Below are positions 1 through 64,000 of a stretch of 64,000 nt of DNA, piece after piece. The stretch comes from Phallusia mammillata (Eukaryota), in assembly GCA_965637545.1 (NCBI GenBank), contig OZ281496.1:21886001-21950000 (forward strand), in the 5' to 3' direction. Every line of letters starts with the position of its first letter. The stretch's first letter is position 1. The notes beneath the pieces were generated by a model that did not search any database, was not told the origin of the DNA, and saw only the letters and a list, made by a program, of their open reading frames with translations. A program made the translations under genes and the position numbers.

Positions 1-852
1 GCAATTCTTGAAGGCTAAATATACAACTTTATTTCTTAGAATATTTAGCCTTTAGTTCTTTCTTTAAGTTTGCTGACTACCCCAGTTTGTCTAGGTTTAT
101 ATCGGCGAAGCAAAGTATGCTTAATATAAATATCTGGTAATCGTGGCCCAAAACAGTTGTGAAGCTTAAATGGGATTATCTGCTGTGGGCAAAGATTGTT
201 TTTCGCAAACGCTAAAGAAATACCCTTAATTGGTATATTTTTTTCGCTTCGCTCACCGCTCGTTTTTGAAAGAAATATACTGTCATTGATGATCAAATCA
301 CATTTTTCTTATTTGTTAAACTAAGGGCAATAGTCATTTTCTAAAGTATAAGAACATGTTTATCGTTGCTTAACTAACGATAATCTAAACAGGGCCACAT
401 TGTTTTCTCTGAAAACCGGCGGGACCAATATAGGTATATTATGTCTTAAACTTGTAATTGTCAGTGTTGTAAAATAGTAACGCATAAAGTATGTAATTAT
501 CTAGTTTAAACTATGTTAATTTAGTTTAATAATATGTTTCATCAACGTTTCATTTCACTTTGTGCAAATACAACATTGATACTTACTAACGAATTTTCTT
601 TGACCCGTTTTCCACAGTTTTGAATGGTTTGTCCTAAACAAAAATAAATAAATAGATTCTTGCCTATATGTTCCACGAAGAAACAAACACGTGCTAGGCG
701 GGTCATAGTACTTTCGTACTAGATTAGTAGAAACAAAAAGCAACAGTCCATTTGGATCTTAAACATAACAATTAAAAAAAAAACAGATTTAGCTTACCAG
801 ATGTACATGAAGCGACAAATAAAATATAAGCCAGAAGCCGTATTGTTATCAT
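1..852 (-). CDS. G1: 5' portion of a serine protease homologue gene (continues beyond the left edge)
   Basis: Exons 798-852 (signal peptide MITIRLLAYILFVASCTS, GTAAG donor), 587-633 (GQTIQNCGKRVKENSL) and 1-14 (PSRIA.., start of the protease domain). Phases 1/0 match the G2 paralog. Confidence 0.8.
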
Positions 853-1397
853 TTTTGTTACACTTGGCACTTGAAGAACAAAATTACAGAATTTCTGTTG
901 CAAAACAAATACATATGTTTTTCTTTGTTTAATTTGATTTTTATCGACAGATCTCAAATCAAAAACATTAAAGACTGGCATGGTCTAATATTTTTTCTAA
1001 CCATTTCTCATAACTCTTTCAATGGTTTTTCATAATCCCTTTCATAAAACCATTTTTAAGGGCGTTTAAAGATAATATGACTTAAAAAAGGCAACCTCTT
1101 GGCGAATCTCGACATTTACAGATTTATTAAACTTGTTAAGCAGCTAACGAAATTAGATTTTACTTTAAAACGCAGACACTGCGCTTACTCTTAGAATTGT
1201 CCATCTTCAACTACTATGTTTTAATCTTTTTACAACAATCCTTATAAGCACCTTGTTTATAAATATACGGTTTACAAATAAAATTGGATTAAAACAGCCG
1301 AATAATTTTATTGCGTTCGTTTACAACTTCACTGGCGCTATTACCACACCCTATACCTACATCGTATACCAGATAGTGTAATCAGGTTATCGTAGGT

Positions 1398-1600
1398 AAA
1401 TATTGGCTTAATTAGTGAAACAATGGTCGAGGCTTATCGTTTTGTGTAGATTAGCCATTGGTGCATGACGAAGTGAAATTCCTAGTTAGTACACAAATCG
1501 TAGCCAAATGGCACAAAATATTAAACTGTTTCGAAACTCTAATTTTGTTTATCAGCCATCGCTGTGGTTAACATTTGTCTGTCTTGATAAAACATTATGC
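1398..1600 (-). promoter_or_regulatory. Conserved non-coding block upstream of G1/G2/G3-type genes (candidate promoter/enhancer)
   Basis: The motif series AATATTGGC(T/C)TAATT..TGA..; TTAG(C/T)C(A)..TG(A/G)TGC.TG/AAC..GTGA(A/C/T)A; ACACAAAT recurs at about 1398-1600, 10025-10220, 15011-15200 and 27560-27760. Confidence 0.45.
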
Positions 1601-1639
1601 TGCAAAATGTGTGGCAACAAACAGCTGTTTTTGAACATT

Positions 1640-1990
1640 TCCCATTGAATTGATTGTAGACATACTAGTCCAATGTTGTCAGTTTTCAAAAATATTGTGT
1701 TTTTAAAATTTTTGGTTTGTCATTCAAATGCGTCATTAAGCATTTAATATGGAAGCTAACACATCATCAGTGTTAAAGCAGGTTATAAAACGAAGAACCT
1801 GTATAAAACTAAAACAGTAGTTGTTTTCAAGTCACTTTTGTTTAATACAAACTACAACTGTCAGAATCCATTCGTCCGAAAGAATTGTGCCTCTGCAAAA
1901 CGTGTAAAACAAACCATTTGGACGAGTGACATAAATCATGGCTTGCCTGATTCATTCACCTCGTTTACCTCGTTGATTTTGGAAGGTTTA
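1640..1990 (-). pseudogene. Degenerate remnant of protease-homologue exons 1 and 3
   Basis: About 1845-1990 reads RGE*IRQAMIYVTRPNGLFYTFCRGTILSDEWILT, homologous to G2 exon 1, with a TGG>TGA change and a frameshift. About 1640-1690 resembles DNIGPVCLPS. Confidence 0.7.
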
Positions 1991-2610
1991 AAAGACCGTG
2001 TTCATAACTAGTTCTTTTTTCGTTTTATACTTCAGTCGTGACCAAATCATGTTTTGTTTATTTAGTGTGTAAAATGATGTCAAAAAGTTGTTTTTGGAAG
2101 CTTCTTATTTTTGTGTGCGCCTAGTGGCAATCCACAGAACAGAAAAGGTTTTCATCGAGTCTTCAGTACATACTCTTTGAATCTTTAGTGCATATTCGAA
2201 AATACTCAATAGAACTTGCATCTAATTAGTTGAACCTTTCTCTTTCCATTTTTATTCCATTTCAACGCGTTTTCTTGGTTGACAGATCATAAGTGGCTCT
2301 CAAAATAGTTGTAATTTGCAACTCAAAAGTGACATTTATTGTCTTTTATTTGCAACAGGTCAATAAATTATTCTTTTAATGTCATTAAATATTTCTGATG
2401 TGCTAGAAAACGCAAATACATTGATGTCACACAATACAAAACATAATTATTTTTACGTAAAATAGCGCCGTCAAAAATAAATCATTGTCAGTCTAAAAAT
2501 AAATGCTTCGTTTCAATCACAGTACGTCAGGCCTGCTAAGGCCTATGACTATATTCATTTTAGCTTCGTTTCAATCCTGATTATTTACAATGATATTTTT
2601 CTCTGATTTG

Positions 2611-5600
2611 TCAGTGCAAAAACACGCCCACAAGTAAAGCTGGAAGCATCACCAGGACACCGATATTGGATCGCATGTTGCTAAAAGCACCTAAAAAATA
2701 AAGATCATTTCTTTAATTCACGTGTGTGTGACATAAGCGTCTTGGGCAATAAGTCGTAACATTACTTCATAGAAACGGCAAAAAGCAAAAATGTCAATCC
2801 AATTCTTAAGAAACGATTTAAAAACAACTTTAGTTCCACTTACCACCTGGTGCTGGAAATGTCAACCCAGTAACTGTAAAACACAGAAAATAGACGTCGT
2901 GTCAAACGATATACAGATAATATGGATGAATATGGGAATGTTTCTTACTGTCGTAAATCCATGAATAAACCTCAACGATCTCTGTAAAGTAGTCCGGTCC
3001 TTGGCCGCATGTCACTTTCCCAAAACTACTGATTCCATACTGGTACCAAGTCTGGTCTCCACGTTCGCAAACCAGAGGTCCGCCCCCGTCACCCTATACA
3101 ACCAACCCAAAGGCTTGATTTTGACTTTAAACAACGGAAATCATACAATGTTGCCTGCGGTTTGCTGTGGGCGAATCGGGGTTTGTTGCGTCCAACATAT
3201 AACACTATACAAACTTGAAAAAGAGTTCTTTTCTCTTTCAAAAAAAAGTTTTTTTCTAAAGTTATGTTGCTTTTGCGTTTTGTTTTAAAAAAGGCGACAC
3301 AATTGTAATGGAACAATAAAATTGGACTGTTTTGTAAAAACAGATAAGGGGCATAAATCGTTTCTTTTAATAACAGAAATATATATAAAAAATATAAAAA
3401 ATATAAAAAATATACTCAAAGATGACATTACACTTACAGAAATATATATTTCGTCTTAATAAACAGGCATCGTTAGTTTCTTATTCATATAGATTTATAT
3501 TTATGTATTTAAGAAACGATTTATGCTTATTATCTGTTTTTATAAAACAGTCCAATATAAAACTGATCAGAAGCAAGAATCTTTCTTTTATACATTGTAT
3601 TGTCTGCAGGAGGCGTTACATAGCAAAACTGTTTCAGCTAATGGAACAATATCGAAATAGCGGATAAAGGTTATCAGCAAATATTTGCGTCCCTATTCAA
3701 TTCGGTGTTCAAGGTTGCTAAGGCTAAAGTTGCATTATTGTGTGTAAATTGAGTTGCTAAAGGTAATCCTCTTACATCACATGTTGACTTTCCTGAAGCA
3801 GTGGCACACATTACAGATTGAGGCATCGTGCTTCCCATATGGTTGCTACAGTAACTGTCTCTTTGAACTTCTAGTTGTGCTTGTCGCAGACTGGTGGATA
3901 AATCATTGCTCGCTGCAACACAACTGAGCAATGTAGTTGTAGACCGCAGGATGTTTGCGAATACGAAATGATGACGTTTGTATGGGACTAAGCTCTTAAA
4001 TACACATCAAACTAGGAAGGAATTTGTTATTTTGATACGCATGCAAGAAATATAATCAAACATCCACCCATATTCTTCCTAGTAGCTTCTGGTTAAAAGA
4101 TGTCAAGTTTAAATGTGATAGTCGGTAATTGACAAATGACCTGCACTTACTGCTAGATATGTGGCCCCATCCAGTGGCGTAGCATTTCGTTCCGGGTTTA
4201 ACATTATGACTTTGACTTGATGGTAGACATACTGGTGCAATGTTGTCAGTAAACGTGATGCTATTTGTCAAGTATAGGAGACCAATATCATAGCCATCCT
4301 GACCATTACCACTGAAAAAGTGAGTATGTTTATAAGCACTTTCTTGTAAACACATTTTTTTGACATATTCTCACGTTGCTGCATGGTGCTTGTATTGATG
4401 TAATACTGTAATTGTTTGTTGTCCAGGTTCTATTGTGTTTTCTCCACTAATCTTTCCCACTGCTACCTCAATACTGCGAAATATTTTAAACAAATTTTTA
4501 GAAATTCGTTGTTGCTCCGAGATGCAACAAACTATTTATTGTAAATTTATTTTCTTACGTGTCACTTGTTTCGAAACAAGTTGCAGCGGTTAGTATCCAT
4601 CTGTCAGATAGAATTGTTCCACCACAGAACGTGTAAATTACGCCAAATGGACGTGTGGCTCGAACCATGGCTTGCCAAGGCCATTCTCCTCTCTGTGACG
4701 CTGTTCCACCAGCAATTCTTGAAGGCTAAATATATATATTAAGTATATGTATCGTTTTCTTGAAAGAACACTTAGAATTTTGTTCTTGCTTCAATACTAG
4801 ATTGACTAAATACCCTAATTTAACCAGGTTTATAAAGGCGAAGCAAAAGTGGCCTAATACAAAAATTTGTTAACCCAGTTGTTGAGCTAAGGGGCAGTAT
4901 TCAACCGAGAGTGTGAATTGTATGCTGTAATCAGATGACAAAATCTACAATAGGGAAAAGGAGGCATTATTTTACAACTTGATCTTGAAGCCAATTTGTG
5001 AATACATGAGAAATAAAAAACGCTTTAGTGCGGCCTCTCAAACAATGTTACTTACCAATGAATTTTCGTTGGTCCGCTTTCCACAAACAATTTCTCCTAA
5101 ACAATTTTTTGTTAGGGATATTGTTTTTCTTTTTTCAAAATATTGCATGTTTTTATTGAAATTGCCAAAATGCTACTTACTACATGCCGTAAACTGACTG
5201 GACCATCCATACTCCCGGCATGTAATTGTTGATGTTCCACTCAATTGAAAGCCAGGATCACAAGTATACGACACCTGTTCGTTCAATTGATATTTGTCTT
5301 TATCCGGGTTGATTTTTCCGTTTGGGGGAACAATGGGTCTGGAGCACACCGGATCTATTAAAACAACTCGAAATAATGTCGCTTCTTTATAGTCAGGTCT
5401 AAAAGTTTTGCAGAACGACATAGTATGTTTATTTGCAACTTTTACACCGTTTTAAATGACTTTTACAGTTTTCCTATTCGATATTACCTTTGCAACGCTG
5501 ACAGCGCCTAATCACATTGAGTAGACTCCGAAAATGTGGTTTGGACTGAAATTTGTTTAAAATTTGAACGATTTGTGTAACTTTTAACACCAACACCACT

Positions 5601-8600
5601 GATAGTTAATAGGATACAACAACGTGGTTCTACAAAAACGCGAAAATGTCTGTTGGTAATGCATCTACTCTCTTTAAACAGGGGTGCCCGCGGGCAAAAC
5701 GTTTTTTTAGAATCAGAACACAAATATACGGGATTTAAGGACATTGTGAGATTTTGTTGCGTCAGCACCATGTACACTTCCTTTTTTACCGGTGAATAAG
5801 GTTCCATGGAAAGCTTTTGCGTTAAGTGGTAGGTCGCCAAAACCCCAAAACGTAATCCAAACTATGGCGTTACATACGCAACACAATTTGTAAAAACAGC
5901 CGCGGGCCACGTGAAATGCCGCCGGGGCCGCATTTGGCCCGCGGGCCGCACTTTGGACACCCCTGCTTTAAAGTCATTAATTGGTACTGTAAACATGGGC
6001 GTCCGCAGGAAAAAATACAGGGGAGGGCAATACTATCGTCACATCGCCGTTCGATAAACGGTATTTCAGAACAAAAATCATCTGACAGTGATACTCATTC
6101 TTGCCAATCCCAATGTAGCAAAGTAGTGCAATAAACAGAATATTAACCATCACTGACGTATGTGGTAGATTGGCAAATACTTTTAACAGAAGTAGGACTT
6201 ACATACACAAACCTTATCAGATGTAGGCTAACAACAGACAAAGTGAAGCCTTCACTTCACTGTGAAGGTATCACATAATGACTGTTTTACACATCTATCA
6301 ATGACGTAATAATATGCTTGTTAGCGAGCTATTGTTAAGTAATAATGTTCGATTCATTTAATCTGTTGTAAAACCTCATCCTGTTCTGTTACAGTTACAG
6401 CTTGTATTCGGTGCGTTTAACAGGGTGGAGACCCACGACGTCTTCGGTTTACGTCCCAGGAAAACCGGCGGTTGCCGACCACTGCTGTAAAGGGTGCCCA
6501 AAATGCAGAAGTATGTAGTGCCTTTGTTCTGTGTACGTACTTGTTATAGCCGGGACATTTACACGGGTATTTGGTTATATCGCCGATTTAACGACTTTAT
6601 ATGAGTTGACAATGTAGTTTAAAAGTTTACAATGTATCTAGTTGACACGCAAATGTAGAAAAAAATCAGTCTTTATAAGACAGAAAATACGTGCACTTTG
6701 CTTACCTGGGTCTGGAAAAGTCAGTCCAGTGGCTGTAATAGAAGGAAAAAAAGTTACTCTTCATTGGTCCACTCTATTTGGAGGCATTATTACAATTTTT
6801 CTTACTGTCGTGAATCCATGAATAAACCTCAATGACATCTGTAAAGTAGTCTGGTCCGTAGCCGCATGTCGCCTTTCCGAAACTACTGATTCCATACTGA
6901 TACCAAGTCTGGTTTCCACGTTCACAAACCAAGGGGCCGCCGCCATCACCCTATGCAACAACGGCAGAAGTTTTTTTTTTATAATATTGCCATGTAAAAC
7001 TCTAACCCAAAACACCCGTGTTTTAAGTGTAACATATTGTTAGCTAGGTCAAGGGCGGGCAACCTACGGCCCATAAAACTTTCGAGCGACCCGTGACCGC
7101 ATTCTAACTGCTTTATTTATCTTGTCTGGGACCGCATTACAAATTCGTATTTTATTCTTCATCGGCCGAATGCCTTTTATGCGTAGTATCCTTCTTATAT
7201 ACCAAAGAGTTCTTTAACTAAACGCTGATAGTTATTACTAGGAAAGTAGAAATACGTATTGTTACGTACAAAAAACAAAACTATTGTGTGTGTGTGTGTG
7301 TGCTTTGGAACTGTGTAATAGAGTTGTGTTGAAGTTTATTGTGTTGCTCAATTGTTACTATCCTAAGTAACGCTGTCCAAGGTTAAAGTTTTAGCAAACA
7401 AGTTCTGTAGCTTATTTGATATGTGTACATATTCAAATCAAACAAATCTTTAAAGTTGAATTCGCCAATTCTTGATCGGTGATTGTATGAGGCTAGGTGC
7501 AAATGATTGACTTACTTCACATGTTGACTTTCCTGGGGCAGTCGCACATATCACACTGTCAGGCATTGTACTTTCCATTTGGCTTCTGCAGTAACTTTCG
7601 CTTTGAACTTCCATTTGTGCTTGTCGCAGGCTGGTCGATAATTCATCGCTACCTGTAAATAATGTTTTGAAATAGTGTTGTAATAAATAGAGTATTTTAA
7701 TATTGTGTTGATCAAACTGCGACGGTCGCTTTGTATCAGGTCATTGTGATTAATCTTTACCTTATATTTCAATTTTACTCATTGCTGAAACATTTTTTTG
7801 TCTTTACTAGCTGTTTCACTTGTAGATTTTTTGGCTTGTAGTTTAAAATAAGAAGGTGGTGGCAACGTTACTTTGATTTGTCAGGAATTAACTTTCAAAT
7901 CACTAAACAGAAAACAAATCACTTGCACTTACTACTTGATGTGTGGCCCCATCCAGTGGCGTAGCACTTTGTACCAGTGTCAACATTGTGGCTTTGACTT
8001 GATGGTAGACACACTGGCCCGATGTTGTCAGTAAACGTAATAGTACTCGTCAGGCGGAGAACTCCAACATCATAACCGTCCTCGATTGAGCCACTGGCAG
8101 AGATATTGTTTAAGAAGGCGAAAGGGCGCTTAAAGATTCTTTGTCTTTAAGTGCCTACTTGGTATTTTGTTAGGTTGTGTTATACTTTAAATTATACCGC
8201 AAAATTTTAATTAAAACCAAAAAAATACTTTTTACACGATTTTCATACCATTTTTTGGTGTTAGAAATGCTTTAGTTTCTAGATTCACTTTCATGAACTT
8301 CTCATTTACGCTTACGTGGCTAAATGATGTTTGTATTGCTCTGACACTGTAAAAATTTGTTGTCCAGGATCTACATTATTTTCTCCGTATATCTTTCCGA
8401 CCGTCACTCGAATGCTGTAAGGAAATTAACAAATCATTAGTGCTTATCCAAGAGTGAAATAAGTAAACCTGGTTAAAAAAGAAAAATATTTTCCTTGCCT
8501 ATCACTTGTTTGAAAACAGATAGCAGCTGTCAGTATCCATTTATCCGAAAGAATTGTTCCTCCACAGAATGTGTAGAACAAACCATTTGGACGAGTGGCA

Positions 8601-9186
8601 CGAATCATGGCTTGCCAAGGCCATTCACCTCGTTGTGATGGTGTTCCACCGGCAATCCTTGAAGGCTATATAGATAGCGCGTTCATTGTTAGTATATATT
8701 TGTTTCAGTCTCTGTTCTTTAGTGGGAGCTCTATACTGTTAGGGATGGTCAGATTACAGTTTTTTTGTAAAACACAGGGCGATAAATGAATTTCTCCCAC
8801 TTTCAAGAGGCTTGCTTTACTGAAGATAAGCTAAACAGTGCATGGCCACATTATTTACGCTATAATTAGACGAGCCAAAGTAGATAATAATTTACTTAAA
8901 TGATATGATAACTTACTAACGAATTTTCGTTAACCCGTTTTCCACAGTTTTCAATGGTTTCTCCTGAACAAAAAAATAATAAATTTGTAACCGCAATTGT
9001 TCTTCGAGTAATAAATATGCTATGTGGGATTTGTAACACCCACTTTGAAATAAATTTGTGTAAGTATTACACACAATAGTTAATTTGTAAATTAAACACA
9101 ATAATGGAAGTCAAAATCAGTTTTGCCTTACCAGATATACAGGAGGCGACGCATAAAATGAAGGTCAGAAGGCGTATTGTTGACAT
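2611..9186 (-). CDS. G2: GPI-anchored two-domain serine pseudoprotease, SP-PSP-CCP-PSP-GPI (623 aa if spliced as one gene)
   Basis: Exons: 9132-9186 (SP), 8917-8963, 8499-8665 (PSRIAGG..TAAIC, GC donor), 8316-8414, 7933-8093, 7516-7652, 6806-6950 (GDGGGP), 6706-6732 linker, 5181-5354 (CCP), 5056-5096, 4559-4725 (TAATC), 4375-4473, 4151-4311, 3776-3912, 2949-3093 (GDGGGP), 2844-2873, 2611-2690 (hydrophobic tail ..NIGVLVMLPALLVGVFLH*). Total 1872 nt, frame open. It could instead be two genes (see finding at 6105). Confidence 0.8.
5679..5965. mobile_element. hAT-type MITE
   Basis: Termini CAGGGGTG..CACCCCTG; CTTTAAA on both flanks (imperfect 8-bp TSD). Confidence 0.7.
7285..7302. repeat. (TG)n microsatellite
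   Basis: Directly visible TG run in a G2 intron. Confidence 0.8.
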
Positions 9187-10284
9187 TTTTGTATCACTGG
9201 TCACTTAAAAAACAAAATACAAACTTTTTTGCAAAAGAAATATATATATAGTTTCTTTGTTCAAAATGATATTTTATCCACAAATGTAAATAAAAAACAT
9301 TTGAGACCGATATGGTCTAATATAGGCTACTCTTCTAACCATTTTTATAACGCTTACAAAATTGTTTTTTTTACCTTTTTTAAAAAAAAACTCTTATCAA
9401 CCGTTTTTTAAGGCGCCTGTTCAAAACAGACAATTAATTGCAAGATCTAAGCGATTGTCGACCCTTGCAAGCCTTTGTTAAACTCGACTAACAGCTTGAC
9501 ACAAACCTATACTTGTCTTTGTTATCCGTGCGGCACAAAGTTAAGTTTTAAATTAAGCCGTTGGCAGTTCATGTGTATAAATATTTATTGGTTGACGAAA
9601 CACTGCTTTCACTCTGACAATGTGTACTTTAAGGTTATGTTTTTTATGTACAGCAAACATCCTGGGTTGACAAGGTATATGTGTTGCATAAATAGGCAAA
9701 AAAGACACTGTTTGCGCTTGAAAGTTGTACAGGTACAAATTGAACGAACGTTTCCATGCTCTATTTTGGAGCTTGACACGCGAGGTCATTTTTTCATGAC
9801 GTGCCAAACGTTAAGCGGGTTTATATTCAAGTTGTGAACATATTTTTTACTGTTACACCGCTTGTTTTATTTGGTTGTTATGCAATAGTTTTAAAACCAG
9901 CCTACTTTCGCAAATCTGTCTACTTTCTAATTACATTTGTGAGCAGCTGGCAAAATCCACCAATACTCACAAAAGACCCCTTTAATATATCTGCACTAGG
10001 CAGTGTACTCGAGTCATAGTGAACAAATATTGGCTTAATTGGTGAAACCGGGTTTCAAATTACCGGCTTCGAATAGTTTTGTGTGTTTTAGTCTCCGATG
10101 CATAACGAGGTGAAACTCTTGATTAGTGTACTGTACACAAATGTAGTGTACTCTCTGGTGCAGCCTATAGTGATCTTTCATACCGCTTATGGCACAAATA
10201 TCAAACTGTCCTGTAGCTGTGATTAATGTTTAAGAGCCACTGTAATGACAAAACGGGATATTAATTTTTTTTGTATTTTTTGCT

Positions 10285-10850
10285 GCTTGTCAAGTAGAGA
10301 AGACCAACATCATAGCCATCGTCAACCGAACCGCTGTCAGGAATATGATTTAAGATGCTTTTTAATCGCAAGATTGATGAACAAACATTTGTGTTCAGCT
10401 GCGTACATTGGTTTGCCACGATGACCTATGCAATGCCCCTATTGCGTAACTCAATAACATTTGAGTTAAAGAGTTTTAGGCCAAATCAAAATCAAAGATG
10501 ACATTCCATAAACCTACTATGGACTTTTATCTCCTAAGAAAGTACACTTAAGAAAATGCCAAACCTCTCACGCTCACTTGCAAAATAAAGCTTGTCTTGT
10601 CAGTGACACTGCTACGATTCGTTGTCTAGGACCATTACATTTTCAAATTTGTGTCTTGACCTTTACTGGAATAACTATAAAGTGAGAAATTACCACAGTA
10701 TTGATATGTAAACAAGAAGGATCAAGAAACTAAAACAGTGGTTATCTTGAGTACGATTTCAATCATTTTTTTCGAAAGAATTGTTTCTTCCCAGAACGTG
10801 TGAACCAAGCAGTTTGGGAGAGCAACCTGCCAACGCCGTTTAATTGTGGC
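10285..10850 (-). pseudogene. Second degenerate remnant of protease-homologue exons 1-3
   Basis: About 10290-10340 encodes SGSVDDGYDVGLLYL (exon 3). About 10770-10835 resembles exon 1 (..TILSK). It occupies the same position relative to G2 as the 1640-1990 remnant does to G1. Confidence 0.6.
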
Positions 10851-11640
10851 GATGTGGCGATTGTTTAAAGTAAAAAGCTCGTTTATTTCAAATATATTTT
10901 GTTGATGGTCTTTGTTCTTTTGTGGAAATGATATGCTGCTGTGATTGCGTTTTGTTTCGTTGGTGTTTAAAATGAAGCCGGAAAGTTTGTTTTAAAAAAA
11001 AGGTTTTATGTGCTACAAAATTGCAATACATAGAACAGTAATTATTTTGGGCCAAGCGAAACTAATGTATACACTTTTAAATGTGAAATCCGTCTAATGG
11101 TTGATTGATAAAATTGCCTCTTGTTGCCCTTTTTTCATTTTTGTCTTAATTAGCGCCGGAAAACATTGGGGTTGTTTACTTGGTTGGGCGACTTTTTCGA
11201 CTTCTGACCATACGACATATTTAATCATGCGTCATTTTGTCACTCTAAACCTGTCGTAATAATCGATCTTATAATAAAAGGTGATAAAATGTCGTGGCTC
11301 CCTTTTATTTATGAAACACGTATTGTTTTATCAACATGACATATAGTAAAATGGTTTCTGAAGGAATAATTGTAACGCCAAACGTGACAACTATTACTTT
11401 TGTATCATAACATATTAATAAATCACTCTTCTAAAGTCGTTTTATGTCTCTGATTTGCCATGCAAATGGCGCGAATAAATTGTCACACAATGCGAAACTT
11501 TTTATTTTTAACGTAAATTGCAACGTAGTCAAAAATTGATTATTGCAACATGACAAGTTGATTAAGACTTTGGACAATACAAGAAATAAAACTGCTTCAT
11601 TCTAATCTTGATTTTTAAATGTCATTTTGCATCTTAATTT

Positions 11641-14596
11641 TCAGTGCAGAAAGATCCCCATAAATTGCGCTGCTACCATTATCAGGACACCATTGTTTTG
11701 CAAGCACCTGAAAAATAATGATCATCTCTTTAAATTCTGTGCAATCACTTATCTCTTGTCCCCATCTCAAAGCTCTGGTTTTTTAACTGCCCAAATCTGT
11801 TTGTGCATTTCGCATTTATTGCGTGAAAAGAAACCTAGGATTTTTATGAACACTGTTAAGGATCTTTAAAATTTAAAGCACATCGTGGCATAAGTTATGT
11901 GGAAACACTGACATAAACAGGTGACTGAACATACTTTGAGATGGGCTACATAAAACACAGCACGATAAAACTGCTTACAGACAAAACTGGTTAATGACTT
12001 TCCAGATTATTGCATATGCATTTAATTGCAAAGAAATCGTTAATCCCATACCGTAGTCTAGTAAAATCGTCATCGCATATCGCTTATATTAAAAGTTTGA
12101 ACGAAATATGCGATTTTGCATTGCCAGGGAAGTGCGAATGAGCACTTCTTTTAACAACGCAAAGTCCGTCTAACAGCGTAAAAACGCTTGGTAAGTGGTT
12201 GGTTATGTGATTCACCAGTTTATGCTTCAGAAATATATTTCTCTTACTTACCACTTGGGGCAGGAAAAGTCAAACCAGTCACTGTAAAAGACAAAATATT
12301 TACTTTGTATCAAAATATTTTTAGATAATATGGATATGTTTCTTACCATCGTGGATCCATGAATAAACCTCAATGACATCTGTAAAGTAGTCCGGTCCTT
12401 TGCCGCATAAAGTAGTCCGGTCCTTTGCCGCATGTCTCTATTGTAAAACTAATGATTCCATACTGATACCAAGTCTGATTTCCACGTTCACAAACCAACG
12501 GCCCACCGCCGTCACCCTATATAACAATCGAAAAGTTTGTTTTCGGCTTGCAACGACTCAAAATTACCTTAAGACATGTAATAACCCGCAAAACAGCGAA
12601 ATCAAGCACTTTTACCAAGCAAATAAGAGTTTGTTGCGTCTACAATAAAACGCCTTGCAAATATAGTGAAATTGCTTGCTTTGCGAAAGAAAAACACTAG
12701 AGCAAGCAAGCCGGAAATAATTAGGCAGCGTTAAAACGGTTTCAGGCACAAAATGTGACGAACTTATTCGATTAGATCTATTCTAAGGTAACAGTGCTGA
12801 ATTTGCCTGATTGTGTGTAAATTAAGTTGCTAAAGGTAATTCACTTACCACACATATATCGACTTTCCTGAAGCAGTGGCACACATCACACTTTCAGGCA
12901 TCGTGCTTGCCAATCGGTTGCGACAATAACTGTCGCTTTGAACTTCTAGTTGTGCTTGTCGCAAACTGGGCGAATAATCATCGGTCGCTGCAACACAATT
13001 AGACACACATGCATGTAACTGCAGGTGGCATGATGTTAGTGTAAACGCTGGCTAACTTTGTAAATATTAAACACGTCTCAATTTGTGTATTTAAAGCTAC
13101 ACAAGGGACAAAAGTTTGCCAATAAAAACAACATATTATCGAAAATAATAGTTAGTTGTAAACAAATCATTTGCTCTTACTACTTGATGGGTGGCCCCAT
13201 CCAGTGGCGTAGCACATGGTTCCGGTTTCAACATTGTGACTTTGAATTGATGGTAGACATACTGGTCCGACGTTGTCATTAAACGTGATGCTATTTTTAA
13301 GTAAAGAAGACCAACGTCATAGCCATCTTGCCACGAGCCACTGTATATAATGAGAATGTAAAAAGGTTGTTTTTTGTTTACACATTTTCATGACATAGGC
13401 TCACGTGGCTGCATAGTGCCAGTATTGATTTAACACTTCAAATTTTTGCTGTCCAGGATCTATTGTATTTTTTCCATAGATCTTTCCCACCGTCACTTCG
13501 ATGCTGCCACATGTTAAAAAGCAAAATTCATGTAATTTGTGTTTGCTCCGAGATGCAATATATGTTGTACATTTAGTTTTCTTACGTATCACTCAATTGA
13601 AAACAAGATGCAGCTGTTAAAATCCATCTGTCCGAAAGAATTGTTTCCCCACAGAATATGTAAATTACGCCAAGTGGGTGATTAGCGTGAACCATGGCTT
13701 GCCAAGGCCATTCACCGCGTTGTGACGCTGTTCCACCAGCAATTCTTGAAGGCTGAATATACAACACTTCTCACAACATTTAGGTTTTTGTTCTTGCTTT
13801 AAGTTTGCTGACTACCCCAATTTGCCCAGGTTTATATCGGCGATGCAAAATATCCTTAATATAAAAGTCTGTTATTCGTGGCCCAACTCAGTTGCGGAGC
13901 TAAAATGAGGATTATACTGTGTTTCACCGGCTATTCGCAAAGACTAAACAAATAGTACCTTAATTGCTATTAAATTTTGCCTCGCTGGATGATCAAAGTA
14001 TGTTTTTGCGTGTTTGTTAAAACGTAGGGCATTTGTCAATTTCTCGTACTTTGCATAAGTCGAGGTATAAGAACATGTTTATCTCGTTGCATAACTAACG
14101 ATAAGCTAAACAGTGTTGGACAACATTGTTTACCCCGAAACCAGGCTGGATTAAAGTAGATGATAGTTTATGTCCTAAGTTTAATTGCCAAGTGTTGTAC
14201 AAAAGTAACGAATTTGTAAAAAATATGTAACTATCTTTTCCAAAGTATGTTAATATCTTAATGTGTATCATCAACGTTTAAGTTTATTCTATGCAAATAA
14301 AACATTGATACTTACTAACGAACTTTCTTTGACTCGTTTCCCACAGTTTTCAATGGTTTGCATATACATATGTATATATTTTTGCCTATGTTCCACGAAG
14401 GAGTATAAATGTGTAATGCAGGCATATAATGCTTACTTTCGAAATAGATTGGTAGAAACTACAAGCAATATTCCATTCGGATTTTAAATAAAATCATTCG
14501 GATTTTAAAAACAATTAAATAAAAAAACAGTTTTAACTTACCAGATATACAAGAGGCGGCAAATAAAATATAGACCAGATGGGGTATTGTAACCAT
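11641..14596 (-). pseudogene. G3: single-domain SP-PSP-GPI pseudogene
   Basis: Exons: 14542-14596 (SP); about 14316-14360 (AG acceptor lost); 13586-13752 (TAASC); 13405-13503; 13181-13340 (160 vs 161 nt, frameshift); 12849-12987 (139 vs 137 nt); 12347-12516 (25-nt tandem duplication 12384-12433); 12252-12281; 11641-11707 (67 vs 80 nt). Confidence 0.85.
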
Positions 14597-15412
14597 TTTT
14601 GTTACACTTGTCATTTAAAGAACAAAATTTCTGAATTTCTGTTGCAAAACATATACATATGTTTTTCTTTGTTTAATTTGACTTTTTATTATCAACAGAT
14701 CCCAAGTCAAAAACATTTAACGCTGACATGGTCTAATATGCTTTTCTAACCTTTCCTCATAACACTTCTAATGGCGTCTTTCACAATCCGGATTGAAAAA
14801 TTGTTATGAACTGTTTTTAAGGAAGTTCAGTGATAATATGATTAAAGAAAAAACAAGTCCAATGGCAACATCTTGGGAAATCTCGACATTTACAAATCTA
14901 TTAAACTCGACTAACTGCTTCACACCAACCTATCTCTGTCTTTGTAACTTATTACCGAACCCTATACCTACACCGTATACCAGGAAAAGTGTAATTAGGT
15001 CATGGTAGGTAAATATTGGCTTAATTGGTGAGACTAATCGACTCCGAAAAGTTTTATGTTGATTAGCCACTGATGCGTGACGGAGTGACATTCTCGTTTT
15101 ATCGACACAAATCGTATACTTCCTGCAGCGCCCAACTGTGATATTTCATATTGCTTATTGTACAAATACCGAACTGTCGTGCGGTTGTGTTTATCAGCTA
15201 CTACTGTGATTTACGGATAAAACAGGTTGTTGATAAATGGTTCGAGTCTTGTGACCACAAATAGCCTTCTTTTTTGGTTTATTATGCGCCTTAGAGACCA
15301 ATGTATGTGTATATTCTTGCTTGATAAACAAAAAAAAACACCATAAAATAACACTTAATTTTGAAAGTATATTATGCACATAGTATTTCAAGCCATATTC
15401 CATTTCGCATGA

Positions 15413-18400
15413 CTACATAACTGAATGAAGAACGATACAAATTGTCCAAGTAACCATCATAAAGAAACTGTGCTTGGGACAGTTTGAGTCACATGTGTAG
15501 CTTCCCACATAGTTTGTGCATTTTTTGTTCGGACACGGGTTTGGTGTTTGGTCGCATTCGTTGACATCTGTATGCAATGCGAAGGATGTTCAGCAAAGAA
15601 AAAAGTTGAAAACAATAGAAAGATGTATAGTTTGTAAAGCTTACCTCTTGGTGCTGAGAACTCGAGACCCGTTTCTAAAAATTTATATTTTATCGGTTTT
15701 GTTGCTTTGTTATTTGACGTAAACATGTTATTCACAAAACGAGTTGTTTGGTTTGGTTACAAAAAACAGGTAATGGTTTTAAAATTATCGTACATTATAA
15801 ATTGAAAGGTTATAAGCTTTTAAAAGTTTCTGTTCTCTCAGCATGACATATTATCCGTTCTTATTGTTTTTAGCATATCTAATCCGAAACAGTAACCATT
15901 TGTTTTCCTTGTCACAAGTCCTTATTTCCTTACGGGAAGAAATCCATGAATACACTTCAGTTACTTCAGTGAAGTAGGAATATCCTTCTCCACAGGTGCC
16001 ATCACTAAAGCTGCCTATACCATACTGGTACCATGTTTGGTTGCCAACATCGCACATCAACGGACCTCCCCAGTCTCCCTGCAAACAAAACCTTTAATAA
16101 ACAGCTTGTTCCGAGTGCAATATTATTTCCGGAGCTACTCTCTATCAACCCCTAAAACATACGAGCATCTAGGAAAACCGTACACTGTACGCTCAATGTA
16201 ACTGTTCACGCGATACTGGAGATATAGGCTACATAAGAAAATTTTCGAGATACTCATACTTTTTGCGACCAAAACATGGTGATAAGATACACAGCGATGT
16301 TTGTTGCGTAGTAGGACAAAACGATCCAGCATCATTTAATCAACCCCACGGAATCCAGCTTTTATGCCACTTAGCAGCATATCATTCCAACTTAAATCAT
16401 TTATCTCCAAGTTACATTTTGATAAACATACTTCTGTTTTACGAAAACTAAAAGTACAACTCGAGATTAGGAACAAAAAAATAAGTTTTGTTGTTATAGT
16501 TGTTTTGGTTAACCAGGTTGAGAATTGAAACACATTGCGGACACAGGCAGTTACTAAATATGTTTTAAGTTGCAAAGAAAGATAAAGAAAAGAACATGAG
16601 TTAAATTACCGCACAAGTATCTTTGTTTGTTGCTGTTGCACACATAATGCTGGATGGAATTCCACTTGCATATGCATTTATAAACTGAATATAATCCGGA
16701 TTGCAATATGAATCTGATTTAATCTCCAGTTCAACTTGTTTCAGCGTCGTTGATGCATATTTATTGAAGTCTAAAATTATGATATGTTACGTGCTTCATT
16801 CGTTCCAAAGACAGTCTTATATTATCAAGATCTAAAGCCGTTGATAACTTAGTAGTGGCTTTATGTTGCTTAAAGCAGACCACAACACGACCTTGCCTAA
16901 TTGCGGTACGATAAACTATATGCCTTGCATGGTAAATTTCATCTGCATGTTTTTCAAAGTAATAAACAAAGATACTAAATACCAAAGGTGGTCAAACGTC
17001 TTTCGTTAGAGTGTAAGAAATTCAAAGATTATCTCACCGGATGTTCGTCCCCAGCCGGCGAAGTAGCAATATGTGCCGGGAGCCATCTTGTAATCTATTC
17101 CTGGTGGTAAACAAATGGGCTTTGTAACCCAATTAAACACAATCCTGGCTGACAATTTCAGAAGTCCCACGTAGTTCCCCTTTGCATAATTTCTGCAAAG
17201 CCACATCGTAAAAACAGACAAAATTCATTACTTTGTTACTTTCTTAGTTAAATATTTGTAAGTCATTTGTCGCGCATATTCTATTTCGTTTTGCTAAATG
17301 TTTTTTTTTTTTGATTTACACTGTAACTGGATTTGTTGGGTTACGATGTTGAGTATAAAACCAAGTGAATTAAAATTGAATATTTTTTGTCCTCTTATAC
17401 TAAGTTACTCTTCTTAGTCAGTAGAAAAAAAATGTATTTAGAAACTGTTGAATATTTCTTACATCAAGCTGGAATGTGATATTTTCTGTTGCACTGCAAA
17501 CTTCTGTTGTGTAGATGCATCCGAGAGTCCCCTCCTTCCCACTATGACAATCAACCTAAAACATTACATATTCTCAATCGTGTCTATAACACACTAGTGA
17601 TGAAGGGTGAGCTACTTACGTGTCTGTTTGACTGAAACAGTCAGCTCCAGTCAAAATCCATCGTTCAGACAATATGCTACCACCACATTTAAATGTTTCG
17701 GCTGAGAAGCTTTTTTTGTACATTTGAGCCATCCATGGCCACCAACCAGTCTTTACTGTGGAACCCCCGTAAATTCTACCGCTCTGCATAAAGCATTGCA
17801 TGTAATTTCTCCACTACTTTTATGTTGTAAGGTTCGTTTATAACTTAATGTTGCCAAGATAAAGTACAATTGTTTCTGTAAGGCTAATCTACATCTTAAT
17901 GAGACATTTTTGAAATGCTTTTGATATATGCTTGTCTTTATTGTTTCGTTTTTAGCTAACTGTATTTTGATAAGTTGGCGGCCACAAACTCGGAAAAAAA
18001 TGAGATTGACAACAAATATTGTGTAATAAAAAGTAAAAATTTCTTAGTTATGTACTTACTGTTGTTATGGCGCTGGATAGTTTTCCACAGCTTGTGGGCT
18101 CTGTAAGTACATTGGTATTTGGCTTGCATCATATTCGGATTTCTTGGCCTAATTTTATTATCAAATAACTTACAGATATTTACAGTACTATGGTACGGTT
18201 TTGGGTGTGCCTGAAGTTTTTGTACTTGAAAAAGATAATAGAAAACGACTCTGTGCGAGCCATGTTTTATCTCTGGAGTTGGTCTTTCTATTGCAACGTT
18301 AGTCTGTCATAAATATCACTTACTGCACGTCGGTGTGGGGACAGACCAGCCGTCTTCGCCACAAGTCGCCTCAAGCGACCTTTCCATTACTTCGTATCCA

Positions 18401-21400
18401 CTGGCACATGTAAACGTTATGACGTCACCCGACGTATAGATTGTCTTTACTGGCACAATTGCTCCATGTTGAGACGGTATTGGTTGTAAGCAGGTTATGG
18501 CTACACAATTAATACATCGTCGCAGTATGGCATTGCATCATGTAAGATTATGTTCAAAAGACAGGTTCGTAGTAACAATTTAAGGAACCGTAGCAATAAA
18601 TAAGTAGTCAAACAAAACACACAGAAAAGCACGATCGATTGCAGCCACACGATCTTGTTACCGCTATTTTTTGTGTGTGTTTTGTTGCTATTGTAGCTTT
18701 ACAAGAAATTTATGTAAGAAGATACGCCATTATTTTGAAGGCGTTTTTTGTGGGCCGCCGAAACGTCGTTTATTTATGATAAAAACTGCTGGAAGAGCAA
18801 TACTGGTTTATAGGTTTGAATGAATCCAATCATTTCATTTTACATGCAATACGAAAATTATTAAGCAAATTCGTTGAAAAGTTGAAAAGCAAACGGCCTT
18901 AATATCACCTAAGTGTAGATTGTTTGTTATATGATTGTACTATTTTTCTACTTGTACTTGTTTGCAAGTAGCATACCTTTACATGTGGATGTAGCTTTTG
19001 ACCACATTCCTTTGCCGCCAGACTCTGTACAAGTTGCCGAGTTGCTACCGAGCAACTTAAAACCACTTTTGCAGCCGATTGTTACAGTTTTGTTCAACGC
19101 GTACACGCTGTAATCTGGTGTTATTGTTACGTTTGGAATGATTGGTCTTGAGCAGGTAACAACTAGATAAAAACTTTCGAAAAATAAATGTGAATATGCT
19201 AGGAACTATAAATCCACTTTTTATCAAACGCTTTTACCCAATGTGCCTCAAAGTCGACGTTTGCAATGTAAACGAGTTATTAAGGCCTTGTACACGATAT
19301 TATAAAAAAAATTCATAGTTTTTACCAAGGCCTGCTAGTTGCGATATACATGTACATCATGTTTTAAACTTTTGCTTTGGTTTACTTTTTCTTCTTGAAC
19401 TTTTGTACACAACTAAGTATTTAAACATGTTCTCACCGTTTGGTGCATCAAACTCCAGTCCAGTTACTGTGATAAAAACAGTGTTGTGTCGTACTACTAT
19501 GCTGTTAAATGACATATGGGTTTGGCTTACCTTGACTAATCCAGGCGTAGACATACGATGTCATGGTTAAGAAACTAGGTCCTTTACCACACTTCGATAC
19601 CCCGAAGCTTAACAAACCGTATTGATACCATGTTTGATTTCGATCTTGACACATAAGGGGACCCCCTCCATCTCCCTATACACCAACACGCAATAAAACG
19701 CTACTCATTGAAAACTCATTATGTTTGTGACATACAAAATACTGATGTGTGCTTACTTTGCAAAGATCTTTGTTACTTGCTTCTACACACATGAGGCTTC
19801 GTGGAATTCCTCCGCTTGGCGCAAATAAAATCCTATTGAAAATTCCTTCGCAATAAGACTCGCTTTTTACATTCAGCTCCACTTCCCGTAGTTGGTCTGA
19901 AGTGCTATCATCTGAATCGCTTAAGTGTTATGTTTAGTTGTGAATAAAATACCATTGTTGCCTTACCAGATATTCTTCCGAACCCAGCAAAAATGCATTT
20001 CGTTTCTGGTGGTACAGAGTATGATGTTCCTGGGGGTAGACATATTGGACTAACAAGCTCGCTAAATATTATCTTGTATACCAATTGTAAAAGTGCCACA
20101 TCGTTGCCGTGAAGGAAGCTTCCAAAAATAGAGAACCTGCGAAAAATATTTTTGTCTAGGTTGATTCTGCTTTCAGGTTTTTACTATTGAGTTTAGACAT
20201 TTAAACTTACGTGTAGTTTGGATGCGTATATTTTCGTGCTACAATTATTTCCTGAGTCGATCCGTTCACTGATTTTATATTCGTGCCCACAACAACCACA
20301 AGCCTAAAAGCAAGGAGTCGTAAAAGATAAACAAAATACAATTAAAATGACAAATTATATGGGGGTAGTTTACTAACGATAAACCATGTAGGTCCCTTTC
20401 TGACCAGAGGTGCGTCAAGTGTCAGAAGATCATTAAGATTAAAGACCTCGGACCGAATAGTCCACTTCAATACAAAACAGATGCTATTCCTATGAGTTTG
20501 AGACGCTATTCCGATGAGTTTGCATGTAACTACCTTTGTCTTTCAACTAGATTCTTTAAAACTAAACTATTTTACTTGTTTCCTTGAAAACTATTTTAAA
20601 CGCGATTGAGTTAATCATTAGTACGGGAAGTGCTATGCCTCATTGAAGTGATATCGCATTAAACATACAATGATGTTTAGGGAAATTTATAGACCATAAA
20701 GGACAGTTTTCAGTTTCCGGACTGTCGTCTGATTGTCGTAAAATAATAATAATAAAAAATAGACCATAAAGTTAAATGTAAAGATTTAAAGTTGTTATAA
20801 AGTAACAAACTTACGTGTATGAAGAACTAACACAACCAGCAGCAGTCAAAACCCATCGTTCAGATAATATGCTCCCATCGCATTCAAATGTCTTGGTCGA
20901 GATGCTTTTTTTGTAAATTTGAGCCATCCATGGCCACGAACCAGTCTTTGCTGTGGAACCCCCGTAAACTCTTCCGGTCTGCATAGAACATTGCTTGTAA
21001 TGCCCTATAACCTTTATGGTCTAGTTTGGTAACCTGTCGCCAGATAAGGTTTATTTATCGCCGTAAGGCTAAACAACAACAATCTGTTGGATAAAAGGTA
21101 CTTCAATTCACGGTTTTAATTCTCACAAGAAACAAACAAGCCAATATATTTGTATGGAACATGACATTTCGGCAGCAACTTGTGTCATTTTCAAATAAAA
21201 TAAACGTAAAAACCAAATAGCACGTAAATCTATCGTGCCATGTTTAAAATGTTTTTGATGTGGAGTTGCATTTGTGGGTTTTTTTTATTAGTGTATTTTT
21301 GGTTGATTGGAAGTCACAAACGCGTTCGATTAAGTTCGTTGGTTGATGGTAAATTTCGGACGAAACGTTTGAGGTTCAACAATTATTTGGAATTATTCTC

Positions 21401-24400
21401 AGTTATGTACTTACTATTGCTTTGGCGCCGTGTCGTTTTCCACAGCTTGCTGGTTCTGTAAGTAAGTTACATACAAATTGTGTCAGTGTGACTATAAATT
21501 CGTTACCTATGGCCGTATTCTACCATCCAAATATTTACAGACATTACTGGAATGAACAGTACGGTACGGGCCTGAACTTTTTAAGTTTAAAAAGGAAATA
21601 GCAAAGCCACTTAAGGCTATATACAGAACATATTCTTTTCAAAGGTAATAGTATTTGGTCTTTTATTGCAACTTCAATTGGGTAAAAGTACCACTTACCG
21701 CAAAACGGTGTGGCGGATGACCAGCCATGTTCTCCACATGTCGCCGTGAGGGAGCTTGCTATCGGTTCGTATCCAATGGCACATCTAAACGTTATGATGT
21801 CACCCGCCATGTAGGTTGTCTTTATTGGTTCATAGATTGCATGTTGAAGCAGTATCGGTTGTGAGCAAGTTATAGCTGCACAAATAATAAATGATCATAG
21901 AACAGGTATTGCTTCATATAATCAAAATCTTGTGTTTACAAGACAATTGTTTATGCGACGTTTACATTAATAATTGCATCTAATATACTGGGAGTGATAA
22001 ATTAGGAGACTTCAACCAGAAACAAATGGTCAAAGTTAAATGATTTATTTGTAATCTGATTTCATTGTTGCGTTCAAAATGCTTTTCCTCGAGCAGGTAA
22101 CGAATAACAAAAATTGGAAAGCTTTTTGTTGAGTTTTTCTACTTGGGAATATTCTGCCAATACTTTTAACCAATGTGAACAAACAACCATTCTTTAACCT
22201 CTTGGTTTACCTTCTGTTTGAGAACTTTTAAACACAATCATACTTAGTGTGCATATTCTTACCCTTTGGTGCGGGGAACTGCAGGTCAGTAACTGTAAGA
22301 ACAAACAGGCCTGTGTTGTACTAGTGTGTTGATTCGAATACGCGTTTGGCCTACCTTGACTAATCCAGTTGTAAACGTATGACACCGTGGTTAAGAAACT
22401 TGGTCCTTTACCACATCCTGATACCCCGAAACTCTGCATACCGTATTGATACCATGTTTGATTTTGATCTTGACACATAAGGGGGCCTCCACTGTCTCCC
22501 TACCCAAACACAATTGAATAATAGTTGAGCATGAAAACCTGAACACCTTAATAACAAGCCATATTTTGTTCTTACTTTGCAAAGATCTTTTTCACTTGAT
22601 TCTACGCACATGACACTTTGTGGGATTCCTCCGCTTGGTGCATGTAAAATGTTCCTGAAAATTCCTTCGCAATAAGACTTGCTTTTCACATTCAGCTCCA
22701 CTTCCCGTGACTTGTCTGATGTAGTGTTATCTGAATTGTTCATATGTTAAGTTTTGCGGTATCAGTATAAAAATCCCATTGTTGCCTTACCAGATATTCT
22801 TCCGAAGCCGGCGAAAATGCATTTCGTTTCTGGTGGTACAGAGTAAGTTGATCCTGGGGGTAGACAGATTGGACTAACAAACTCGTTAAAAGTAATGTTG
22901 GATGACAATTTTAAAAGTGCCACATCGTTGCCACGAAGAAAATTTCCAAAGGGGTAAAACCTGAGGGAAATACCGTTGTCGTGAAATTTGGATTTTTACA
23001 ATTAAATTAAGCCATTTTAACTTACGTGTAGTTTGGATGCTTGTATGTTTGTGCTACAACTATTTCCTGTTGAGTCGATTCAATAATCGATTTTGAATTC
23101 GTCCCCACAAATACCACAAGTCTAAAAGCAAAGACTCGTAAACGCGAAACAGAAACCAATCCTAAGTGGATATTATAGTGGATTGAATTGTTTTTTTTTT
23201 TTTCGATATATCATGTCGTAACGCAACTGACATATCATATCCAACATGTTAACTTGGGCGGGCCAATGAATTGGCCCGAAGACATGGTCAATCGTAAATC
23301 GCGATAGAAGACAAACTGGTACGAATAGTTACACAAGCGTTTATCGGTTTATGCATCATTCACGAAGCGCCAAAAAGTTAACGAAGTTTTATTACTTGCG
23401 CATAAATGACTTACTGATCTGAATTAGTAAAACATCCAGCAGAAGTCATAACCCAATTTTCTGCCAGTATGCTTCCTGTACAGACTGCGTAGGTTGCGTT
23501 TCCATTAACTTTTCCTAAAAGTGCCAACCAAGGCCATGATCCGTTGGCAGACACAGTACCACCAAATACTCTTCCTTTCTGTCACAAAAGAAAAACTTTA
23601 CGTTGTACAAAAAGTACAGTAGATGGGCTTAACTAGGTCTCAAGACACACAAAATCAGACGCTTTTGACTCCAACTTTTAGAACATATACTACTAAAATT
23701 TACAGTTTTTAGATAACTTACGACTTACCACACCAGAAACTCTGGGTCGCTGTCCACAGGTTTGAAATGAATTAGCTGCAATGAAAATATTTTTAAATTA
23801 TTTATAAAACATAAATGTATGCATTAAAACAGTGGTTCTCAAAGTATGGGTCGCGACCCAAACATGGGTCGCGCTGCAGTGATTCAATTCTGCCCAAACG
23901 AACTATTACTGTATTAGGTAAACATAAACGAATTTTCTTAAATTAGTAGTAAAGTCACCTCATTTGACACGTTGTACAGTAAATGAACCAATCATTACAA
24001 CATACCGACAATAGCCTTCCAATTTTACTGTTACGCACATAGCGATTGTAACGTCATAGCACGGGGAATGATAGGACAAGGTAATCTTGCGAAACTAGAC
24101 GTGGAGATGTAACAGTTAGCGTTTAAGGATTATTAAGTATTCATACAAGGAAACTTTTTAGATTTGGGATTCAATTCTATCAATGATCATGGTGCTGCAA
24201 AGCCTCAATGTGTGTTTGTTATGCAGTGTTATCAAACGAATCGACCTCGTTAAGCCTACAGCCATTTAGACATGGGCAGACTCCTATGCGGCGACGGCGT
24301 GGCCTCGAAATTGCAGTTCGTCTCGTTAATAATAATATTTAAATTTTTTGATGTTTGAGGCTTGGGTCGTGAGATATTCATAAAACTCAGATTTGGGTCG

Positions 24401-24512
24401 CGGTCAAAAAAGTTTGAGAACCGCTGCATTAAAAGTATAGGTATGAAATTTTAATCTTACCTACTAAAACTGTTGTTGAGAAAACGACAAGCCAGCTCCA
24501 TGTATTGTACAT
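15413..24512 (-). CDS. G4: three-domain poly-pseudoprotease, SP-PSP-CCP-PSP-2xCCP-PSP-EGF-GPI (1046 aa)
   Basis: Exons: 24461-24512, 23729-23775, 23415-23578 (TSAGC), 23026-23121, 22791-22960, 22576-22730, 22355-22499 (GDSGGP), 22263-22292, 21699-21875 (CCP), 21415-21455, 20815-20978 (TAAGC), 20211-20303, 19967-20136, 19757-19911, 19531-19675 (GDGGGP), 19437-19466, 18977-19162 and 18324-18500 (CCP), 18060-18100, 17620-17783 (TGADC), 17463-17555, 17038-17192, 16610-16770, 15934-16078 (GDWGGP), 15645-15674, 15413-15567 (EGF plus hydrophobic tail). Total 3141 nt, open, all GT-AG. Confidence 0.85.
23830..24426. mobile_element. hAT (Buster-like) MITE
   Basis: TIR CAGTGGTTCTCAAA / TTTGAGAACCGCTG; exact 8-bp TSD CATTAAAA. 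Confidence 0.9.
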
Positions 24513-24727
24513 AGTTTGCTTTTTTACCAAAACAACTTAGATGTACCCCTAAATACTGTAGGAGGTCAAAAAACAAATGTCAGTTATGCCAAGGGCGTAT
24601 TAACACGAATTATGGGCATCTGAAGTCATCTGGTGAACACAAAACACTAGTAACGTTATTGCAGGTGATTCAATTGTTGTGACTAAGACCTCATGTTGTA
24701 TGTCTAACTAATGTGAGTGAATGGTCG

Positions 24728-27010
24728 TGGTGATTAATCTTTTTAATCCGTTTACCTAGTTTAATAACAACAAAAGGTGATGACGGGTAGATACATCAAT
24801 TGTTTTAAATCCTACAGTGTATAGTTTTCATTGTCTACTTTTGTTTTTGCGTTGTTTACAGATAGTTTTGTGTGAAGTGATTGTTCCCAAATATTGGGAT
24901 TTCGAGAAAGGGGCGTGTTGAATTCTTCTCACAACTTACTGTTTGTCATCGGAAATTTCAATTACAACTTCGTATCCTGTGCCTAAACAGAACTTATAAT
25001 ACTATATATCAGTATACTTGTTCTCAATATAACACGTTTGTTATCAACTTGAAAAATACTAATTTTGTTTCCCTGGAGCTTGTTGATTTGTTGTTGTAAA
25101 AAACGCCAGTTGTTGTTTGGCAAACTAAGGGAACCACAACTTATGATTTGTCTGCTTGATGAATAACCGTGCTTGTGATTATAGTCTCTTAGGTGTTTGT
25201 CAAATCACAGAATAGTAAGACTACATGGTAACATGAGTTACGTAGATTGTTTACTGTCCCCTTTGTTTATGTTTTGTTTTACCTATCTTGAAGTCTGCGT
25301 TATATTTCAAGCCACAAATATATAACGAAAACTGTTCATTAGCAAAAATTTTTTATTTCTGGGTGATACTTATATGCATATTAGCGAAATATTGCACGAT
25401 TTTCAGAAAAACAAACAAAATAATTTTTGACTAATGCTAAATGTTTTATTACTGCATTATTGAATAAAAAGGACATAAATACTCCAAACAATTAACAAAG
25501 TGAAACTGTGCTTGGGACAGTTTGAGTCACTTGGAGTTGTTGGTTCATTGTTTAAGTCACACCTGTAGCTTCCCACGTAGTTTGTGCATTTCTGGTTGAA
25601 ACAAGGATTTGGTATTTGGTCGCATTCGTTAACATCTGTATATATAAATAAGAAAAGTCAGAAAACGGTGACTGCATTTTAGCCGGGAAACAATTGGTAT
25701 TTTATAATGACGCATTGCTTTTCATTCTTCTTGGTTTCATGGTGCCCCTAACTGCCCCTAAAGATTGAACGAGCGCCAATAAATAATAATTTAAAACTTG
25801 TATTGCTGACAGACATTTAAAAAACATAACACTTTTTTTTATAATGCAGCCTCAGCTAACAAAATAATCTGACTTTACTTAAACATTTCGCAGGTTAGTA
25901 TCTTTTTTATTAACGTGATTGCGTTTGCTCTACTATTTGCTAATAGCGCAGAAGTACCGATATATATATAGTTTATGGTGTTGGAAAGGTTTGTTATGCA
26001 TTCCAACAGGAAGATATGCTTCCTATACGTAGAAATTAGAGCCTAATCACTGTTAACAGGAACACTAGAGTAAGACTCCGCATACGGGTTTTACAGCAAC
26101 ATACAATATTGTTTTATAGCTTACCTCTTGGCGCTGGAAAGTTGATCCCTGTGTCTGAAAATATACAATTAGGCTGCAATGATGTCAAATTAAGTTATTT
26201 ATACAAGTCAAATCTATTAAGTAAATAATCATTCAGGGTTCCTGCTCATGGTTTGTTACATTACAGATGAAGAAAAATGCACTGCTCAGGGCAATGATAA
26301 GTTGCCGTCTCGCTTTTTGTTTGTTAGAAAAGCATTTCATCAGCCGCAGAGGTCCTTTATATACGTTTTAAAGTTGTGAATTTTTTTCCAATTGGATTTA
26401 TTTTTTTTGGAAAATAAGTCGTTTGCGTTTGCGAAATCCTAACTCAATTAGGCGTTTATTTGCTTACTGCGAGAAATCCACGAATACACCCAAGTGACTT
26501 CGGTAAAGAAAGAGTGTCCACCTCCACAAGCAGCACTAAAGCTACCTATGCCGTAGTGGTACCATGTTTGATCACCAACATCACACATTCACGGTCCTCC
26601 CCAGTCTCCCTGTAGTTACACAGTTTAGTATTGTATTTTGCCGTAAACTGGACAACGTTTTGTTAACAGTAAACGCTTGTGGCCTAAGTACAGAACAAAG
26701 TTGCAACAAATATAGCAAAAGGCACACAAATATTTTCACTTATTAGGACCAAGAACTTTGATACAACCATTCCCTTGCTATCCTTATATACTTGGCCACC
26801 TTGTTTTGTTAACATTAATCTTACAAATTCTAGCCTAGCCCTACAAAATGGCACGAATTTGCAAATTAGACATAATCGTCGTTAGCAACGCCTGAAGATA
26901 TTATAGAATACATGTTAAAATATCCTAAAGTAAAACTTTCTTACGAAACAGATGTCTTTGTTTGACGCAGTGGCACACATAATGTTGGGGGGAATTCCAC
27001 TGGAGTACTC
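24728..27010. repeat. Recent segmental duplicate of about 33858-36590
   Basis: Long near-identical non-coding stretches (twin spurious ORFs 24881-25099 and 34008-34226) plus duplicated G7 3' exons. Confidence 0.9.
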
Positions 27011-27012
27011 TT
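25457..27012 (-). pseudogene. G5: 3' fragment of a G7-like gene (partial exon 4, exon 5, linker, EGF-GPI exon)
   Basis: Exons: 26945-about 27012 (..EYSSGIPPNIMCATASNKDICF, 5' truncated), 26468-26609 (GDWGGP* with in-frame TGA), 26125-26154, 25457-25635. No signal peptide or exons 1-3 lie upstream. Confidence 0.85.
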
Positions 27013-27021
27013 CCAACTACA

Positions 27022-27790
27022 TGCCTTTGTTATCCGTGCGGCGCGAAGCTAGGTTTTGATTTAAGCTGTTGGTGGTTGATGCACAAATATTTATTTGTTG
27101 ACAGAACACTGGTTTCACTCTGACAATGTGTACCTTAAGGTACTGTTTTTCATGTGCAGCAAATATTCCGGGTTGACAGGTTATATGTGTTGCAAAAACA
27201 GGCTAAAAACACACACTGTTTGCGCTTGAAAGTTGTACAAGTACTACTTGAATGAACGTATAAACATGCCATATTTTAGAGGTTGGCACGCAAAGTCATT
27301 TTTTATGACGTGCCAACGTTAAGCGGGTTTATATTCAAGTTGTGAACAAAATTTTTACTGATACACTGCTTGTTTTATTTGGTTGTTATGCAATAGTTTT
27401 AAAATCCAGCCTTCTTTCGCAAATATGTCTGCTTTCTAATTACACTTGTGCGCAGCTAGCAAAAACCGAAATTAACAAACAAATTGGCAGGCAGCTCTGA
27501 AAAGGTTGCCGACCCCTTAAATATATCTGCAATTGGCAGTGTACTCGAGTTATAGTGGATAAATATTGGCCTAATTAATGAAACCGGGTTTTCGACTTCC
27601 CGACTTCGAATGGTTTTGCGTGTTTTAGTCACTGATGCATAAGGAGGTGATACTCTTGGTTAGTGTACTGCACACAAATGTGAGTGTACTCTCTGGTGCG
27701 GCCTATGCTGATCTTTCATACCGCTTATGGCACAAACTGTCCTGTAACTGTGATTTATTTTGAACAGTCACTGTAGTGATTTACGTTTGC
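27022..27790. repeat. Duplicate of the G2 upstream region (about 9518-10240)
   Basis: Collinear similarity from CTTTGTTATCCGTGCGGC to TATGGCACAAA. It includes a decayed hAT end (AAAAGGTTGCCGACCCCT, about 27500-27518). Confidence 0.8.
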
Positions 27791-28078
27791 CGGTGTTGAT
27801 AAAGGCTTGTCCTGCGATTTTTGTGATAATAAATAGCCTTTTCAAAGTTTATTTCACTTCGAAAATTCTCTCGATTTTTTTACAACCAAAAAGCAACGAT
27901 TGTCAAACTTTGAGTTCGCCGATCCGTTTAGAAAACAATAAAGCCAAAGTATGTTTAAGTTCTTGAGAAATACATTAAAAACCCAATATGGTTATGTGTC
28001 GCAGGAAAAAAACATAAAATCACACTTTTACAGTAAATATTACACACAGGAATTTAAGCAATGTTTCATTTCTCATGA

Positions 28079-31000
28079 CTACATAACTGAATGAAGACCG
28101 ATACAAATAGTCCAAGTAACCATCATAAAGAAACTGTATTTGGGACAGTTTGAGTCACATGTGTAGCTTCCCACATAGTTTGTGCATTTTTTGTTTGGAC
28201 AAGGATTTGGTGTTTGGTCGCATTCGTTAACGTCTGCAAAGAATGGAAAGGATGTTCAGTGAAGAAAAAAGGAAAATACAAAGATGTTTAGTTTATACAG
28301 CTTACCGCTAGGTGCTGAGAACTCGAGACCCGTTTCTGAAAATATATAATTTTTTTTGCTTTGTTATCTGGGCTATGCATGTCACAAAACGCACATCCGC
28401 ACATTATAAAATGAAAGGTTATAATTAAGCTACTAAAAGTTTCTGTTCTCTCAGATTGATGTATCGTCTGTTCTTATTGCTTTTAGCATTTCTAATCCAT
28501 ACAGTAACGATTTGTTTGCCTTGTCTTTATTTGCTTACTGGAAGAAATCCATGAATACACTTCAGTTACTTCAGTGAAGTAGGAATATCCTTCTCCGCAG
28601 GTGCCCTCACTAAAGCTGCTTATACCATACTGGTACCATGTATGGTTGCCAACATCGCACATTAACGGTCCTCCCCAGTCACGCTGTAAAAAACCTGTCG
28701 TTAGCGACTTGTTGTGAGTGAAATAAAAAAATCCTACACTAAACCTTCAGAATATAAAAACTGGGTGCACCTTGTAAATTATTGCTCAGTGCGCTCACTT
28801 ATGGTGAAGTCAAAAACGCTTTTTGAGCGAAACTACAACGAAGCTGATGGTATAAGTCTGAAATATTTTGAAGTACTTTCTACGTTTTTTCGCGCGTACG
28901 CGGAATAATCATAGCGCTGTTTGTGATACCAGTATAAATGGCATTATGAATGTACACCTCTTCAACCGTTAATTTTGCAGCAATTCACGTTTTGCGTTCA
29001 TATCCCACACCAAATTTACTTGAAGTCATCAGTTACCAAATCATGGCTCTAAAAGAAAACTTAATACTGTTTTATCACAAACCAAGAGTACCATCAAGTT
29101 TCCACATATAAAAAACACTTATTTTTGAACTAAATCATAGTACGCCAGGCCCATTGATGACTCCCCAAAAATTCGTATAGATTTTTCTAGTCGTCACCTT
29201 GCGATATGGGAGTGCTTGGGAGACCTGCTTGACTCAGGATAACGCTTTTAATGGGCCTGGCGTATACTATGGTTTGGGAACGAGTATGCCATGATCGATG
29301 GTCAACAGGACGTTTCATGGCTGATCCAAGTATAAATGTAGTCATCTTAGTAATTTTAAACTCTTTAAGGTTTTTTAATGTACTAACCTTTTTTTCTCAC
29401 GAAAGTTTTATTTGTGTGAGCCAAGTTGAGAATTTTTGACATAAAAAGTCACAGGTAGTTGTAGATATCTAGTAAACTACGGAGAAAGATAAACAAGTTT
29501 GCTTCTAACCGAACAGGTGTCTTTGTATCTCGCGGTGGCACACATAATGCTAGAAGGAATTCCACTTGAATATGAGCCTATGAACGTAAGGTACTCCGAA
29601 TTGCAATATGAATCTGTTTTAATCTCAAGTTCAACTTCTTTCAGACTAGATGATGCAGAAGTGGAAAAGTCTGAAAATGTAAAATGTGTAACATAGTTTC
29701 CGCAAATAACTTTACCAAGTCCCAGGTTACCAAGATGATAAATCACTTGACAGTCAAATGGTGAATTTGCGTTGATCGAAACAGGATATAACAGAAAACA
29801 CAGCCTTGCTTCATGTTGGTAAAATAAAAATAAAGCTTTGCAAGCGCACAGTAAATTCTATCGGCATCTTTTCAAAATGTATTTAACCAAGTAACCAAAT
29901 AAGTACAAAGAGTCAAGTCTAATTTTTCCGTTAAGGCATATCCTACCGTTTGTTCGTCCCCAACCGGCAAAGTAGCATTTTGTACCGGGAGCCATCTTGT
30001 AATCTGCTCCTGGTGGCAGACATATTGGTTTTACAATGGAGTTAAACTTAATACCCGTTGACAATTTCAAAAGTGCCACATCGTTGCCCTTTGAGTAATC
30101 TCTGCAAGAACACACTTTAGTGTATTTGTGTCGTAAGTAGGTATACTTGTTGTATGAAGCCTTGCTAGACGTCCATTGAACAATGGCACTATAGTTGTTA
30201 GACCCTTAAAACTGATTGAACGTTGAGTTATTTTTTGCGCGTCTATAAGACTGGCTGAAAAATACGGGCTCGGAGGAGAGATATAGGCAATCGATAGCCC
30301 TTCAGCGCTTTGACGTACCTACAACGATGCTATTTTTATATAGATTTGCTATTTTAATTCGGGTAAATGATGCAATTTAACATTTCTTACATAAAGCTGG
30401 AATGTGTTATTTTCTGCTGCACTGCAAACACCTGTTGTGTAGATGCATATGAGAGTCTTTTTCTTCCTACGATGACCATCAACCTTGAAAACGGACACAT
30501 TTTTATTTGTGTTTGTAAAACACTACTGGTGATTAAGAAATATAGGCTATTTACGTGTCTGACGGCTTGAAACAGTCAGCTCCAGTTAAAACCCATCGTT
30601 CAGACAAAATGCTTCCTCCGCATATAAACTCTGTGGAGATGCCTTTTTTGTAAATTTGAGCCATCCATGGCCACCAACCAGTCGTTGCTGTAGAACCCCC
30701 GTAAATTCTTCCGCTCTGCATATAGCTCGTAATGTTTAAATCACCTTCATGTTATAGGTGTCGATCTGTAACTTATGTCGTTAACAGTTACAGTTATTTA
30801 TTTATCGCCGTAAGGCTAAGCAACATCCTACTGAGATATGTTTAAAATGATTCTGAAATAGGTTTGTCTTTGTTGTTTCGTTTTTAATTTAATGTGTCTT
30901 TAGAGGGTTTGGTGTAGCCACAAACCCGTTAAATTAAAAAGGTGCAAGTTCAAGGCAACTTTAGAATGAAATTTTAAGAAAAATTGTCAACCAACACTGT

Positions 31001-33762
31001 ACCAACTTGACAGTTAAAATCAGAAAGTTCCATTAACTGCGTGATATATACTTACTGTTGTCATGTCGCGCTTTCCACAGCTTACGGGTTCTGAAAATAC
31101 ATTAGTATTTGTCTCACTGTGGATTAGTTTCGGATTTCTTGCAAAATTGAATCACTTTTTTGATTAATGTGTCTGTTTTGTCGTTAAATTATTTACAATA
31201 CCAAAATCAACTATACGAGGCTTGTCTGAATCGTTTAAGCTTTACAAAGAAAATAGCCAAACTGGAAATTGTTTTAAAAGGAAATAGTTCTGTGCGAGCC
31301 ATTTTTTCTACCAAGGTCTTCTTCGTTGCAATTTCAGTTCGCTAAAATAACACTTACTGCACACCGGTGGATCAGCAGACCAGCCATATTCTCCACAAGT
31401 CGAAGTAAGCGAACTTCCGAACGGTTCATATCCACTTGCACATGTAAACGTTATGACGTCACCCGACTTATAACTTGACTTTGATGGCACAATCCCTCCA
31501 TACTGAGACGACTTTGGTTGTAAACAAATTATAGCTGCACAATTAATAGATTGTCATGTTACAGTACTCTATTACATTACCGTAACATTACAGTATTTAA
31601 TTGAAACAAAAAATAGTGTTTATAAAACAACATCTTACACTGTCACTGCATGCATTTGCAACATTATGAATGATAAATTAAGAGACAGTAGCAGGACTTA
31701 AAGTGGTCAAACTAGATTTTATTGGTGGAAGTTGTTCGATTTAACATGCATATGAAGATTTGGAGCATTTTTGATGATATTTATAATTGTACAGTTTTTG
31801 TGTTCTTTTGGCAAATTGCAAGTAGTCTATACCTTTACATGTTGTGGTAGTTTTTGACCAGATTCCCTTGCCGTCAGTCTCTGTACACGTTGTCGAGCTG
31901 TTTCCTATCAACTTAAACCCACTGTTGCAGCCGATTGTTACAGTTTTGTTCAACGCGAACACGTTGTAATCTGGTGTTATTGTTACGTTTGGAACGGTCG
32001 GTCTTGAGCAGGTAACAACTACATAAAACAACATGCGTAAAGTTCTACTAAGAATTTCATTTCAATATTTTACTAAATGCTTTTTGCCATTGTGCCACAA
32101 AGTATGTGTTTACAATGTAAACGAATTACTGAGGCCCTGTAAACCATTTATGTATAAAGCTGTTGTCATAAATTTACTGCTTGGGATATGTACAAAACCG
32201 TCCTTCTAAATTTTGCTTTACTTTTATGTTTGAGCTTTTATCCAGAACTAAGTATAAAGCTTGTTCTTACTGTTTGGTGAATGGAACTCCAGTCCAGTAA
32301 CTGTGATAAAAACATTGTTATGTTGTATCAATGGGTTAAATAAAATATGTGTCGGGCCTACCTTGAAAAATCCAGTTGTAAACATACGATGTTGTGGTTA
32401 AAAAACTAGGTCCTTCCCTACACCCCACTATCCCGAATCTGTACAAACCGTATTGATACCATGTTTGGTTTCGATCTTGGCACATAAGGGGGCCTCCACC
32501 ATCTCCCTACACCAACACCAAACTAAGTAACATTAGGAATCAACAAGGTAAATTCCGTGCTTACTTGGCAAATATCTTTGTTACGTGTTTCTACACACAT
32601 GAGACTTTGTGGAATTCCTCCCTTTGGCGCAAATAAAATGGTCTTAAAAATTCCTTCGCAATATGAATTGCTTTTTACATTTAGCTCCACTTCCCGTAGC
32701 TTGTCTGATGTAGTGTCATCTGGATTGTTAAAGTGTTAAGTTTAGCAGTGGTTACAATACCATTGTTTCCTTACCAGATATTTTTCCGAAGCCAGCAAAA
32801 ACGCATTTGGTTTCTGGTGGTACAGAGTAAGATGTTCCTGGGGGTAGGCAGATTGGACCAACAAACTCGCTAAACGTAATGTTGGATGACAATTTTAAAA
32901 GTGCCACATCGTTGCCAAGAAGGGCGTTTCCAAAAATATAACGTCTATGAAAAATATTGTTGTCAGGGTTATTTTTTTTGGATTTTTACTGTTTAATTGA
33001 GACTTACGTGTAGTTTGGATGCGTGTATTTTCCTGCTACAAGTATTTCCTCTTGAGTCGATTCAATAAAAGATTTTGAATTCGTCCCCACTATAACCATC
33101 AGTCTAAAACAAAAAATCATAAGCAACCCCAGTCCTTAAATGGAATTTATATTGGATTCAATTGGTTTAGTGCTAAACTATGTTTCAACGGAACTGACAT
33201 ACCACCAACTTATTAAAGTTATATAAGCCTTTATTGGCATCATACACACAGCGGCAAGAAGTAAATGACATTTGTTACCTGGAATTAGTTAACTTACTGA
33301 TCGAAATAGCTAAAGCATCCAGCAGAAGTCAAAACCCAGTTTTCTGACAGTATGCTTCCTGTACATACTGCTTGAGTGATGTCACCACCAACTTTTCCTA
33401 TAATCGCCAACCAAGGCCATGATCCGTTTGCAGACACAGTACCACCGAATACTCTTCCTTTCTGTTATGTAAAAAAAACTTTATTCTTCAGCAAAATTAT
33501 ACAAACTGTAGTTGAAATTAACTAGGTCTTAAAACAAACAAGTCTCAGGTACAAATAAAAGATCTTTCGATCAAATTATAACTATTTCAGCATGCAGTAC
33601 AACTTACCACACTAAATTCCTTCGGGCGCTGTCCACAGGTTTGTAATGAATTAGCTGCAAATAAAAATATCTGCAGAAATGTATGCATTGCAAGAAAGTT
33701 CTATTCATACCTGATAACACCGTGACTGAGAAAACGAGAAGCCAGCTTAATGTATTCCACAT
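28079..33762 (-). CDS. G6: two-domain poly-pseudoprotease, SP-PSP-2xCCP-PSP-EGF-GPI (718 aa)
   Basis: Exons: 33711-33762, 33608-33654, 33298-33461 (TSAGC), 33008-33103, 32775-32944, 32565-32719, 32362-32506 (GDGGGP), 32271-32300, 31833-32018 and 31358-31534 (CCP), 31056-31090, 30555-30715 (TGADC), 30391-30483, 29947-30101, 29510-29670, 28539-28683 (RDWGGP), 28306-28335, 28079-28233. Total 2157 nt, open. Confidence 0.88.
29143..29262. mobile_element. Small MITE with TA target duplication (Tc1/mariner-like)
   Basis: Perfect inverted repeat TACGCCAGGCCCATT / AATGGGCCTGGCGTA around a short core. Confidence 0.65.
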
Positions 33763-35214
33763 TGTTTGCTTCGTGTTTTACCAAAACGCTTCAGATATAC
33801 CCCAAACACTGTATTAGGTGAGAAACCAAATGTCAGTTATGCCAAGAATGTTTGTAGTGATTAATCTCTTCAATCCGTTTACCTAGTTTAATAACAACAA
33901 AAGGTGGTGACGTGTAGATACATCGATTGTTTTAAATCCTACAGTGTATAGTTTTCATTGTCTACTTTTGTTTTTGCGTTGTTTACAGATAGTTTTGTGT
34001 GAAGTAATTGTTCCCAAATATTGGGATTTCGAGAAAAGGGCGTGTTGAATTCTTCTCACAACTTACTGTTTGTCATCGGAAATTTCAATTACAACTTCGT
34101 ATCCTGTGCCTAAACAGAATTTATAATACTATATATCAGTATACTTGTTCTCAATATAACACGTTTCTTATCAACTTGAAAAATACTAATTTTGTTTCCC
34201 TGGAGCTTGTTGATTTGTTGTTGTGAAAAACGCCAGTTGTTGTTTGGCAAACTAAGGGAACCACAACTTATGATTTGTCTACTTGATGAATAACCGTGCT
34301 TGTGATTATAGTCTCTTAGGTGTTTGTCAATTCACAGAATAGTAAGACTACATGGTAACATGAGTTACGTAGATTGTTTACTGTCCCCTTTGTTTATGTT
34401 TTGTTTTACCTATCTTGAAGTCTGTGTTATATTTCAAGCCACAAATATATAACGAAAACTGTTCATTAGCAAATTTTTTTTATTTCTGGGTGATACTTAT
34501 ATGCGTATTAGCGAAATATTGCACGATTTTCAGAAAAACATAAGTTACAAAAATTTTTTGACTAATGCTAAATGTTTTATTACTGCATTATTGAATAAAA
34601 AGGACATAAATACTCCAAACAATTAACAAAGTGAAACTGTGCTTGGTACAGTTTGAGTCACTTGGAGTTGTTGGTTCATTGTTTAAGTCACAGCTGTAGC
34701 TTCCTACGTAGTTTGTGCATTTCTGGTTGAAACAAGGATTTGGTATTTGGTCGCATTCGTTAACATCTGTATATATAAATAAGAAAAGTCAGAAAACGGT
34801 GACTGCATTTAAGCCGGGAAACAATTGGTATTTTATAATGACGCATTGCTTTTCATTCTTCTTGGTTTCATGATACCCTTAATTGTCCCTAAAGTTAAAA
34901 CGTGCGCCAATAAATAGTAATTTAAAAACTTGTATTACTGATAGAAATTAGCCCTTTTTTATAATGAACATAACACTTTTTTATAATGCACCCTCAGCTA
35001 ACAAATAATCTGACTTAACATGATATCGCAGTTCAGAACCTTCTTTATTAACCTGATTGCGTTTGCCCTACTGTTACTATTTGCTAATAGCGCAGAAGTA
35101 CCGAGAGTTATAAAGTTTATGGTGTTGGAAAGGTTTGTTATGCATTCCAACAGGAAGAGTTGCTTCCTATACGTAGAAATTAGAGCCTAATCACTGTTAA
35201 CAGGAACACTAGAG

Positions 35215-35678
35215 CAGGGGTCCGCAAATACTTTTTGGCGCGACCCTAAAAAATCGCTCTAAATTCTCTCGACCCAAGCATCAAGTCTGTGGAAAATACT
35301 AATCAACTAAATATCAATATTAAGACTGCTATTATGCTATTGTCAGTTGCTATTTTCACATAAAGCAGTAGGTAAACGAACGTATTTATTCTAACAAATG
35401 AAAAACTGTGGGCTCTGTTTTGAGAACGCAGCTAATCAGAAAACGCATGCTTGCATAGGTGCGCTTTAACTTTTTGCATTGTTACATAACCTCTCTCACA
35501 GTATACGTAGTCATACGTAACAATGCAATAATGATTAAAAGGTTGAATAAAGCCCAAAATTCATTAATACTGTAGATGCGATGCTTATATTCATGGGAAA
35601 TTTGAAATATTTCGCGACCCAGACTATAAGGTCTCGCGACCCAAATTTGGGTCGCGACCCACTATTTGCGGACCCCTG
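35215..35678. mobile_element. hAT (Buster-like) MITE, young insertion
   Basis: TIR CAGGGGTCCGCAAATA; exact TSD CACTAGAG. The paralogous empty site with a single CACTAGAG is at 26063-26070. Confidence 0.95.
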
Positions 35679-36645
35679 CACTAGAGTAAGACTCCGCATA
35701 CGGGTTTTACAGCAACATACAATATTGTTTTATAGCTTACCCCTTGGCGCTGGAAAGTTGATCCCTGTGTCTGAAAATATACCATTAGGCTGCAATGATG
35801 TCAAATTAAGTTATTTATAGAAGTCAAATCTATTAAGTAAATAATTATGATTATAATCATTTAGGGTTCCTGCTCATGGTTTGTTACATTACAGATGAAG
35901 AAAAATGCACTGCTCAGGGCAGTGATAAGTTCGCTTTTTGTTTGTTAGAAAAGCATTTCATTGGCCGCAGAGCCCTTTATATACGTTTTAAAGTTGTGAA
36001 TTTTTTCCAATTGGTTTCAATTTTTATGGAAAATAAGTCGTTTGCGTTTGCGATATCCTAACTCAATTAGGCGTTTATTTGCTTACTGCGAGAAATCCAC
36101 GAATACATTTCAGTGACTTCGGTAAAGAAAGAATGTCCTTTTCCACAGGTGCCATCACTAAAGCTGCCTATACCATACTGGTACCATGTTTGATCACCAA
36201 CATCACACATCAACGGTCCTCCCCAGTCTCCCTGTAGTTACACAATTTAGGATTGTATTTGGACGTAAACTGGGCAACGTTTTGTTACCAGTAAACACTT
36301 GTGGCCAAGTGCAGAACGAAGTTGCAACAAATATTGCAAAGGGCACACAAATATTTTCACTTATTAGGACCAAGAACTTTGACACAACCATTACCTTGCT
36401 ATCCTTATGTAATTGGCCACACCGTTTTGTTAACATTAATCTTACAAATTCTAGCAATACAAAATGGCATGAATTGCAAATTAGACATGCCCGTCTTTAG
36501 CAAGGCATGAAGATATTAAAGAACACATAGTAAAGTAAAACTTTCTTACGAGACAGATGTCTTTGTTTGACGCAGTGGCACACGTAATGGTGGAAGGAAT
36601 TCCACTGGAGTGTGCCCCTTTGAAACGAAGGTAGTCCGATTCGCA

Positions 36646-36770
36646 AAGGGCAGGAACTTGGCCAAATGGTCCGGCGCGCCTGACCCATATACAGACATAA
36701 AAAAACCTGATCGGGATTCGTCCCCGGGAGAGACCTGGGTTCGAACCCCGTGAAAAAAAAAAATATATAT
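36646..36770 (+). mobile_element. tRNA-derived SINE inserted in a coding exon
   Basis: A-box TGGCCAAATGG (36659-36669), B-box GGTTCGAACCC (36738-36748), poly-A/(TA)n tail; second copy at 53993-54102. Confidence 0.85.
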
Positions 36771-37782
36771 ATATGAATCTGTTTTAATCTCCAGTTGTAC
36801 TTCTTTCAGATATTTTGACAACAACTTGTGGTAATCTAAGGGGGAAAAACTCATCTTTAACATTTGCAATGATTATGTCAAGTGCTAGTTGAGATGCAGT
36901 CCGAAATAGGCAATGTACGTGGTTTATTGGTTAAGATTTGATTTTGTGTCACTTAAAGCAAAAAACAGTACAAAATGATTGTCCTTACTAAAACACTGTA
37001 AGCTTTTCAAAACCGTTACGGAAAATCAATATGTTTTCGACAAATAAAACAAGCTTAAATAAATAAACATATTACCGACTCTTCGTCCCCAGCCTGCAAA
37101 GTAGCATTTTGTTCCGGGAGCCATTTTGTAATTTTGTCCAGGAGGTAAGCAAATAGGCTGCACAAAGGAATTAAACTGAATGTTGCGTACCAATTTCAGT
37201 AGAGCCACATCGTATCCTTTGGCGTAATGTCTGTGCAAACGTATATGGTCCCATTAGATAAAATGGTTTATTTAATCTGTTTTATTTTTGGCTGCTGGCA
37301 CATACAAAAAGGTTTACGGCAACATTTACAACAAAAACACGGTTTATATTTATGTTTATTAGACGTATTTTAAGTGATGTGACTGCAAGATTGACTTACT
37401 GCGATAATAATCCCTCGTTATGAGTACCGCCAAATTTTAGACTCTGAATATGCTAAATTACGTACGTTAGGTTCAAGCCTGAAACTAAGTAGGTAGAGTT
37501 GTGCGTTATAACTTAGGGAAGATAAAAATACCATCCTAATTATCGTGTAGTTGGTTAAGTGGTAGCAAACCCATGCTGAAAGAACAATACTTCTGATTCG
37601 CGTTCCGTGCATGCTATTCTGCGGTTTTTAGTTTCTGTCATGTATTTTCGGACGTGCTGGGGTTCTGTTTTATTGGCACATATGACAATTTTTTACATGT
37701 TACACACAAAATCAAGTCAAAAGACTAAAAGTTCTAATTCTTCTCTACTCTTTTAGGTTTTAGGGTGAAGGTTTGTTTAGAC

Positions 37783-38318
37783 CAGGGGTGTGCAACCCGC
37801 GGCCGGCGGGCCACAATCCGGCCCGCCAAGCCGTTTAGTGTGGCCCTCGAAAACACTCCGATTCAGAGCGAGTAAAAATGCACATTTTAGCAAAAAAATC
37901 CCCGCTAGTTTTCGGTAAATCTCCTAAGTTGCAATACGTAACAAGAATAAGCTAAACCAGTGCATTTTATTTAATTCACCCAGACCACTGGTCTTCTATT
38001 CGCACTTGGTGCTTATTGCGTATATATACCGAATATGACGTAATATACCCCTTTGTCTAGTAAACAATTACTTTGTTGTGAAGGCAGTGTTGCGACGAAA
38101 CTTAGTTGCACCTAACATTTTAAATTGATTTTAAACGCAAAATAAAACAAAACGCAGGGGTGTGGAAATAGTATCGACATGATATTATAATGTAAGCCGC
38201 ACCAACATTAGGGTAAAAAGTACGTGTAAATACGGTACATGAAAAAAATTGTGTGGCCCTCGCTTGATGTCCGAAATTGGTAATATGGCCCACCGAAGAA
38301 AAAGGTTGCACACCCCTG
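37783..38318. mobile_element. hAT (Buster-like) MITE
   Basis: TIR CAGGGGTGTGCAACC; exact TSD GTTTAGAC. Confidence 0.92.
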
Positions 38319-40181
38319 GTTTAGACAAGATCAGTTTATGTTAAGAAGACGAAAAATCAAAACACTACATCTATAAATTGTCGACCCATCATACGCAGCC
38401 TACTATACTGCTTTTGTTATAAAACATTTAAAATTGCTTAACCGTTTTTTCAACCGCTGAATCAGTAAAAGATTATGAAACAAAGTTAAAAGATGTATCA
38501 AACAAATAAAAGTTATTTTAGGCTATATTCTTACTCAAACTCAGTTGGAATGATTTTCGTTTGCACCGCTATCGCCCCCTTTTCATATACTATTTCCGTT
38601 TCTCCTACAACAACATACAACCTATAAACAAAACAAAAACATTGTTTCAAAGTTTTGCTCATACACTCACGTGCATATAGAAACACAACAACTAATGTAA
38701 CAAGTGACTTACTTGTCTGTGGGCTTGAAACAGTCAGCTCCAGTCAAAATCCATCGTTCAGACAATATGCTTCCTCCGCATAAAAACGTAATGGTTGTGG
38801 AACTTGTCTTGTAAATTTGAACCATCCATGGCCACGAACCATTTTTCGCTGTGGAACCTCCATAAATTCTCCCGCTCTGAATACATATTTCTATTTTCTT
38901 TTTTATGTTCTGTTAGATTTTAATTTCAAAATAGGCAACTCAGTGGGTTGATGTGATGCTCTTTAAAGTAAAATGTTTGTTGTTTTTTGTTTCATTTTTA
39001 TCGCCAGTGATCGAGCAACGTCTTAATGCGTTTTGTCGTTTATTTGTCAACACTTTTGTGTTTAGCACGTTGTGTTTTTAGGCAATTCAAACTTAGTAAC
39101 GAACTTACAGTTGATATGGTATTGGATCGTTTTCCACAAATTGATGGTTCTGAAAGTAAATTTTTTGTAACAATTAAATTCTTACAGTACAGTTTCAGTT
39201 TTTTTAACGTTTTGATCACAAGCCCTTTTACGTAATGTTAACTTGTTTAATCTAATCTGCTCAAAAATGAGCATCAATCAAAAAACAGATGGTACTGTTA
39301 TACATAGATACAAATTAAACTTACTGCACTGCCATTGTTTTTAACTGGTTAGGAAATATACTTTTAGTGAGTCTAGATATTACCTGATAAAGTAATAGCT
39401 GCGAAAATGAAAAGCCAGCTCACAATAATATGCATGATTCCAGCAGTTTATACTAACAAGTCAACTAATAAGTTTGCTGTGATAGAAAATAATGTCTGAA
39501 ACCACACTGATTCTACGCGTTGTATGAAAGCAAATGTAGCCACCACCCTTTATATACCGCTCTATAGAGCTTAAAATATAAAATATATTTTAATCTGGGA
39601 AAACATACCGACTAATGTTTTTGTCCGGTTCCCGGATCTTACCATTTGGTCCTGTGGTGGGCGATTGTGTGATTGTGACTAATGCCATTTGTAGGACCCT
39701 AAACATAGACTAATGCTATTTGTTGGAACTAAACTTAGTCAATATTTCTGTTTGGTGAAACAATAATCGTTGTTGTGATAAGGAGGGATCAACATACAAG
39801 GAAATTGGTCGAAGTTTTTTATGTATACTAGATGTGTTTGTTTAAGCCATTTCTTTCACTACGAGTTGTTTAACCTTTGTTATTCTACTTACTGCTTCAA
39901 TGGTGCCAACGCCATTTCAGTACAAAGCCAAACTTACTTACGATTTCTGTTTTCTTTCGTTTGTCGAGCAATGCTTTGGTCGTGTAATGAAACCCTTTGT
40001 TTAACCAAACAACAACTGACCAATGCTTTTTACAAGAAACTAGTTTGTTTCTTTTTACGCATGCCAATATTAATTCGATACTCGCATAAAGTGCACCAAG
40101 TGGTTTTATGTTGTTGTTTTTTTGTTATACGTGACGAATTGAGGCATTTATATGCTTTCAGTTTAATCGTTTACACTTTAA

Positions 40182-41412
40182 CCCTTTGACTGCGGCGAGC
40201 CAATAAATTGGCTCGAAGACATGGTCATGTGTAAATCGCGATAGAAATCAAACCGGTACGAATTTTTTTCCCAACTGAGGTGCGTTTGAAAGCTTATGTA
40301 CAATGGCTTCTATTTATGTCAAAAAATTTATAGGTTTGTATTTAAAAAAAATTAGTTACACCAAGGACAAAATGAAGAAAACAAAAAAAGTGATATTTTT
40401 GAATTTTGTTTTCTAACTTCGTTTTTTTTTGTTTTTTTTACACTTGGGTGGTTACCATACAGTTACTTGAAGGCTATTTGAGGGTTTTGCTGGTACATTG
40501 CGGCTAACTTTGTGTACAGTTTGACATGTTCTAAACCGAAAACGGCAAGAAACTAGGTAGTGGTTAGCAGTAAATTTGTTGGTTCATGCTTGCAAATATA
40601 GGTTTATAAATCAATTCAGCTTTGCTTTGGTATAGACAACCACTATTTTAGAAGAAAATTACTGCTGTAATAGCACTACTAATTTCAAAAGTCCATATCT
40701 GATGGCCTGCATTTTAGTTGTGACTGGCTCTTGGAGTGCATTTACATGTTGCAAGCGATGGGAAATTTCACTAATTCAATGAACAGGAAATATAACAAAA
40801 ACAATGCAAAGGACTCTCAAATGCATGTTATGGTTCCCTGCCGTTACATTCTTTGAATTTGTGTTGTGCATCCTACTTTTGTGTGCAATGCTATCTAATA
40901 AACAATCTGCTTTTCCAAATGACTTTTGACAGCAATATGGGTATAATTAACTAATTAACACAATAACTAGTCCGCAAACTGTAAAAATGACAAATAAAAA
41001 TGTTTTTACACAAGTTTCAAGACCAAAAAAACATTTTTTTAATGTCCAGCACTATAATAAAACAAACCAAAATTTACGTTTATGACGTCACACGCTAACT
41101 AATGACGTCATCAAAATAATTGCACTTGGCTTTTTTATTAAACGACCTGCTTAACAATTTGAAACTGATATTTATGTTGAAAAACGTTTGCAAATGCTAT
41201 TTTTCCTAAAAAAATACAAACAAAATGACGTCATTTTCTGGATGATGACGTCATCAAAAAAATTATGTTTTCAACTTTTAGAAAATTTCATACACAACAA
41301 CTTTCCCAGAGAAAGTTATGTTCTATCTCTTACCGATTTTTCTAAAAACTTCATAACGTATGACCATGTCTAAATACAGAATTTTAAGAAAAAGAATTCA
41401 GCAGTTAAAGGG
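40182..41412. mobile_element. Non-autonomous piggyBac-like element
   Basis: TTAA|CCCTTTGACTGC ... GCAGTTAAAGGG|TTAA; no transposase ORF. A 5'-end fragment lies at about 23250-23335 and a 3'-end fragment at about 57545-57727. Confidence 0.8.
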
Positions 41413-41730
41413 TTAAGGAAAAAAATAACTTTACATAACGTTGTAAATAATGTATGTATCGGCCACGGGCATCTTAGACTAGGCGTCTCTCTACACCCGA
41501 TTTTGAGGTGTTGTGGTCTTAGTTATAACGGTTGTGGGTCTAGTTATAGCAGTGTACGGATATATGCTTTATACTGCCAATTAAGCTTAAGCAGAGATGA
41601 AGACTTGGATTGGTGAAACATAACATACCAAATAACTTATTTCGATGCTTAAATATTTGTTTCTACTACAGCGAGAATTTTTGTTTATTTACCTACCAAC
41701 GTGTCTTTATTTCTGTCTATCCTGTGTGGG

Positions 41731-41989
41731 CATGGGCGCCGCCGCGTAGGGGCAAGAGGGGGCACTTGCCCCCCCTTGGAATTTCAGTGTACTTCAATTT
41801 AACATATTTAGCAGCAAACCTAATTAAATTGGCAGCGCGGGGATTTGTGACATCGTTCAATGCTTTAACTTTTAGGTAACTCAATTGTGAAGTACACGAT
41901 TTATGGCTTCATATGTAACAAATTCTTGATGCGGTAAAGTATCAGCCAAAATTTGCCCCCTCTTGCAAAATTTTCTGCCGGCGCCCATG
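41731..41989. mobile_element. MITE with 8-bp TSD (CATGGGCG termini)
   Basis: TIR CATGGGCGCC / GGCGCCCATG; exact TSD TGTGTGGG. A related single end lies at about 5994-6030. Confidence 0.85.
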
Positions 41990-42346
41990 TGTGTGGGCGA
42001 TATACACGGTTGTGATAAATGTTGTGTACTACATACAGCTTTTCTGGGGGCAAATTATCTTTTGTTGTGATGATGTTTAAAGGCGAAGTCACGGCCTTTT
42101 ACGCGAGCTCTGACTTTGAGCATTCGCGTTTGTGATTAGATTTTGTCATAATCAAGTTTGCAGTGTAACTATACAAAAACTAACGACAATAAAGCTACCA
42201 ACACAACTATAAAGGAAACGTTCCAAGAACTTTGTTTATTTGCAAACGTGTTATATCCAAATATATTGTTGGACATTTTACGTAAGTTTCATGCAACACA
42301 CATTGTTTCAACAAAATAAATTTGTTCATAGAAGGTAAAATTTTAA

Positions 42347-45300
42347 TCATAACATCGAATAAAACACTACGCAAAGTGTCCAGATGAAAAGCCACAGTGT
42401 CTTATGCTGGCGTAGTTGACTGATTGCGTCACATGTGTAGCTGCCTACGTAGTTGATGCATTTTTTATTCGGGCAAGGATTCGGTTTTTGGTTGCACTCA
42501 TTGACATCTGCAAAAGCGTTGATTTAACGGTCACCAGTGAACATAAAATGAGATGCTTTATTGTAATCTTGCGACTAACGTTCCAAGAAGTTTATTAAAT
42601 AAAAAATATAATTGAACAAGAATGTTTGTTAAGTATTTCCTGCGCAAATAAATGAGTATGCCGATAATTTGTTTGGCTGAGGGATTGTTTTGAGTTTTGG
42701 GGTTGTTTATGCAGTCAAAACGCCTTTCACCGGAAAACTTCAGTACATAAATTGATCTACATGTTGGTTCAGTGCAAACTAATCTCTATTATGTCGCAGA
42801 GACTTACCGTCTGGAGCTGTGAAGTTGATGCTTGTAACTGTAAATTGTACAAAAGAATTTTAGTTTTAGATCAATTTATTTTAGCATTAGGTAAATACAC
42901 CACATATGTTTTCCATGTTTATACTATAGATGACACCGCGGATTTTTGTTTACATACAAAGATGAACTTGAAGAGATGTGTATTGTATTTATTTTTCTAA
43001 TATATAGTTCTACCGGTCTCAATCCATGAGTAAACTTCTGGCACATCTGCAAAAAATGTTGATCCTTCTCCGCAAGTTTCGCTTCCAAAACTCCTTACAC
43101 CGTATTGATACCACATTTTGTTTCCAACATCACACATCAATGGTCCACCCCAGTCTCCCTAAAAGTATAAAAGATTTTTTTTGTATTGTTCTTTATTTTT
43201 TCGAGATTTCTGTTGTTGCAAAAATATACCACGCATGTATCTTTGTAGTTTGTATGAGCACATGTAAGTGTGGCTGGCATCCCGTCATTAGAAGAGCCTT
43301 GAAATGTTCTGTACTCATTATTGCAGAAAGAATTGCTTCTTGTCTGGAGTTCAACTTGTTGGAGGTTGTTTCTGTACCACTGGTATATTGAAAAAGCATC
43401 TACAGAAAACATACGTCCAGCTTTTTAATGAGCTTGCCTACGCGTTTTTATCATGACATTCCGCTTGCTGTCGCGAATATTCTGTTTGGGTCGCTAGCAC
43501 AATTATCCAATGGCTTCAGGCCTTCTATAAGTAACCCCCGAAACCCGTGGCACCCTGATCAATGATCAAAATTGTAAATGATAGAGTTAAATCAAGCAAA
43601 CAAATGGACAGTAAACCCAAAAAAGCTTCCTTTCAAACATGTGCGTTATATAACAAGGACTACTCTACAAATGAAATATGACTTTCCTACTAGAATGCAT
43701 TTGAACCGCTTAAAGGGTTAAAATTGTGCTTTGCAATTGTTTGTTGATTATGGTGTCACTAGTGGGACCTGCACTCGTGCCCCCTTCCATAGTCGCCGAT
43801 TGATAAAAGCTGTCAATATTTCAACGTGCAAAGTTTGTTGCTTATGTCTACTTACTATCCTGCTTTCCCCATCCCGCAAAAAAACAGGTTGTTTCTGGCG
43901 CAATATTGTAATTTGTTCCTGGTGGAAGACATACTGGACTCACGAGCTCGTTAAAAGCCATTGGGGACTCTAGCTTCAGAAGTCCCACGTCATATCCCAA
44001 CATGACGTCCCTGTAAAGAAAATTGTCCTAGTATAGTGGAAGTTGTAGTAGAAACTCGATACGAACTTGAATGTATAAAAAAAACTGCCAGAACTTGTGC
44101 TCAAAGAATACAAGAATTGTGAACGTTCCGTAGTTGTTGTCTTAAGCGGTTTCAGACCATCTTTACGGCCAAGCTCTTTGTTTGATCAAGTTGCATTAGT
44201 TATGTTTCATATTGTCTTGTTCACAAACATTTAAAAATTTTAACAAGCAGGCATTTTCTTACGAATAGCTGCTGTGTTTGTACTTCTGTAGCACAGGTAG
44301 TTTCTGTTCAGTTGCGGTGACATCGTACAATAAAATAGTTCCAACGTAGACGGACAACCTGCATGTATTTTCCTGTTGTCAAATTTGGTTACATTTTACT
44401 ACGCTTTGTTTTGTTAGGTAGTAAAGCGTATTAAGGAATTGTTCATTAACAATAAATTCCATACTGTATAAGTTGAGCTAACTTTGCTAGGTCAAGATTA
44501 AGATGATTATAAACCACTCCTTCTCTGTTCGATGGCGGGGAGGAAAATTTACGTAAATAAATTCTTGCCATAAAGATTTTCAGTGCAAGGATTGTTTTTG
44601 TTGTGGCAATTTTGACTGTCATAAAAAAACGAAACAGTATTGTAGCATATTTGTGAAAATATCACATATTTTTCTCTTGGCAATGGTGCCATTCATTATT
44701 TGTCATGCGCAATCGAATTCGAGTCGAGAAAAACACAAAAAAAAATTCGAAAATTGGAAAATGTTTGTAGTAAATTGGAAAATTGTTTGTAGTAATTCGT
44801 ATGGAGCTAACTGGTCCTAGTTATCGTACAAGGTTGTTTGTATACTTACTTGTCGGCAGCTAGAAAGCAGTTAGCTGTTGTCAAGACCCATCTGTCTGAT
44901 AAAATACTTCCAGCACAGATAAACACACTTCGTGAAGCCGACGTAGATCTAAATACTTGGCCAACCCATGGCCACGATCCGTTCTTTGCGTTGATACCCC
45001 CGATGCTTCTCGTCGACTACAAAATTGCGATGCTTATTTAAAAGAACCTAGCTTAAACAATTATGATCAAACTTCGACCTACCCTTGTAGAGGAGTTTAA
45101 CTGCTTTCCACAACTTGGTGGGCTGCCTATGAAAGAACGAAAATGTTTGTTAAGTAAAAGTCAGACGAATAATCTTAACCATGCCAAGAATTAAAAACGT
45201 TTCATTTCAGGGGGAATAGCTATAACTGTTCATCATGTCTAGTTTTAGTTGTTGTTGTTGTTGTTACAGTTATTCCCAATAATTGTCCTATTTTCAATGA

Positions 45301-48300
45301 CAAATTAACGTTAATCGATTTAATCTCAAATTTTCACAGTTTCTTCGTAAAAAAAACAGCCGTACCTTGCAATCCCAATCTTTAGCAAATACTTTTTGTG
45401 TACAAACATGCAACATTCTGGGAAACGTATGCCACTTACTGCACGTAGGTGTAGCGACGGACCATCCGTTCTTTCTGCATTGTGCCCTATATGACACTCC
45501 ATAAAGTGATAAGCCAGTGTTGCATGTAAACTTCACGTATTCGCCATATGAGTAACTTGCTTTAGTCGGGACAACTCCTCCATTTAGTGGCAATGTTGGT
45601 AGTGGACACGTTATTGCTGTAATGAGTAAACGCTTTGTCGATTTTCTGCTTTGTTAAATTTTAAAACTTTTGGGTCTAATATCACGTCATCGTTATTCTT
45701 TTACCATTGTTAAACCTTGCAACAGCACAACTACTACAGAAGCTGTTTCAAATAGATGCGTTAATCGTGTTCGAAACTCTTTCACATGCTAAAGGCACCA
45801 GTGGATTAGAATTACATGCTAAACTAACCTTCACAAGATGGCATAGTCCCAGACCATACTCGATTGTGCGTGGAGTTGGTACTGCACGTTGTCGTCGCGT
45901 TTCCAACCAATTTATAACCTCCCAAACAGTCATAAGTGACCTGTTGATCCAGTGTGTAAAAGTTGTAGCTGGGGTCAATTGTTCCCAAGGTGGGGACGGG
46001 CGGTCTTGCGCAAGCGACAGCTAAAAGAACAATTTGGAAAGTAGACGAAGGGTCTTTTGTGTCATTGGTTTTAAAATATTTCATATTCAATGTGCATTAA
46101 AACGAGGCCGACTGACAATAATTGTCAGGTAAAAAATCTTTCTTGGTTTCTTTTAGTGTGTGAACCTTTTTACGTTTTAAGATAATTGTTTTATGATTGC
46201 GTAAAAACCGTGAAAACCACTGAATTACGCGACCAAAAATGGCTAACTATACTACTGCTTCGCAAGGGTACAGAGCAAATACGGGTGTAAATTTGTCTTG
46301 ACTTAATTCTATAGGTTTACATTGTATTTGCTTTTCTTTCTGTTGGTTTTGTTATGATACACAAGCTTTGCAGCGAAGGGTCGTTTTTTCTAAGCCTAAT
46401 TTGCTTGAATTAAATAATCAATATGTCTGTTTTTAAATACCACGCCTTACCCTCGCATATCGGGGAAGGATTCGACCAAACCCCTGAGCCGTTTACTTCA
46501 GAACAAGTGCTGGAGATATTTCCCACCGGCATGTAAGCAAACGTGCAGTTGAACGTGATGGACTTGCCCAACGTGTAAGATCGATAATCTGGCGTTACTG
46601 CTCCGTTCGCCGAATGAGTGGGTCTTGAACACTTTACAACTAAATGCAGACAGCACTTACTGTTTATCTGTAGTTAACCACTAAATGGTTGTTGGTTGGT
46701 TTGTTGACATTTTTGTCCTTGCATAGGACTAGAACTGGGGTACTAAAACTAGGATTCGGCGTGACTTAGGGGTCCGTGATGCCAGAGTTGCAAGCGGGCC
46801 CGAAATCTGAGCCCGAACCCGGCCCGAACCCGAAAGTATAAGCCCGAAGCCCGAAGCCCGACCCGAACCCGAAACGTTTTTGAGAAGCCCGTTTAGGCCC
46901 GAAATTTTGATTGACAGGTCTATCCACGAAAGCCTTGCAACAAAGTATGAGAAAGAAAAAAAGAGAAAAGACAACAAACACAATGAACAATAGTAGACAA
47001 TGGGGTAAACAATACGTTTTAGACCAGGGTGGGCATTCGATCAAAGCGAGAGAATTGTTACTAAAAAATGACGGAAACGGAACGTAAAGTCAGGCCCGTT
47101 TTGAGCCCGTTTTCTGACAAATACCTAAGCCCGAACCCGGCCCGAACCCGAACCCGGCCCGAAAAGCCCGGCCCGAAAAGCCCGGCCCGACTTGCAACTC
47201 TGCGTGATGCAATTTCGCGGGGACCGCCATGGAGTACAAAATCATTTCACAATATATTTTGATGTCTGCTATATAACTGATGTGTATCAAGGTGGAATAT
47301 ACGGACTGTCTAAACCAGGGATGGGCAACCTTTGTTGCTGTGGGGGCCAAATACAATTGCCAAAATTAGATCGCGGGTCGCACCTGTGTATAACACAAGG
47401 TAATTTTTCTTTGTCGCTTTCCAGATATGCGTAAACTACAAGTAAAATTCGCATTTGACTGTAGCCACAACTTGCCAGGTCGCAGAAAAATAGCATCGGG
47501 CGCATTAATCTGCTCAAAAATATTTATTAGTTTAACTCGTTTGCCAGTACATTTGAAATCCAAGCGTCTCTGCGGGCCGCACAACATAGGGTCGCATTTG
47601 GCCCGCGGGCCGCAGGTTGCCCACCCCTGGTCTAAACCATGCCTTTTTTCTGTCACAAGTAGCAAAAAATACAATAGTTCGCGCATAATCCTGAGGTTTT
47701 ATGTTTTTTATGCGATGTCACAATTTGCCTTTGTGCATAATTTTGCAAAACTAGCCTGAATTATGCGTCTAAAAATGTTGCTTTCTTGTAAAACATTCTA
47801 CTTACCGTTTGGTCTAGAAAATGTCAATCCAGTAACTGAAACGTAGACAGTAAGTGTTTATAAAAAGTACGTCATAATTTCACACAATGTATTTATCATT
47901 CCAACCTGAGTTGATCCAAGCATATACTTCAGAAACTTTAATCCAGAAATCAGGACCGGTTGAACATGTTGATTTGCCAAATGAGTTGACACCATATTGA
48001 AACCAGGTGTTATTCCTGTCCTCACACATAAGCGCTCCCCCTCCGTCACCCTACAAAACACAGTAATTAAAAAAATCTTAATGTGTTTACAATTACGTTA
48101 CGTTGACAATGCACAGTGTGGGAATTTGAAAGGCTCTGATTATTCGACTTTGGAAAGGCACATACGTTTGAATATACAACGTTGAGTGCTATCGTAGTAC
48201 AAGACTGTATCCCATAAGTCACTTCCATTAAATAATTCTAATTCGACCTATAATTTCTTTTTTATCGGATGCAGATTTGTGGCATACACCGTTTTAAAAT

Positions 48301-50647
48301 CAAAAATAGCGTCGAATCATTTTATGGTTACAAAATAAACGAAAACTTAATTTTTTTAAAGTAAATTTTTATATGCCTCAGCGGAGGTCTTTTCGGGCCG
48401 CTTTCTAGATGGAATCAAACAAAGGCTATTCTTCTATTTTATGCACATTCATCATACACGAAAGCAGTATACTTACCACACAAACGTCTACGCCGATTGC
48501 ATCAGCACACATCATGTTTTGGGGCATCCCAGTCTGAGGGGCGTTTGCAAAACTTTTAAAACTGTCGTTGCAATAAGACTTGCTTCGGACATCAAGTTGC
48601 GCTTCTCGAAGTTTATCTGATCGGACGTTTTCTAACAACCAAATTAGTGATAACATTTATAGCCTATACGCATTTTTGTTTTGTTGTTTGGACAAAGTGT
48701 AACAAGTGATAAAATTTCAAATAGTGGAAAATTTTAAAACTTATGTCTCTTGTAACCTATTTTGACTTCAATCGTAGCTACAATGGCAATTGTGACAATA
48801 AATCCCGTATGACTATTGCGTGATTTCGGCTAGGGCGTTTCTATCCACTTCAGAGTTGTAAGTCGTGCCGGATTCGGGCTTAAGTTTCTCCAAATAAGGG
48901 CCTGATTCGGGCCTGACTTTACACTTTGTGTCAGTATTTTTTGGAATAAATTTAACTAGCTAAGTAGCCAGTTGCTGGACCTGACCTAATGCTAAACAGC
49001 CCTAAAACGCCTTGTTCAAGACTAATAATCTGTTATTGTGTATGTTACCTTGGTCTTTTCTGAGGCTTCTATGTATAGGTCTTTCAGTCAAACTTTCGGG
49101 CCTAAACTAGCTTCTTAAAAACGATTCGGATTCGGTTCGGGTTCGGGCTCCAATTTCAGGCCCGTTTACATTTCTGATCCACTTAAAACCATATTCAGCC
49201 TTTCGCGCACTGAACCAACACCCTAGAAACAGCACTAAAATGACCATACCTGCAACTTCACCCCACCCAGCAAAGTAACACTTTGTTTCCGGCGGTACAT
49301 CGTAATATGGTCCTGGTGGCAGGCAAATTGGACTTACCACCTCATTAAATGTAAGATTGGTTGCTAGTTTTAACAGGGCAACGTCGTTTCCTTGTAAAAC
49401 GTCTCTAAAATGACAAATCTTGTTAAACCTGTGTTGGCTGTGAAATCACAAAAACACTTAACTTACGTGTAATTTGGGTGCTTGATGTGATTGGAAACAC
49501 GTATTTCCTGTGGAGCTCCCTCAGCAATGCTTTTTGAAAGTGTGCCGGCAGAGATGATGAGCCTGTGGAGGACACAAAAACAATTTTATCTCTTCAAAAA
49601 ACAAAAAATCCCCTTTTTATACCTATCAGATACAGTTGGCGCAACCTAACATTGTATTCAACAGTTTGGAAAAGAAACAACAGTTTGGAAAGAAACATAA
49701 GGTTAAGAACTATTCAACCCAGAGTTGTAAACCGGCGTGAAGTCGGAGTCTGAACCCGGCCCGAAGCCGAAAGTACAAGCCCGAAACCCGGCCCGAAACC
49801 GAATAGTTTTTGAGAAGCCCGTTTGAAAGCCCGATCCGACTCACAACTCCGATTCAACCAAAACGCACAGTTAAAAAAATTCAAAAGTTTGATTTGAATT
49901 CAAATTTACAATTCCCTTTTAATGTAGATCGCCTACTTGTGACTGTCCTGGAAACACGATGCCGCTGTCATTATCCATTCTTCCGATATTATACTTGCTG
50001 TACAAAGCGGCGCTATGCTGCTGTCGTTTCGTTCGGTACTGACTAGTGCAACCCAAGGCCACGACCCATTTGAGGCTATGTTTCCTCCAAGTATCCTTCC
50101 GACCTATAAACGCGTTGGTGCGTTAACTTGGTTTGCATTTCAGTGATACTGGAATATCGGTTCGTCTATTATGCCAACAACCCATTTATGTTACCCTTTA
50201 CTGATGGTTTTCCCAGCGGGGAGTTATTAAACTTAAGGGGAGAAACTGACTTCAATTTGAACTTGTGGTTTGTAAATAGACACTTAAACACTGGTAGTAC
50301 AGTATAACCTGTAAAGTTGACAAAAGATCCAGTTTTAAATGATCATGGTATGATTGAGCATTTAATTTGCAGTCTTTTGGAAAGGAATTAGAATGTTTTG
50401 AATTGTTAAGTGAGGAATTTGTCGACAAAGGTTGGGAACCGCTGCTTTGTACAATGTATACATGTTAATTAACGGAACTACTGAAACTTACAGTGTTAAA
50501 TTGGGCCGCTCGCTTTCCACAGGTTGCTTGCGCATGTACTGCAAAATGAAATTTGTTAAATCGCTAAAAACATTACTAACAAGAAGAAAGTTTACCTGAT
50601 ACTACAGCAGCCGTAAGTACAACAAATAAAGCGATGAAAATCTGCAT
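42347..50647 (-). CDS. G8: two-domain poly-pseudoprotease, SP-PSP-3xCCP-PSP-EGF-GPI (790 aa)
   Basis: Exons: 50596-50647, 50492-50538, 49937-50103 (TAASC), 49467-49562, 49250-49404, 48477-48631, 47906-48050 (GDGGGA), 47806-47835, 46451-46639, 45829-46020 and 45440-45616 (CCP), 45083-45126, 44850-45016 (TTANC), 44263-44358, 43856-44010, 43230-43399, 43014-43158 (GDWGGP), 42808-42837, 42347-42507. Total 2373 nt, open. Confidence 0.88.
46783..47202. mobile_element. hAT-type MITE, CAGAGTTG family with (CCCGAA)-rich subterminal arrays
   Basis: TIR CAGAGTTGCAAG; exact TSD CGTGATGC. Confidence 0.9.
47316..47629. mobile_element. hAT (Buster-like) MITE
   Basis: TIR CAGGGATGGGCAACC / GGTTGCCCACCCCTG; exact TSD GTCTAAAC. 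Confidence 0.92.
48851..49176. mobile_element. hAT-type MITE, CAGAGTTG family
   Basis: Left TIR CAGAGTTGTAAG, degenerate right TIR; exact TSD ATCCACTT. Confidence 0.85.
49720..49851. mobile_element. hAT-type MITE, CAGAGTTG family (132-bp deletion derivative)
   Basis: CAGAGTTGTAAA..CACAACTCCG; exact TSD ATTCAACC. Confidence 0.85.
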
Positions 50648-52326
50648 TTCTGCACCTTACCCAATTAGCTACAATGGGCTATAAGCGGAGTTAAATAGAT
50701 GTAGACACCTAAATCAAAGTAAAACATATTGAAGTATTAATAAATGCTTTATTAGATTACTAGTAATGATGAAGGTCTTATTACTAGCAATAAAAATCGT
50801 TGTCTTGTCTTTATTTCATAGGTCTATATTACGCTCTATACTTTACCACAATCGTGACTCAGCAAAATTTAAATATGGACCTAAACGCTGAGTAATACAG
50901 TAACTTTAGACGAGGTAGAACTATTTCTCTGATAAAGTAAACTCTAATTTATGCGCCTTTATTTAAAGCTCTCAAACGCTTAAAGTTGATACTAGAGTAC
51001 AAAGTTTCCGTAACACTTAGTACTTCGTGATGTGTGTTTACCAGCAAGTAGGCAATCGCTTCCTATAACCGAGTGTGGTGCTTTCAATCAATGCGCAGTT
51101 GTTGAACGATATACGTCCTAAAAGTGGTAGCACAGTTATAACGTATGGCCTCTAAATCACAAAACGCAACAGAATGACGTTAATGGAAAGGCCTAAATAT
51201 TTTATGCTCAATTCTACTAGAGAAGAGATCTGATAATAATAATACTAATGCGTTTGCAACTGAAATGATTCATATGATGTTGACAATGAAATGCACTTGT
51301 TCTGACTGTTTATGAGCTCTCTATTGATGATTGCAAAACATCTGCGCACTATGCCACCATACAGTTACAGAAACACATTACTGCTTCAACAGTTGATTGC
51401 GACTTGACCTAAGTAGGGTGGCAAACTTTAAATCATTTATGTGGGCTTTTTTTCTTGGCGGCAGTTCCATCGGTCATAACTTCCCTTTCTTTCATCACAA
51501 CCGGCATCGCTGCGTGGGCTGAAATTTGCCTGCGGCACATTATTAGCGCTTCATTCAAAGTTCTCACATTTATTCATTACAAGTTTGATTTGATTAAGTT
51601 CGATAATATCAGTAGGTTTAACAACACATCTATTTTTGTAAAGTTTGTATCGTAGGTAATAATATCTGACAGAAATGCAAAGGACATGCACGAAAAAACA
51701 AGACAATAACACAAGTAAATAAATCAGTATCACATTAAATTTCGCTCAACAGAAAAGCAGCAACAACAAGTCTTCTCACATAGTAGGAGAAACGGGTAGT
51801 GCACATGATTCGTTTACGTCATATCACGTGATATTGTATCGCCTTCGTAGACGCGCAGGGAAAAAACCTTGTCGTTAACAACGTATTGCGGTTACACGTG
51901 AGGTGACGTCATATGACGACCGGAAAGTACCGACAGGCAGACAGGCATTTACAGTTAGTCAGAAAGCGGAAATGTCAACAAAATATTGTAGTTGTGAAGT
52001 ATGTGACTTCGTATCACCGAAATGTAATTTAAAGTTCCTTTCAATTCTTTCCTGGTGTACCAACTACACATGGTGATGATGTTACCTTGTTACCTTCATT
52101 TACGAGTTTGGTTTATTGTCAAGTCTGTGTTCTGTTTTTCCTTTTCACTGGCGAGTCGAGTATAATTGAGTCACACTGGATATACACAAAACAGTAATAT
52201 GTAAAGCGCCTCTTTAAGCCTAGATTTACCTAGACACACCAGTGAGCAAAGGTAACGGATAAGGGCCTGGGAAGAAGTGTCAAATAAGACAAATAATGCA
52301 CAACGCAGTACATGTATGCCGCATAT

Positions 52327-55300
52327 TTACAACAGCAAATTTAACACAAGAAAGGTCGTCAAGATTAAGAGTATAAACGGAATCCGCATGGGTTCGCTGT
52401 TGGAGCATGTGTAGCTGCCGATGGTGTTGGTGCATCGTTGGTTGTTCGGACAAGGGTTTGGTGTTTGTTCGCATTCGTTGACATCTGTGTGTAAAAAAGA
52501 AAAAATGAGTAAAACAATGTTTACTATAAATATATGTACATATAAACACTTGTAGAACACATTTGATTAATCGACTAAAGAAAAGACTCAATTAATCGTA
52601 TTTGCAACAACATAGTGTATACATCCAATACCAGGAACCAAAAATATGAGTTGCTTTAACATGTAAATACTTTTGACAATGCATATTGTTTCATAGGTTT
52701 CCCAAATTCTTGCACAAAAGGTTGTTCAAACCACGTTAATAGAAACAGTTTTTAAATTTGTAAACTTACCAGTGAATGAATCGAAGTCAATGCTTGAAGC
52801 TGAAAGAAAATATGATCATTAACTCACTTATGTTATCATTCCCTAACCTTATTCCTATCAGGTTTAACTACAAATTAAATTTGCAGTTTTCGTTAACTAG
52901 TTTTTTTTTTGCGCATAGATTCCTTGTGTCCAGACAATAATACAGTAGATAGGTTGTTTTAAAATAAAAAAAGTTTTGTTACTTGTCTTAATCCACCAAA
53001 ATAACTCAGCGACGTCTGTAAAGAAAGTTGATCCTTGTCCACAAACACTGCTTCCAAAACTCCTTACACCGTATTGGTACCATGTATTGTTTCCCACGTT
53101 ACACATCAATGGTCCACCAAAATCGCCCTGTAAAATAAATCCTATTAAATAGACACTAAAATTGTGCCGTAACGTGTCATTTGTGATTTAAGACATACTT
53201 TAAACCAGGGGTACACAGTCATTTCGCTGACGGCCGAATTGCAGATTCTTATCTCACCAACGGCCCCAATTTCTTACTTGTTTTTGTTATAAAATTGCTG
53301 ATGTAAAAATAGGTTTATATCATGTATATACCATCTAATGCAGGGGTTCCCAACCTTTTTACGATCCCGTACCACTTGGACGCTCTGCACTGCCACACGT
53401 ACCACCATAGAGAAAATGTGTTCTATAGTGCTCTATGCCACTTCTTGCAGAACAACTAATTTGTTCGAATTATATTTCATTCAACACTAGCTTAAGCTAC
53501 AAAACAGTAGATGATATCTATCAAGAGCAATCATTTGACATAATTAACGCCCACTGTGCCACAGCGTTGTTCGGCTTTTCATAGCAACTATGCTTTTTGT
53601 TGAGAATTGACATGACCTGTATTTTGAAGATCGTAATGATACGAAACAACAGGAATAGTTACGTAACAATGACAATAGGCCTGGGGAATGTTTTTTTTGC
53701 AAACAAAACCAGATAAACAAAATATAAAGTTGCAAATCGAGGTTTTTGTGAACAGAACAGAAGCTACTCGCGTACCACCTGAAAACCCTTCGCGTACCAC
53801 TAGTGGTACGCGTACCACAGGTTGGGAACCCCTGATCTAATGGCACCTGAAAAGCCCAGAGGACTTCTAACTAGATGCTATAAACAGTCGCGCGATCAGT
53901 CTTTACCGCTATGCTAAACATGTTCACGGCCGCACAAACTTGTCTCCGCGGCCCCAGGTTGTGCACCTCTGCGTGAAATTGTAACTTAATAAGAGCAGGA
54001 ACTTGGCCTAATGGTCCGACACGCCTGACCCATATACAGACATAAAAACTTTGATCGGAATTCGTCCCCGGAAGCGTCCTAGGTTCGAACCCCGTGAAAA
54101 AATGTAAGCTTGACTAAAAGTGTTTAAAGTTAAGTTCACATATGCATTAACAAATGAAAAATTTTGAAAATAAAACCTTAAAAATAATTTCCATACCACA
54201 CAAGTATCTTTGTTGTTTGCTTGAGCACACATAATATTTGAGGGCATAGGAGCTCCTTGATTCACACCCTGAAAATTAAAATACTCTGCTGCGCAAAATA
54301 GTTTGCTTTTAATCTGAAGCTCAACTTGTTGAAGTGTGTGGGAGAACGGGCCACCATCTACAAAAGTACAATTTATTTAAACAACGCATAAATGATAAAA
54401 CTTAACACAAGTTTCTGTCTTACCCTGATTTTTTCCCCATCCAGCAAAGTAGCATTTTGTTTCGGGAGGTAGCTTATAACTTATTCCTGGTGGTAGACAT
54501 ACGGGACGCACGCGTTCATTAAAAGTTATGCTTGAACTCAGCTTTAAAAGACCAATATTATTTCCCAACAAAGCAGATCTATGCAAAAAAAATGTAAAAA
54601 TAAATTAGAATAAACTCCAACCTATCATGCATTTAAATTCCTAGTAAAAAAGAATCGTTCTGTTGCTAATACTACGTAGAGTGTTAATAACTTTTTGGTC
54701 CTCTGTAACAAGAATTGATCCCAAACTTTATGTTCAAGTGACTAAAATGCCATTGATTGCGCACACTTTTATTATTGTTTTTGTCTTGTTTGTTACATAA
54801 TAAATTGCCTTTTAATCATTCCAACGCGAGGTGATCTTACGAAAGTAAACATTTAATTATCCAGTATGTTGTTGTGGGAATACACTTCCACAAGAAATAA
54901 ATTACCTTGGTGTTGTTACTTACAGCTTTTGTTTGGCTTAGCTACAAATATAGTTTCAGATAAATATATTTAGCTTGCGCTGAGTGCTCGAGAAAATTGC
55001 AAAGGGATTGTTATGGCAAAGTGTGATAGACAAATTTAAATAGTTACCTGAAACTGGTGAGATAAAGTTTATTGTGAACAGCAAGTATTTGTCCTTTTGA
55101 GTCAGAATCCACGATCTCAAGTGAGCCGACATAAACTGACAGCCTAAATTCATTAGTATTAATTTTGCTACAAACTGCTAATGGTTATTATTTACGCACT
55201 TGGCAGTTTCTTGGATACAGCTGGCTGCAGTCATTACCCACTTATCTGAGATTATAGTTCCTCCGCATAAAAATGTGTATTGTGTTTGGTAATATCCACT

Positions 55301-58300
55301 TGTAGTTTTAATGACCTGTGCCATCCATGGCCATGCACCTTCTACTGATGTTGTTCCGCCCTGGATTCTTGCGTTCTGTTAACAAGCGTTAAAATATGTT
55401 TTAGAATAGACTTTTTCTGCTTTTGCTCTCTTAACTAAATATAAATTATACCACTGCGTATGAACTTGAACGTGTTCCACAGCGAGGCGGTATTTCTGCA
55501 ATGAAAAGTACAATTGAAAACCTTTAATAGTTGCGTTTCTTTGAACTAAGAGAATCACCACTGTTACTAAGTTAAGTTTATTAAAATTTTCAAAATAACG
55601 TATTTTAGGACTTAACTATGAAACGGCAACAGTACCGGAGAGGGGACTTGAAATAATAAGAAATATCCTAGTAAACGAATTAACACTCATAAACACTGCT
55701 TTCCAAATTGTGCTGAAATAAAACTAAACATTTTGCTTTTCCGAAAAAACGCGTCTAAAACTGGGCTGGCGTCTCGGAAAATAGTACGGATGTAATAAAA
55801 TAAAAATATCTTAAAAACACGAACAAAGAAAGTTAAATTTGGTAACTTGACAATTGAAAACTATATACTCCACTGAAATTTATTCTATACAAGACTGCTA
55901 GCAAGCCTGATATATGAAGTATAAGAAAGCTACAAACTAAAAGGAATGTTAAAACTTACCGCATGAAGGTACATTAGGAGACCATCCATTACTTTCACAT
56001 GTTGGTTGTGATGTGTTTCCAAACAGCACCAACCCGTTTGAACATGCAATTTGGATTTTTTCATTGTACGCGTAACTTTCTTTGAGTGGAGAAATTGTTT
56101 CGTTTTTGTGCACGACTGGTTGTTGGCAAGTTATCGCTGCAATCATATAAGAAACTGTATTTCAAAGTATTTAACACACCGTCAGTCAATTTTTGCTTCA
56201 GAACTATCTGTGTAATTTCTACATATGCCCCATGACTACTTTTGCACAGATATGTCACATAAGACTATTTAAATTTTACTTTAGGGATAAAATAAATTGC
56301 CTCTGTTTTCTCTATTAGTAAAACTATAAATTGAAAACAATGAAAAGTGATTGATGTTAGTACTTTTGATTCATAAATTAAACCCTTTGTTATAACGGTG
56401 TAAACCATTTGTAACATATTGGTGTTACCTTCACAAGTTGGGTCCTTGCCAGACCACGCTCCATCTCCAGTGTAATTGGATATAAGACATGTTAGGCTTT
56501 TCTGACCCACTACCTTGTAACCACTGTAACAGCTGAAAGTGACCGTACTGTTCAAGATGTATGTGTTCTGATACGGCGATATAGATCCACGCAATGGATT
56601 AAATGGCCTCGAGCAACTGATGACTAAACATGAAAAGACTATCATTGGGACACTACAAAAAAACGCTTATGTAGACAAATAAAATGTAAGGGCAAATAGC
56701 AGCAAAACATGCATCAGTTTGGGCATGTGATATGTCCATTAAAATCCTCGTACATTTTTTTAGGTAATGACAAAAGTGGATTTGTGAAAATAAACTTTTG
56801 CCAGGAAACAGCATCTCCTTATACAGTGGTATTTTTTGTCGGCCGGTCGATGTGCAGGTTTAATGTCTGCTTTTGCAGCGAATATAATTAAAAATTGGTT
56901 AGTGTTATTTCTAAACGTCGAATTAATTTAACCCTTCGACTTTAGCAACTTGAAAAAATGTTCAAATAGAAGGTCGAACTAAAAAACGAACTGTTCCTGT
57001 TGTTATCAATGCTTTTGTTGCTTTTAAGAACTTTGTGTTTTATATTACATTATTATCAACAATTAGTAACAAAATTCCTGGTGTTCTGACACCAGTTTTA
57101 TGATCTCGTTCCAATTTACCTCGACAATCTGAAAAAGTACTTGACCAGCCACCCGGCCACTTGCATGTTAGGTTTCTTAAATATGCGGGGGTTATGTAAT
57201 GGCCCTTGTTGCATGCCATTGAAACGTTTGCTCCGAGTGAGTATTCTTCTTGGATTGGCCAGAAATATCCGTTTCGTGGTCCGGTCGGCGAGCCACAAGT
57301 AAAAACTATGAAAAAAATATGACTGTGAATACTTTTTTTGATTGGTTAAGTTTATTGTGGTCAGATATTTTGGTGGTGTCTTTAAGATTGCTGTTGTACA
57401 CTAAATTCTTGTCCAAAACTTTGCTACTATTGTTGATTTGTTTCTGATGTTGAAACGACCTTTGAGTTCAACAGCCCACTAGAAGTTTTTAACTGTAAAT
57501 AGTTACGTTCCAAGTTTAAACTTTGAAAGCGTAGTTTAAAGCCGAAATGACGTCATGTTTTTAATGATGACATCATAAAAAAAATGCTTTTAAATTTGTT
57601 TTAAATTTTGTACACAACAACATTTCCAGAGAAAGTTATGGGCTATCTCTTATCACATTTTCTAGAAAAGTCATAAAGTACCACAAACGCAGAAATTTAC
57701 GAAAAAGAATACTGCAGTATAGGTTAAATGCATATGAATATATGATTTAGTTGCACGGTGGATGATTTACACAACGTCTAGTCTTACGAAGGTTTCGTTT
57801 TTGTAAGTTTCCAAAATGAACTAGGTGTTGGAATTCGCAATACAATGCTTTACCTTTGCAAGTTGGTGGAGTTTCTGACCATCCATTTAGGGTACAAGTG
57901 AGTCGAATTGGTCCATCAAGCTTGTAGCCGTAATTGCAATAGAAATCGACATATGTATTTAAGCCCGTGTATGTACTGCTTAAGCGTCCATTGCTCGGTG
58001 GGCTGAGAGCAGAACATCTAAACCCTGGAATAAACAGTTACGGTAACTTTAAAAGCTAGAAACTAGGTAGTTTGTTTTGTAAGAAAGTTTTAAAGGGGGC
58101 AAAACAGTAAAGTAGCGATTGGATACCAGATACAACGAAAGTAGATAGTTAAAAAATATAATGGAGCTGTAAACCGCAGCTAACAGTGTTTGTATGGTTC
58201 TAAAGTAGACGGTGGTGGGATTCAGACGGTTCGCACGGGTTCTATAGTACCGTCTTAAGAAATCTTATGAGATCAGCAAACCGGTGAGCATTACTGGTTA

Positions 58301-61300
58301 CTGTCATTGGACTTTTTCTAACAGAACTGGCTGAAAAATATGAGTTTTGTTATAGAACCGGCTGACAATAAGTTTGAATACCACCACTGACGTAGAGGTA
58401 TAACTAAAGACTAAAATCGTGACAAGTTGGACCAAAAAGCTTCTTTAACTTTGTGGAAAGATAAAAAAGAAGAGACATTATTCAACTCAAAGTAATAAAC
58501 TTACTTGGGCATGATGGGGCGCTATGTGACCAAATCGCTTTTCCGGCGGATAAAACGCAAGTGCTTGATGAACTTCCTTGCAGCGTGTATCCGGTGTCGC
58601 ATGCGAAAGTGACTACAGCATTCACCACGTATCCTCTTTGGTAGTTTGGTGTTATTGTACCATAACTTAAATATAGTCTCGAGCATTTAATAACTGTAAA
58701 AATACAGAAAAATCAACAGGTTTAACCCAGATGCAAAAAAGCTTCAGAATAACACGAATATATGCGTGTTTTAATTTATTATGTCTGTTTGAAAAGGTCT
58801 ATAATAATAAACAACAAACGCCCAAATGAAAATCCATTTTTAAATGTAAAAAATATCTATTTAACACTTTTTTTGGAAAAGTTATTCAATTTGAAGGTAA
58901 ATTCCTACTGTTTGGTTGTTGAAAATGGAGTCCAGTTTCTGAAAAACAAAAAACGTGTAACAACTACACTGCCAGTCTTGCCGCTTCAAAGTAATTTACT
59001 AAAATTATCCTTAACTGTTTGTCTTCTTAGCCCTATACTCCTAGTCTAAACAATGAGTTAACAAAGATGCTTTTTGTGTACGCACTTGAGCTAATCCAAC
59101 TACAGACTTCTGGAATATTCGTGAAAAACGATGGACCGTCCCCACATTTTGAGCTTCCAAAGCTTCGTAAACCAAACTGGAACCATTTATCATCACCAAC
59201 GTTGCACAGTAATGGGCCACCGCTGTCACCCTAAACAATTAAACGCAATGGCGATGAAATGTTAAATTTGTTGTGGGTTATGGGACTTAAGAAAAACTTA
59301 AAGTAAAAGTCTATTTTTTGGAGGTCGCATGTAAAGTCAATTTGCCAGTAGTGTCGAAGTCTTACATTTTTAACTCTCGTTCAAATCCTTGCGATTATGT
59401 CTCCAATTCATCAGTTATGTCCTTCCTTATATAGCGAGTTTTAACACAAGCTGTTACGTAATTAATGGTTGATATTTTAAGCAAAATCTATTATGAAAAG
59501 TATAACATTTTGACAAATCTGTTATGAAAAGTATAACATTTTGAGCTATTCTTAACTTTCTACTATAATCTTACCCTACAAGTGTCCGTATTGTTGGTGT
59601 GGGCACATGTTAATGAATTAGGTAGACCAGAAAACGAAGCTCCTTGAAAAACTCGGTAGTTATTATAGCAGTATGTTGTAGGTTTGATCTCCAACTCTAC
59701 TTGCTGCAGATTATCCGACAAAGCAGTGGAGTTTTCTTGAAACAGTAAAAACGCAAAAGCCTACTTTAGAAGATAATGTAACCAGGGTGCCGTAATTTGA
59801 CCAGTAATTCTCAAACTGTGCGAAACATTTATTGTTGTAAGCATGACAACGCTAACAGCAAAAATAGACTTGATCAACGTAGTCCCGAGTTGTAAACGGG
59901 CCTGAAGCCGTTTAGACCTAAAGGTTTTATAGACATATACATGAAAGCCTTTTTGAGCATATGCATTAAAGCCTAAGGAAAGACAATAACAGACAGTTGG
60001 TCATGAAAAATGCGTTTAAGGCTGTTCAAAATTGGGTCAGGTCCAGCAAGTGGCTATTTAGGTAGCTAAATTTAATACTGACACAGATCGTAAAGTCGGA
60101 CCCAAGTCAAGCCCGTTAATTTGGAGAAACCTAAGCCCGAACCCGGCCCGAAAAGTCCTGGCCTTCTTACAACTCTGACGTAGACAGCGCAAAAACATCA
60201 TCATTCAGCAATACCAGAGTCACTCATCTCAACAAAGTTGCAAATTGATTTTATCCAACATTGTTTTTCTGTTGTTTTTAAGGCATACAAGGTGTAGGCT
60301 ACCCCGAAAATTTAGTTTGTACACCGTAGCCTATCTGTAGCTTAAAATATTGGGTTCAAGAGGGGTTTTTTCTGCTGAAAACAAATACAGTTTATGTCGA
60401 CCTTCAGATATGTCACGGAAAATGTACTAAATATGAATAAACTGTTACTGCCAGGCATAATATATCAACAATTTTTTAGCTATTCCAGCAGTCTTTATTA
60501 TAATATGCCGGTTTCGATGTCCCGTACGAGACACCTTCACCAGGGTAACCCAACAGGGAAGGGCTAAAAACTGCGGAAAGAGTTTAAAAATTGTTGATGT
60601 ACTAAATATAATTGCAATAAAACTGCATTTAATACTCGGGGAGTTCAACTTACTTTTAAGTCCCCAACCGGCAGTAATGCACTTTGACTCCGGTGGCATT
60701 TCGTATGATGATCTTCGTGGAATACATATGGGGCCGACAACATCATTAAAAGTAATTCTTGAAGTTAGTTCCAGCAGACCCGCGTCATTTCCCAATAAAA
60801 TACTCCTGCAAATTGAGTTAATTCGTTTAACGGATATTCTTGAAAACAATTTTAATGTTAGATTTTTATTTAATTTGTCAAGCAACTCAAAATTACTGAA
60901 ACCGTTATTCAAAAACTACTTTAAAAGTTTCTTACGTGTAACTTGTGTGTCTGTATTTTTCCTTTACTGACATAACCTGTTCTGTTGGAGAAGGTACAGA
61001 TAAAGTACTTCTACCAACATAAACCTTGAACCTGCAAGTTTTATTTACACGCATTAAGTGAATAAGTCCTAAAAACTACGAAACACGGTAAACATATAGT
61101 TGGACATTCTTAAACTGTTTCCGGCAATACATGCTAGCTGTGGTAATATAAACCCTTGTTGTATCGTCTAGAACAGGGGTTCTTAACCAGGGGTACACGC
61201 ACCCCCAAGGGGTGCGAGAACTGTTCCTAGGGGGTGCGGGGATGCTGAATCATTAAGGTTGGTTTGGTCTTTTCTATTTAAGCAATTACAGAAGGGGGAG

Positions 61301-63199
61301 CGAAAATTGGTTGGTGATTTGAAAGGGGTGCAGCAAGGAAAAAAGGTTAAGAACCACTGGTCTAGAATATCTGTCTTGTGCTTAATCATGGTCCATGTCA
61401 TGATAACATGTAACACGAAATCAGAAAAGGCCCCCATCTCGTGGTAAAACTATATTTATGAGGGGTAGTTTCATGTACATTATTTATTGTCGGAAAAATA
61501 ACTTTGATATAACATATGAGCAATGTGCGCTTTGGACGCAACAATTCTACCAATTTGCTATTGGGCAACTATACTCAAAAATAATCTGTAACCAAACTTA
61601 CACATCGACAAAATTGAAGCATTCAGCCCCGGTAAGAATCCATCTGTCTGATATTATACTTCCCCCACACACGAACGCCGTGCTGTTGTCGGCTTCAACT
61701 TTGGCAACAATTGCCATCCATGGCCATGTTCCGTTCTCCGCTGTCGTACCGCCGTAAATACGACCGGTCTAAACAATCATAAGTAACATCAAAGTCGTTT
61801 TCTAGAATGGTCTTGCGGTTGGACACAAAAAAGAACTAAACACTATCTATTATTAATTCATTATTACACGCTTTAAAATAAATTTTTCATTTGCATAACA
61901 TGCAACAGTTTTTTTTTTTTGTAAATTGTTACGTTTTTATTTTGGCACCATCCCATGACGTTATAACGCATTTATATATTGTTTCTCTGTAACGAATTGT
62001 CGAGGAGAGTGGCCCAACGCGGCTACGAAACCGTCAGGTGAAGTTGTTGTTGAGCGGTGGTTGTGTTGCGACCGTAAATCTGCGCTGCTTGCCCCTTTTA
62101 TCGTTTTACTCTTTCAATATTTTAATACAAATTAATTTGGGTAACAACAGAACCAAAAAAATGCGTTACATAGTTGCAAATTTACTTGTTGACTATTATT
62201 GCAAAGCATCAGAGTCTTACCGGTTTGCTTCTTGTTCTTGTCCATTGTTTACCACAGTCGGTTAACGCGGTGGCTGAAAAACAATTTTATGTCGTTGTTG
62301 TTGTAAACTATACAGATTATGTTTGCAACGTTTTATGCGTGCAATGTTTATTTCATAGTATCAACAAAAACATTATTCTTCAATTTGTCATTTTGCAAGC
62401 TTCATGCAAGAGTTTCGTTCACCACATTTTTCCATTTTTAAAAACTTTGGTAATTGCTTCCAAAAAGAATATATTCACAGGAATTGTAACGTAACGTAAC
62501 ACAAATATTGTCGTAATGCCAAACATATTAGTACATGTTCTAAACTCGAGTTTCGATGTGAAGTAGTTTTTATTGATTTGATCAAAATCGTGCGGAAAGT
62601 TACTATAGCTACGCTAAGCTATATAGTGAATGTTAGTATCGATACCCGTATAATCCAATAGCGAAATACTTTTACTTTTGTAACTTGTTAAATGCGAAAA
62701 TACATACACACAATAGAATATACAAACATAACACTCAACTTTACCCGGCCTTACTTGAACAAGTTGGAGTGACAGTACTCCACCCGCTATCGGTGCATGT
62801 TTTCGTTTTACTACCATGAAGTACGTATCTGTCTTCGCAAGTAAAAGTGATAACCGATCCCACAGAATAAGTTGATAGATCCGGGCTCACGGATCCACGA
62901 TATATCGTTGGTCGGTAACATGTTGAGTCTTTAAAAAGACAGTTCGTTAGTCCGCTTACGATGCGTTGGTGGAGATGTAGGTATATTGCATTAGTACAAT
63001 GCCAACCCTGTTTTATTAGGTCTACCTGTTTCAGAGGCTACTTAATGTTACCACTTTTTTGCGTGTCAGAACAGAACGTCATTAAAATCTAAATATAATG
63101 AGTTAAAAATATGTTTGTTTTTCTATGCTTACCTGCAAATTTCGCTAAAGCAATTAAACATAAACAAAGTCCAACATTGTGTTTCCATCCACTGTACAT
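52327..63199 (-). CDS. G9: SP-CCP-PSP-5xCCP-PSP-EGF-GPI poly-pseudoprotease (965 aa)
   Basis: Exons: 63133-63199, 62755-62928 (CCP), 62221-62273, 61602-61768 (TGAEC), 60936-61031, 60654-60805, 59575-59735, 59086-59230 (GDSGGP), 58505-58693, 57854-58024, 57120-57305, 56429-56623 and 55960-56136 (5 CCP), 55452-55495, 55200-55375 (TAASC), 55048-55143, 54424-54578, 54197-54357, 52983-53127 (GDFGGP), 52770-52799, 52327-52484 (EGF plus ..RIPFILLILTTFLVLNLLL*). Total 2898 nt, open. Confidence 0.88.
53206..53971. mobile_element. Older hAT-type MITE hosting a nested insertion
   Basis: Imperfect termini CAGGGGTACACAGTC / GGTTGTGCACCTCTG; TSD not recognisable. Confidence 0.55.
53341..53834. mobile_element. 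Nested hAT (Buster-like) MITE
   Basis: TIR CAGGGGTTCCCAACC; exact TSD ATCTAATG. Confidence 0.92.
53993..54102 (+). mobile_element. tRNA-derived SINE, intronic copy
   Basis: A-box TGGCCTAATGG (54004-54014), B-box GGTTCGAACCC (54082-54092), A tail; homologous to 36646-36770. Confidence 0.85.
58210..58389. mobile_element. hAT-type MITE
   Basis: Termini CGGTGGTGGGATTCA / TGAATACCACCACTG; TSD degenerate. Confidence 0.65.
59885..60177. mobile_element. hAT-type MITE, CAGAGTTG family
   Basis: CCGAGTTGTAAA..TTACAACTCTG; TSD ACGTAGTC / ACGTAGAC (7 of 8). Confidence 0.8.
61174..61359. mobile_element. hAT (Buster-like) MITE
   Basis: TIR CAGGGGTTCTTAACC / GGTTAAGAACCACTG; exact TSD GTCTAGAA. Confidence 0.92.
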
Positions 63200-64000
63200 T
63201 GTGTTTCCATCCAACTCGAAATTAAATAAGAAATTTCAGCTCCTATTTCAAAAAACTGCAAATTGTTACACCCGTTTCTTGTAATGGGCCGAAACGTAAA
63301 GAGTTTTCTTGCGACCAACTATTCTTTCTGTTCTAATTAAACGCTTCTGGACATTTATATCATGCACCTATAAACACTGTTGATTGTTTTGTCTATTTTC
63401 CACCACCCCTTCATATCTTCGAGGAGCTGTTTGTTGTTTTTAGTTTCCTATTTTTAGTTATATGCTCTACCTAAATACTGAGTCATGTACTGTATTCATA
63501 CACTAAATATTTTTGTAATGATTATTATCAATTTATGCGTTTGGACTGCACAAGAATTTCTATTTGTTTTTAAAAAGCCAGTTGCCTTAAGATTTTGTAA
63601 TGCACCAACAATATTCAAGAAGGCTATTTTTTGCATTTGTACTTCACTGGGTTTTATCAGACGGATCTCAGCTAACTTCTGCCTTCTAAATACTGTAAAA
63701 TAATTTAAACCCACAAAATCCTGTAAAAGTAACAAAACGATATACGTATATTTTTTTTTCAAACGAAATATGCGTATGTGCTAATTTTGATTTCTATTTC
63801 TAGTCAATTGGGTTTGAGGATCCTTTCAAGCTATTCTCAAACTAACTAGTCCAGTGTTTATATTTAAGTACGTATCACCTTTGAGTTGCATCCAATCAAA
63901 AGTGTTTGCGATCTTGTTTTGTATTGTGAATAACAGCAATGAATCAGGTTGTATTTGTTTTTACTTAAAATGTGTCACGTAATACAAACAAAGCTTTCCA

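Follow-up and report, generated by a model that had tools for sequence, protein, structure and literature searches.

Catalytically dead proteases rank with the most common pseudoenzymes, yet for few of these proteases is a mode of action known. In haptoglobin, cleavage falls at an Arg-Ile site and a disulfide keeps the pieces together, HGF and the insect SPHs need cleavage at the old activation site in order to function, and azurocidin is a heparin-binding protein. Other members of the S1A family are GPI-anchored, e.g., prostasin (PRSS8) and testisin (PRSS21), in which a GPI anchor takes the place of a short hydrophobic C-terminus; this C-terminus, the small residues upstream of it and a signal peptide make up the classical shape of a GPI signal. 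Several S1A domains may also be strung along a single chain, as in the polyserases, where some of the tandem domains are inactive and every domain is provided with an activation site and a disulfide tether (PMC1435904). Nearest in architecture among described proteins are the Sushi-containing polypeptidases of beetles (pSerP448, pSerP900, pSerP333, pSerP382, pSerP614 and pSerPH608 of Tenebrio molitor, and SP14 of Tribolium), which carry two or three S1A domains per chain, Sushi modules between them and an activation site before each (PMC11172050). Most of the non-first domains in these proteins are dead (in pSerPH608 all of them are), and the dead domains have been proposed to be binding modules (PMC11172050).

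The window, i.e., the whole stretch of 64,000 nucleotides of Phallusia mammillata DNA analyzed here, is filled by an array of nine co-oriented paralogs (G1 to G9), all on the minus strand, whose exon families were obtained by clustering stop-free segments within the window. Chaining of exons gave open frames without an internal stop in five genes: G2 (2611-9186, 17 exons, 621 aa), G4 (15413-24512, 26 exons, 1040 aa, transcribed), G6 (28079-33762, 18 exons, 718 aa), G8 (42347-50647, 19 exons, 790 aa) and G9 (52327-63199, 22 exons, 974 aa). These intact genes thus span 17-26 exons and 621-1040 aa, and their 102 exons contain no stops and no frameshifts. All their splice sites are GT-AG with the sole exception of a GC donor in G2, and splice positions and phases are common to nearly all paralogs. 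The remaining four of the nine copies (G1, G3, G5 and G7) are broken or partial. Trypsin-fold domains number 12 (two each in G2, G6, G8 and G9, three in G4 and one in G7) and Sushi (CCP) exons 15 (one in G2, three in G4, two in G6, three in G8 and six in G9). The gene models thereby reproduce the nine co-oriented paralogs, five of them complete with 17-26 exons, of a preliminary description made from the sequence, and the module counts match its 12 protease-fold domains and 15 CCP exons in a distinct combination per gene. On the plus strand, the eight longest ORFs had no Pfam match, and no tRNA genes were found in the window.

Domain order is unlike in every intact gene (residues at positions 57/102/195 of each protease domain are given in brackets). 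Behind the signal peptide, G9 has one CCP, a dead protease (E/D/S), five CCPs, a second dead protease (S/N/F), a truncated calcium-binding EGF (cbEGF) and a tail. G8 has a signal peptide, a dead protease (S/D/G), three CCPs, a dead protease (N/D/W), the cbEGF and a tail, and G6 differs in having two CCPs between its dead proteases (G/D/G and D/D/W). The chain of G4 begins with a signal peptide, a dead protease (G/D/S), one CCP and a dead protease (G/D/G), and continues with two CCPs, a dead protease (D/Y/W), the cbEGF and a tail. G2 is made up of a signal peptide, a dead protease (I/D/G), one CCP, a dead protease (T/D/G) and a short hydrophobic tail, with no EGF.

The broken copies document decay at several stages. 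G7 (34588-39435, minus strand), a probable pseudogene, consists of one protease domain (D57, W195), the cbEGF and the tail; all these exons were found, and its frame is broken because a tRNA-SINE-like insertion of ~125 nt with a GGTTCGAACCC box (36646-36770, minus strand) interrupts exon C, as seen by comparison with the second-domain exon C of G6 and by blastn against the window, which also located a second copy of the element in a G9 intron (53991-54102). G5 (25457-27048, minus strand) is a 3' fragment only, recognized by exon-family matches, in which the last part of exon C is followed by exon D, the micro-exon and the cbEGF/tail exon; with 89-93% DNA identity to 33846-36611, it is a recent copy of the 3' half of G7. 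G3 (12324-14614, minus strand), a single-protease pseudogene found by tblastn with G2 and from stop-free segments, has its reading frame shifted in both exon B and exon D (short tandem duplication). Of G1 (1-852, minus strand) the window holds the 5' end, the remainder lying outside, with exon segments for the signal peptide (798-852) and the pro-linker (about 545-600) and 73% DNA identity to the 5' region of G3. Exon families and tblastn further revealed two relics, an isolated exon A of a protease domain, situated between G2 and G1 (1835-1951, minus strand), and a protease exon B (10249-10374). Judging from these comparisons, a history of tandem duplication, loss and domain reshuffling is supported, in which G4 acquired an internal protease+CCP unit; the birth-and-death evolution with domain shuffling suggested earlier agrees with this gain and with the decayed copies G5, G7 and G3.

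Exons A, B and D each matched the trypsin family (PF00089) above the gathering score, and a profile search of the PDB had S1A proteins only among its matches, azurocidin included. Each protease domain is divided over seven exons, and in a tree the array domains form a single clade apart from Ciona trypsin-like domains (support 100/100); they appear to share a single origin. None of the 12 domains has His57 (residue numbers follow our own mapping onto chymotrypsin), its place being taken by E, S, S, N, G, D, G, G, D, I, T and D. Two of the 12 (the first domains of G9 and G4, hereafter G9-P1 and G4-P1) retain Ser195 and nine of the 11 aligned domains retain Asp102, and the full His57-Asp102-Ser195 triad of an active S1A peptidase occurs in none of the 12. 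As His57 is missing throughout, the domains are predicted to be unable to hydrolyze peptide bonds by the normal mechanism, and the catalytic death claimed in the preliminary description holds by the standard His57 criterion. The features of the zymogen are kept: Arg occupies P1 of the activation site in all 12 domains, Ile or Val occupies P1' in 11 (the remaining one has Arg-Ser), and the pro-linker Cys is found in all 12. Asp194 and five internal disulfide pairs are intact in all 11 aligned domains (cysteines of 42-58, 136-201, 168-182, 191-220 and 1-122), and Asp189 is seen in nine of these 11. By the same numbering, position 226 holds S, T or D where Gly would be expected, a change that could make the S1 pocket narrower.

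Three exons matched Pfam Sushi (PF00084), and all 15 CCP exons align, each encoding one module, starting in phase 1 and flanked by phases 1-1. After every protease domain there is a micro-exon of 27-30 nt (TGLxFxAPx), first revealed by an RNA contig and conserved, strong splice sites included, throughout the modules, as at 15645-15674 in G4 (minus strand; RNA contig and conservation) and, by conservation, at 58909-58938, 52770-52799, 47806-47835, 42808-42837, 32271-32300, 28306-28335, 22263-22292, 19437-19466, 6706-6732 and 2844-2873. A conserved Gln/Glu-Val codon pair was considered as the acceptor of exon C and rejected, as it is not the splice site. The last exon of G4-G9 encodes a truncated calcium-binding EGF that was absent from the preliminary description. 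In G4 (15413-15567, minus strand; Pfam EGF_CA and alignment) it comprises the N-terminal half of a cbEGF (DVNEC..C..C..GSYTC), a small-residue stretch, 17 hydrophobic residues and the stop, and the Asp of DVNEC arises only once the micro-exon is spliced in; the paralogous last exons align at 52327-52484, 42347-42507, 34588-34766, 28079-28233 and 25457-25635. EGF_CA (PF07645) scored above its cut-off, yet only positions 1-32 of 43 were matched and there are only four or five cysteines, and therefore the C-terminal EGF sub-domain is missing.

Every gene starts with a signal-peptide exon whose phase-1 donor is shared by all, and G4-G9 have 8-14 N-glycosylation sequons per gene. In agreement with the preliminary description of a hydrophobic tail without a cytoplasmic segment, every intact gene ends in 15-17 hydrophobic residues directly followed by the stop codon, with S/N/D/A residues 6-10 positions upstream of the tail. 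By inspection, the combination of a signal peptide and a tail without cytoplasmic residues fits a GPI signal, and it is from this sequence shape that we infer the type of anchor.

For recent pairs of paralogs dN/dS was 0.17-0.42 (bootstrap 95% limits 0.11-0.63), for the CCP exons it was 0.2-0.7, and none of the 30-codon windows had dN > dS. Between G4 and G6 the introns are only about 61% identical and exon dN is 0.13, and the paralog subfamilies are 40-50% identical. That these are real genes under purifying selection is supported. Transcription was seen for G4, as in a spliced RNA contig (run X11) with G4-specific letters exon D is joined through the micro-exon to the last exon; the support amounts to this single contig (184 nt, depth 3.6) from one of two RNA runs, and word shares in all listed RNA runs were <=0.02. 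A lack of transcripts from the intact genes, which the preliminary description had named as grounds for rejecting its proposal, is thus contradicted for G4, the one gene with such a contig. Contigs of two other DNA runs matched G6 at ~99.8% identity (~0.2% difference), a figure that covers three individuals and one gene and comes from assembled contigs, which drop rare variants. Contigs 90-95% alike to G6 were considered as divergent alleles and rejected, since their letters equal G4 and they therefore represent this paralog and not G6 alleles. Over the G7 region, 0.67-0.80 of words were shared with other DNA runs.

No close homologue was found among 1.84 billion representative proteins with a profile of the exon-D alignment. 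This search gave 1420 matches with a best single-domain score of 61 bits; its best-scoring domains were of the active GDSGGP type, and the top of the matches was occupied by multi-trypsin proteins from fish, amphibians and insects, none of which brought together Sushi, Trypsin and a tail. A Sushi-trypsin protein of Styela (P0030) was considered as a relative and rejected, being a different kind of protein. A homologous-protein search with an exon-sized query gave no match, a result made nearly uninformative by its length window. The array is a lineage-specific family. The preliminary description regarded the architecture as undescribed; the novelty is narrower than that, as tandem SP/SPH domains with Sushi modules, the core of the design, were already described in Tenebrio (PMC11172050) and GPI-anchored S1A proteins are known as well. 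What stands is the full combination of predicted dead domains, CCPs, a GPI-type tail and, in the genes that have it, the truncated cbEGF, for which we found no precedent.

Altogether, we consider it reasonably probable that the array is a lineage-specific tandem family of functional genes encoding non-catalytic S1A/CCP chains that are likely GPI-held at the cell surface. Each product would be a glycoprotein of the secretory pathway with two or three dead S1A domains and, between them, one to five CCP/Sushi modules; in G4-G9 a calcium-binding EGF, of which only the N-terminal half is present, would close the chain. The retained zymogen set (a linker Cys that would pair with Cys122, the Arg-Ile/Val-x-Gly-Gly site, Asp194 and Gly193, and the acidic residue of the S1 pocket) suggests the following course of events: an Arg-specific convertase would cut ahead of each domain, the pieces would remain disulfide-linked to the anchored C-terminal module, and the new N-terminus would insert and order a pocket that binds a ligand instead of cleaving it. 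Haptoglobin, HGF and the insect SPH cofactors, by analogy with which cleavage and ligand binding are proposed here, work in this way, and the same has been proposed for the dead domains of polyserases. The proteins could then be binding or decoy modules, armed by cleavage, through which an extracellular protease system is regulated or sensed. Duplication of genes in tandem and of modules within genes, together with the decay of copies, built up the array.

The end of the chain could also be read as a short transmembrane anchor, or as a segment that is removed from products secreted in the manner of the beetle polypeptidases or polyserase-2. We regard this as unlikely, as a signal peptide with a 15-17-residue end and small residues before it has the classical GPI shape, and as this shape is conserved among genes only about 45% identical and even in the EGF-less G2; in its favor, the hydrophobic stretches are short and interspersed with polar residues (T, S, H, N), and the nearest described architecture is secreted (PMC11172050). 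Rather unlikely in our view is the proposal of the preliminary description, i.e., a variable immune, allorecognition or gamete-recognition system at the cell surface, shaped by birth-and-death and shuffling, in which allelic or paralog variability gives specificity. The tandem array with its decayed copies and per-gene domain orders, the predicted surface display, the low identity of paralog subfamilies, the rare, non-housekeeping expression and the incomplete word sharing over G7 would all suit it. However, the high allelic diversity with amino-acid excess of systems of the FuHC/fester, Themis and vCRL1 type was not seen at G6, which differed by ~0.2% among three individuals, the more divergent contigs being the G4 paralog. 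Moreover, dN/dS stays under 1 in all recent pairs and rises above 1 in none of the 30-codon windows, just five intact genes lie in the window, and a review of ascidian fertilization names no such family (PMC9265791).

It is very improbable that G9-P1 and G4-P1 are still enzymes, in which the substrate assists catalysis or another group acts as the general base, and that the dead domains serve as their regulators. Both hold Ser195, Asp102, Gly193, Asp194 and Asp189, and active and dead domains are combined in polyserases and beetle polypeptidases (PMC1435904; PMC11172050), but both are without His57, and in G4-P1 Ser is encoded by AGT, which a single transition separates from the Gly codon (GGT/GGA) of its three closest relatives; this Ser is therefore most simply a secondary change, not a retained Ser. 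That the whole locus is decaying DNA, with no copy yielding a functional protein, is scarcely credible: it would suit the four broken or partial copies among the nine and the thin RNA support, but 102 exons are without a stop or frameshift, splice sites are conserved, dN/dS lies well below 1 while introns are ~61% identical, and a correctly spliced transcript is present. At the other extreme, one may postulate surface “protease sensors” or recognition receptors, in which a foreign or partner protease, supplied by a pathogen, sperm or a neighboring colony, cuts the conserved Arg-Ile bait and the domain becomes binding-competent on its GPI-anchored scaffold, the domain orders of the paralogs conferring distinct specificities; we hold this to be distinctly unlikely. 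If true, this would add a principle of recognition so far undescribed among chordates.

Under the favored account of non-catalytic, probably surface-held chains, the family brings together zymogen-activation features that are kept, catalysis features that are lost, purifying selection and predicted multi-domain surface chains, and would be a clean natural test case for activation cleavage reused as a binding switch. It is a candidate component of ascidian complement-like or gamete-surface protease systems, and it offers a deuterostome counterpart to the Sushi-SPH polypeptidases of beetles, suggesting that the design arose more than once.

The resemblance to those beetle proteins is one of design only, in the Sushi-SP(H)-Sushi-SPH order and an activation site for each domain, and homology is probably at the domain level only. 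Unlike the array products, they are secreted, lack an EGF and a hydrophobic tail, have in most cases one active domain, are cleaved at Leu|Ile instead of Arg|Ile and are not reported as a tandem array. Vertebrate polyserases (TMPRSS9, PRSS36, PRSS53) and ovochymases share the tandem S1A domains (best alignments to TMPRSS9-like proteins reached 25-33% identity), but have at least one active domain, where the array has a full triad in none, no known CCP between domains, and an N-terminal transmembrane anchor or a secreted product. Haptoglobin and PAMR1, both of the complement-protease type (a PAMR1-like protein was included in the domain scan), likewise place CCPs before a dead S1A domain, and PAMR1 also carries EGF domains; however, they have a single protease domain and are secreted, and the EGF and CUB domains of PAMR1 are N-terminal. 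The SP domain of the haptoglobin/C1r type is moreover encoded by a single exon and is not known to have the Cys42-Cys58 loop, whereas the array domains are spread over seven exons with Cys42 and Cys58 present. HGF/MSP, the clip-SPH cofactors and azurocidin have also lost the triad and kept the fold, but are soluble, with kringle or clip accessories and one protease-like domain. Prostasin and testisin resemble the array in signal peptide, S1A domain and hydrophobic C-terminus, G2 ending exactly so, and differ from it as single-domain active enzymes without CCP or EGF.

The nine co-oriented minus-strand paralogs (G1-G9) lie in an AT-rich window (G+C 34-40%) without gaps, long bacterial-style ORFs or tRNA genes, and the eight longest plus-strand ORFs gave no Pfam match. 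Minus-strand stop-free segments group into repeated families, which Pfam identifies as Trypsin-domain pieces, whole Sushi (CCP) modules, and a calcium-binding EGF (cbEGF) followed by a hydrophobic end; within each family, nearly all copies agree in the alignment column and phase of their AG and GT dinucleotides. Gene models were built by joining exons and searching for short ones, and five minus-strand genes are intact: G9 (52327-63199, 22 exons, 974 aa), G8 (42347-50647, 19 exons, 790 aa), G6 (28079-33762, 18 exons, 718 aa), G4 (15413-24512, 26 exons, 1040 aa) and G2 (2611-9186, 17 exons, 621 aa). The rebuilt models agree with the preliminary description in its 17-26 exons per gene, 15 CCP exons and 12 protease domains, and also in its open frames: no spliced model has an internal stop, and all splice sites are GT-AG save the GC donor of exon A in G2 (8499), the sole non-GT donor among 97 introns. 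Many G4 and G6 introns measure only 55-65 nt (e.g., 32720-32774 and 19912-19966), as is typical of compact tunicate genomes and, together with the best hits in Ciona, in keeping with an ascidian origin; two G8 introns share a repeat (46769-47089, 49706-49899) whose translation is rich in glycine and phenylalanine (GFGSGFGL...).

Each protease module comprises seven exons with successive boundary phases 1-0-2-2-1-0-1-1, namely a pro-linker exon with one cysteine, exon A (activation site and His57 region, chymotrypsin numbering), A2, B (Asp102), C, D (Ser195 region) and a micro-exon of 27-30 nt coding for TGLxFxAPx. CCP exons are of phase 1-1, so modules could be shuffled with the reading frame unbroken. 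The micro-exon follows every protease domain (e.g., 15645-15674, 28306-28335, 58909-58938), its motif is kept between subfamilies that are elsewhere only ~45% identical, and no counterpart is known to us from other S1A proteins.

The protease domains (P1-P3 in order within a gene) had been described as catalytically dead, and their triads agree. Residues 57, 102 and 195 are E, D, S in G9-P1; S, N, F in G9-P2; S, D, G in G8-P1; N, D, W in G8-P2; G, D, G in G6-P1; D, D, W in G6-P2; G, D, S in G4-P1; G, D, G in G4-P2; D, Y, W in G4-P3; I, D, G in G2-P1; T, D, G in G2-P2; and D, D, W in the single domain of G7. His57 is therefore replaced in 12/12 and Ser195 present only in G9-P1 and G4-P1; the G4-P1 codon is AGT, against GGT or GGA in the three domains most closely related to it, so this serine is probably secondary. 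The activation machinery is kept: P1 of the cleavage site is Arg and the linker cysteine is present in all twelve domains, I/V-x-G-G follows the Arg in eleven (G8-P2 has R-S-I-G-G), and Asp194 and all five internal disulfide pairs are retained in 11/11 aligned domains. Gly193 is kept everywhere except G6-P2; by our own mapping onto chymotrypsin, Asp189 is kept in the G4-G9 domains and G2 has Ser189 but Asp226.

A signal-peptide exon of 17-22 residues, ending at a phase-1 donor, opens every gene. The last exon of G4-G9 codes for DVNEC...C...C.N...GSY.C, which corresponds to the N-terminal half of a cbEGF with two disulfides (Pfam positions 1-32 of 43); its first Asp is formed only by splicing to the micro-exon. 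A short run of small or polar residues comes next, then 15-17 hydrophobic ones and directly the stop codon. G2 ends in SNMRSN-IGVLVMLPALLVGVFLH, without the EGF. These ends confirm the hydrophobic tail lacking a cytoplasmic segment that had been reported. Prostasin and testisin show the same classical GPI-signal shape, a signal peptide plus a tail of this kind with nothing cytoplasmic after it, and GPI anchoring is accordingly predicted from tail shape.

The remaining copies, likewise on the minus strand, are broken or partial. G7 (34588-39435), with one protease domain, carries in exon C a frame-shifting, tRNA-derived SINE-like insertion of ~125 nt (36646-36770) that contains a tRNA-like GGTTCGAACCC box; a G9 intron carries another copy at 88% identity (53991-54102), and ARAGORN called neither as a tRNA. 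G5 (25457-27048) retains no more than the 3' part of a G7-like gene, exons B and D of G3 are frameshifted, G1 is truncated by the window edge, and lone exon relics persist at 1835-1951 and 10249-10374. G5 and the spacer upstream of G4 (24719-27006) are 89-93% identical to the 3' half of G7 and the spacer upstream of G6 (33846-36611), whereas the gene bodies of G4 and G6, introns included, reach only 75-79%; this contrast reflects either two duplications of different age or gene conversion confined to the spacer. A ~750-nt repeat (9510-10248 and 27018-27779, 82% identity; also about 15081-15206) lies next to the exon-B relic and again beside the point where the G5 fragment is broken at its 5' end; Pfam recognises nothing in its longest ORF, and it may be a mobile element with a part in the rearrangements.

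In the tree, the domains of the window form one clade (100/100) separate from Ciona trypsin-like domains; G2-P1 and G2-P2 pair as sisters, as do the last domains of G6 and G4, and those at the N-termini of G8, G6 and G4 cluster (92/93). These groupings place the two-protease design before most gene duplications, and the extra protease+CCP unit of G4 was gained internally. All domains lack His57 but differ in its substitute, as would be expected if the residue was lost early and the position then drifted.

The intact genes are constrained and at least one is transcribed. Recent domain pairs have dN/dS of 0.17-0.42 (bootstrap 95% limits 0.11-0.63) and CCP exons 0.2-0.7; between G4 and G6, introns are ~61% identical (distance ~0.55), with exon dS of 0.33-0.43 and dN of 0.13. 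Reads and contigs of two runs each of DNA and RNA were compared with G6. From the DNA runs (X1, X2), contigs as long as 2.1 kb span G6 at ~99.8% identity, which excludes an assembly artefact; seemingly divergent G6 contigs were rejected as variants, being the G4 paralog. Word shares were lower (0.67-0.80) in the G7 region, a pseudogene with repeat-rich spacer. One RNA run (X11) yielded a 184-nt contig linking exon D, a 30-nt piece (which revealed the micro-exon) and the last exon; every letter unlike G6 matches G4, and the contig is thus a correctly spliced G4 transcript. Expression is low (contig depth 3.6; RNA runs share <=0.02 of words), and the other RNA run gave nothing for G6.

The array had been proposed as a variable cell-surface recognition system. 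The observation itself, with its gene, exon and domain counts, stands, and the interpretation does so in part; variable recognition is not supported, as G6 differs by ~0.2% across three individuals and dN/dS is <1 throughout, with no window >1. The available tests go against the recognition-system reading, and a review of ascidian gamete recognition has no such family among those it names (PMC9265791). Most likely, judging by sequence and analogy, these are lineage-specific, cleavage-armed, non-catalytic protease homologues, predicted to be surface-tethered, that would bind rather than cut.

The exon D profile found 1420 matches among 1.84 billion representative proteins, with a top single-domain score of <=61 bits and active GDSGGP-type domains scoring best. 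No close counterpart occurs among these matches, those from the tunicates with annotation (Ciona, Styela and Clavelina) included; the species' own proteome is evidently outside the searched libraries. The best whole-domain matches, trypsin-like proteins of Ciona and vertebrates, reach 33-37% identity; a word search with an exon-sized query had no match, and a PDB profile search returned generic S1A proteins. Single elements of the design are familiar: haptoglobin and PAMR1 exemplify dead CCP-SP proteins, S1A enzymes with a GPI anchor include prostasin and testisin, and HGF and insect SPHs require the old activation cleavage for function. The study that describes beetle Sushi polypeptidases also records an SPH whose hydrophobic end resembles that of prostasin (PMC11172050). 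In polyserases, dead domains occur alongside active ones (PMC1435904). What is new in this family is an all-dead, CCP-spaced protein with a GPI-type tail (after a truncated cbEGF in G4-G9), encoded in a tandem array.

Follow-up and report, generated by a model that had tools for sequence, protein, structure and literature searches.

Why should a genome keep a tandem array of trypsin-like domains, none of which carries the catalytic histidine? The question is raised by a locus of Phallusia mammillata, examined here in a window of 64,000 nucleotides (the whole stretch of DNA that was analysed). This window probably comprises most of a lineage-specific tunicate tandem array that encodes secreted mosaic proteins with maintained, non-catalytic trypsin-fold domains.

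Extent and architecture of the array

The window contains 13 S1A (trypsin-like) domains of five exons each, all on the minus strand, and a six-frame scan for the motif T-x-A-x-C within a trypsin context recovered exactly 13 instances, likewise all on the minus strand (Table 1). The Trypsin, Sushi and EGF_CA families were matched with Pfam exon by exon. For domain G9a, exon A aligns with positions 1-45 of PF00089 (E = 3.5e-9), exon C with positions 86-128 (E = 1.8e-7) and exon E with positions 178-220 (E = 1.3e-7); exon D searched alone gave no match to this profile. Among the matches listed in a whole-genome scan with PF00089, two G2a exons lie inside the window. Eleven of the 13 readable domains are intact, giving stop-free ORFs of 236-244 aa after splicing, and these share intron phases of 0/2/2/1/0/1 and GT-AG introns, the single exception being one GC donor. 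The remaining copies are the frameshifted G3, G7 with its insertion in exon D, and the fragment G5.

Table 1. Positions of trypsin-fold domains and accompanying exons in the window
Feature	Position	Strand	Remarks
Sushi exon directly upstream of G9a	62759..62920	-	
G9a dead S1A domain	59086..61768	-	5 exons; Glu57 (GAA), Asp102, Ser195 (AGC); intact ORF, 240 aa
Five Sushi/CCP exons between G9a and G9b	55961..58685	-	Pfam; singly 58509-58685, 57858-58016, 57124-57297, 56433-56615, 55961-56128
G9b dead S1A domain	52983..55375	-	Ser57 (AGC), Asn102, Phe195 (TTT); intact
G9 last exon	52330..52506	-	EGF_CA, hydrophobic tail, stop
G8a dead S1A domain	47906..50103	-	Ser57 (TCG), Asp102, Gly195; intact
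Three Sushi exons between G8a and G8b	45441..46631	-	
G8b dead S1A domain	43014..45016	-	Asn57, Asp102, Trp195; intact
G8 last exon	42350..42514	-	EGF_CA and hydrophobic C-terminal tail, then TGA
G7 dead S1A domain	36087..38876	-	Asp57, Asp102, Trp195; exon D split by insertion of ~124 bp (not a multiple of 3)
G7 last exon	34591..34788	-	EGF_CA and hydrophobic tail, then TAA
G6 first coding exon	33607..33771	-	Met at 33762, then hydrophobic signal-peptide-like core
G6 Cys-Gly linker ORF	33602-33679	-	Overlaps end of G6 first coding exon
G6a dead S1A domain	32362..33461	-	Gly57, Asp102, Gly195; intact
Two Sushi exons between G6a and G6b	31359..32010	-	
G6b dead S1A domain	28539..30715	-	Asp57, Asp102, Trp195, Arg193; intact
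G6 3' end	28082..28357	-	Short linker exon, then EGF_CA exon with 19-aa hydrophobic tail, TAG; GPI-signal-like
G5 fragment	26475..27016	-	End of exon D and exon E; Trp195, then in-frame TGA; part of a duplicated G7 3' region
G4 first coding exon	24459..24521	-	Signal-peptide-like, Met at 24512
G4a dead S1A domain	22355..23578	-	Gly57, Asp102, Ser195 (AGT); intact
G4 Sushi exons	18325..21867	-	Span also includes the G4b domain; 21700-21867 between 4a and 4b; 18981-19154 and 18325-18492 between 4b and 4c
G4b dead S1A domain	19531..20978	-	Gly57, Asp102, Gly195; intact
G4c dead S1A domain	15934..17783	-	Asp57, Tyr102, Trp195; intact
G4 3' end	15416..15687	-	Linker exon and EGF_CA exon with hydrophobic tail, then TAG
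G3 first exon (paralogous)	14462-14614	-	
G3 dead S1A domain, pseudogene	12347..13752	-	Ser57, Asp102, Gly195; exons C and E frameshifted, as is the end of exon D
G2 first coding exon	9070..9204	-	Signal-peptide-like, Met at 9186
G2a dead S1A domain	6806..8665	-	Ile57, Asp102, Gly195, Ser189; intact ORF; intron 1 with GC donor
Sushi exon between G2a and G2b	5182..5346	-	
G2b dead S1A domain	2949..4725	-	Thr57, Asp102, Gly195, Ser189; intact
Relic partial exon A	1838..1948	-	T-V-V-V-C, Val at position 57
G1 first exon (paralogous)	775-942	-	
G1 exon A, 5' end	1..14	-	G1 (Ala57, Gly195) crosses window start into left flank

The array continues past the low end of the window to a total of 18 His-less domains over ~130 kb, and its exon-A type, in 18 copies, is confined genome-wide to C3:21.818-21.948 Mb. 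Relic exons are also found in the left flank. The His-less domains form one clade (support 98/96), the sister of which (support 96/88) is G10, a paralog with the canonical H/D/S residues (TAAHC, Asp102, GDSGGP) situated ~11 kb beyond the high end of the window; beyond G10, the next relatives are ascidian canonical proteases. Among the arrays that rank next in similarity within this genome, TAAHC is kept in 19 of 20 sampled exon-A copies, compared with 0 of 18 in the present array, so that the loss of the histidine here is not a matter of chance.

Upstream of the array domains are found either Sushi exons, which directly precede G9a, G9b, G8b, G6b, G4b, G4c and G2b, or a short Cys-Gly linker. 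Signal-peptide-like N-termini and hydrophobic tails immediately before the stop codon were recognized by hydropathy, the 3′ exons of G6 being read base by base, and the signal peptides, Sushi and EGF modules and tails are conserved across paralogues. The tails resemble GPI signals, and most array proteins look as though they could be GPI-anchored. A flanking member of the family and of its clade (FL2), ~67 kb below the window, has a single trypsin-fold domain and the layout Sushi, Asp57/Asp102/Trp195 domain, linker, EGF_CA and hydrophobic tail; the multi-domain members and the dead-site types other than Asp57/Trp195 sit in the window.

Residues at the catalytic positions

A first-pass annotation of the window had reported that His57 is absent from all readable domains and replaced by seven different residues, and both statements are borne out. 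None of the 13 domains in the six-frame scan has His, and the motifs, from low to high coordinates, read TAATC, TAAIC, TAASC, TGADC, TAAGC, TSAGC, TGADC, TSAGC, TGADC, TTANC, TAASC, TAASC and TGAEC (that is Thr, Ile, Ser, Asp, Gly, Asn and Glu at position 57, in the order originally listed). Array-wide, His57 is missing from 18 of 18 domains; Ala past the low end brings the count to eight states among the 16 His-less domains scored, or nine if the Val57 relic exon is included. The reported tally for position 195 over 14 copies (Gly in six, Trp in five, Ser in two and Phe in one) was recovered unchanged, as was the retention of Asp102 in 11 of 13 domains, the exceptions being Asn in G9b and Tyr in G4c; in G3, the Asp102 codon, read from the DNA, sits in a frame-shifted piece of exon C. 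With His57 in 0/13, Ser195 in 2/14 and Asp102 in 11/13, no domain has the triad of an active S1A peptidase, and every one has an S1A fold in which one or more triad residues are replaced, as is understood by an S1A pseudoprotease.

Dead-site types that are old and conserved within themselves number at least three in the array: one with small residues at 57 as well as 195 (G0-G3 genes), one with Gly or Ser57 and Gly or Ser195 (first domains of the larger genes), and one with Asp or Asn57 and Trp195 (last, membrane-proximal domains), of which the Ser57/Phe195 pair of G9b is a variant. By codon parsimony, the clade root had Gly or Trp, not Ser, at position 195, which places the loss of the nucleophile before the radiation of the array. 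At position 57, one loss and two independent losses require equal numbers of steps, and His may have been present at the root. The suggestion that catalysis was lost early therefore stands for Ser195 and is ambiguous for His57. With Ser195 apparently replaced on the stem and His57 missing from every surviving copy, ordinary charge-relay catalysis should be impossible.

Constraint on the scaffold and freedom at the former active site

In every close pair the ratio of non-synonymous to synonymous divergence falls between 0.12 and 0.42, with all 95% intervals below 1, and a counting estimate gives an omega of 0.38; as no orthologue from another species was found, these values are drawn solely from paralogues of the tandem array, where gene conversion could bias the tree as well as dN/dS. 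Across the 11 intact domains and G10, nine Cys columns show no variation, presumably forming, by sequence, the S1A disulfides 42-58, 136-201, 168-182 and 191-220, plus Cys122. The zymogen activation apparatus (an Arg/Lys15-Ile16 site together with Asp194) is retained, with Arg15 and Asp194 invariant and position 16 occupied by Ile or Val except for Ser in G8b, and the G-D-x-G-G-P-L scaffold is invariant or nearly so. Even the closest pairs differ by 0.3-0.9 or more at synonymous sites, and the 11 window domains still have complete ORFs and splice sites. The earlier proposal of a constrained fold is upheld by these data. Intact ORFs, low dN/dS and invariant Cys, Arg15 and Asp194 together indicate that selection has maintained 11 domains (G3, G5 and G7 excepted), and on their sequence the array domains are best described as maintained non-catalytic domains in predicted secreted Sushi/EGF mosaic proteins.

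A second part of that proposal, that the former cleft has diversified, is weakly supported. Positions 57 and 195 have jointly undergone 18 non-synonymous and 8 synonymous changes, against 2 and 48 for the scaffold (T54, A56, C58, G193, D194 and G196-L199), and are thus freed relative to it (Fisher p = 1.8e-9). However, they are not the most variable positions, ranking 26th (position 57) and 43rd (position 195) for non-synonymous change among 184 scored columns, and they fit neutral drift, not positive selection. A set of 14 cleft positions, assigned by motif anchoring to the canonical neighbour, exceeds the remaining columns in variability only marginally (one-sided p = 0.06, the comparison columns including buried core). 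Moreover, Asp57 and Trp195 are unchanged across a subtree of ~1.3 synonymous changes per site, where ~3.5 and ~3.9 changes would be expected under neutrality (P = 0.03 and 0.02), so that much of the variety of seven residues reflects old fixed subtypes, not ongoing diversification.

It is unlikely, on these grounds, that the array represents a diversifying recognition repertoire in which the former cleft is a variable, positively selected ligand-binding surface, a view that extends the first-pass reading to immune, allorecognition or gamete-recognition receptors. Such a repertoire would account for the number of states at position 57, for the tandem arrangement of putatively surface-tethered proteins with Sushi modules, and for the ranks of the two positions flanking the S2 site, 60 and 99 (4th and 11th of 184 columns), position 60 also lying above background omega (p = 0.016); yet no site exceeds the neutral expectation, the cleft set as a whole does not go beyond the marginal value given above, Asp57/Trp195 is fixed in its own subclade, and residue 189 of the S1 pocket (Asp in most copies, Ser in G2a and G2b), Gly193, Asp194, Ser214 and residue 215 are conserved. 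The most variable columns do cluster in the 37-, 170s- and 220-loop stretches that ring the cleft, but these loops are also where active proteases vary most, and their variability is not specific evidence for recognition.

Very little probability attaches to the idea that in some domains catalysis persists, or has been re-established, through an unconventional mechanism. It would concern G9a (Ser195, Glu57, Asp102) and G4a (Ser195, Asp102), which are intact, under purifying selection and in possession of G-D-S-G-G-P, Asp102, Gly193 and Asp194, but have no His at or adjoining position 57, and the Gly57 of G4a offers no side chain to serve as a base. For position 195, parsimony gives Gly in the ancestor of the G8a/G4a/G6a/G4b group as well as Gly or Trp at the root, and AGC and AGT are one step from the Gly codons GGY, so the two serines look secondary and may be incidental. 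Least credible of all is a graveyard of pseudogenes decaying after one inactivating event, with neutral decay at 57 and 195, since the G3 frameshifts, the stop-bearing G5 fragment, the G7 insertion, the G2a GC donor and the relic exons (at 1838-1948 and in the left flank) are set against 11 complete domains at the synonymous divergence and dN/dS given above, an invariant activation motif and set of cysteines, and accessory modules conserved across paralogues.

Proposed mode of action and comparison with known systems

With His57 lost throughout, Ser195 lost in nearly all copies and the domains nonetheless kept intact by selection, the maintained non-catalytic domains most likely bind rather than cut. 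Each protein would begin with a signal peptide and contain between one and three trypsin-fold domains with Sushi/CCP modules between them, followed in most genes by a calcium-binding EGF module and a C-terminal hydrophobic tail (a putative GPI-anchor signal). The trypsin-fold domains would be pseudoproteases, their Ser195 having apparently been replaced on the clade stem, in which selection appears to have kept the fold, the disulfide cysteines, the Arg15-Ile16 zymogen site, Asp194, the backbone motif of the oxyanion hole and, in most copies, Asp189. Asp194 is the residue with which the new N-terminus forms a salt bridge. The most likely mode of action is that of a binding module armed by cleavage: Arg15-Ile16 would be cut by an active trypsin-like protease, the cut domain would snap into a protease-like conformation, and the armed domain would then bind a partner (possibly a ligand, protease, inhibitor or surface) without cutting it. 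The whole protein may serve, in tethered form, as an adaptor, a decoy or a recognition protein, much as arthropod serine protease homologues (SPHs), HGF and haptoglobin do.

Dead S1A proteases are already known, and the array is a new family of this well-known kind; no description of its Sushi/EGF/multi-dead-domain architecture or of Trp195 was found in the literature, and a word search yielded no protein fragments matching the family. In haptoglobin a CCP module immediately precedes a trypsin-fold domain in which His57 and Ser195 are lost and Asp102 remains, and which works by binding. The array shares the Sushi/CCP module directly N-terminal to the dead domain but differs in its replacement residues, in having several domains per chain, and in its EGF_CA module and hydrophobic tail; haemoglobin binding is not implied by the likeness. 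Orthology with the haptoglobin or MASP-C1r lineage was rejected, the sister of the clade being the canonical G10 of the same array. No haptoglobin chains are among the best 60 PDB matches to exon A or the 9 to exon E, and the top ranks in these searches are occupied by factor XI, kallikrein, acrosin and TMPRSS chains.

Arthropod SPHs (the clip-domain SPH1/SPH2 of Manduca, CLIPA of Anopheles) likewise have the S1A fold without triad residues, and both they and the array proteins are retained under selection and often tandem-expanded; SPHs are also secreted, as the array proteins are predicted to be. Non-catalytic SPHs are functional only after proteolytic cleavage N-terminal to the protease-like domain (PMC6901238), a requirement whose putative counterpart in the array is the Arg15-Ile16 site together with Asp194, and the motif G-D-G-G-G-P is also reported from honey-bee SPHs (PMC1761132). 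In contrast to clip-domain SPHs, the partner modules are Sushi and EGF_CA, and no clip domain was detected in 19 different exons scanned against Pfam. The array also differs in replacing both His57 and Ser195 in most copies, in carrying up to three dead domains per chain, and in its independent origin inside a tunicate protease clade.

Azurocidin carries Ser57 and Gly195, a pair also seen in G8a and G3, and its structures (PDB 1a7s, 1fy1) are among the few PDB chains matching the exon-E profile. Azurocidin, or heparin-binding protein, is an inactive S1A homologue (PMC7914634). Unlike the array proteins, it is a single-domain mammalian granule protein of the elastase/PR3 lineage without Sushi, EGF or anchor. 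Polyserases, ovochymases and other multi-S1 chains (gar XP_069044036, P0001) resemble the array in having several S1A domains per polypeptide, some with triads replaced, but, whereas every array domain is dead, these chains mix active and dead domains, have spacers other than Sushi modules and show only generic sequence similarity to the array family. In HGF and MSP, the dead protease domain requires cleavage at the zymogen site, after which the former active-site region binds the receptor. These plasminogen-related growth factors differ from the array proteins in being soluble vertebrate factors with kringles instead of Sushi modules and a single dead domain, and it is their mechanism that is proposed here as the model for the array.

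Domain layout and integrity of the array

The window, C3:21886001-21950000 within a 240-Mb chromosome-scale assembly, is AT-rich (GC 0.34-0.40) and nearly devoid of long open reading frames (ORFs). A six-frame scan recovers 13 T-x-A-x-C motifs whose context is clearly that of a trypsin; all lie on the minus strand. The exon layout of the array genes (G2 to G9, with a, b and c denoting successive trypsin-like domains of one gene) was derived from a canonical trypsin domain that the genome encodes in a single exon, together with exon-wise profile searches, and each trypsin-fold (S1A) domain is encoded by five exons, designated A to E (table). By Pfam, exons A, C and E are Trypsin (PF00089), and the exons that intervene are Sushi and EGF_CA. 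Exons were joined for alignment, tree and dN/dS, and the sequence and family searches were run exon by exon. Contamination or a bacterial origin is rejected on account of the chromosome-scale animal assembly and the GT-AG introns.

The catalytic His57 is absent from 13 of 13 domains, position 57 reading E, S, S, N, D, G, D, G, G, D, S, I and T from G9a to G2b. Position 195 is occupied by Gly in six copies, Trp in five (the G5 fragment counted), Ser in two and Phe in one, and Asp102 is mostly kept, with Asn instead in G9b and Tyr in G4c as the only exceptions; the Asp of G3 lies in a shifted frame. These states are as reported in the first-pass annotation, whose limits prove exact: 2949 is the splice donor after exon E of G2b, and 61768 is the acceptor of exon A of G9a. 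Multi-domain genes also follow a positional rule: the residue at position 195 is small (Gly or Ser) in first domains and aromatic (Trp or Phe) in last, membrane-proximal ones.

Eleven domains (G9a, G9b, G8a, G8b, G6a, G6b, G4a, G4b, G4c, G2a and G2b) yield stop-free spliced ORFs of 236-244 amino acids with identical intron phases (0/2/2/1/0/1). Their introns are GT-AG with the sole exception of intron 1 of G2a, where the donor is GCAAGG and all paralogues have GT; the copy is in other respects intact and constrained, and the donor reflects either a rare GC-AG intron or a defect in splicing. G3 is a pseudogene with frameshifts in exons C and E and at the end of exon D, G7 has its exon D broken by an insertion of about 124 bp, and G5 is a fragment with an in-frame TGA after G-D-W-G-G-P. 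One short repeated element with similar translated strings is found in exon D of G7 and in the exon D-E intron of G9b, and no tRNA was found by ARAGORN in the region of the G7 insertion (window 36400-37000). The G5 fragment and its surroundings are a nearly identical duplicate of the 3′ part of G7 and the non-coding DNA downstream of it; matching of ORF pieces in every frame indicates that this segmental duplication, of about 3 kb, is recent.

Gene architecture was determined from the conservation of ORF pieces across paralogues, backed by a base-level reading of the 3′ end of G6, by Pfam and by hydropathy. First exons encode a Met and a hydrophobic core, the first domain is preceded by a Cys-Gly-containing linker, and domains are separated by one to five Sushi exons. 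In G9, G8, G7, G6, G4 and two single-domain members below the window (FL1 and FL2), the last domain is followed by a short linker exon and then by an EGF_CA exon, the ORF of which ends with a hydrophobic tail of 15-19 amino acids immediately before the stop, a layout that would be that of a GPI-anchor signal. G0 to G3 are without this EGF tail and look like secreted one- or two-domain proteins.

Features of the array, its flanks and other trypsin-like loci (G0, G1, FL1 and FL2, array members below the low end of the window; G10, canonical neighbour past its high end)
Feature	Location	Strand	Content
Exon A			Arg15-Ile16 through Cys58
Exon B			second of five domain exons
Exon C			carries Asp102
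Exon D			up to Cys191
Exon E			from Gly193 onward
G2a intron 1 donor	window 8494-8499	minus	GC donor
Duplicated segment, G5	window 23700-27000		G5 fragment and its surroundings
Duplicated segment, G7	window 33600-36500		G7 3′ part and downstream non-coding DNA
Repeated element, G7	window about 36650-36770		in exon D
Repeated element, G9b	window 53874-54113		in exon D-E intron
G1	below window		Ala57, Gly195
G0a	below window		Ile57, Gly195
G0b	below window		Thr57, Arg195
Relic exon	below window		Ala57
FL1, FL2	about 39 and 68 kb below window		single-domain genes; both Asp57, Trp195
EGF_CA exon	window-equivalent 65326-65439		between G10 and G9a
EGF exon	window-equivalent 66588-66749		between G10 and G9a
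Sushi exon	window-equivalent 67749-67919		between G10 and G9a
G10	C3:21959095-21961365 (window-equivalent 73095-75365)	minus	five-exon layout as in array; TAAHC, Asp102, GDSGGP
Dead domain on C4	C4:5520000-5525300		Tyr57 (T-S-A-Y-C), Ala195 (G-D-A-G-G-P)
Altered copy on C2	C2:12392000-12398200		S-A-T-H-C, G-A-S-G-G-P

Array extent and the timing of the losses

Examination of 150 kb of flanks extends the array below the window and places G10 about 11 kb past its high end, on the same strand and directly upstream of the dead array; G10 could be an ancestor-like gene or even the activating protease of the array. In a genome-wide search with the exon A profile the family, at 76 bits or more, is confined to 18 copies in C3:21.818-21.948 Mb, and the next-best matches are G10 and then arrays on C2 and C4. 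TAAHC is kept in 19 of 20 copies sampled from these other arrays, and the C2 and C4 arrays are more distant at full length. Elsewhere in the genome, an independent dead trypsin-like domain occurs on C4, and one copy of an otherwise canonical array on C2 has Asp194 replaced by Ala with His57 and Ser195 kept.

In a maximum-likelihood tree from which positions 57 and 195 were removed and the pseudogene G3 was left out, the His-less domains form one clade (98/96) with G10 as its sister (96/88), and the ascidian canonical domains fall outside. Within the clade there is a G0-G2 group (100/99), to which G3 appears to belong, and a second group divided between two types, ‘first-domain’ (G8a, G6a and G4a, plus G4b, a middle domain) and ‘last-domain’ (G9b, G8b, G7, G6b, G4c, FL1 and FL2, with G9a weakly attached). 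This split implies that the domain types are older than the duplication of whole genes.

Codon parsimony places Gly (GGG) or Trp (TGG) at position 195 of the clade root, TGG being one step from the TCG of G10, so that the nucleophile was lost before the family radiated. The Ser195 codons of G4a (AGT) and G9a (AGC) are then most simply secondary. The codon class (AGY versus TCN) was considered as stand-alone proof of a regained serine and rejected, since canonical proteases of the genome use both, the C2 and C4 arrays among them (AGY and TCG); the argument for a secondary serine therefore rests on the tree. Position 57 has no unique root state, H, N, D, T, A and P being of equal cost. The first-pass proposal that catalysis was lost early thus stands for Ser195, and at position 57 a root His costs no more than its alternatives; a single early loss of His57 is likely, though not proven. 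Parsimony is weak at such divergence, and gene conversion within the tandem array is a further caveat.

Selection on fold, catalytic positions and cleft

The proposed constraint on the fold is borne out, in that pairwise dN/dS among His-less paralogues is 0.12-0.42 with all bootstrap intervals below 1, and a parsimony count over the clade gives an omega of about 0.38. Synonymous divergence of the closest pairs (0.23-0.92) indicates that the copies are old. Across the 11 intact domains 42 columns are invariant, including nine Cys, Arg15, Gly18, Gly19, Gly140, Gly142, Asp194, Gly196, Gly197, Leu199, Trp237 and Ile238. Non-synonymous and synonymous changes number 18 versus 8 at positions 57 and 195 and 2 versus 48 at nine adjoining scaffold positions (Fisher p = 1.8e-9), a contrast that pinpoints the release of constraint on the two catalytic side chains.

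Even so, positions 57 and 195 rank only 26th and 43rd among 184 columns for non-synonymous changes; at both, neutrality is a better fit than positive selection. The 14 cleft residues assigned by motif anchoring are only marginally more variable than the remaining columns (p = 0.06). Of the residues of the former cleft, whose diversification was also put forward at first pass, 60 and 99 are among the most variable; residue 189 (Asp; Ser in the G0-G3 type), Gly193, Ser214 and residue 215 are conserved. Overall, the original observation is confirmed and its interpretation in part supported: fold constraint and the timing at Ser195 hold, whereas cleft diversification is weakly supported and the timing at His57 ambiguous. 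Within the subclade that has Asp57 and Trp195, both residues stay fixed across about 1.3 synonymous changes per site (P = 0.03 and 0.02 under neutrality), which speaks for selection now acting on the replacements themselves.

The array products and known serine protease homologues

The array products are most likely mosaic proteins, secreted or surface-tethered, whose trypsin-fold domains are maintained as pseudoproteases. The Arg15-Ile16 site and Asp194 are invariant, which suggests that proteolytic cleavage still acts as a switch for each domain; such cleavage is likewise needed by non-catalytic serine protease homologues (SPHs) of insects (PMC6901238). Once cleaved, the domain would bind instead of cutting. 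A more specific reading, to which we give only a small probability, is that of a cleavage-armed, GPI-tethered recognition family in which each chain has two anciently fixed kinds of dead site and serves as a non-catalytic sensor or adaptor, with Trp195 as a newly selected functional residue. Here, the small-residue site of the distal domains and the Asp57/Trp195 site of the membrane-proximal domain would act together, Trp195 would plug or reshape the former oxyanion/S1 entrance, and the proteins might serve extracellular protease cascades, or self/non-self or gamete recognition, in tunicates.

Sequence searches match the exon A profile to PDB chains of factor XI, plasma kallikrein, acrosin and TMPRSS, and the exon E profile to those of TMPRSS13, chymotrypsin, enteropeptidase and heparin-binding protein. 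Among 1.84 billion protein representatives searched with an exon E profile no close relative emerged; the nearest named matches are canonical ascidian proteases of Ciona savignyi and Clavelina lepadiformis, and the family signature, or a Trp/Gly195 motif in that context, occurs in 0 of the 43 matches examined among the 150 listed. A word search with one exon E gave no candidates, a result that says nothing on full-length proteins. In the literature, coverage of which is incomplete, no description was found of the array family, of Sushi-SPH-EGF tunicate proteins or of the G-D-W-G-G-P motif, nor of chains of up to three dead domains with Sushi spacers, EGF_CA and a hydrophobic tail, of a whole 18-domain clade without His57, or of Trp at position 195.

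Dead enzymes that survive as binding proteins are a recurring theme, best studied for the trypsin fold (haptoglobin, HGF, azurocidin and insect SPHs), haptoglobin and HGF being dead S1A homologues. The same holds for azurocidin (PMC7914634) and the insect SPHs (PMC6901238), and the G-D-G-G-G-P motif is reported for the latter (PMC1761132). Dead S1A homologues are common and well described, and the basic phenomenon of the array is not new. What the array offers is a natural series of 18 related domains at one locus, all without the catalytic base and adjoined by an active sister gene, and with it the tunicate repertoire gains a family of unannotated, probable surface proteins. As only the two catalytic side chains have been freed, with the activation switch and scaffold kept, the array is a compact system in which to ask what selection favours in a protease fold that has lost its chemistry, and whether a bulky Trp in place of the nucleophile represents a new functional solution. 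The best library match is a gar protein (Lepisosteus oculatus XP_069044036, 4066 amino acids) in which 14 trypsin-like domains stand in tandem and His57 is replaced by Gln, Ser or Arg in several of them, an unrelated case of serial partial inactivation in a polyprotease.
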